Shown: one piece after another, positions 1-22,811 of the stretch | Layout: each line of letters opens with the position of its first letter | Numbering within the stretch: position 1 is the stretch's first letter | From: a virus | Virus record (IMG/VR): IMGVR_UViG_3300031466_000110 | Length of the DNA stretch: 22,811 bases | Direction: 5' to 3' (one strand) | Notes under the pieces: generated by a model | What the model saw: the letters and a program-made list of their open reading frames with translations, nothing else | What the model was told of the DNA's origin: nothing | Database searches by the model: none | Position numbers and translations under genes: made by a program

Positions 1-3000
1 CTTATCTGGCGGGGTAATCATACCATTCAGTACCATGATGAAGATCATGATAAAGAGCAGGAACAACAAGACCATCTTAAGCGCCGGAACCACGATGACA
101 TTCAGAATATCCGAAGCCAACAGAAGGAGTCCAGTGATGAAAGAGGTCTTTTTGACCACCCGAACATACAAGTCCTCATCAGACAACATCGGCTCGCCCG
201 TTGAATTCATAAGGATCAACCGCATAAAGGCATCATAGTTGAAGTTCTTCAACTCAAAACCCTGTGGGTACTGAATGGAACTTTCTCCAAGAAAACGAAT
301 CTCCGAGAACTCCTTATTAAAATTGAAAGTTGCCGACATCGCCGCCGCTGTAAGCAAAACATCATCGTCAAAGTCATAGTAGTTAATGAGATACATCATA
401 TCACGGTAGGTCTCTTTCAACACGTTTTGAATCTTTTGCTCCACCAACGTAAGATCAGATTCCTTAAAATACTTCGCATGCATATCCGCAGGGGAGAAGA
501 TCATCGGTCTACCGCTAATTTCATAGTACGATGGATTGATAGTGTCGTCCAAATAATAAGACTTACCAGCGGCTCGATAACTACCATGCGAGAAAGAAGT
601 CGAATAAAGCTGATCAACCCAAGGACTATACAAGAACCAAACCTTCTCCAGATTTGTATTGTGTTGCATCAGACTTTCATACTCTTGATACTCCTTAAGC
701 TTCCGTTCATAATCTGGGTCACTCGGATCTGGCATGGTCGGAGCGATAACGTTTGACATATCCTTGTAGTCCTTACCATACTTATTCACATAACGATAGA
801 CATAATCGTTACCCTGTTGCAAGTACGGAATGACATACGTGAAAAGACCTTCCAAATCCAAGAAGTCACGAAGCTGATTATTATACAGCTCACCCGTTTC
901 ACCTTTAACCCGGAAGATATTTTCATTCAACAAGTCGTTACGGAAATTCGTCCCCAATTGTCGGTTTGCCAAAGCACTGTAGAAGTAGTAGAAAGGACTT
1001 TCCGTAATCAATGCGAAGGCTCGGTTACGACTGTTATTGATGCTTCCAGAAAAACCTACCCCCGTGTCAACGCTGGAGTTAAAAATAGCATTATTGATAT
1101 CCTGACTGCTGAGGAACCAATAGCGATAAATCTCTACCTTTTCCTTCTCCGCTTGAGAACCATTTGTGTTCCAAAGCGGATCACCTTTGTTAATCGGAGC
1201 CACGCGAGCTACCCGTTGCTCAATTTCTGGGGAAAAAGTAAAGTTCACCTTTCCCAAAATTTTAGCAAAACGTTCATCAGGCAAACCCGCAAAACCATTA
1301 ACTTTCGACTCCAGTTCCGCAAGTACCCCCGCCTTTGACACGTTCTCGTCACGCATATCCTTGACCATGTTCTTTGCTTCAAGCGCTATCGTATTATAAG
1401 AACGATAAACATAAGTTGCCAAAGGATCGTTATAAACAAACTGATCTTGCGTGAGGAACGATGCAAAAATCCAGCGAAAGATACTCAGGTTAGAAGTGAT
1501 GTTTTTAGTGACCGTTGAAGTTCCGTTTATTTTCTTAAAGTAGTCATAGCGTTTCGGTGCCATCCACTTCAGCGTAACGCTAGGTGTGCTACCGTAAGTG
1601 TTTGTCATTTGTTGAGCCGCAACTTCAATATTAAACTCAAGCGGGTCACCTGTCTCCGCCGCCTTACTCAAACCACGAACACTTTGCTCATGCTGAACAA
1701 TCGCCCAGTAATTAAAGCGATCCGAGAAAATACGGTCAGACACACTGTTCGTAAGGTTAATAACCCCCGAAAGCAAGAACTGCGGTAAAAAGAGTAGAAA
1801 TGCCATCACAATGAAGGTCAATACCCCCTCCCGCAGGGAGCGCACGTTGACCGCAACCATCAAAATACACAAGATGAACGTCACAACCAACACGCAGAGG
1901 TAGACCAACATATAATCCTTCAAAAGCCATGCCGTCAACGGCAAATCCGTTAAACTCGGCGTGTTAATGAACCCCACGACTGAACCGTAAGAGTTGCCGC
2001 CACCTGCCGATACCGAGAAGTCCTTTCCGACCCAAGAACCGACAATGCTATGATGCGTCGAAATGATCCAGCTATCTTGCGTCGCTTTAATGATATTGTT
2101 ACGATATTGACTTTCTCCATCGCTTAACAACGAGTACATTTTGCGAAGCAAGTCCCGAGCCAACACTTCGTCCGTCATCTTATCCGATGCCACCGCTCCA
2201 GCAGAAGTGAACGCATCGGAGAAACGGAAACCACTACCCCCGGAAACATTGATGTTAATAGTCGGAAGATACTGGTTAGAGAACAGTAACTCCTGCTCGA
2301 TATTATCCTTCCCCGCACCGAGCAGACCCACCATGTACCCCCAATAAATCCCCACGAAGTAGTTCACTTCATTATAGATGGCACTTTCGAGCTTAAACTT
2401 CGAGTCGCTACCTTGATAAGAAGGAACCTCAGAACCCGCATTTACCCCTCGCAACGCTCCACGAATTGAGTTCGGTACCCCGAAGACCTCGTAGATAAAG
2501 AAATGCGCGATAAGGTTCCGCAACTCTTGTGTGGGCGGGTAGTTCATCGCACCTTTCTCCAACTGTTGATAACGCGAATACAAATCCCCGGAGAAATACC
2601 ACTCGGAGCCAAGAGACGTAAAGTAATGGTGTGACGCAACCGAACTCGAAGGAACCGCTACCCACGAACCGTCTGTCACCAACTGTCCAAGCAAGCTGTC
2701 TTCCTTTGTAAAGGAAGCCGAAACCACCCTTTTCTTCCCCGTCCACGGAATATCGAACAGGAACTTAAAATTATCCTTCAACACAACTTTTTCCGCACCA
2801 AGAGGTGTCGGTAAAAGGGAAGAACCGATAAATTTCGTAGTCGTGCCCTGCGAAAGAAACTTCGCCAACGACTGCAAGAGAGACGAGTAAGAAACCTGTG
2901 AAGGCGTAGAGCGCGTAGTTTCCCAACTCTTAAAACGACTATCGAACGTCAAAGTATTAAAGAAATCCCTAATATCCTGCCTTACAAGAGGTGGATCAGG

Positions 3001-4614
3001 ACGATGTGCTCCAGAATTAAAGTAATCAGGATCTTCCTTCAAACTCGTGTACCGATCCTTGAAGTTTGAAGTCAGAAATCCATCTTGTGCTTCCTGCGTG
3101 TACCCGCCTTCAGTCCAAAAACGACTCAAAAGCGTCATTAAAGGAGAGCTGGCATGCGAACCATTATAAAAAGCGAAAGAATCCAAATACTCACCCGAAG
3201 ATTCATCGAAGATCGCCTTAGTGAACAAACGTTGCTTAGAGAACAAACTCATCTCATCACTGATCTCCAACTCCCCACTAAGGCTTTGATATGGGTTATT
3301 GAAGTAATACATCTCATCCGCCAACTCATTGAGACGGAACGCCAAACTTTCTGCGAAATACTGCGACAAAGACTGCCGAGCATTAGTCGTAAAACCAGAA
3401 AGATTCGACTCCTCAAACGCTTTAGTAGAGAAATAGGAGTTCTCCTTTACGTTATAATCGAGGAACACGACTGCGTTAGACTCAGACTTCAAGGCTCCAG
3501 TCTCAGAGTTAACAAAGTCCTTAATATCATCCAACGTAAGGCTAGAACCATACCCCTTAAAGAGCCTGTCCGAATTAGCGATATTCGGAGACACCGAATA
3601 TACCCCATAAAGGGAAACCGAGTTGCTCAAGCTGACCTGAGAGTCGAAAGCCACGTTATAGTACGGAATAAACTTATTTGGGTTATTTGAAAGATCGCCA
3701 GCATTAAAATGCATGATCGTACCCATAACAAACGTATTGGCAACCGGGAACTTCATCGAATTATTATCCAGACTTTTGTCCCCACCAAACGTCACCGGGT
3801 TCAATGCCGCCGGAAGTACAAGGACAAGTTTATTGTAATCATGCTCCCCTTCTGGTCTACCCCAGATATTCCCAAAACCGTCAAGATGGAGCGATTCCAT
3901 CTTGCGAAGACCCTTTTCCTTCGACATGACCATTTCTGATGACAAACCAAACAAGACTTTCAACGCCGCCCGCGTTGCCTTGTCATTGAGATTCATCACC
4001 TTTACCCCAACACCATTTTTGTTGAGGTACAAGTAAGGGTCATACGCCTCTACCGTATTCGAACCATCTACTTTTTCAGAGCTGTTCGCACCATCCGAAC
4101 GCATTTGCACACTGGCGATTTTCTTCAAGAGCAGTTCACCAGAAAGCTTCGTACCTTTATTTTTCGCTTCATCCGCCGTCGGATAAAGCGCAAAGGTACC
4201 GTTAACCGCTTCATCATAAATCGCCTGATGGATCAAACCGTTCAATTCCAAAAAGACCGAAGACTGTGCCAAGTCGTCCCCAAAAAAGCGTTTACTCAGC
4301 GTTTCTGAAAGTTCCTTAGCTTGTTGAGTGTCATTCTTCAAAGACTCCAGCGTCGTACTCCAAGGAATAAAGAAGTTCGACAAGAACACACCCCAGATAC
4401 GGGCTTCCGCTTGCTTCAACCCCTTCGGGTTGATATTGTTCTTATCCCGGAAATACCCGATCATGGAGGTCGCCATTTGATTCGCACTATTACCCCCTGG
4501 TACTTCAGCCGCCGTTACCTTACTAATTGGAACAATAAGCGAAAAAAGCAAAGGTAACGTAAGAGAAAACAAGAGAAATAGTGACACGAATTTCTTATGT
4601 CTTAAAAATATCAT
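1..4614 (-). CDS. Giant (>=1538 aa, 3' end beyond the window) secreted/multi-pass membrane protein of unknown function; VirB6/TraG-like topology only
   Basis: ATG at 4614-4612 overlaps the TGA of the upstream gene (ATGA). Manual translation reads MIFLRHKKFVSLFLLFSLTLPLLFSLIVPISKVTA/AEVPGGNS... with no stop through ...GMITPPDK at position 1. It is absent from the ORF track, which fits a frame with no stop in the window. It has a signal peptide, a TM pair at ~1760-1920 (YMLVYLCVLVVTFILCILMVAV; GVLTFIVMAFLLFLPQFLL) and further hydrophobic helices at ~20-140. Confidence 0.9.
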   Translation of the reverse strand, partial: MIFLRHKKFVSLFLLFSLTLPLLFSLIVPISKVTAAEVPGGNSANQMATSMIGYFRDKNNINPKGLKQAEARIWGVFLSNFFIPWSTTLESLKNDTQQAKELSETLSKRFFGDDLAQSSVFLELNGLIHQAIYDEAVNGTFALYPTADEAKNKGTKLSGELLLKKIASVQMRSDGANSSEKVDGSNTVEAYDPYLYLNKNGVGVKVMNLNDKATRAALKVLFGLSSEMVMSKEKGLRKMESLHLDGFGNIWGRPEGEHDYNKLVLVLPAALNPVTFGGDKSLDNNSMKFPVANTFVMGTIMHFNAGDLSNNPNKFIPYYNVAFDSQVSLSNSVSLYGVYSVSPNIANSDRLFKGYGSSLTLDDIKDFVNSETGALKSESNAVVFLDYNVKENSYFSTKAFEESNLSGFTTNARQSLSQYFAESLAFRLNELADEMYYFNNPYQSLSGELEISDEMSLFSKQRLFTKAIFDESSGEYLDSFAFYNGSHASSPLMTLLSRFWTEGGYTQEAQDGFLTSNFKDRYTSLKEDPDYFNSGAHRPDPPLVRQDIRDFFNTLTFDSRFKSWETTRSTPSQVSYSSLLQSLAKFLSQGTTTKFIGSSLLPTPLGAEKVVLKDNFKFLFDIPWTGKKRVVSASFTKEDSLLGQLVTDGSWVAVPSSSVASHHYFTSLGSEWYFSGDLYSRYQQLEKGAMNYPPTQELRNLIAHFFIYEVFGVPNSIRGALRGVNAGSEVPSYQGSDSKFKLESAIYNEVNYFVGIYWGYMVGLLGAGKDNIEQELLFSNQYLPTININVSGGSGFRFSDAFTSAGAVASDKMTDEVLARDLLRKMYSLLSDGESQYRNNIIKATQDSWIISTHHSIVGSWVGKDFSVSAGGGNSYGSVVGFINTPSLTDLPLTAWLLKDYMLVYLCVLVVTFILCILMVAVNVRSLREGVLTFIVMAFLLFLPQFLLSGVINLTNSVSDRIFSDRFNYWAIVQHEQSVRGLSKAAETGDPLEFNIEVAAQQMTNTYGSTPSVTLKWMAPKRYDYFKKINGTSTVTKNITSNLSIFRWIFASFLTQDQFVYNDPLATYVYRSYNTIALEAKNMVKDMRDENVSKAGVLAELESKVNGFAGLPDERFAKILGKVNFTFSPEIEQRVARVAPINKGDPLWNTNGSQAEKEKVEIYRYWFLSSQDINNAIFNSSVDTGVGFSGSINNSRNRAFALITESPFYYFYSALANRQLGTNFRNDLLNENIFRVKGETGELYNNQLRDFLDLEGLFTYVIPYLQQGNDYVYRYVNKYGKDYKDMSNVIAPTMPDPSDPDYERKLKEYQEYESLMQHNTNLEKVWFLYSPWVDQLYSTSFSHGSYRAAGKSYYLDDTINPSYYEISGRPMIFSPADMHAKYFKESDLTLVEQKIQNVLKETYRDMMYLINYYDFDDDVLLTAAAMSATFNFNKEFSEIRFLGESSIQYPQGFELKNFNYDAFMRLILMNSTGEPMLSDEDLYVRVVKKTSFITGLLLLASDILNVIVVPALKMVLLFLLFIMIFIMVLNGMITPPDK

Positions 4615-6809
4615 ACAAACCCCACCCACTCCATGAAGGTATAGTAAATGTCCACAAAGAGACTGATTAACCAAGGCGCATTTGCACAGAGAACAGAAAG
4701 CGCGTAAAGCGACAAACTTATGACCACCATTCGACCGAAGGTTGCATAAGTTACACCACCTTCAGACGGATACTCGGAGTGGAAACGGAATGGACGAATT
4801 TCACCCGGAGAAACATTCAGTCTCCCGAAAGTCAAGAAACCAAGCAACTGGAAATCCCCAAAAAAGTTCGCTCGGTCAATCCAGTACACCATCAAAATCA
4901 AAGATGCATAGAAAGAAAGCAGAATACCAAAACTCAAAAGGATCACATAAATGACCCTCCCTAAGAAAGAGGTTTCTGTTTCCTCCAGCTCCACTCTAAT
5001 TTCCTGCAAACGATTCCACTCTGCGTAAGAGAGCGGAATTTCCTCAACTTCAAACAACCCCTTGATATGACTCAACAACTCTTCTGCGTATACCCCTGAC
5101 ATAGACTTGGCATGATCACTCCGCAACCAAGACATCAAATCCTGATTTTCAACATAGTAATTGTTATAAAACAGAACAAAACCACCATACCCCGTCTCGT
5201 CAGCATAGAACCCCGCACTGATCTCGAAAGACGGTGGACGCAAATCCTTAAAATCCGTATGGTTACTAGGGTCAGTGTGATCCGACTTGCCCGGAAGGAA
5301 AGCATAGTGCAACAAACGAGCGTCAGAATAACCCGTAATCGAATACACCGCAAAAATATCTTGGTTAGTTCCAATCAAGGTAGCCTTCGTCGCATAGTCA
5401 TTCCGAAAATGCAACTCACGCCCCGTAAAGTAAACCTTCCCCGTAGAAGGAATGTCCATACCCCCATCAATAATGGGAACCGTGTTACCTTCGGAATTCG
5501 TGGCTACCCCCGACGAGACATTCGGAACGAAAACCGCCTCCTTATACCGAAGCGGAACAACCGCACCAATAAACTTGGAGGTTCCTTCCGAAGGCTTTCC
5601 GTCATCATCAACTTCCAATTTCGTGATAACCAAACTATCCAAAACGATATTATACTTCGCATAGTCTCCGGCACTTTTGAAGTTCCCATTCTCATCTTCC
5701 GTATAAACCTCATTAGTAGTTACGCGAAGTCTCACCCCGTCAAAGAGTTTATACCCCGTCGTATCCTTCAAGAAGTAGGTTCCACGATTCGCCGCAAACT
5801 CAGAGAACTTAAACGGCACTGCCAACCGCAACGTAGTATCCACTGCATGGAGCGGAGAAACCTTAGTCTTACTGCGCTGAGACGTCACTTCTTTAATCCC
5901 ACCGCTATTCGTCCCCAGAACCGTACTTTGAATCTCCGACAGCGACTCACGACCCTCAGAACTGATAATAAAATCCCGATAATTTTCATTGACCGCAAAA
6001 GTAACGCGTTCTTTATTAGTCGTCGGCGTTGGAAGCCCTGTAGTCGTCTCCCAACTTGTTACCCCTTGCACTTCCGAGAACTTCATACGCCCCCGGAAGG
6101 GATGCATGAGGTAGTCCAACGAATAACTGATACTGGAATTCGCCTTAAGCTTCCCCTCCGACCCATCCGAAGGAAACTCAATCAAGTCCTTCAGATAAAC
6201 CTGACGAGAAGAAGGATAGAAAGTATAAACGTTAAACGCATGCGCCATCGACCCTACCGCAACAGACTGCTTCACCACGTCCGCATAGCGCTTAAACAAC
6301 TCTTGCGCCCTGGCGATTTCCTTTTGGTTTACATATTCATAATGTCCGCCACTGGCGACAAGTACCCCGTCCACTTTTTTATAATCTGCTACATAAATTT
6401 TCCCTTGAGGTACATAGACCTTCAAGAAGTCCGACCCATTACGCAAGTAGACGTAATGACCTTCAGTTGACTCCTTAAAACCACCAACATCTGAAGAAGT
6501 GATGGTGCTCCAAAGAGAACCCGCATAACCCCCAGAGAGATACTCGTAATCCAGACCCCCAACGACCGTAATCCCATTATGCAGAGTCCCTGTATCCAAT
6601 CCTTTTACCGAGTCAATAATGTTTTTCTGTAAATTCATAAGAAAAGAATCAAAGTCGACAGAAGACCCCGAAGCACCATACAGCACCAAATTTCCGTTAG
6701 CATCCACCGTGTAAATCGTATCGGCGTGAACATCCTTCACAAAGAAGAATGGGAGTGCCAACAAGAGCAACATAAAAGAAACACAGAGCTTTCGAGTTTG
6801 TATCAGCAT
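4611..6809 (-). CDS. 732-aa secreted protein with large extracellular domain and C-terminal membrane hairpin; unknown function
   Basis: GGAGGGGAG RBS; signal peptide ending VHA/D; long beta-rich, Gly/Ser/Thr/Tyr-rich domain; two C-terminal hydrophobic helices (VIYVILLSFGILLSFYASLILMVYW; MVVISLSLYALSVLCANAPWLISLF). Confidence 0.9.
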   Translation of the reverse strand: MLIQTRKLCVSFMLLLLALPFFFVKDVHADTIYTVDANGNLVLYGASGSSVDFDSFLMNLQKNIIDSVKGLDTGTLHNGITVVGGLDYEYLSGGYAGSLWSTITSSDVGGFKESTEGHYVYLRNGSDFLKVYVPQGKIYVADYKKVDGVLVASGGHYEYVNQKEIARAQELFKRYADVVKQSVAVGSMAHAFNVYTFYPSSRQVYLKDLIEFPSDGSEGKLKANSSISYSLDYLMHPFRGRMKFSEVQGVTSWETTTGLPTPTTNKERVTFAVNENYRDFIISSEGRESLSEIQSTVLGTNSGGIKEVTSQRSKTKVSPLHAVDTTLRLAVPFKFSEFAANRGTYFLKDTTGYKLFDGVRLRVTTNEVYTEDENGNFKSAGDYAKYNIVLDSLVITKLEVDDDGKPSEGTSKFIGAVVPLRYKEAVFVPNVSSGVATNSEGNTVPIIDGGMDIPSTGKVYFTGRELHFRNDYATKATLIGTNQDIFAVYSITGYSDARLLHYAFLPGKSDHTDPSNHTDFKDLRPPSFEISAGFYADETGYGGFVLFYNNYYVENQDLMSWLRSDHAKSMSGVYAEELLSHIKGLFEVEEIPLSYAEWNRLQEIRVELEETETSFLGRVIYVILLSFGILLSFYASLILMVYWIDRANFFGDFQLLGFLTFGRLNVSPGEIRPFRFHSEYPSEGGVTYATFGRMVVISLSLYALSVLCANAPWLISLFVDIYYTFMEWVGFV

Positions 6810-6833
6810 ACATTACTCCCCTCCATACCCCAA

Positions 6834-6863
6834 ATTATGTCAAAGTCCATAGAGTTCAAACAA
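6834..6863 (-). promoter_or_regulatory. Possible SigA-type promoter for the 732-aa and giant-protein genes
   Basis: Minus strand TTGTTT-N18-CATAAT with extended TGn, just after the 6879-6900 terminator and upstream of the RBS. Confidence 0.35.
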
Positions 6864-6871
6864 CCTCATAT

Positions 6872-6900
6872 AAATAGAAAAGGACGCTTTCGCGTCCTTT
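6872..6900 (-). terminator. Intrinsic terminator
   Basis: AAAGGACGC-GAAA-GCGTCCTTT followed by TCTATTT on the minus strand, 12 nt after the stop at 6913. Confidence 0.8.
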
Positions 6901-6912
6901 GAAGTACAGGAA

Positions 6913-7851
6913 TTACAGAGTGAAGCCGCTGAACAAACTCATGAAGCCCGAGAACAGTGCGCCGAGTCCACCGAAGACCAAGTACACCAAGCAGACCCCA
7001 ACTGCGATAATCGTAAGCGCCCGACGCTTGAAGTACATGATAACCGGGTTCTTATAACCCCCATCACCTGTTCCTGACTCCGTTTCATTGACGACCGATA
7101 CCGCGTCATAAGAAACAAACGGAATTTTGCCGCCCCGTTCATCACCCTTGCTTTGCATCTTATCGCGGAAAAACGGAATACCGATGAAGAACAAGTCCAT
7201 CGCCGTAAAGAAACCAAGCGAGAATACAACACCGATAGCGATAATACCCAAAATCACTCGCAAGAGCGGAAGGAACGGAGAAACCACGCGCATCGCACCA
7301 TAAACGTCAGCCGAGCTTGCATCCATCAGCATCGGAATGATCAAACGAGAAATTTCCGGGCTGGCATTATTCATGTCGTCGAACAGCTTTTGCTGAGTTT
7401 GCTTCGATACATCCGAGTTCTGCAGGTTTTTGATGAACTCGGCAGTGATATTCCGCTGATCCTCATCCCGCAAAGTTTTGAAGTTCTCCGGATGGAACTG
7501 GATCTTGTTAATGTTATAAGAAGGCTTAGTCGTACCCGGAGCGGTCGAAGCAGTACCCACTGCCGTAATAACAACTACCTCTTCACCCTTATGAATCGAA
7601 CTGTTTTTGGACTTCCCTTTAATGACGTACCCCGTCCCCGCTGATGTGGTATCCTTTTGTGCGATACCTTTTTCCTCCAGAACAGCGAAGTACCAACCCA
7701 TCGCCGTCTGATCAGTCGCCGGAATTGAGGTTTCCTTGGGCTTCTCATCGGCAAAAGCCAGCGTCGGAAGCAAAGACAACGCCAGTACCATCGCCAAAAG
7801 AAGCGACAAGACCCACCGACCGTACCCCTTTCGATAAATAGCTTGCTCCAT
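6913..7851 (-). CDS. 312-aa signal-peptide plus membrane-hairpin protein (pilin-like paralogue A)
   Basis: GGGAGGGAG RBS; signal peptide ending AFA/D; C-terminal TM-AMDLFFIGIPFFR...VSYDAVSVVNE...YFKRR-TM, the same motif order as 9354..10250. Confidence 0.9.
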   Translation of the reverse strand: MEQAIYRKGYGRWVLSLLLAMVLALSLLPTLAFADEKPKETSIPATDQTAMGWYFAVLEEKGIAQKDTTSAGTGYVIKGKSKNSSIHKGEEVVVITAVGTASTAPGTTKPSYNINKIQFHPENFKTLRDEDQRNITAEFIKNLQNSDVSKQTQQKLFDDMNNASPEISRLIIPMLMDASSADVYGAMRVVSPFLPLLRVILGIIAIGVVFSLGFFTAMDLFFIGIPFFRDKMQSKGDERGGKIPFVSYDAVSVVNETESGTGDGGYKNPVIMYFKRRALTIIAVGVCLVYLVFGGLGALFSGFMSLFSGFTL

Positions 7852-7895
7852 TGGTTCTCCCTCCCAGAAGTTTCCGACTTTTTCTTACAGTCAAA

Positions 7896-8546
7896 CTAAA
7901 AACCAAATCTACTGGTGACCCAACTTACAATTAAGTCCCATAAACTGAACAAAGTATGATCAAAGAAACTTAAAAGTAGGTTGATCGCCGCCAGTGCGCT
8001 GATAATGTTACACAAGTAGAACATGAATGTTTCCCAAGGTCCGCCTGTTGCAAAGAAGCTAGTCTTAGGTACAAGTCGAATCTTAAAACCGGGGTACAAA
8101 TGAATTCCCTTCGGATTCAACGCATCAAGTGCCAAGTGACTCGCAAGACCAAGCTCAAAACCCACTAATAACATTCGTATAATCAAACCTTCTATACTAT
8201 TGAACGCCGCAAAACCAAAGACCTGCTCCCAGTATAAGATCAAGGTATGCAGAAGAAAGATAAAACCCCCAGTGACCAACAAGGAGTGCGTTTGCCAACT
8301 TCGATGTTTCGGGCGGGTTAAATGCAACAGGAAATGCACAATTTTATTAACGGGCGTTTTCGCCCCAACACTCTCCCAGTGATGATCCAAATCGGGTAAA
8401 GTAGATGCCCATTGAGAGACAGGGTACATAATCGACAACTGGAGAAGTGGATGAATTTCCGGGGTCAACATCCCCTTCATTCGCATATATTCAAAACCAA
8501 CCATCATAAAGGCAACTCCGCCCGCACGATGTGTTTTACCTAACAA
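7896..8546 (-). CDS. YdjM-like (LexA-binding, inner-membrane-associated) putative metal-dependent hydrolase
   Basis: TTG start after AAGGGGGT; family motifs THRAGG, LPDLDH, HRSWQTHSL and SHLALDALNPKG; several TM helices. Confidence 0.85.
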   Translation of the reverse strand: MLGKTHRAGGVAFMMVGFEYMRMKGMLTPEIHPLLQLSIMYPVSQWASTLPDLDHHWESVGAKTPVNKIVHFLLHLTRPKHRSWQTHSLLVTGGFIFLLHTLILYWEQVFGFAAFNSIEGLIIRMLLVGFELGLASHLALDALNPKGIHLYPGFKIRLVPKTSFFATGGPWETFMFYLCNIISALAAINLLLSFFDHTLFSLWDLIVSWVTSRFGF

Positions 8547-8602
8547 ATAAACACCCCCTTCAAGCCAGCATCTTAGTGTACCCCGTATGCATTATAACTA
8601 AC

Positions 8603-9037
8603 CTACAAATCTTCGTCAATTTCCACCTCTGCGAGACTATCGCTGTCGACAGAAGAAGTGCCCCCTGAATTTCCCGAGTTGCCAGCATCCGAACCTTCCA
8701 CAACCAAGTCCAGATCATCGTCCTCTTCATCATCCGGGGCAACCATACGCGACATGTCGAATGTCCGCAAATGCGCGGGAGCCGGAATAACCTTCAAACG
8801 CTCCCGCAACGCCGAAGAAACCCGACCTCGAGGATAAATCATCCCGGTAATAGAGTCCCGATAAGGTGTGATAGTCGTAAGACCATCAATAACCACCCGT
8901 TCGCCCGCCTCCAAGTCCTGTCGAAGCATCCGATTGTCTGCTTTCAAAATTTCCTCAACCAATGTGTACGACACCCGCAACTGTTTAGCGATGCGACGAG
9001 CGCGGTTACTAATGTTGCGCTTCATATGCAGACCCAT
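8603..9037 (-). CDS. HU/IHF-like DNA-binding protein with shortened arm and acidic C-terminal tail
   Basis: RARRIAKQLRVSYTLVEEILK...LEAGERVVIDGLTTITP...VSSALRERLK follows the HU helix-helix/G-x-x-V-x-I-x-G pattern; GTGAGGTG RBS; D/E-rich tail. Confidence 0.7.
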   Translation of the reverse strand: MGLHMKRNISNRARRIAKQLRVSYTLVEEILKADNRMLRQDLEAGERVVIDGLTTITPYRDSITGMIYPRGRVSSALRERLKVIPAPAHLRTFDMSRMVAPDDEEDDDLDLVVEGSDAGNSGNSGGTSSVDSDSLAEVEIDEDL

Positions 9038-9053
9038 GACTACACCTCACTTA

Positions 9054-9338
9054 CTAAATAGCGACTTCACGTTCCGCGAAGACGTACTTATTCGCATCCA
9101 CTTGCGTGACCACCAACCAGCTAAAGGCTTCATCCGCGATCACGTTCGTGAATTCAGTCAAAACTTTTGGCGAAACTTCCAACATAATGCGATCATAGGA
9201 GGAAAGGTACTGGTTAAGGAGTTGCTGTAGTTCCAATTTCAAGCGGTACTCCACCAACTTATTACCCTTGGCTTTTTCCGCAAGTTTGGCTTCCTTGCGA
9301 CTCCTCCAATACTTAACCGTATTCAAGTTCTTAAACAT
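9054..9338 (-). CDS. 94-aa hypothetical cytoplasmic protein
   Basis: GAGGGGT RBS; tight 15-16 nt spacing to both neighbours; normal globular composition. Confidence 0.85.
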   Translation of the reverse strand: MFKNLNTVKYWRSRKEAKLAEKAKGNKLVEYRLKLELQQLLNQYLSSYDRIMLEVSPKVLTEFTNVIADEAFSWLVVTQVDANKYVFAEREVAI

Positions 9339-9353
9339 AACCAGTACCCCTCA

Positions 9354-10250
9354 TCACAGTCTGATCATGCCGGAGAGCTTATCCATGACCCACTCACCGA
9401 AGTAAATACCGATATCGGTGAACAACGTACTCATGAATAACACCAGCGACATCCCCAAGCAAACAAGGAAGATCACGCGACGCTTCATGTAATTGACCAT
9501 CATCATGCGAGAAGTCATGGAAGGTTGCTGACCGCCAGCGGCTCCGCCTCCAAAACTACCCCCATAACCGCCGCCATAACCCATACCCATGCCGCCTATC
9601 GCGCCGCCACCAGCCCCTTGTTGCGACTGCTGGTACTCCTGCAGGACATGCAGGGCTTCATCCGACACCAACTGCCACGAACGCCCGCCCGAAGACTGCA
9701 CTCCTCCACCATAACCGCTATAGCCGCCATGATAACCACCACCGTAGCCCATTCCCATACCGCCCATGCCGCTATTCGCCTGTTGCTGACCGCGTACCAA
9801 AAGCGGACGAATGAACGGAACCGCCAAATACAGCATATCCAACGCAAAGATCAGGGTCAAAACCGAACCCAAAATAGCGAAAATCGCCAACGTGATTCGA
9901 TTGATCACCCGAGCGCCCGGTTCAACGAAACTACGACTCTTTTCAATATCCTCGTCAGTCAAGACCGTCGTATTGAACAGGTCTCGAACCGACTGCGCCG
10001 GATCGTTACTTCCCTGCGACTGCTCAACCTGACTCGGAGCAGTTGGAGTCACAGTAGATTGTTGCGGTTGTTGTACCGGAGCTTGCTGAGGCGTTTGCGC
10101 AGGTTGCTGTTGCGGAGCGGGAGTAGGATCAGCCCCGATTCCGTTCAGATCAGTTGCATGCGCGGTCATAGTCATAAAAGACAGTGCCAGAAGCAAAGCG
10201 GTCATAAAAAGACCCAAATTCCGTAACACTCTTGGCGAGAATGCCGTCAT
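9354..10250 (-). CDS. 298-aa signal-peptide plus membrane-hairpin protein with Gly/Met/Tyr low-complexity loops (pilin-like paralogue B)
   Basis: AGGGGGT RBS; signal peptide ending AHA/T; P/Q-rich linker; TM-ALDMLYLAVPFIR...VSDEALHVLQE...YMKRR-TM. Confidence 0.9.
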   Translation of the reverse strand: MTAFSPRVLRNLGLFMTALLLALSFMTMTAHATDLNGIGADPTPAPQQQPAQTPQQAPVQQPQQSTVTPTAPSQVEQSQGSNDPAQSVRDLFNTTVLTDEDIEKSRSFVEPGARVINRITLAIFAILGSVLTLIFALDMLYLAVPFIRPLLVRGQQQANSGMGGMGMGYGGGYHGGYSGYGGGVQSSGGRSWQLVSDEALHVLQEYQQSQQGAGGGAIGGMGMGYGGGYGGSFGGGAAGGQQPSMTSRMMMVNYMKRRVIFLVCLGMSLVLFMSTLFTDIGIYFGEWVMDKLSGMIRL

Positions 10251-10391
10251 TCACAATACCCCCTATGCACCTTGGTGAGGTAATATAGACTTCATTCTAC
10301 AAGATGCCACGAAATTTGGGTTTATGCCGTAAGAACAACGAAATTATCTTATATCGTTACAAGAAGCGCTGATTCCCACAGTTAAAATCGC

Positions 10392-11852
10392 TTAAACACC
10401 GGGGAAGCCCGAAAATCCAGACCTTTCAAGCCGCTCATCACGAACCGAAGGTGCCGATTGGTTAGGAACTTGACGAGTAGGGTCAACCTTCATACCTTGG
10501 AAGGTATCCGCAAGCTGATCACCACCAACAAGTTGAGTTCCCTGCTTAATGAACTGTTCGAACTCCGCTTGCGACATAGTTGTCCTAAGCTGGTGTAGAC
10601 GCTCACCGTAAGTCTGCTCTTCACCCGGAGTGACATTCTCCAAAATCATTTTCGCCATATTTTTTGCTTGCTCCGAACGCTGACGAGTGCGCTTTTGCAG
10701 AGTAGTCCCACCATCCTTAACGGGTTGGGGAGACATCGACAGCTCAGGCTCTACCGTTGCACGAAGCCCCATATAACCCAAAAGGATAAGACGCACTTCG
10801 TGATCCCCAGTAAACTTAATATCCAGCAAAGTTGCAAGAGTATTTCCCAAATCAGCAGTCGAGAACTGTGAAAAGAGCTTAACGTAATTCTCAATTTCCG
10901 ACTCGTCCAATGACTCGGTATTTACCCCACTGTAAATATACAAACCACGCATGGTGAAAGCGAGAAGGTCATCCACAAACTGCCCCAAATCCATTGTCGC
11001 CTTGATGCTAGCGATGAAGGTGATATACCCCTTTATGTCAATTTGAGGTGCCAACAAGTACTTATAGAAGTCAAAAAAGTACTTTGTCGACGTCATATCA
11101 AGGACTTCCCGCGTAACAGAGTACGTCACCTTTCCCGCTTGACGTACAACCCGCTCCAAGGAAGTCAGTACCTTACGTGGTACAAAATCCCCGGCGATAC
11201 AAACCAGATTGAGGGCTTTTGTGTCAAATTCCACACCTTCTGTTTTGCAGACGCGAATCAACAACCCCATGAGATCCTGCAACTCCGGCTTTTTGACCTT
11301 GAATGTGTACTGACAGCGGGAGAGAATCGTGTCCAAGAGCTTCTCCGGGTTCGTGGTACAAAGGATCATAAGTACCTTTTCCGCAGGCTCTTCAAGGTTC
11401 TTAAGCAAACGGTTCTGCGCAGTTGCTGTCATCATATGACACTCGTCAAGAATATAGACCTTCCAGTTCCCCGCCAAATCGGGCTGAGACGCATCCTCAA
11501 GCAAACGGTCAATATCTTGACGCTTGTTGCTATCAGTAACGTCGATTTCCTGCACGTTCATGAGGTTACCCGCATCCCCAGTTTCGATAAAGTAATCCAT
11601 CTCCCGGCAGTAATAACACTCGCCGCAAGACCCTTTAACCGGATCGCGGTTTTCACAAACATATTCCTTCGCCATAAGACGCGCCATCGTAGTCTTACCG
11701 CAACCTGCGGGTCCGGTATACAGTAGTACCTGCGGACGCACCGATGCCGAAACCGCATTCAAACTGCGCTCCTTAACACGGTCATTCCCTACATACTCCG
11801 CCAAAGTCCGAGGACGATATTTTCTATGAAATGGCAACGTAAGTTCCGCCAA
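10392..11852 (-). CDS. dnaX: DNA polymerase III gamma/tau (clamp-loader AAA+ ATPase) homologue
   Basis: KYRP N-terminal motif, Walker A GPAGCGKTT, four-Cys zinc module (C..CGECYYC), Walker B ILDECH, NRLLKNLEEP, SRC motif. Start re-assigned to TTG at 11852, 8 nt after GGAGG. Confidence 0.92.
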   Translation of the reverse strand: MAELTLPFHRKYRPRTLAEYVGNDRVKERSLNAVSASVRPQVLLYTGPAGCGKTTMARLMAKEYVCENRDPVKGSCGECYYCREMDYFIETGDAGNLMNVQEIDVTDSNKRQDIDRLLEDASQPDLAGNWKVYILDECHMMTATAQNRLLKNLEEPAEKVLMILCTTNPEKLLDTILSRCQYTFKVKKPELQDLMGLLIRVCKTEGVEFDTKALNLVCIAGDFVPRKVLTSLERVVRQAGKVTYSVTREVLDMTSTKYFFDFYKYLLAPQIDIKGYITFIASIKATMDLGQFVDDLLAFTMRGLYIYSGVNTESLDESEIENYVKLFSQFSTADLGNTLATLLDIKFTGDHEVRLILLGYMGLRATVEPELSMSPQPVKDGGTTLQKRTRQRSEQAKNMAKMILENVTPGEEQTYGERLHQLRTTMSQAEFEQFIKQGTQLVGGDQLADTFQGMKVDPTRQVPNQSAPSVRDERLERSGFSGFPGV

Positions 11853-11892
11853 AAAGGACACCTCCAAAAAATACCCCGTAAATGGTCATTAA

Positions 11893-11921
11893 ACTATACC
11901 ATATAACTGGCGTCCGGCGAA
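11893..11921 (-). promoter_or_regulatory. Probable extended -10 promoter for dnaX
   Basis: TG-G-TATAGT (11901-11893) between the upstream terminator and the dnaX RBS; weak -35 (TTCGCC) at 17 nt. Confidence 0.5.
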
Positions 11922-11927
11922 AACTCC

Positions 11928-11956
11928 AAAAAAGAAAAGGACGGATACCCGTCCTT
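11928..11956 (-). terminator. Intrinsic terminator
   Basis: AAGGACGG-GTAT-CCGTCCTT followed by TTCTTTTTT after the stop at 11975. Confidence 0.85.
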
Positions 11957-11974
11957 GAGCTATGGACACTGTTA

Positions 11975-12790
11975 TTAATGGCTCTTCTGACGTCCACCGA
12001 GCAGACGCTCTTGCAGAGCCACCGCGATGGCTGTCTGATTAGGAATATGTCGAATCGCACTGCGGCGAGATTTCATTTCCTTCTCCAAAGCGCCAAACTC
12101 CTTACGATACTTATCCTTAATACGCCATTCACCGTTGACCTTCTCATCAATCGGAATCATGACGTCTTTGATCGCACCATAAGCAGGTTTGAATGCAAGC
12201 ACCGGAGTCGGCATCTTCGATTCACCACGATGGAACTTCGCCACCTTGGGCGCAAAATATACCCCCTTGGGATCTCCTTTATAGCTGAGGAAACCACCAT
12301 ACTCATTCCGAATGATGAGGTACATCAATTCGTACATATTGAGATGGAACTCCTCACCAGCCGGTACAGTGCGATAGGAAATATCGCGTTCCGGATTGAT
12401 TCCCGTGTCTTTATTCTTGCGAGGGTCAATCACCGGAACTTCAATTTGCTTGTCAGACACCAGTGTTACCCCGATAGTAGTGGGGCAAGTGACGTTACGT
12501 CCGTTAATCTTCCGCACTGTCGGCTTCGAAGCCAAACCAAGCAGAGTAACAAAATGCAAGGTGCCGGAGTCCTTACCAAGCTCCTCAACATTCTCCTCTT
12601 GCTGGAGCAGATGGTAACCATAATTCGCCAGATACTCGTTAGCCTCCGTGCGCCCCGTGGATTTTTCCTCCGCAGAAACTGCAGAAACCTCGGGCGTTTC
12701 ATCAGATACAGAAGAAGTAAAGTTACCGTTACCGTTAACCATCGAAATTACCTCCTCGTAATTGGCAACTCGGTCTCTTACAATAGCCAT
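11975..12790 (-). CDS. 271-aa hypothetical protein, paralogue of 17792..18565
   Basis: AAAGGAG RBS; shares TGINPE, AGEEF, YE[LI]MYL, EYGG, PKGV, PTP, GAIK and IDE blocks with 17792..18565. Confidence 0.9.
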   Translation of the reverse strand: MAIVRDRVANYEEVISMVNGNGNFTSSVSDETPEVSAVSAEEKSTGRTEANEYLANYGYHLLQQEENVEELGKDSGTLHFVTLLGLASKPTVRKINGRNVTCPTTIGVTLVSDKQIEVPVIDPRKNKDTGINPERDISYRTVPAGEEFHLNMYELMYLIIRNEYGGFLSYKGDPKGVYFAPKVAKFHRGESKMPTPVLAFKPAYGAIKDVMIPIDEKVNGEWRIKDKYRKEFGALEKEMKSRRSAIRHIPNQTAIAVALQERLLGGRQKSH

Positions 12791-12835
12791 AGCGGTCTAC
12801 ACTCCTTTTCATGAACTCTAAACCTTACCGACCTA

Positions 12836-12863
12836 GCTTAAGGTTATCCACTTGAGAAGCAAG
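12836..12863 (-). promoter_or_regulatory. Possible SigA promoter (TTGCTT-N16-TAAGCT) with an 8/9 DnaA-box match in the spacer
   Basis: Read on the minus strand upstream of the RBS of 11975..12790; TTATCCACT at 12844-12852 (consensus TTATCCACA). Confidence 0.35.
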
Positions 12864-12956
12864 TTAAACATCCTTTCTCGAAAAAGTTGTTTCTTTTTCT
12901 TCGAGAAATGTTTCCCGAAAGCCAGTACCCCAAACTCAAAATCATGCGACGAAAGC

Positions 12957-13004
12957 AAAAATAAAGACGGTTGGTTTCCTCCATCGAAGAAGAAACCAAC
13001 CGTC
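12957..13004 (-). terminator. Intrinsic terminator of the nrdIEF operon
   Basis: 13-bp stem GACGGTTGGTTTC/GAAACCAACCGTC followed by TTTATTTTT on the minus strand, 44 nt after the nrdF stop. Confidence 0.85.
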
Positions 13005-13048
13005 AAATATAAAGTCCGAATTTTCAACCTCGGATCAATCAGACCCGA

Positions 13049-14146
13049 TCAGGAAGCCGAACGCCGTGCCGCCAACTCCATTTCGGTGATATCATCGAAG
13101 TGACGCGGCGGCTCAACAACGAAATGCTCATCCTCCAGCCGTTGCACATTGACCGAGATCATATAGCCGTTACCCCGCATCGAGAAGAAGTCGTGATCCT
13201 TCGTTTGCGTCGAGATGCCATTGAGAATGATCGGGTTGACCTGCGCGGCATCGATATTGAACGGAGCTTCGATCCCGAGCAGACTGTGCGCACGGTCAGC
13301 ATTGTACTCGACGTACTTGACCACTTCGTCCGTAAGCCCAATCGGGTCGTAAACGCGCTGGGTGTACTCAATCTCATTCCGATGCAGATCGTGGAACAGT
13401 TCATGGAACTCGTTCAGCGTCGCCTCCCGCTCAGAATCGGACATCGAAGCGAGAACTTCCTGTGCGAGTACCCCCGTGTACAGACCGTGAAGGCTTTCGT
13501 CCCGAAGGATCAGTTCAATGATTTCACCGCTGGCAGTCATCATACTCTTACCGGAAAGGTACAGTGGATAGAAGAAACCGCTGTAGAACAGGTAGCTCTC
13601 CAAGAGAACCGAAGCCGCCAACGTCAGGAAATGATCGCGGGGCGTCAAAGTGCCGTTGACCTTATTGATGAGTCCACGCATATAATACTGGTTAATGCGT
13701 TGAACCTTGTAGTTAAGGTTCGGCTGATTTTCACCCCACTCGTGCAGAGCCGAAATTTCATCCGAAGTAAGCAGAGTGTTGAAAATAGCGCTATACGACT
13801 CCGCATGGATACCCTCCATCGCACCCATGAAGGAAATGAGCGTCTTACGCTGATCGCTCTCCGTCACGAAGCCGACAGCGGGCATGCCACTGTTCATTTG
13901 TTTAGTGTCAAGCCCGGTCAGCCCAACCAAGACCTGCGAATACGCCGTCCGCTGAGCCGGAGTTAAATCCGCCCAAACGAGCTTATCCTCCAACACCGGG
14001 AACTCCCGAGACACCCAAAACTGTGCGATGTTCTGCAACCAAATATCCAACGTGAAACCGTCGTCTGGCTTATTCCAGTTAACCGCCTTGAAATAAGTGT
14101 TGGTGATTTGACGACGCACTAACTCTTCTTGCGTGATCAGTTCCAA
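13049..14146 (-). CDS. nrdF: Class Ib ribonucleotide reductase beta subunit
   Basis: KAVNWN, QFW; metal ligands and radical Tyr intact: LTGLDT, MEGIHAESY, LESYLFYSGF, RDESLHG; HDFFS..GNGY. TTG start after GGTGAGGGGG. Confidence 0.96.
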   Translation of the reverse strand: MELITQEELVRRQITNTYFKAVNWNKPDDGFTLDIWLQNIAQFWVSREFPVLEDKLVWADLTPAQRTAYSQVLVGLTGLDTKQMNSGMPAVGFVTESDQRKTLISFMGAMEGIHAESYSAIFNTLLTSDEISALHEWGENQPNLNYKVQRINQYYMRGLINKVNGTLTPRDHFLTLAASVLLESYLFYSGFFYPLYLSGKSMMTASGEIIELILRDESLHGLYTGVLAQEVLASMSDSEREATLNEFHELFHDLHRNEIEYTQRVYDPIGLTDEVVKYVEYNADRAHSLLGIEAPFNIDAAQVNPIILNGISTQTKDHDFFSMRGNGYMISVNVQRLEDEHFVVEPPRHFDDITEMELAARRSAS

Positions 14147-14166
14147 GATTCAATACCCCCTCACCA

Positions 14167-16302
14167 TTAGACAGCGCAACTGACGCAAAGCTCATCTTCA
14201 ATGTTCTTACGCCGATTCCGAGTGTAATACAAAGACTTCAAACCGAGCTTGTTAGCATAAACATAATAGCTTGCCAACTCCGCCGTGCTAATATCCTGCG
14301 GAACATACAATGTCGTGCTGACCCCTTGATCCACGTGTTCTTGAATAACCGCGATAAGATCAAGCAGTTTCCGCATGTCCATATTGTACGCCGACTTGAA
14401 GTAGAATTGATTTTGCGGCGTAAGATGCGGAGCCGGATAATACGTCGTGGACTTGGCATACGAACGCTTGGTGATTACTTCCTGAATCGGCATGACCGAA
14501 CTCGTTGCGTTTTGCACATACGAAATGGACTGCGTCGGTGCGATAGCCAAACGGTAAGCGTTGTACAGCCCTTGCATTTTAACCTTCTGCGCCAGCTTCT
14601 TCCAATCCTCCGGCGTCGGGATATGCATACCTTCGAAAAGCTTGGCAACCTTTTCCGTCTTCGGGCGATAGTCATTGATGAAATATTTCTCGAAGTACTC
14701 GCCCGTATAATACGTGGAAAGCTCGAAACCATCGAAGGATTTACCCCGATCCTTAGCGACGTCAGACGACGCGTCGAGCGAATAATAGTTCATCATCATG
14801 AAGAAGGTACGAGCGAAATCCAACGCCTCAAAGGATTCGTAAGCGATATGATTCTTCGCCAAGAACCCATGCAAGTCCATCGCACCCAAACCGACCGAAT
14901 GCAGTTCACGATTGGCTTTGCGTACCCCCGGAGCGTTAACAATATCCGACGCATCAGATACGTCCGAAAGCAGGAACATAGCAACGCGCACCGTATCCGC
15001 CAACGACTTGGATTCCATGACATTGGTGATGTTGAGCGACGCAAGGACGCAAGAAATATCACGACGAATGATGTCCTCGACGTTATAATCGGTGATTTCC
15101 GACACTTCTTGCAACTGCATGATCTCGGTGCAGAGATTGGTCATAAGGATACGCCCAACCCGATGCAGAGCATGACGCTTGTTCGCATTGGTGATATTGA
15201 AAATATACGGGTACCCCGACTGAATTTGAATTTGCGCGATCTTTACAAGAAAATCGCGGGCATTCATAATTTTCTTCTTCCGAATGCGCTCGTCGTTGAC
15301 AAAGGTGTCGTAGTAAACATCAAAGTCAACGTCCGTCATGCGCATACCGTAATATTTGCGAATATCGTAAGGACTGAAAGCGTAGAATTCTTGATTCGCT
15401 TCCGCCAGATCGTAAAGCTTCTTCGGAATGATTACCCCGATGGAGAGGTGCTTAAGCAAAGCATTCTGGTCAGCCGTAACCTTTTTCGTATCAAGGAACG
15501 GGATAATGTCCAAATGGAAGCAGTTAAGGTACCCCGCTCCAGCTCCTTTGCGGAGTCCGCCTTGGTCGTAATAGAAAAACTTCTGCTCAGCTTGTTTAGC
15601 GAGTCCGACTACCCCTTTAGCTGTGCCTTTACGCCCGTTTACCGGATCGCCGGAAGCCCGAATGTTCGAAAGGTCGAAAGCTACTCCACCGCCAATACGG
15701 GAAAGTTGAGCCATACAACCGAGCGTGTACTCGATGGAGTTGGTTGTGTCATCGAAAGTCAACAAGAAACAGGAAACGCGTTCACCACCCCTAGCCTTAC
15801 CCGAATTCGAGTACGCCGGGGTTGCAGGTTGCAGACGACGAGTACCAATCTCGCGAATGTACTCCATCGCGCGAGCTTTGTTACCCCGAGCGATGGAAAG
15901 GGCAGTAATGGCGTTCCGAAGATGGTAATCCTCAAGGAACCACTGCCGATCATCCGAACGCAGGAGATACTCTTCCCACAGCTTGGATACCTGCGTGAAG
16001 GAGCAGAAACGCGAATCGATACTGCGAGCTTGATGCAGAGCTTCAATGATGAAATGATCGGAGTAGTATTTCCGAATGTCCTCGTAATACCCATTCTCGA
16101 TCAACCACACCACGCGCTCGAAATCGGAGTTGAACTTGACCGTTTTTGCGTCGACATAACGCAGATACTCCTCCATCGCTTCGCGGTCTTTATCGAGCTG
16201 AAAAAACCCGTCCGCGCCGCGTTGAGTGATCATGTTGTTCAACTCAATGAAACGGAAGTCCGTTTCGTTGACTGCAGGAGCTTCAGAAATTTGCGACGAC
16301 AA
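14167..16302 (-). CDS. nrdE: Class Ib ribonucleotide reductase alpha subunit
   Basis: FIELNN N-terminus without ATP cone, QPATP, VSCFLL, GGGV, SGYPY, TNLCTEI, LAIAPTQSISY, SLYYTR, C-terminal CVSC. Start re-assigned to TTG at 16302 after AAGGAGGT. Confidence 0.97.
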   Translation of the reverse strand: MSSQISEAPAVNETDFRFIELNNMITQRGADGFFQLDKDREAMEEYLRYVDAKTVKFNSDFERVVWLIENGYYEDIRKYYSDHFIIEALHQARSIDSRFCSFTQVSKLWEEYLLRSDDRQWFLEDYHLRNAITALSIARGNKARAMEYIREIGTRRLQPATPAYSNSGKARGGERVSCFLLTFDDTTNSIEYTLGCMAQLSRIGGGVAFDLSNIRASGDPVNGRKGTAKGVVGLAKQAEQKFFYYDQGGLRKGAGAGYLNCFHLDIIPFLDTKKVTADQNALLKHLSIGVIIPKKLYDLAEANQEFYAFSPYDIRKYYGMRMTDVDFDVYYDTFVNDERIRKKKIMNARDFLVKIAQIQIQSGYPYIFNITNANKRHALHRVGRILMTNLCTEIMQLQEVSEITDYNVEDIIRRDISCVLASLNITNVMESKSLADTVRVAMFLLSDVSDASDIVNAPGVRKANRELHSVGLGAMDLHGFLAKNHIAYESFEALDFARTFFMMMNYYSLDASSDVAKDRGKSFDGFELSTYYTGEYFEKYFINDYRPKTEKVAKLFEGMHIPTPEDWKKLAQKVKMQGLYNAYRLAIAPTQSISYVQNATSSVMPIQEVITKRSYAKSTTYYPAPHLTPQNQFYFKSAYNMDMRKLLDLIAVIQEHVDQGVSTTLYVPQDISTAELASYYVYANKLGLKSLYYTRNRRKNIEDELCVSCAV

Positions 16303-16648
16303 GAGATTCAACCTCCTTATGGAAACGCTCAACATCATAGAGCGTTCCGTTTAATTCAAACTTGGAAACTACCCTTACATGATAAAAGTCTGCGATCCGA
16401 TCAGCGGCTTTACCAAAGTTCGCACCCCAGTTACGATTACCGCTGGACGCTACCCCCATCAGACGCTGATGGTTATTCCGCAGAAACTCAGCAGTGCTTA
16501 CCGGAACCTGCCCAAAACCCGTGGTATAGGTAACCAAAACGAATGGCTCCTCAATCACCAACTCCGGGGTGATTTTAACGGCGGGCAAATCCAACTTCTT
16601 AATAAACCGCGCCACATTTCCTGTACGAGAATCAAAAGCAACCAGCAA
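16283..16648 (-). CDS. nrdI: NrdI flavodoxin-like protein for class Ib RNR cofactor assembly
   Basis: FDSRTGNVARF, LVTYTTGFGQVP, GVASSGNRNWG, KFELNGT. Start re-assigned to TTG at 16648, 9 nt after GGGAGG. Confidence 0.96.
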   Translation of the reverse strand: MLVAFDSRTGNVARFIKKLDLPAVKITPELVIEEPFVLVTYTTGFGQVPVSTAEFLRNNHQRLMGVASSGNRNWGANFGKAADRIADFYHVRVVSKFELNGTLYDVERFHKEVESLVVANF

Positions 16649-16767
16649 CGACAGCAACCTCCCATCAAGTAATGATCCTACAACCGCCCGACCCACAAAA
16701 GCCGGGAGCAAACGGTTGCTCCGTACCCCCACCGCCCCTAGCGGCGGGGCGTGATGAAGCGGTGATC

Positions 16768-16773
16768 AGTATA
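16768..16773 (-). promoter_or_regulatory. Probable -10 element (TATACT) of the nrdIEF promoter; no clear -35
   Basis: AAGT-TATACT about 120 nt upstream of the nrdI start; same AAGT-TAT context as the clear promoter at 18682-18710. Confidence 0.45.
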
Positions 16774-17037
16774 ACTTTACCTCAGAAATAATTTGGGGAG
16801 ATTGGGGTCTGGGAGAAAATTTTTCTGAGTCGAACCGGGGGTCATAAAATTCTCTCAGAAAAAGGGAAAAGTCGATGGAAATTTAGAGGTTAGCGGTGAA
16901 AAGAAAAGTCCAAGTCTGAAAACCAGTTCTAAAGTAAGATTTTTGAAATCCTCGCTAAAGATTGTTTCATTCAACAGGAAAATAATAACGGGAATCGGCA
17001 AGATGTTTCCGATTCCCACAATGAATGATTCAAAGTA

Positions 17038-17655
17038 TTAAGCATGTACCACATGGTACAACTCAAAGGAATGTTCCTCCTGCGAAGACGTGAGAAAACG
17101 ACGCAAAACAGGGAGTGTAAAGAGGAAAAGTCGTTTGGTATGAAGGCTCCGTACAAAGATTTTCAAATCCCGCGCTTCAGGATCGCAGAAAGTTACCCCA
17201 TAGCGGACAAGGCGTCCATTACGCCCACACACCTTCTTACGATGATACGGAAAAATTTCCGATTGTAACTCTTCAAGGGTCGAAGAAGGAATGCTATAAT
17301 TATGTACAGTCTCATTTTCAACCCGATAGTAATAAGCCTGAATAAAGCAGTTCATAAAGCAAGCCAAAAGCAAGTCCTCCGAACAATCCAGAGCAAGACG
17401 ACCCCAATTCAACTCTCGCTTAGAAAGATATTCATCCGTCGAACCCTTCTTCAAGTACAACGGAACCTCCGGGAACGGTTGCAAGCTAATAAACGATGGA
17501 GGAAGTCCGACCCGAAAAAGCGTGGTCAATGCAAAGTCGTAGTACCCCCTGCCCACCTTTACGCGAATGGCGACCGGGCGTTGATCAATCGTAAGGACAT
17601 AAGCGGTATCGATAAACAATAGCGTGTCCAAATCCAATTTCGGTGACCGGAGCAT
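17038..17655 (-). CDS. 205-aa hypothetical protein
   Basis: GAGGGGAGGGAG RBS before the ATG; same strand as all neighbours; fills the gap between a terminator and the nrd leader; no recognisable motif. Confidence 0.7.
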   Translation of the reverse strand: MLRSPKLDLDTLLFIDTAYVLTIDQRPVAIRVKVGRGYYDFALTTLFRVGLPPSFISLQPFPEVPLYLKKGSTDEYLSKRELNWGRLALDCSEDLLLACFMNCFIQAYYYRVENETVHNYSIPSSTLEELQSEIFPYHRKKVCGRNGRLVRYGVTFCDPEARDLKIFVRSLHTKRLFLFTLPVLRRFLTSSQEEHSFELYHVVHA

Positions 17656-17744
17656 CGAGACTCCCTCCCCTCACAAAAAGCATCTTAACCCTTATACGCT
17701 GGGTACACTTAAATAGTTGCGAAAATACCGGAAAATTGGCATAC

Positions 17745-17776
17745 GAAAAGGGAGGATCGAAATTCGATCCTCCCTT
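17745..17776 (-). terminator. Intrinsic terminator
   Basis: Perfect inverted repeat AAGGGAGGATCGAA-T-TTCGATCCTCCCTT followed by TTC, 15 nt after the stop at 17792. Confidence 0.85.
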
Positions 17777-17791
17777 GCCGTAGTCGCCGGA

Positions 17792-18565
17792 TTAGGCGTT
17801 TGCCTTGTTGCCCGCGTACAGGATGTGGTTGAGGGCTTTGGCGATGTAGGTCGTGCTGGAGATCTTCTTGCCCTTCGGTTCGGCGGAAGCGCGGCGCGGA
17901 GCCTTCTTCTTGAACAGGTCACCGAACTTCTCTTCGTACTCCGGCTTGCAGACCCACTTGCCCGGTTCGACTTCTTCGTCGATGTTGGTGATGGAAGCCT
18001 TGATAGCGCCCTTCTCCAGCGTCAGCGTCGGCGTCGGCAGGAGAGCTTGGTTCGCAACGTAGGCGTTCAGACGCGGCGTGAAGCGAACGCCCTTCGGATT
18101 TTCGCCGTCCGAGCAGTAGCCGCCGTATTCGTCCTTGATCAGCAGGTACATGATTTCGTAGTAGGAGAGGATGAATTCCTCGCCCGCCTTCTTCGGTACC
18201 CACGTGATGTCGGTTTCCGGATTGATACCCGTGAAGCGGTCTTTCGTGATCGGGATTTGCGGAACCATGATGTCTTCCGTGGTGCGGAAACGTGCCGCAA
18301 CCGGAGTCGCGCAGTCGACGTTTTGGTCTTCAGCCACGCGACGGCTGGAGCGCTTGCTTCCCATGCCAAGGCATTCGAGGAAGATCAGGGTGTGCGACTT
18401 GGAGCCGAGTGCTTCGATTTCAGCTTCGGACATCGAAGCGACCAGTGCGCGACCTTGATCCGCGATCTTCTCGGAAGCCCGCACCTTTTCCTTACCTCCC
18501 TTGGTAGCGGCAGGAGCCGGAGCGCCAGCCACGTTTTGATCCACAGCAGAACGTTGGATTGCCAT
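17792..18565 (-). CDS. 257-aa hypothetical protein, probably highly expressed; paralogue of 11975..12790
   Basis: GAGGGAGG RBS, own promoter and terminator, strongly biased codons (AAG, TTC, ATC, TAC), basic C-terminal segment KKKAPRRASAEPKGKK. Confidence 0.92.
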   Translation of the reverse strand: MAIQRSAVDQNVAGAPAPAATKGGKEKVRASEKIADQGRALVASMSEAEIEALGSKSHTLIFLECLGMGSKRSSRRVAEDQNVDCATPVAARFRTTEDIMVPQIPITKDRFTGINPETDITWVPKKAGEEFILSYYEIMYLLIKDEYGGYCSDGENPKGVRFTPRLNAYVANQALLPTPTLTLEKGAIKASITNIDEEVEPGKWVCKPEYEEKFGDLFKKKAPRRASAEPKGKKISSTTYIAKALNHILYAGNKANA

Positions 18566-18681
18566 GACTTTTTTCCTCCCTCATTGGAATTGAAAATTTC
18601 GATTTTGGGAGTTGCGACCCCGACCCTGCCGCCGAGAGGTAAGTCCCTGCGGGGTAGGAGTAGTACCCCCTGACAGTAACA

Positions 18682-18710
18682 ATAATAACTTGGCTCAATA
18701 CAGAAGTCAA
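18682..18710 (-). promoter_or_regulatory. SigA-type promoter
   Basis: TTGACT-N17-TATTAT with an AT-rich UP-like tract upstream (18714-18738). Confidence 0.8.
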
Positions 18711-19123
18711 CTCATTTCTAAAAAATATTTTTCAAAATACTCCGCTTTTGTAACACACCATGTTTCATACCGTTACCGTCCGTAACCCCATGTACAAGGG
18801 TTGCGAGTACCCCAAACCGCACCACTCGTCACACCGCCGCTAAACAAGCTGTACGCGCCACAGAGCAAACATACAGGGCAACGCATAAGAGCGCAACCAC
18901 CGCTAAGTACCCCGCCTATACGAGCGGAAAAGGCGGGGTTAAAAGGGATTAAACAGATCGACAGGAATGTTTCAAAGTAAGGGAAAAAATGTTTCAGAAG
19001 AAAAAGGATGGTTTCCTACCAAGGTGCAAGGAGAACTCGTTCCAAGCAAGTATAAGTCATAAATATCATATCAAGTCGATAAGGAAGAAATTGTAATTCA
19101 ATCAAGGTACGCTTAAAGATCGC

Positions 19124-19501
19124 TTAAAGACGCAACCCTAACCCCTGAAAGTCCCGAAGTCGCGTAACAAACGATCTGAGTGACAAACAATGATTCCTTC
19201 GGGCATCCGGGATAGCATAGGCGATTTGCAGTCCCTTTGCAGATAACCCGTAACAATAAGTGCCCGGTCGATACAATGGATCATCAATAGGAGTAAGAAG
19301 CCCAAGATCATAAAAATGCTGAAGCGTATCTTTTCTCAAGCGAAAAGGTAACGCAGAGTCCTTGAACTCCATCCAACAACGATAATTGACCCCCTCGTTC
19401 GTGACCGCACGACAACCCGCTTTCAACAAAAGCAGGAGTTGCACCTGATAATCCGATAACTTACGGATCAGATCGTACTTCGAGAGATAACCGTAAGACA
19501 T
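19124..19501 (-). CDS. 125-aa probable winged-helix DNA-binding protein
   Basis: AAGGAG RBS; pattern LSDYQVQLLLLLKAG...DTLQHFYDLGLL...YGLSAKGLQIA resembles the wHTH recognition helix, wing and 'Y-x-LT-x-x-G' ending. Confidence 0.6.
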   Translation of the reverse strand: MSYGYLSKYDLIRKLSDYQVQLLLLLKAGCRAVTNEGVNYRCWMEFKDSALPFRLRKDTLQHFYDLGLLTPIDDPLYRPGTYCYGLSAKGLQIAYAIPDARRNHCLSLRSFVTRLRDFQGLGLRL

Positions 19502-19549
19502 ATACTCAACTCCTTTTAAGGGCTGTGTACTAATTTAACCTATTTTCCC

Positions 19550-19581
19550 AAAAAAGAAAACCCCTTCTCGAACAGAAGGGG
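19550..19581 (-). terminator. Intrinsic terminator
   Basis: CCCCTTCT-GTTCG-AGAAGGGG followed by TTTTCTTTTTT after the stop at 19593. Confidence 0.88.
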
Positions 19582-19592
19582 AATGCGTCAAA

Positions 19593-20207
19593 TTACTTTT
19601 TGATGGATTTGATGAGCGGTAACTTCACATTGTTGGAGTTGGCGTAGATTTCATACTCCACCGTAAGCCTATCCCCAACCTCAACCGAATCATAAGCTTC
19701 CTTATTAACATATGCCGTAAGACGGAAATTCGGGTCATCCCCCAACAGAGTCAACCCATAAGTAAGTTGCTTACCCGCTTTAGAGCCGGAAACCGCATCA
19801 GAATCAAACAGAATAACCTTCTTTGCCGAGACAGTCATGATCTCCTTATTAGTCGTCACCGGAGTGCCCAAAGCGTTCGCAAACTCCTCTTCCGTGTACT
19901 CCGAGAAAATTCGCTTTGAGAGCGTTCCTTCTTCGGAGCGATACCCCTCCGTCGGAGGAGAAATGAGATTCGTCTGCGATGAAGGTACTGAAGATGGCGA
20001 CTGTGGCGCGGGTTGCGTAGGTTGAACAGGTTGAGTTTGGGGTGGTTTCGTAACCGAAGTATCCGCTGAAGCCGAAACTTGCGGCTGGGGTTGCGTCGCC
20101 GGGCGAGATGCCTTCTCCTTACCCCCTTCGGTACTAAAAAGGAAGTGGATGACCAAGGCGACCCCAAGCATCAACACCCCGATGATTATACCAGCCTTCT
20201 TATACAT
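19593..20207 (-). CDS. Membrane-anchored protein with P/Q/T linker and probable C-terminal OB-fold-like beta domain
   Basis: ATG at 20207 after GAGGTGG; N-terminal TM (KKAGIIIGVLMLGVALVIHFLF); P/Q-rich linker; C-terminal AYVNKEAYDSVEVGDRLTVEY. Confidence 0.85.
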   Translation of the reverse strand: MYKKAGIIIGVLMLGVALVIHFLFSTEGGKEKASRPATQPQPQVSASADTSVTKPPQTQPVQPTQPAPQSPSSVPSSQTNLISPPTEGYRSEEGTLSKRIFSEYTEEEFANALGTPVTTNKEIMTVSAKKVILFDSDAVSGSKAGKQLTYGLTLLGDDPNFRLTAYVNKEAYDSVEVGDRLTVEYEIYANSNNVKLPLIKSIKK

Positions 20208-20224
20208 AAAGACCACCTCTTATC

Positions 20225-20263
20225 AAAGAAAGCTGAAAGGCGGGAAGACCTTTCAGCTTTCTT
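20225..20263 (-). terminator. Long hairpin / intrinsic terminator abutting the next RBS
   Basis: 15-bp stem AAGAAAGCTGAAAGG/CCTTTCAGCTTTCTT, 25 nt after the stop at 20289. Confidence 0.75.
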
Positions 20264-20288
20264 AGGCGATATGCCGATGAGATCGCGA

Positions 20289-21269
20289 TTAACCCGCGAT
20301 GGCTTGTTCGAGCGTAACAGAGTCCACGCGAACGCCCGTCTCACGGTCAATGGGCGAGAGCCGGAAGAAGGTGACGATCTTCGTCTTGTTCTGCGCTTTC
20401 TCCTTGCTGGAAGGCTCCTTGTTGTCCGTAACAACAACCTTGGAAAGATCGTAGCTTGCCAACTCTTCCTCACTAACAGCCACGCGTTCCAAGATGGCGA
20501 AAACGCCGTCCTTGTCATAATGCCCGATACCGACGCGAACGTGCTGGATACGGCGGTTGACGAAATCGCGCAGGAGCTTGTTGAGCGATTTGCGAGTGTA
20601 TACCCCCAGATCGCGTTTGAAGAACGTCGATTTGCTACGGAGCAAATCGTAACCATAGTTAGCTTCCTTCAGCGCATCAGCCAGCGACTGACGGCAAGCT
20701 TCCTGACGGCTTTCGATGCTGTCACCGAACAGCGGCAGGTTGGCAAGATTTTCGATAACCTCGGCGCTCAGCCCGATGACCGTATGATCGTCCGTTGCAT
20801 CCGCCAGTCCGTCGCCAAGAGTGAAGGAAACCTTGTACGGGATACCTTCTTCCTCGATAACCTTCGCCACTTCCGTGTTGAGGGCTTCGAGATTGGTTTG
20901 CAGACGGAAATGGTACGTCCAAGTGTCCGCCCACTGTGCGAACTCCGTGATGAACTTGTCAAAGAAGTCCGGCGTCGCTTGCAGAGTGAAAACCTTGTGC
21001 AGATCATCGATCCACAGCTTGTGCGACGAGGAAGGACGAATGGTGAAGCGTACCGACTCAACAACGTCACTGTCCTCCGACACCGTGTAAATGCTCTTCG
21101 AGATGACTTCCTTCGGCGCATCCGGGTAGATATTCAGTGCGAACTGAACATCTGCCAGTTGTTGCGCCAGTTGATCAACCGTCGTACCCTCCTTCAGGAC
21201 GAAGCGACCGATCAAGGGTCGAAGCGCTTCTTGCGCTTCAGTCACTCGAAACTGAGAACCTCTGTACAT
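20289..21269 (-). CDS. 326-aa hypothetical cytoplasmic protein, probably highly expressed
   Basis: AAAGGA RBS; codon bias like 17792..18565; followed by a strong hairpin; no recognisable motif. Confidence 0.88.
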   Translation of the reverse strand: MYRGSQFRVTEAQEALRPLIGRFVLKEGTTVDQLAQQLADVQFALNIYPDAPKEVISKSIYTVSEDSDVVESVRFTIRPSSSHKLWIDDLHKVFTLQATPDFFDKFITEFAQWADTWTYHFRLQTNLEALNTEVAKVIEEEGIPYKVSFTLGDGLADATDDHTVIGLSAEVIENLANLPLFGDSIESRQEACRQSLADALKEANYGYDLLRSKSTFFKRDLGVYTRKSLNKLLRDFVNRRIQHVRVGIGHYDKDGVFAILERVAVSEEELASYDLSKVVVTDNKEPSSKEKAQNKTKIVTFFRLSPIDRETGVRVDSVTLEQAIAG

Positions 21270-21317
21270 CCAACATACATCCTTTCAACATGAGATTTTT
21301 GATAATACCCCTGAGAC

Positions 21318-22811
21318 TTAAGTTTCTTCCTCATCAGAAACCACCATACCCCGGAGTGATTCTTTCGCTCGCTTGCTAAAGCCTACGACCTTTTGGACGC
21401 CTTTTACAGCACCGCCAGTCATTTTACGCTCCAGCTTATAAATAGCATTTGCCAAAGTATCATCCAAGGACGATGTCTTCTTTTGGGTCGAAGACTTAGT
21501 CCCAAGAGTATTCGAAGAACTCGACGAATGTACATTTCCTTCTGAAGGAAATTTAGAAAATTCGTTTAACCTACTTGAAGTTGACGGTTGTTTAGGAATG
21601 TCGTTAAAATCAGACTCCAAATCATCTGGGTCTATGAAGTTGTCCGACTCAGGACGCTTCATGTCCTCGAAATAGTTTCGATCTTCGAAATCGTCGGTAT
21701 CATCGTCCTCAAAATCAGAGAGGTCGTCGTCCTCGTCCTCGGGTGGAAAGTCGTCGTCCTCGTCGCCTTCGAAGTCGGAAAGGTCATCATCGTCCTCGTC
21801 GCCTTCGAAATCAGAGAGGTCATCTTCATCCTCTTCTTGATAGTCGTCCAACTCGTCCTCGTCGCCTTCGAAATCGGAGAGATCATCCTCGTCACCTTCA
21901 AAGTCAGAAAGATCGTCCTCTTCCTCATAAACAACCTCGAAGTCATCATCGTCACCCTCGAAGTCAGAGAGATCGTCCTCTTCCTCGTCGACAACCTCGA
22001 AATCGGAGTCCTCATCGCCTTCGAAGTCTGCAAGATCGTCATCCTCATCGCCTTCGAAGTCTGCAAGATCGTCATCCTCAGCGCCTTCAAAGTCGGAAAG
22101 GTCATCGTCCTCTTCATCACCTTCGAAGTCGGAAAGGTCATCGTCCTCTTCATCACCTTCGAAGTCGGAAAGAGCGTCGTCCTCGCTATCATCGACAACC
22201 TCAAAGTCGTCCTCGTCGTCATTGAAGTCTAGTTCATCATCGTCACCTTCGAAGTCAGAGAGATCGTCCTCGTCAGAATACCCCACGTCAAGCTCATCCT
22301 CGTCGCCTTCGAAGTCGGAGAGATCGTCGTCCTCGTTAGGATCAGGCTCCTCGTAATTAGGGTCATTGTAATCGAAGGGTTCAATTGATTCCTCATCATC
22401 TGAAGCATGCGCTTCAAGCAAAGGAGCAAATTGTTCCGAGAAATCGGACTGGATCTCCGAGAAAGACGAAGGTACTGACTCAGTATGAGAGGGAGGAAAA
22501 TACCCCGGATCAGCCAACGCACCCAGATTCGCAAGGAACTCATCCCGGAGTTCCGTCGAGAACTCCTTATTTCTCAACCTTTCCAAAATAGAAGACGCAT
22601 ACGAATGGTGAAGAAAATCGTAAGTCCGTAAAAAGTATGAAGGTTGACCTTGCGAAGAAAGGAAATGGTCAATATAGGTCATTTCGTCCAGATCCCGAAT
22701 GAACCCCACCAAATCCAAGAAAGACGCGTCAACAGGAATATTCGGTACTTGATACCCCTGCAAGCATTTGCCGATATTTTGCAAGTACTGACGATAAACC
22801 GCTAAACTCAA
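21318..22811 (-). CDS. Asp/Glu-rich repeat protein (>=497 aa; the start may lie at or beyond the window edge)
   Basis: Open frame from the TTG at the last three bases; ~100-aa N-terminal domain, acidic repeat tract, Ser-rich linker and basic helical C-terminus. Confidence 0.88.
   Translation of the reverse strand: MSLAVYRQYLQNIGKCLQGYQVPNIPVDASFLDLVGFIRDLDEMTYIDHFLSSQGQPSYFLRTYDFLHHSYASSILERLRNKEFSTELRDEFLANLGALADPGYFPPSHTESVPSSFSEIQSDFSEQFAPLLEAHASDDEESIEPFDYNDPNYEEPDPNEDDDLSDFEGDEDELDVGYSDEDDLSDFEGDDDELDFNDDEDDFEVVDDSEDDALSDFEGDEEDDDLSDFEGDEEDDDLSDFEGAEDDDLADFEGDEDDDLADFEGDEDSDFEVVDEEEDDLSDFEGDDDDFEVVYEEEDDLSDFEGDEDDLSDFEGDEDELDDYQEEDEDDLSDFEGDEDDDDLSDFEGDEDDDFPPEDEDDDLSDFEDDDTDDFEDRNYFEDMKRPESDNFIDPDDLESDFNDIPKQPSTSSRLNEFSKFPSEGNVHSSSSSNTLGTKSSTQKKTSSLDDTLANAIYKLERKMTGGAVKGVQKVVGFSKRAKESLRGMVVSDEEET
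21700..22335 (-). repeat. Coding degenerate tandem repeat: 13 x L[SA]DFE (typically DDLSDFEGDE) plus 3 x DFEVV
   Basis: Recurrent TC[GA]CCTTCGAAGTC[GAT]G units on the + strand, all in frame, with synonymous variation. Confidence 0.92.

Follow-up and report, generated by a model that had tools for sequence, protein, structure and literature searches.

The seven co-oriented minus-strand genes at positions 1-10250 of the window (the whole 22,811-nucleotide stretch of DNA that was analysed) probably constitute the promoter-proximal, envelope-protein half of a conjugative DNA-transfer locus of the pXO16 type. pXO16 is a plasmid of Bacillus thuringiensis that is experimentally conjugative (PMC9673590), and its conjugation is the subject of Makart et al. 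(2018) and Hinnekens et al. (2021), reviewed in PMC9673590. The present block is carried by a plasmid-like element, 270 kb or larger, whose host is an uncultured member of the Bacillota (Firmicutes) of the gut or digester type. An earlier note on this DNA had proposed an unrecognised, novel system that would be a divergent DNA-transfer apparatus. The latter part of this proposal is supported by the VirB4-like and FtsK-type ATPases encoded downstream and by the collinearity with conjugative pXO16, but the claim of novelty is not, since the block is the counterpart of the pXO16 region carrying the published tip locus (PMC9673590). Being a distant relative of the pXO16 conjugation region with the same gene order, it does not represent a machine of a novel type. 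The roles suggested here for the seven proteins rest on synteny and topology, and their presumed part in transfer on conserved synteny.

The open reading frames were confirmed at the following coordinates, which are listed together with candidate regulatory sites and the gene immediately upstream of the block:

1..4614, minus strand: giant membrane protein, first 1538 codons of an open reading frame cut by the window edge
4611..6809, minus strand: 732-aa protein with a signal peptide, an outer domain of ~580 aa and two C-terminal transmembrane (TM) helices
6879..6900, minus strand: terminator-like hairpin with a 9 bp stem, 5 G-C pairs and a T-run (pattern scan, consensus match only)
6913..7851, minus strand: paralogue b, 312 aa, with a signal peptide and two long TM helices
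7896..8546, minus strand: YdjM-family membrane metal-dependent hydrolase, 216 aa, TTG start
8591..8619, minus strand: promoter-like site, TTGACG, 17 nt spacer, TATAAT (11/12 matches, consensus match only)
8603..9037, minus strand: HU/IHF-like protein (PF00216), 144 aa, with an acidic C-terminal tail
9054..9338, minus strand: 94-aa soluble protein in a conserved position
9354..10250, minus strand: paralogue a, 298 aa, with a signal peptide and a two-helix membrane module as in paralogue b
10392..11867, minus strand: clamp-loader-like AAA+ ATPase (DNA_pol3_delta2; PF13177, E 1.6e-33)

Four of the encoded proteins (1835, 732, 312, and 298 aa) combine a signal peptide with C-terminal membrane helices and are accompanied by the 94-aa, HU-like and YdjM proteins. 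Their common general layout, already noticed earlier, was confirmed by a hydropathy scan and by reading of the N-termini, from which signal-peptide cleavage is also deduced. Neither a lipobox, a prepilin motif nor a C-terminal LPxTG was found in these four proteins by regular-expression check, the sole near match being LPLTA inside the giant protein (residue 891), and no window protein matched the WXG100, SLH or TrbC Pfam models. The absence of such motifs, as first described, thus held.

The giant protein has a full length of 1835 aa on longer contigs (L001:12196-17703). Its N-terminal hydrophobic segment ends in VTAA|E, a putative signal-peptide cleavage site, and is followed by an outer domain of ~850 aa, a TM hairpin (893-955), a second outer domain of ~535 aa, a helix cluster (1490-1619) and a basic C-terminal tail; the cluster lies partly, and the tail wholly, past the window. 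Hydropathy together with the helices of an AlphaFold2 model of residues 751-1660 (pLDDT 76, pTM 0.76) predicts an N-out protein with 5 TM helices, of which TM2 and TM3 are joined by a huge outer loop, and with the basic tail inside. No match was obtained in Pfam, PHROG or NCBIfam; the family, for which there is no Pfam model, comprises at least 484 clusters at 50% identity. An 1834-aa protein of pXO16 is homologous (tblastn E 6e-90; blastp E 1.7e-99), with 29% identity over ~1000 aa. Homologues of the giant protein are, however, also encoded apart from the rest of the block in [Clostridium] fimetarium, whose genome gave no match to the VirB4-like query, and in L019, an occurrence that counts against the pXO16-type reading.

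Translation of the 732-aa gene is coupled to that of the giant gene: its stop codon and the ATG of the giant gene share an ATGA overlap, which could be read directly at 4611-4614, in agreement with the earlier note. Its product, with an N-terminus ending in VHA|D and predicted helices at 613-645 and 689-721, occupies the slot that is taken by a third ~270-aa paralogue in pXO16-type elements. Homologues are confined to close relatives (L018, 653 aa, 30%; L022, 746 aa, 24%, E 1.3e-26; P0167, 46%), and neither a profile link to the 312-aa family nor any lead in Pfam, PHROG or Atlas was found.

That the 312- and 298-aa proteins are genuine paralogues, as the earlier note had it, is borne out by their sequence profiles: direct BLASTP similarity is weak (E 4e-4), while the profile-profile comparison by hhalign gives a probability of 98.8% (E 6.6e-17). 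In paralogue b, the N-terminus (AFA|D) is followed by a small alpha/beta outer domain and by helices at 186-228 and 274-307; the first helix closes with D-L-x-F-I-x-I-P-x-x-R, the loop holds FVSxDA and YFKRR precedes the second helix. In paralogue a, the N-terminus (AHA|T) is followed by a Pro/Gln-rich outer segment and by helices at ~113-152 and 255-282, which are separated by a Gly/Met-rich loop of ~100 aa. TM1 ends in the family with an invariant Asp and an invariant Pro, and the loop on the predicted cytoplasmic side is conserved, while the outer domains vary strongly. Orthologues of paralogue b are present in pXO16 (PX20, E 6e-14; PX21, 2e-13) and in L017, L018, L020, L021, and L022, and that of paralogue a in pXO16 is PX16 (E 1.3e-8). 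The AlphaFold2 model of paralogue b has a pLDDT of 77. The two proteins had been likened to VirB2/TrbC pilins, with which they have in common two hydrophobic helices behind a signal peptide. However, VirB2/TrbC pilins have ~100-120 aa, while the paralogues have ~300 aa, with an outer domain of ~150 aa and inter-helix loops of ~45 to ~100 aa carrying conserved motifs. Since, in addition, no match to TrbC/VirB2 (PF04956) was found at E <0.1 and fold searches returned only generic helical hairpins (Z <=6.5), the pilin reading is unsupported.

Among the smaller genes, YdjM is assigned by profile: PF04307 is matched with E 2e-12 and 47.4 bits, above the gathering cut-off of 29, which bears out the original assignment. 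The gene is called on contigs as 203 aa, from a downstream start, and has an orthologue at the same position in every related element (pXO16, E 7e-24). The HU-like assignment is weak: all four orthologues match PF00216 (best E 6.9e-6), but the 144-aa window protein alone stays below the cut-off (E 0.054, 14.2 bits against 22.4). The best PDB matches of the HU-like profile are TF1, HU, and IHF (E 0.007-0.5), and the gene position is conserved among relatives. The 94-aa protein has no family match in Pfam, PHROG or NCBIfam, and its counterparts are of similar length (pXO16, 92 aa; L017, 93; L020, 97; L021, 92; L022, 90). Upstream, outside 1-10250, the clamp-loader-like ATPase is 42% identical to an AAA ATPase of pXO16 and found at the equal position in L017, L020, L021, and L022. 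The block abuts replication-type genes, namely this ATPase and NrdIEF, so that the 298-aa, 94-aa, HU-like, YdjM and 312-aa genes could belong to another module.

Downstream of the block, on the same contig and 11-16 kb past the left edge of the window, are two transfer-type ATPases, whose absence from the replicon had been named as evidence against a transfer function. One of these (L011:15856-17919, 687 aa) is VirB4-like and 40% identical to a 678-aa homologue in pXO16 (E 8.7e-144). It matches DUF87 (E 7.5e-7) and AAA_10 (E 0.031) in Pfam, the single PDB match of its profile is VirB4 4AG5 (E 0.0028), and its best NCBIfam models are VirB4_plasma (5.9e-9) and conju_CD1110 (1.6e-7), with scores for NF045975 (34 bits) and NF045971 (30 bits) that are under the curated cut-offs. 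The other (L011:18076-20439) is of the FtsK/SpoIIIE type (PF01580, E 2e-12), has N-terminal TM helices at 162-213, matches FtsK, EssC and a "DNA translocase coupling protein," and is 38% identical to its pXO16 homologue (E 1e-89). Directly after the giant gene comes a 745-aa protein with N-terminal TM helices, the top three PDB matches of which are the NlpC/P60 enzymes Spr/MepS, albeit weak (E 0.06-0.16). It is homologous to its counterpart in L022 (E 5.8e-6), which carries a Peptidase_M23 domain (E 2e-17), and shows no detectable profile similarity to the NlpC/P60 protein of pXO16. The hydrolase following the giant gene is NlpC/P60 in pXO16 and L021 and M23 in L022, while the assignment for the window element is under curated cut-offs. 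The sub-threshold scores of the VirB4-like protein and the hydrolase, together with the lack of fold support and of a relaxase match, count against the pXO16-type reading.

Synteny is what carries this reading. BLASTP homologues in pXO16 were found for 11 of 23 genes, all in matching order, and collinearity of the block holds for seven elements, namely the window element, pXO16 and five other large metagenomic elements (L017, L018, L020, L021, and L022); conservation as a unit, on which the transfer hypothesis had been made to depend, is therefore observed. The shared order starts with the clamp-loader-like ATPase, paralogue a (298 aa), the 94-aa protein, the HU-like protein, YdjM and paralogue b (312 aa), continues with a third paralogue or, in its stead, the 732-aa protein, the giant protein of ~1800 aa and a membrane-anchored protein of ~700 aa in the hydrolase position, and ends with small membrane-anchored proteins and lipoproteins, two soluble proteins, the VirB4-like ATPase and the FtsK-SpoIIIE-type ATPase with an N-terminal TM segment. 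Retention of this order across seven or more elements, with identities of 21-47%, shows the window genes to be real. Homologues shared with pXO16, in which the two ATPases are directly downstream of the giant gene, include the giant protein, paralogues a and b, YdjM, a 342/445-aa protein with two TM helices and the VirB4-like and FtsK-like ATPases, and collinearity extends from the clamp-loader-like through the FtsK-type ATPase. The two elements nevertheless differ in host (Bacillus versus uncultured gut- or digester-type Bacillota, with identities of 23-42%), in five small membrane or lipoprotein genes and in the slot before the giant gene, where pXO16 has its third ~270-aa paralogue and the window element the unrelated-looking 732-aa protein of like topology. 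In both, all genes are co-oriented and a strand-polar GGGGTA word is found.

The tip locus of pXO16 is described as spanning 25 kb and 16 CDS, with two ATPases and the hydrolase TipB, and these ATPases and TipB are listed in the review as essential conjugative functions (PMC9673590; PMC6199540). Self-transfer depending on such a locus is known for pXO16 only (PMC9673590). How far the locus extends over the giant gene and the six genes upstream of it we infer from its size, its number of CDS and where the hydrolase lies. Should TipB be the second tip gene and correspond to the NlpC/P60 protein, the giant gene would be the first of the locus and the six would fall outside it. No relaxase is reported for pXO16 (PMC9673590), and searches for two relaxase families (PF03432 and PF02486) were negative in both pXO16 and a complete 180-kb relative.

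In the type IV secretion systems (T4SS) of the Tcp (Clostridium perfringens pCW3) and Tn916/ICEBs1 types, an FtsK/SpoIIIE-type coupling ATPase replaces VirD4 and is associated with a VirB4-like ATPase, a membrane-anchored peptidoglycan hydrolase, a large polytopic protein in the VirB6 position and small bitopic membrane proteins. The window locus resembles these systems in having an FtsK-type ATPase with an N-terminal TM segment and a VirB4-like ATPase, and further in its putative membrane-anchored hydrolase, its large VirB6-position protein and its several small bitopic membrane proteins. It differs from them in that the two relaxase families were not found in pXO16 or the 180-kb relative, and TcpH is less than half the size of the giant protein. 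No counterpart in Tcp/Tn916-type systems is known for YdjM, the HU-like protein or the trio of two-helix paralogues, and no window protein has a Pfam or NCBIfam match to TcpC/E/H, ConB/G or Orf13-15. VirB6, in work that Jakubowski et al. reportedly presented in 2004, is N-out with a TM hairpin, a large outer loop, three more TM segments and the C-terminus inside, and this topology matches that predicted for the giant protein, which also fits by position the VirB6/TraG-type proteins invoked in the earlier note. Sequence similarity to VirB6/TrwI is nevertheless absent, and the giant protein is ~6 times larger, with two big outer domains. Its structural alignment with TrwI/VirB6 of the R388 stalk (7o3v_F, PDB 7O3V; VIA) covers 202/261 residues with Z 6.1 and rmsd 5.2 A, which is inside the noise range for helical models; fold searches with the giant and 312-aa proteins gave no supporting match. 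pCW3 itself has been named as an analogue of pXO16 (PMC6199540).

In a machine of this type, the FtsK-type ATPase would act as coupling and translocation motor, and the VirB4-like ATPase would power assembly, as in FtsK-type Firmicute systems (pCW3 Tcp). The hydrolase would make an opening in the peptidoglycan. The giant protein, in the place of VirB6, might serve as membrane channel or scaffold, its outer domains (~850 and ~535 aa) spanning the thick wall, and the two or three signal-peptide, two-helix paralogues may be small membrane subunits assembling around it. YdjM and the HU-like DNA bender could be accessory proteins for envelope remodelling and for DNA processing or compaction, respectively.

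It is rather unlikely that the transfer machine consists of the giant and downstream genes only, and that the six upstream genes are a merely linked envelope or maintenance module, with a possible role in surface or entry exclusion, in membrane tethering of the giant replicon beside its replication genes, or in cell-wall remodelling. The block directly follows the clamp-loader-like ATPase and NrdIEF, the tip region of pXO16 is placed "inside the replication region" (PMC6199540, Fig. 7 legend), and, as inferred above, the published locus may start at the giant gene. The terminator-like hairpin after the 312-aa gene, between it and the 732-aa gene, and the promoter-like site preceding the YdjM gene also split the block, which counts against the pXO16-type reading, and the strong variability of the paralogue outer domains is as expected of exclusion or recognition proteins. 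Yet the stretch between paralogue a and the giant gene keeps its order unbroken in seven elements at only 21-47% identity, the 732-aa gene is coupled to the giant gene, and the presence of four signal-peptide membrane proteins that share the architecture of the hairpin in the giant protein points to joint assembly.

That the ~300-aa paralogues are pilin-like filament subunits, as in the surface-filament version of the earlier note, extracted from the membrane after cleavage and polymerised as VirB2/TraA, appears very unlikely. Each has a signal peptide and two long hydrophobic helices, several paralogues occur per element, and scanning electron microscopy of pXO16 matings is described as revealing "connections" between aggregating cells (PMC6199540); however, no TrbC/VirB2 Pfam match is found, their length is ~3 times that of VirB2, a conserved, motif-bearing loop of 45-100 aa replaces the short basic turn, fold searches yield only generic hairpins, and Gram-positive conjugation is generally held to be pilus-free (PMC6199540). 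Even less credible is a type VII-like system for protein secretion, or a module of phage origin with the virion or injection proteins of a phage-plasmid, unrelated to DNA transfer. EssC/EccC models are the best NCBIfam matches of the FtsK-type ATPase (E 1.4e-15), one relative is listed by IMG/VR as a viral genome with terminal repeats, a "phage-like nature" is ascribed to pXO16 because all its CDS are co-oriented (PMC6199540), and jumbo phages commonly encode ribonucleotide reductase and clamp loaders. A type VIIb system was nonetheless rejected, as the EssC model, with a cut-off of 778 bits, reaches only 56 bits and its match spans a single ATPase domain of the ~800-aa protein, with no FHA or WXG100 match in any protein scanned. 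A VirB4-like ATPase is moreover present, 17 proteins are without a PHROG match, both pXO16 and the complete 180-kb relative are negative for the terminase (TerL) and HK97 capsid families, and pXO16 is stated to move by conjugation, plaques never having been seen (PMC6199540).

Within the pXO16-type reading, a bolder proposal, which we consider doubtful, is that the conjugation machine has an envelope core without counterpart in described T4SS, fed with DNA by the FtsK-type motor. The giant 5-TM protein, the 2-3 paralogous two-helix subunits and YdjM may form this core, replacing VirB2/3/6/8-type parts, and perhaps the HU-like bender and the strand-polar GGGGTA word replace the classical relaxase and oriT. 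If true, this would add an architecturally new class to the Gram-positive DNA-transfer machines, with members on hundreds of giant plasmids from Firmicutes of the gut and of digesters.

pXO16 is reported to transfer in minutes, to mobilise plasmids devoid of mob or oriT and to carry across chromosomal segments of up to 791 kb, and its relaxase, its oriT and nearly all its structural parts are given as unidentified (PMC9673590; PMC6199540). What the present analysis adds is comparative information and a candidate parts list, the kind of system itself being already known. While pXO16 has so far been treated as nearly unique, the envelope half of its machine would be a conserved block common to giant elements of uncultured Firmicutes, and the comparison singles out, by gene and by conserved position, its three Asp/Pro-motif paralogues, YdjM, the HU-like protein and the 1834-aa protein.

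The seven minus-strand genes at window 1-10250 are probably the envelope-protein part of a conjugation locus distantly related to that of pXO16, the 350-kb conjugative plasmid of Bacillus thuringiensis. The genes of the window form a continuous minus-strand series, in which the block is laid out as follows.

Gene block in the window
Off the left edge to 4614, minus: giant ORF, 1538 codons from its ATG at 4614
4611-6809, minus: 732-aa gene
6879-6900: terminator-like hairpin, interrupting the block
6913-7851, minus: 312-aa gene
7896-8546, minus: YdjM gene
8591-8619: promoter-like site, interrupting the block
8603-9037, minus: 144-aa HU-like gene
9054-9338, minus: 94-aa gene
9354-10250, minus: 298-aa gene

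The features described in the earlier note are real. The stop of the 732-aa gene and the start of the giant gene overlap in ATGA, as read directly in the sequence, and a Kyte-Doolittle scan together with the N-termini confirms that the giant, 732-, 312- and 298-aa proteins all begin with a hydrophobic segment with an AxA-type end (AHA/T, AFA/D, VHA/D, and VTAA/E) and have membrane helices further along. As had been stated, sorting and pilin signals were not found: the four proteins have no lipobox, prepilin motif or C-terminal LPxTG, and SLH, WXG100, and TrbC gave no Pfam match. The YdjM-type call is solid (Pfam, 47.4 bits). The HU-like call holds at family level, since all four orthologues match PF00216 (best E 6.9e-6) and the top PDB matches of their profile are TF1, HU, and IHF; the window protein alone is a weak match (E 0.054). 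Two relatives (L020:4865-5356 and L017:3747-4223) have a longer version of about 160 aa, apparently made of two tandem HU-like halves, and a single half can be found in the window and in pXO16. At nucleotide level the whole window matched nothing in collections of phages and plasmids, none of 17 proteins matched a PHROG, and the giant, 732-, 298-, and 94-aa proteins have no match in Pfam or NCBIfam. The lone NCBIfam match of the 312-aa protein, NF053514, is sub-threshold (E 0.0035; 17.6 bits vs a cut-off of 40), and the ESM Atlas gave nothing usable for the 732-aa protein.

The relation to pXO16 emerges from the giant protein, 1835 aa at full length, whose only tblastn matches in PLSDB are the ten entries for the 350-kb plasmid of B. 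thuringiensis israelensis, with 29% identity across residues 751-1645 (E 6e-90). From upstream to the giant gene, the annotated pXO16 order is an AAA ATPase (431 aa), proteins of 254, 92, and 122 aa, a metal-dependent hydrolase (235 aa), and proteins of 292, 269, and 1834 aa; it continues with 710, 200, 207, 445, 306, 412, 678, 120, and 72 aa and, further on, FtsK-SpoIIIE (776 aa). BLASTP between the gene sets of the window's element and pXO16 gives eleven homologous pairs in identical order. Plasmid pXO16 is experimentally conjugative, and its 25-kb tip locus (16 CDS) includes two ATPases and the hydrolase TipB, named among the essential conjugative functions; neither a relaxase nor an oriT is known (PMC9673590). 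The system has been described as distantly T4SS-like, ssDNA-transferring and comparable to that of pCW3 (PMC6199540). Size and CDS count suggest the 1834-aa gene (TipA?) as the first of the tip locus and the NlpC/P60 protein as TipB. The relaxase families PF03432 and PF02486 are absent from two complete relatives. The earlier note probably had the right kind of function, DNA transfer, and was wrong in calling the system unrecognised, since the pXO16-type family is known.

Regarding transfer ATPases, the earlier note had proposed a search beyond the window, and walking along longer contigs of the window's element located them 11-16 kb past the left edge, at the end of the following series.

Genes after the giant gene, in order
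1: 745-aa protein, N-terminal TM helices
2: five small proteins, with either a single N-terminal TM or a lipobox
3: 342-aa protein with two TM helices
4: 781- and 497-aa proteins, soluble
5: 687-aa ATPase (DUF87 E 7.5e-7, AAA_10 E 0.03)
6: ATPase of about 810 aa, two N-terminal TM helices (FtsK_SpoIIIE E 2e-12)

The sole PDB match of the 687-aa family profile at E <= 1 is the Thermoanaerobacter VirB4 4AG5 (E 0.0028), and in NCBIfam it comes closest to two models of VirB4-type conjugation ATPases, scoring under cut-off with each; these matches and the FtsK_SpoIIIE domain point to the existence of transfer ATPases outside the window. The VirB4-like and FtsK-like ATPases are 40% (E 8.7e-144) and 38% (E 1e-89) identical to their pXO16 counterparts, a weak AAA_10/DUF87 signal being found in the 678-aa pXO16 protein and the sole FtsK_SpoIIIE match in the 776-aa one. 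Exact-protein matches place the 732-aa gene on further contigs, among them one of 169 kb from JGI, and the cluster of the 312-aa protein occurs on a 272,853-bp contig.

Wherever its domain can be read, the gene following the giant gene encodes a membrane-anchored peptidoglycan hydrolase of about 700 aa with interchangeable catalytic domains (L021:14785-16842; L022:17556-19739; L008:23365-25497; L001:17767-20004, on the longer contig of the window's element). The domain is NlpC/P60 in pXO16 (710-aa protein, weak match, E 7e-4) and L021, Peptidase_M23 in L022 (E 2e-17), or an unrecognised one, and size and N-terminal TM anchor are maintained despite the swap. The 745-aa protein is homologous to that of L022 (E 5.8e-6), and its top three PDB matches are NlpC/P60 enzymes with weak E-values. 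Homology of the 745-aa protein to the pXO16 hydrolase was rejected (hhalign probability 1.8%).

Relatives were recovered by scans with an alignment of the conserved part of the giant protein (L016-L020), and two distant members (L021 and L022) came from exhaustive protein search. Synteny, which the earlier note had singled out as a check, is retained: the order from the clamp-loader-like ATPase, the upstream neighbor of the block, to the giant gene is repeated in L017 (an IMG/VR element of 180 kb, complete and bearing terminal repeats), L020 (a 269-kb contig), L021, and L022, and the close relative L018, truncated at its upstream end, retains it from YdjM onward. In L017 and L020, the two loci reaching far enough downstream, it extends to the VirB4-like gene. 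Identities across the relatives' block proteins are 21-47%. In L022:1986-3218, a GGDEF-domain protein is inserted directly upstream of the clamp-loader-like ATPase. Two sub-lineages differ in the gene ahead of the giant gene. The pXO16 type has a third paralogue of about 270 aa, duplicated in L017 with one copy enlarged to 470 aa, while the window type (window, L018, and L022) has in its place a protein of 650-750 aa that shares its topology without detectable kinship. The giant protein can also occur outside the pXO16-type block, because L016 and L019 carry the giant gene only. The L016 homologue, from [Clostridium] fimetarium DSM 9179 (NZ_FOJI01000014.1), is 1543 aa long, 38% identical to that of pXO16, and adjoins a type I restriction-modification system with no other block genes beside it; a VirB4-like query found no match in that genome.

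Exhaustive HMMER search with giant-protein residues 751-1660 gave 484 clusters at 50% identity, 323 of them with E < 1e-30; nearly all of the best 150 matches are 1500-2800 aa long, the handful of shorter sequences among them being probably fragments. No Pfam, NCBIfam or PHROG model covers the protein. The AlphaFold2 model of residues 751-1660 (40 sequences) is confident and mainly helical (pLDDT 76, pTM 0.76), with a TM hairpin at residues ~892-964, an alpha/beta region of ~535 residues and three very long C-terminal helices (~1492-1531, 1536-1569, and 1589-1649). Together with the predicted cleaved signal peptide, a basic loop (NVRSLRE) within the hairpin and a C-terminal tail that is very basic, this model suggests as the most economical topology an N-out, C-in protein with five TM helices and a huge TM2-TM3 outer loop. 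VirB6 has the same N-out, five-TM, C-in plan with a large TM2-TM3 outer loop, an agreement of predicted topology that is a lead and no test. Fold searches do not confirm a VirB6-like fold: for the conserved 910 residues, a model exceeding the 400 residues recommended for such searches, Foldseek against PDB gave no E below 0.09. The best hits of a full-library VIA search (Z 7.6) are unrelated helical bundles, i.e., helical noise, and TrwI/VirB6 of R388 (7o3v_F; Z 6.1, 202 aligned residues) lies within that noise range; an Atlas search gave no match (TM 0.19 or less by query). An internal LPLTA at residue 891 (L001:12196-17703; window about 1942-1956, minus) immediately precedes the hairpin and, with hairpin and basic loop, resembles a sortase sorting signal sited mid-protein. 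The 40-sequence consensus retains D-L-P-x-T-x-W there, and pXO16 has MQWTD; given the mid-protein position and the pXO16 residues, it is probably no sortase site.

The 298- and 312-aa proteins, taken as paralogues in the earlier note, show scant direct BLASTP similarity (E 4e-4), and their orthologue profiles bear the kinship out (alignment probability 98.8%, E 6.6e-17). The shared module consists of a long TM helix with the end motif D-[LIVM]-x-[FY]-[LIVM]-x-[LIVM]-P-x-x-R, a loop carrying [VI]-S-x-E-A, and Y-[FL]-K-[RK]-R ahead of another long helix. As modelled by AlphaFold2 from 21 sequences (pLDDT 77, pTM 0.45), the 312-aa protein has a small alpha/beta outer domain and, after it, a helix of 60 residues, two short ones and a C-terminal one of 43 residues; its fold searches gave only generic helical hairpins. 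Size, loop length, and the lack of a family match all go against the proposed analogy with VirB2/TrbC pilins, which fails. Complex prediction for the membrane modules of the two proteins scored 0.00, neither for nor against binding. The 732-aa protein as a third paralogue is rejected on present evidence (hhalign probability 0.7%).

The serious alternative sees the six genes upstream of the giant gene as an envelope or maintenance module of their own, merely linked to the transfer genes. They adjoin replication-type genes, and the terminator-like hairpin (6879-6900) and promoter-like site (8591-8619) split the block. Against this alternative, even strongly diverged elements retain the block order, and the 732-aa and giant genes are translationally coupled. 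A type VII-like protein secretion system or a phage-derived module is highly improbable. With its single ATPase domain, the FtsK-type ATPase reaches 56 bits with an EssC model against a cut-off of 778, FHA and WXG100 gave no match, and the locus includes a VirB4-like ATPase; as to phage origin, there are no PHROG matches, and neither TerL nor an HK97 capsid family can be found in pXO16 or the complete 180-kb relative.

The window has further features. The word GGGGTA occurs 60 times in the whole window (1-22811), with 57 copies on the minus (coding) strand, vs 7.2 expected. ATPases related to FtsK/SpoIIIE recognise strand-polar words (KOPS/SRS; in the case of Streptomyces TraB, clt repeats), and by analogy GGGGTA could orient DNA translocation during transfer by the FtsK/SpoIIIE-type coupling ATPase, in which no FtsK gamma domain was detected. 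At window 13049-16732, 3-6 kb upstream of the block, lies a complete class Ib ribonucleotide reductase set (NrdI 149 aa, NrdE 723 aa, and NrdF 365 aa; NrdI/NrdE overlap of 56 bases). Window 16971-22811 holds six more minus-strand ORFs (205, 257, 125, 207, 326, and at least 497 aa) with no Pfam match, and the 205-, 257-, 326- and at least 497-aa ORFs, which a PHROG scan covered, have no match there either; gene calls at 17717-18673 and 20079-21293 are uncertain because longer plus-strand ORFs overlap there. The envelope parts themselves are of moderate interest, being without known fold or family in the searches made and conserved across a large family of giant Firmicute elements.

What the first reader, a model, noticed from the sequence alone, without database searches (positions are those of the whole stretch)
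1057..22758. Strand-polarised, highly iterated hexamer GGGGTA throughout the window
Seen: a manual count gives about 57 TACCCC on the + strand (GGGGTA on the coding strand), roughly one per 400 bp, e.g. 1057, 1324, 2235, 2336, 2443, 2476, 3551, 3601, 9345, 14154, 16724, 18664, 22501. Only 3 occur in the opposite orientation (11, 8091, 18651). Sibling words are much rarer (AACCCC about 13, CACCCC and GACCCC about 8 each, rough counts). The word occurs in genes and in most intergenic regions, but is absent from 17792..18565 and occurs once in 20289..21269, the two most codon-biased genes. Established: polarised short motifs act as Chi (B. subtilis AGCGG), KOPS/SRS (GGGNAGGG, GAGAAGGG) or HIP1-type signals; GGGGTA is none of these. 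Inference: an element-specific architecture-imparting signal, for example for a translocase, recombination enzyme, primase, methylase or coating protein.
Basis: partly seen in the sequence, partly recalled or inferred. Interest (0 to 1): 0.8.

Follow-up and report, generated by a model that had tools for sequence, protein, structure and literature searches.

The report
One-strand GGGGTA word, giant plasmid
This stretch of a giant plasmid-like element writes the six-letter word GGGGTA about every 400 bases on one DNA strand only; natural selection keeps it there, most likely as the start mark for the element's own primer-making enzyme, but what reads it is still unproven.

Summary
In detail: TACCCC occurs 57 times on + and 3 times on -, with about 6-8 expected. 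It is the commonest hexamer on the coding strand. It survives synonymous-codon, codon-order and context-preserving shuffles (z 15, 16, 8.6), occurs in all three frames and between genes, and is evenly spaced (gap CV 0.73, longest gap 1121 bp).

This scan has found the word before, in the adjacent window of this genome and in at least five other genomes. I re-tested those leads. pXO16 of B. thuringiensis has 658 copies on one strand and 5 on the other, with no polarity switch. Five unrelated 24-27 kb gut phages have 42-57 against 0-2.

New here:
- The family core is GGGTA, with lineage-specific flanks.
- A co-resident plasmid of the pXO16 host and a syntenic B. velezensis plasmid lack the word.
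- T7 is not saturated with its own primase word.
- pXO16-type elements encode a split DnaG-type primase.
- The small phages share no protein with them.

Best reading (about 35%): a priming signal on the lagging-strand template, giving pppACCC(C). A Chi-like signal is the main rival (about 20%). Transcription and replication direction cannot be separated, and no host chromosome could be tested.

The parts
1057..22758 (-). Array of 57 copies of 5'-GGGGTA-3' on the coding (-) strand (TACCCC on +), mean spacing 387 bp, longest gap 1121 bp.
1..4674 (-). Giant ORF (over 1558 aa, runs off the window) holding 12 copies in all three frames. Syntenic with the 1834-aa ORF of pXO16 and the 2023-aa ORF of the B. 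velezensis plasmid.
9345..9350 (-). Intergenic copy 6 nt upstream of the ATG at 9338. It may double as a weak ribosome-binding site.
10257..10262 (-). Intergenic copy 6 nt upstream of the ATG at 10250. It may double as a weak ribosome-binding site.
14154..14159 (-). Intergenic copy 7 nt upstream of the TTG start (14146) of the NrdF gene.
11..16 (+). Reverse-orientation copy (GGGGTA on +), one of three. About 1-3 are expected by chance, so reverse copies are neither avoided nor enriched.
8091..8096 (+). Reverse-orientation copy.
18651..18669 (.). Reverse copy (18651-18656) and forward copy (18664-18669) form an inverted pair GGGGTA-N7-TACCCC in an intergenic spacer. This is a possible hairpin, separate from the dispersed signal.
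10392..11867 (-). Clamp-loader (DnaX-like AAA+) gene. Part of the element's own replisome, and the marker used to find relatives (41.6% identity to pXO16).
13049..16732 (-). Class Ib ribonucleotide reductase genes NrdF, NrdE and NrdI, in the same order as in the B. velezensis relative. They carry 11 copies of the word.

Best explanation
GGGGTA (family core GGGTA) is a priming signal. The element replicates in one direction, co-oriented with all of its genes, so the G-rich coding strand is the template of the discontinuously made strand. A primase encoded by the element reads 5'-G(G)GGTA-3' on that strand. The enzyme is of the DnaG type but split into a catalytic subunit without a zinc finger and a separate ~190-aa zinc-ribbon protein. 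The 3' A is the 'cryptic' base, which is recognised but not copied. T templates the first nucleotide, so the primer is pppACCC(C). A 5-6-base site would occur by chance only about once per 4-6 kb, so selection has seeded it every 300-500 bases and removed long gaps. Shown: the selection, polarity, even spacing, site conservation and family-wide core, and the split primase in pXO16-type relatives. Inferred: the direction of replication, that the primase reads this word, and that this window's own element has the same primase (only unchecked notes say so).
For: 1. The word is under strong selection at DNA or RNA level: (window z +15; pXO16 555 against 129, z +42). Each of the six positions is specific (after GGGGT, A 658, G 23, T 43, C 1 in pXO16). 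30 of 33 sites are conserved between pXO16 and a B. toyonensis plasmid at 89.9% identity, against 59.7% for other hexamers (P 8e-5).
2. Even spacing with truncated long gaps and few close pairs: (pXO16 CV 0.71, longest gap 2071 against 3756, gaps under 50 bp 7 against 58; window CV 0.73).
3. The word's architecture matches known primase sites. T7 gp4 uses 5'-(G/T)2GTC-3' to give pppACCC, and B. subtilis DnaG uses CTA (PMC12839067). B. anthracis, S. aureus and Geobacillus DnaG use CTA/TTA with a cryptic 3' A, and the T7 H33A zinc-domain mutant reads GTA (PMC2978363).
4. The family core is the pentamer GGGTA with a variable 5' extension and flanks, as expected of a short primer template with lineage-specific context.
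5. pXO16-type elements encode the parts. The stand-alone Zn_ribbon_DnaG has a profile that matches the DnaG zinc domains 1d0q and 2au3, and has I/V-F-H-C at the positions that set the cryptic base, as in xTA-type Geobacillus DnaG. A zinc-finger-less Toprim protein has a family profile that matches only DnaG catalytic cores in the PDB (2au3 at 1.4e-12; 1eqn, 1dd9, 3b39). There are also a DnaB-like helicase, a family-A polymerase and a clamp loader.
6. The zinc-ribbon family (129 cluster representatives) sits next to DnaB-like genes on contigs that nearly all carry polarised GGGTA or GGGGTA.
7. Host primases do not read it (Bacilli CTA/TTA, C. difficile CCC), and a co-resident plasmid in the same host lacks it.
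8. It lies on the G-rich strand, which is the lagging-strand template if replication is co-directional with transcription.
Against: 1. Five complete small gut phages carry the same word at the same density without any zinc ribbon, DnaG core, helicase or polymerase, and share no protein with the giant elements.
2. Two relatives keep the zinc-ribbon gene but are not saturated: the B. velezensis plasmid and L058.
3. T7, the model site-specific primase, shows no enrichment or polarity of its own sites (162 against 186), so there is no precedent for a genome saturated with primase sites.
4. No canonical DNAG_N (PF08275) match lies in pXO16 itself. The catalytic assignment rests on a family profile.
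5. Replication direction is inferred only from skew. Transcription direction is fully confounded with it in every carrier.
6. There is no compositional discontinuity around sites.
7. The primase genes of this window's own element could not be examined.
Confidence: 0.35

Rival explanations
1. Chi-like signal. The word tames a helicase-nuclease (AddAB/RexAB or an analogue) that enters at a DNA end or a collapsed fork and travels against the direction of replication. This limits degradation and triggers recombination-dependent replication.
For: Precedent: phages without recombination modules accumulate the host's Chi on one strand, where it becomes their commonest oligomer (LLS 20:3, MD8 32:0; PMC12315714). 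The small phages with the word have no replication or recombination genes. The word is G-rich and lies on the strand where chromosomal Chi is enriched. Minimising the expected degraded length also favours even spacing (inference).
Against: Chi is host-specific, yet the same word, with the same W..K flanks, occurs in B. cereus-group plasmids and in phages whose nearest relatives infect gut Clostridia. Known Bacillales Chi words are AGCGG and GAAGCGG (papers listed), and AGCGG is not enriched on pXO16 (83 against 147). A co-resident phage-plasmid in the same host lacks the word. Chi-rich phages cluster Chi near the entry end at about 1 per 1.9 kb, whereas here the word is 4-5 times denser, even, and depleted in close pairs. 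No AddAB-type PD-(D/E)XK nuclease is encoded by the elements. The host chromosome was not tested.
Confidence: 0.2
2. Orientation or loading signal for another DNA machine that moves one way along the element. Candidates are a conjugative or partition translocase, a helicase, a strand-specific nickase, or a polar coating protein.
For: The word is strictly polar and dispersed, like KOPS/SRS. pXO16 has an FtsK/SpoIIIE-type ATPase and an unusual transfer system without a known relaxase or oriT. A ParB_N-HNH nuclease recurs in the replication module of the family. A second, opposite-strand word (GGGTC) is selected in pXO16 and the small phages, which suggests a reader that distinguishes the two strands.
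Against: No FtsK gamma domain is present in pXO16, the B. velezensis plasmid or the small phages. There is no polarity switch anywhere on the pXO16 circle, whereas KOPS converge on dif. pXO16 transfers oriT-less plasmids and chromosomal DNA, so transfer does not need a sequence signal. No HNH domain is present in five small phages. The density (1 per 400 bp) is 10-30 times that of KOPS.
Confidence: 0.12
3. Host-primase site read on the complementary strand. The complement of the small-phage word, 5'-CTACCCC-3', combines CTA (Bacilli-type DnaG) and CCC (clostridial DnaG), so elements seed strong host priming sites.
For: +6 is G in 72-88% of small-phage copies and 47% of pXO16 copies, which gives CTA on the complement. 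This would explain phages without replication genes.
Against: In this window +6 is G in only 12% of copies, and in L010 the next base is T in 82%, so the family core does not create CTA. The C-rich strand would have to be the lagging-strand template, meaning replication head-on to all genes and against the usual skew. Co-resident pBTHD789-2, which depends on the host, is not enriched.
Confidence: 0.06
4. RNA-level signal on the single giant set of co-oriented transcripts: an anti-SD mimic that holds ribosomes (mRNA stabiliser), or a pause or antitermination mark read on the non-template strand.
For: The word is always on the mRNA-sense strand. GGGGU can pair with 5'-ACCUC-3' of the anti-SD with one G.U pair (inference). 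Copies at ribosome-binding distance from starts are enriched in pXO16 (102 against 19) and slightly in the window (6 against 2.8). The ribosome is conserved across Firmicutes.
Against: 85-98% of copies are not near starts, and in the small phages 1-2 of about 50 are, the same as at random positions. The final A is nearly obligatory, whereas pairing would favour G (pXO16 GGGGTA 658 against GGGGTG 23). Relatives use DGGGTA with only three G. There is no NusG-like NGN domain above threshold. The co-resident plasmid in the same host is not enriched.
Confidence: 0.07
5. By-product of composition, codon or dipeptide usage, or of paralogous repeats.
For: The coding strand is G-rich (GGGG 151:22), and the context-preserving shuffle already yields 22 copies.
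Against: z is 8.6-16 in all codon-aware shuffles. The word occurs in all frames and in spacers. It has unique flanking sequences, even spacing and site conservation. The same word is kept at 33% and 48% GC.
Confidence: 0.01

Closest known systems
Primase recognition sites of the T7 gp4 / T4 gp61 class (T7: 5'-(G/T)2GTC-3' giving pppACCC, ACCA, ACAC; PMC12839067, PMC2910064)
   Same: A short asymmetric word on single-stranded template. G-run, then T (first copied base), then a 3' cryptic base. GGGTA differs from T7's best site GGGTC only in the cryptic base, and a T7 zinc-domain mutant reads GTA (PMC2978363). The elements have a phage-like replisome (family-A polymerase, DnaB-like helicase, DnaG-type primase parts).
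   Different: T7's genome is neither enriched nor polarised for its sites. Here the word is 7-10 times enriched, about 20:1 to 130:1 polar, and evenly spaced. The primase is split into two proteins. No biochemical evidence links it to the word.
Initiation trinucleotides of bacterial DnaG (Bacilli CTA/TTA; C. difficile CCC; E. coli CTG; PMC2978363, PMC5204125)
   Same: A zinc-ribbon domain of the same family (Pfam PF01807; PDB 1d0q, 2au3). The cryptic 3' A is as in Bacilli. Residues I/V-F before the third zinc ligand are as in Geobacillus DnaG.
   Different: Cellular DnaG starts on pyrimidine-pyrimidine (the primer begins with two purines) and needs only 3 bases, so genomes need no enrichment. 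Here the second copied base is G, and 5-6 bases are specified.
Chi sites and Chi-saturated phages without recombination modules (LLS, MD8; Zheng et al. 2025, PMC12315714)
   Same: One-strand, G-rich, and the commonest oligomer of the genome. Carried by phages that lack replication or recombination functions.
   Different: Chi is the host's own word and is also enriched on the host chromosome. In those phages it clusters near one end at about 1 per 2 kb. Here the word is shared across Firmicute classes, even, 4-5 times denser, absent from a co-resident plasmid, and unlike any known Firmicute Chi.
KOPS / SRS (FtsK / SpoIIIE orienting polar sequences; GGGNAGGG, GAGAAGGG, L. lactis GAAGAAG; PMC3384302)
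   Same: A G-rich polar word that follows the leading strand.
   Different: Those are 7-8-mers every 5-15 kb that switch polarity at dif and are read by a gamma domain. Here there is no switch, no gamma domain, and 10-30 times higher density.
pXO16 (pBTHD789-1, NC_018516.1) of Bacillus thuringiensis sv. israelensis
   Same: Cultured relative. Clamp loader 41.6% identical. Synteny of giant ORF, hydrolase and clamp loader. All 454 genes on one strand. GGGGTA 658:5.
   Different: 33% GC against about 48% here. Flanks are W-GGGGTA-K there and unconstrained here. pXO16 also selects a second, opposite-strand word (GGGTC) that this window lacks.

Membership tests
Primase recognition site (T7/T4 or DnaG class) | Word architecture: copied bases followed by a 3' cryptic base, with the first copied base T or C | tested here: inconclusive
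   GGGG-T-A fits (T copied first, A cryptic), and every position is specific. But the fit is by analogy with sites reported in PMC12839067 and PMC2978363, not by assay.
Primase recognition site (T7/T4 or DnaG class) | A primase with a zinc-binding domain is encoded by the replicon that carries the sites | tested here: inconclusive
   Met in pXO16-type relatives: stand-alone Zn_ribbon_DnaG and a zinc-finger-less DnaG catalytic subunit. Not testable for this window's own element (no genome held; only unchecked notes). Not met in the small phages.
Primase recognition site (T7/T4 or DnaG class) | Sites lie on the lagging-strand template | tested here: inconclusive
   They lie on the G-rich strand with constant skew, as expected if replication is co-directional with genes. 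Fork direction itself is unknown.
Primase recognition site (T7/T4 or DnaG class) | Primers start at the site | not testable with these tools
   Needs a primase assay or 5'-end mapping of Okazaki fragments.
Chi (RecBCD/AddAB control sequence) | The same word is over-represented and skewed on the host chromosome | not testable with these tools
   No genome is held for the window. Bacillus chromosomes could not be reached. Proxy: the co-resident plasmid pBTHD789-2 is not enriched (7 against 8.2).
Chi (RecBCD/AddAB control sequence) | The word equals the Chi known for the host group | tested here: not met
   Bacillales Chi words are AGCGG and GAAGCGG (papers). AGCGG is 83 against 147 expected on pXO16 and 30 against 22 in the window.
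Chi (RecBCD/AddAB control sequence) | Species specificity of the word | tested here: not met
   The same word and flanks occur in B. cereus-group plasmids and in Clostridia-type gut phages.
KOPS / SRS | Polarity switches at the terminus (dif) | tested here: not met
   No switch in 14 bins around the pXO16 circle.
KOPS / SRS | Read by a translocase with a gamma (winged-helix) domain | tested here: not met
   The pXO16 FtsK/SpoIIIE protein matches the motor domain only. PF09397 is absent from pXO16, the B. velezensis plasmid and three small phages. A host FtsK remains possible.
Shine-Dalgarno / STAB-SD type element | Lies 5-10 nt upstream of start codons, with sequence optimised for anti-SD pairing | tested here: not met
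   6 of 57 (window), 102 of 658 (pXO16) and 1-2 of about 50 (small phages) lie at that distance. The final A is preferred over the pairing base G by 658:23.
Type III restriction-site orientation bias (as EcoP15I sites in T7) | One orientation only, but no over-representation | tested here: not met
   The word is 7-10 times over-represented and evenly spaced. Avoidance alone cannot produce that.

The most novel reading that the evidence does not exclude
A portable priming code. A lineage of giant Firmicute plasmids carries a split DnaG-type primase that starts only at G(G)GGTA, so the plasmids must write that word every few hundred bases on one strand. Small virion-encoding gut phages without any replication genes have copied the code, including its flanks and a second opposite-strand word, so as to be replicated by the plasmids' replisome. 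That would make them replication parasites of plasmids.
Probability: 0.15. Interest if true: 0.9.

Novelty: new variant of a known kind. Interest (0 to 1): 0.7.

Why it matters
Strand-polar words such as Chi and KOPS are among the few 'architectural' signals known in bacterial DNA, and each one revealed a DNA machine. Here a different word dominates whole replicons of up to 350 kb and unrelated small phages, at a density and evenness not described for any known signal. The papers I could search on pXO16 do not mention it. If it is a primase code, it would be the first case of a genome shaped throughout by the sequence specificity of its own primase. It would also explain why these elements keep every gene on one strand, and it could reveal phages that depend on plasmid replisomes. 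pXO16 is cultured and transferable, so the question can be tested directly.

Tried and rejected
- Megablast of the window against phages found nothing.
- The first genome-contig scan, with the 326-aa protein, found nothing. The second, with the clamp-loader alignment, gave only an unrelated archaeal MAG.
- No whole genome is held for the window. The metagenome records of L010-L014 and the B. toyonensis assembly are not held. A Bacillus genome could not be addressed by name. So there was no host-chromosome test.
- I looked for a carrier with inverted gene blocks to separate transcription from replication. None exists among pXO16, L010-L014, the B. velezensis plasmid or the small phages. The reverse ORFs in the small phages are shadows of forward genes.
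- RBS explanation: rejected as the main cause.
- CAGTA as a variant word in L050: rejected. It is clustered (CV 1.5) and comes from a low-complexity ORF.
- TTAGATG in the B. velezensis plasmid: it is a stop/start gene junction, not a signal.
- The conserved ~290-aa protein downstream of the zinc ribbon as the catalytic primase half: rejected. Its motifs are RuvC-like, with a weak Pfam match.
- Sawtooth of strand composition around sites: none. Local T-richness is weak.
- GGGTC depletion on the motif strand as a linked signal: partly rejected, because the same-host control shows it too.
- Hairpin pairing of GACCC with GGGGTA: no positional coupling.
- HNH nickase shared with the small phages: none found.
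- Covariation of zinc-ribbon residues with the number of G: only a weak trend (F with GGGGTA, Y with GGGTA, one exception), confounded by relatedness.
- A paper search for the word returned only primer sequences.

Full report
**1. The observation**

TACCCC occurs 57 times on the + strand and 3 times in the other orientation, at the coordinates given. Dinucleotide-preserving shuffles give 7.5 +- 2.9 for both strands together. All 18 long ORFs lie on the - strand, so the word reads GGGGTA on the coding strand. There it is the most frequent hexamer (57; next 29) and the most asymmetric one.

Copies inside genes fall in all three frames (22/10/14). Eleven copies lie in the 1970 intergenic bases, a 2.5-fold higher density.

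- A synonymous-codon shuffle that keeps every protein and each gene's codon usage gives 7.8 +- 2.5 copies against 46 observed.
- A codon-order shuffle gives 6.1.
- A shuffle that also keeps the nucleotides flanking each codon gives 22.1 +- 2.8. One search repeats the synonymous test with independent gene calls.

Spacing is more even than random (CV 0.73, p 0.008; longest gap 1121 bp, p 0.009). The claimed depletion in two codon-biased genes is not significant.

**2. What the element is**

The window carries a clamp loader, class Ib ribonucleotide reductase genes (NrdI, NrdE, NrdF), a YdjM-type hydrolase, a Zot-like P-loop protein and many genes without a family. The clamp loader's best plasmid match (41.6%) is the 350-kb plasmid pBTHD789-1 (pXO16) of B. 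thuringiensis. The giant ORF, hydrolase and clamp loader are syntenic with pXO16 and with a 215-kb B. velezensis plasmid. No whole genome is held for the window.

**3. Earlier work in this scan**

The scan has met this word before: in the window adjacent to mine and in at least five other genomes. I treated those notes as leads and re-derived what I use.

**4. Relatives**

I fetched pXO16 whole:
- All 454 annotated genes are on one strand.
- GGGGTA occurs 658 times on the coding strand and 5 times on the other, 10.8 times the mononucleotide expectation. That is the highest ratio of all hexamers. It is evenly spread over 14 bins, and GC skew never changes sign.
- Spacing is strongly under-dispersed: CV 0.71, longest gap 2071 bp against 3756 expected, and 7 gaps under 50 bp against 58 expected.
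- The codon-aware excess is 555 against 129.
- Sites are conserved: 30 of 33 are retained in a B. toyonensis plasmid at 89.9% identity, against 59.7% for other hexamer windows.

Metagenomic relatives L010-L014 show that the family-wide invariant is the pentamer GGGTA (58-82 copies on one strand against 2-7 on the other in 12-21 kb). The flanks are lineage-specific:
- G at -1 in this window (73%) and pXO16 (71%).
- T after the word in L010 (82%).
- G two bases after it in L013 and L014.
- pXO16 prefers W-GGGGTA-K, while this window has no flank preference.

**5. Controls**

- T7, whose primase sites are known, is neither enriched nor polarised for them (KKGTC 162 top, 186 bottom; GGGTC 32 against 33 expected).
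- pBTHD789-2, a co-oriented phage-plasmid in the same B. thuringiensis strain, has GGGGTA at background (7 against 8.2). The word is therefore not a feature of that host's DNA, codon usage or general plasmid biology.
- The B. velezensis plasmid, although syntenic and co-oriented, is not saturated (24 against 17; GGGTA 89 against 67), and no other word takes its place.
- A more distant clamp-loader relative (L016) and one zinc-ribbon locus (L058) also lack it.

**6. The small phages**

A pattern search retrieved ten viral contigs. Five complete 24-27 kb genomes carry 42-57 copies on one strand and 0-2 on the other, about 10 times expectation. Their spacing is even more regular (CV 0.43-0.51), and the consensus is tCA-GGGGTA-G, the same flank rule as pXO16.

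They encode terminase, portal, tape measure, tail, holin, an Amidase_2/CW_7 endolysin and a small HTH protein. They have no polymerase, helicase, primase, zinc ribbon or HNH domain. tblastn finds no protein shared with the window, pXO16 or L010-L014. Their nearest relatives are human-faecal phages and an Acutalibacter phage. All their genes are co-oriented too.

**7. Candidate readers**

pXO16 encodes a phage-like replisome: a family-A polymerase, a divergent DnaB-like helicase, a clamp loader, a ligase and gyrase. It also encodes a DnaG-type primase in two pieces.
- The 190-aa zinc-ribbon protein (PF01807) belongs to a large family of stand-alone proteins (129 cluster representatives at E <= 1e-10).
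- Its profile matches the zinc domains of Geobacillus and Aquifex DnaG.
- It has I/V-F-H-C before the third zinc ligand, as in the xTA-type Geobacillus enzyme. These are the positions shown to set the cryptic base (PMC2978363).
- The 261-aa Toprim protein belongs to a family whose profile matches only DnaG catalytic cores among solved structures.

Zinc-ribbon loci from ten elements sit near DnaB-like genes, and all but one carry polarised GGGTA or GGGGTA. However, the word-less B. velezensis plasmid keeps a zinc-ribbon gene.

None of pXO16, the B. velezensis plasmid or the small phages has an FtsK gamma domain, an AddAB-type nuclease, a NusG NGN domain above threshold, or a canonical DNAG_N match.

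**8. Weighing the explanations**

The word is a selected signal read at nucleic-acid level.

- **RBS or anti-SD mimic.** This explains at most a minority of copies, and it is contradicted by the near-obligatory final A.
- **KOPS-like reading.** This lacks both its domain and its polarity switch.
- **Chi-like reading.** It has a real precedent and fits the gene-poor small phages. But Chi is species-specific, known Bacillales Chi words differ and are not enriched on pXO16, the same word spans two Firmicute classes, and a co-resident plasmid lacks it.
- **Priming signal.** It fits the word's architecture (compare T7 GGGTC giving pppACCC, and the cryptic A of Bacilli DnaG), the pentamer core with a variable extension, the strand, the spacing and the presence of a split primase. 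Host primases read other words. Its weaknesses are the small phages, the two word-less relatives with a zinc ribbon, the lack of precedent in T7, and the complete confounding of replication with transcription.

I put priming at about 0.35, Chi-like at 0.2, another polar DNA machine at 0.12, and the rest lower.

**9. An unexplained extra**

In pXO16 and the small phages a second word is selected on the opposite strand, 5'-W-GGGTC-W-3' (GACCC on the coding strand):
- pXO16: 126 against 60, z +11.7.
- Small phages: 47 against 15.
- Density is about one per 2.5 kb, and it is not positioned relative to GGGGTA.

It is absent from this window and from both negative controls. It is a third sequence feature shared by pXO16 and the small phages, which share no protein.

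**10. Verdict**

The interpretation as an architecture-imparting signal is right in kind, but the word is not specific to this element and its reader is unproven. It is a new variant of the known class of strand-polar words, and it can be tested in the cultured plasmid pXO16.

Noticed in passing
L002-L008 (pXO16) and G001-G005 (L034-L043): A second selected word lies on the opposite strand: 5'-W-GGGTC-W-3' (GACCC on the coding strand). It occurs about once per 2.5 kb, z +11.7 in pXO16 and about +10 in five small phages under synonymous shuffles. It is absent from this window and from both negative controls, and is not positioned relative to GGGGTA.
   Followed up: partly
window 18651-18669: A reverse and a forward copy form an inverted pair GGGGTA-N7-TACCCC in an intergenic spacer. 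It may be a hairpin (terminator or regulatory), distinct from the dispersed signal.
   Followed up: no
window 21703-22327: Fourteen copies of GAGGACGA on the coding strand (TCGTCCTC on +) lie at multiples of 3 bp inside the ORF 21318-22811. This points to an acidic (Glu-Asp-rich) tandem-repeat region in that protein.
   Followed up: no
L047:10619-11494, L049:10601-11485, L054:10591-11631 and five other loci (alignment A3): The stand-alone primase zinc-ribbon gene is always followed directly by a conserved ~290-346-aa protein with RuvC/RNase H-like motifs (GLDIS..STG, IED, D..D). Only one weak Pfam RuvC match supports this. The pairing is conserved across the whole family.
   Followed up: partly
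L044 (NZ_CP076292.1, B. velezensis 215-kb plasmid): A cultured, syntenic, fully co-oriented relative of these elements in the B. subtilis group is NOT saturated with the word, although it keeps the zinc-ribbon gene. It is a natural negative control for experiments.
   Followed up: partly
P0164 (identical to the pXO16 Toprim protein): The collection records this exact protein on 108 contigs, the longest 6.6 Mb. In some assembly the pXO16 sequence may be joined to, or integrated in, a chromosome.
   Followed up: no
G001 (L034) 18047-19386: The small phages have a ~1.3-kb stretch between holin and endolysin with almost no ORFs.
   Followed up: no
window 11882-12814 (+) against 11975-12790 (-): Two long overlapping ORFs lie on opposite strands, and neither matches any Pfam family. 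The + one would be the only reverse gene of the window, but it carries two word copies in the usual orientation and is most likely a shadow ORF.
   Followed up: partly
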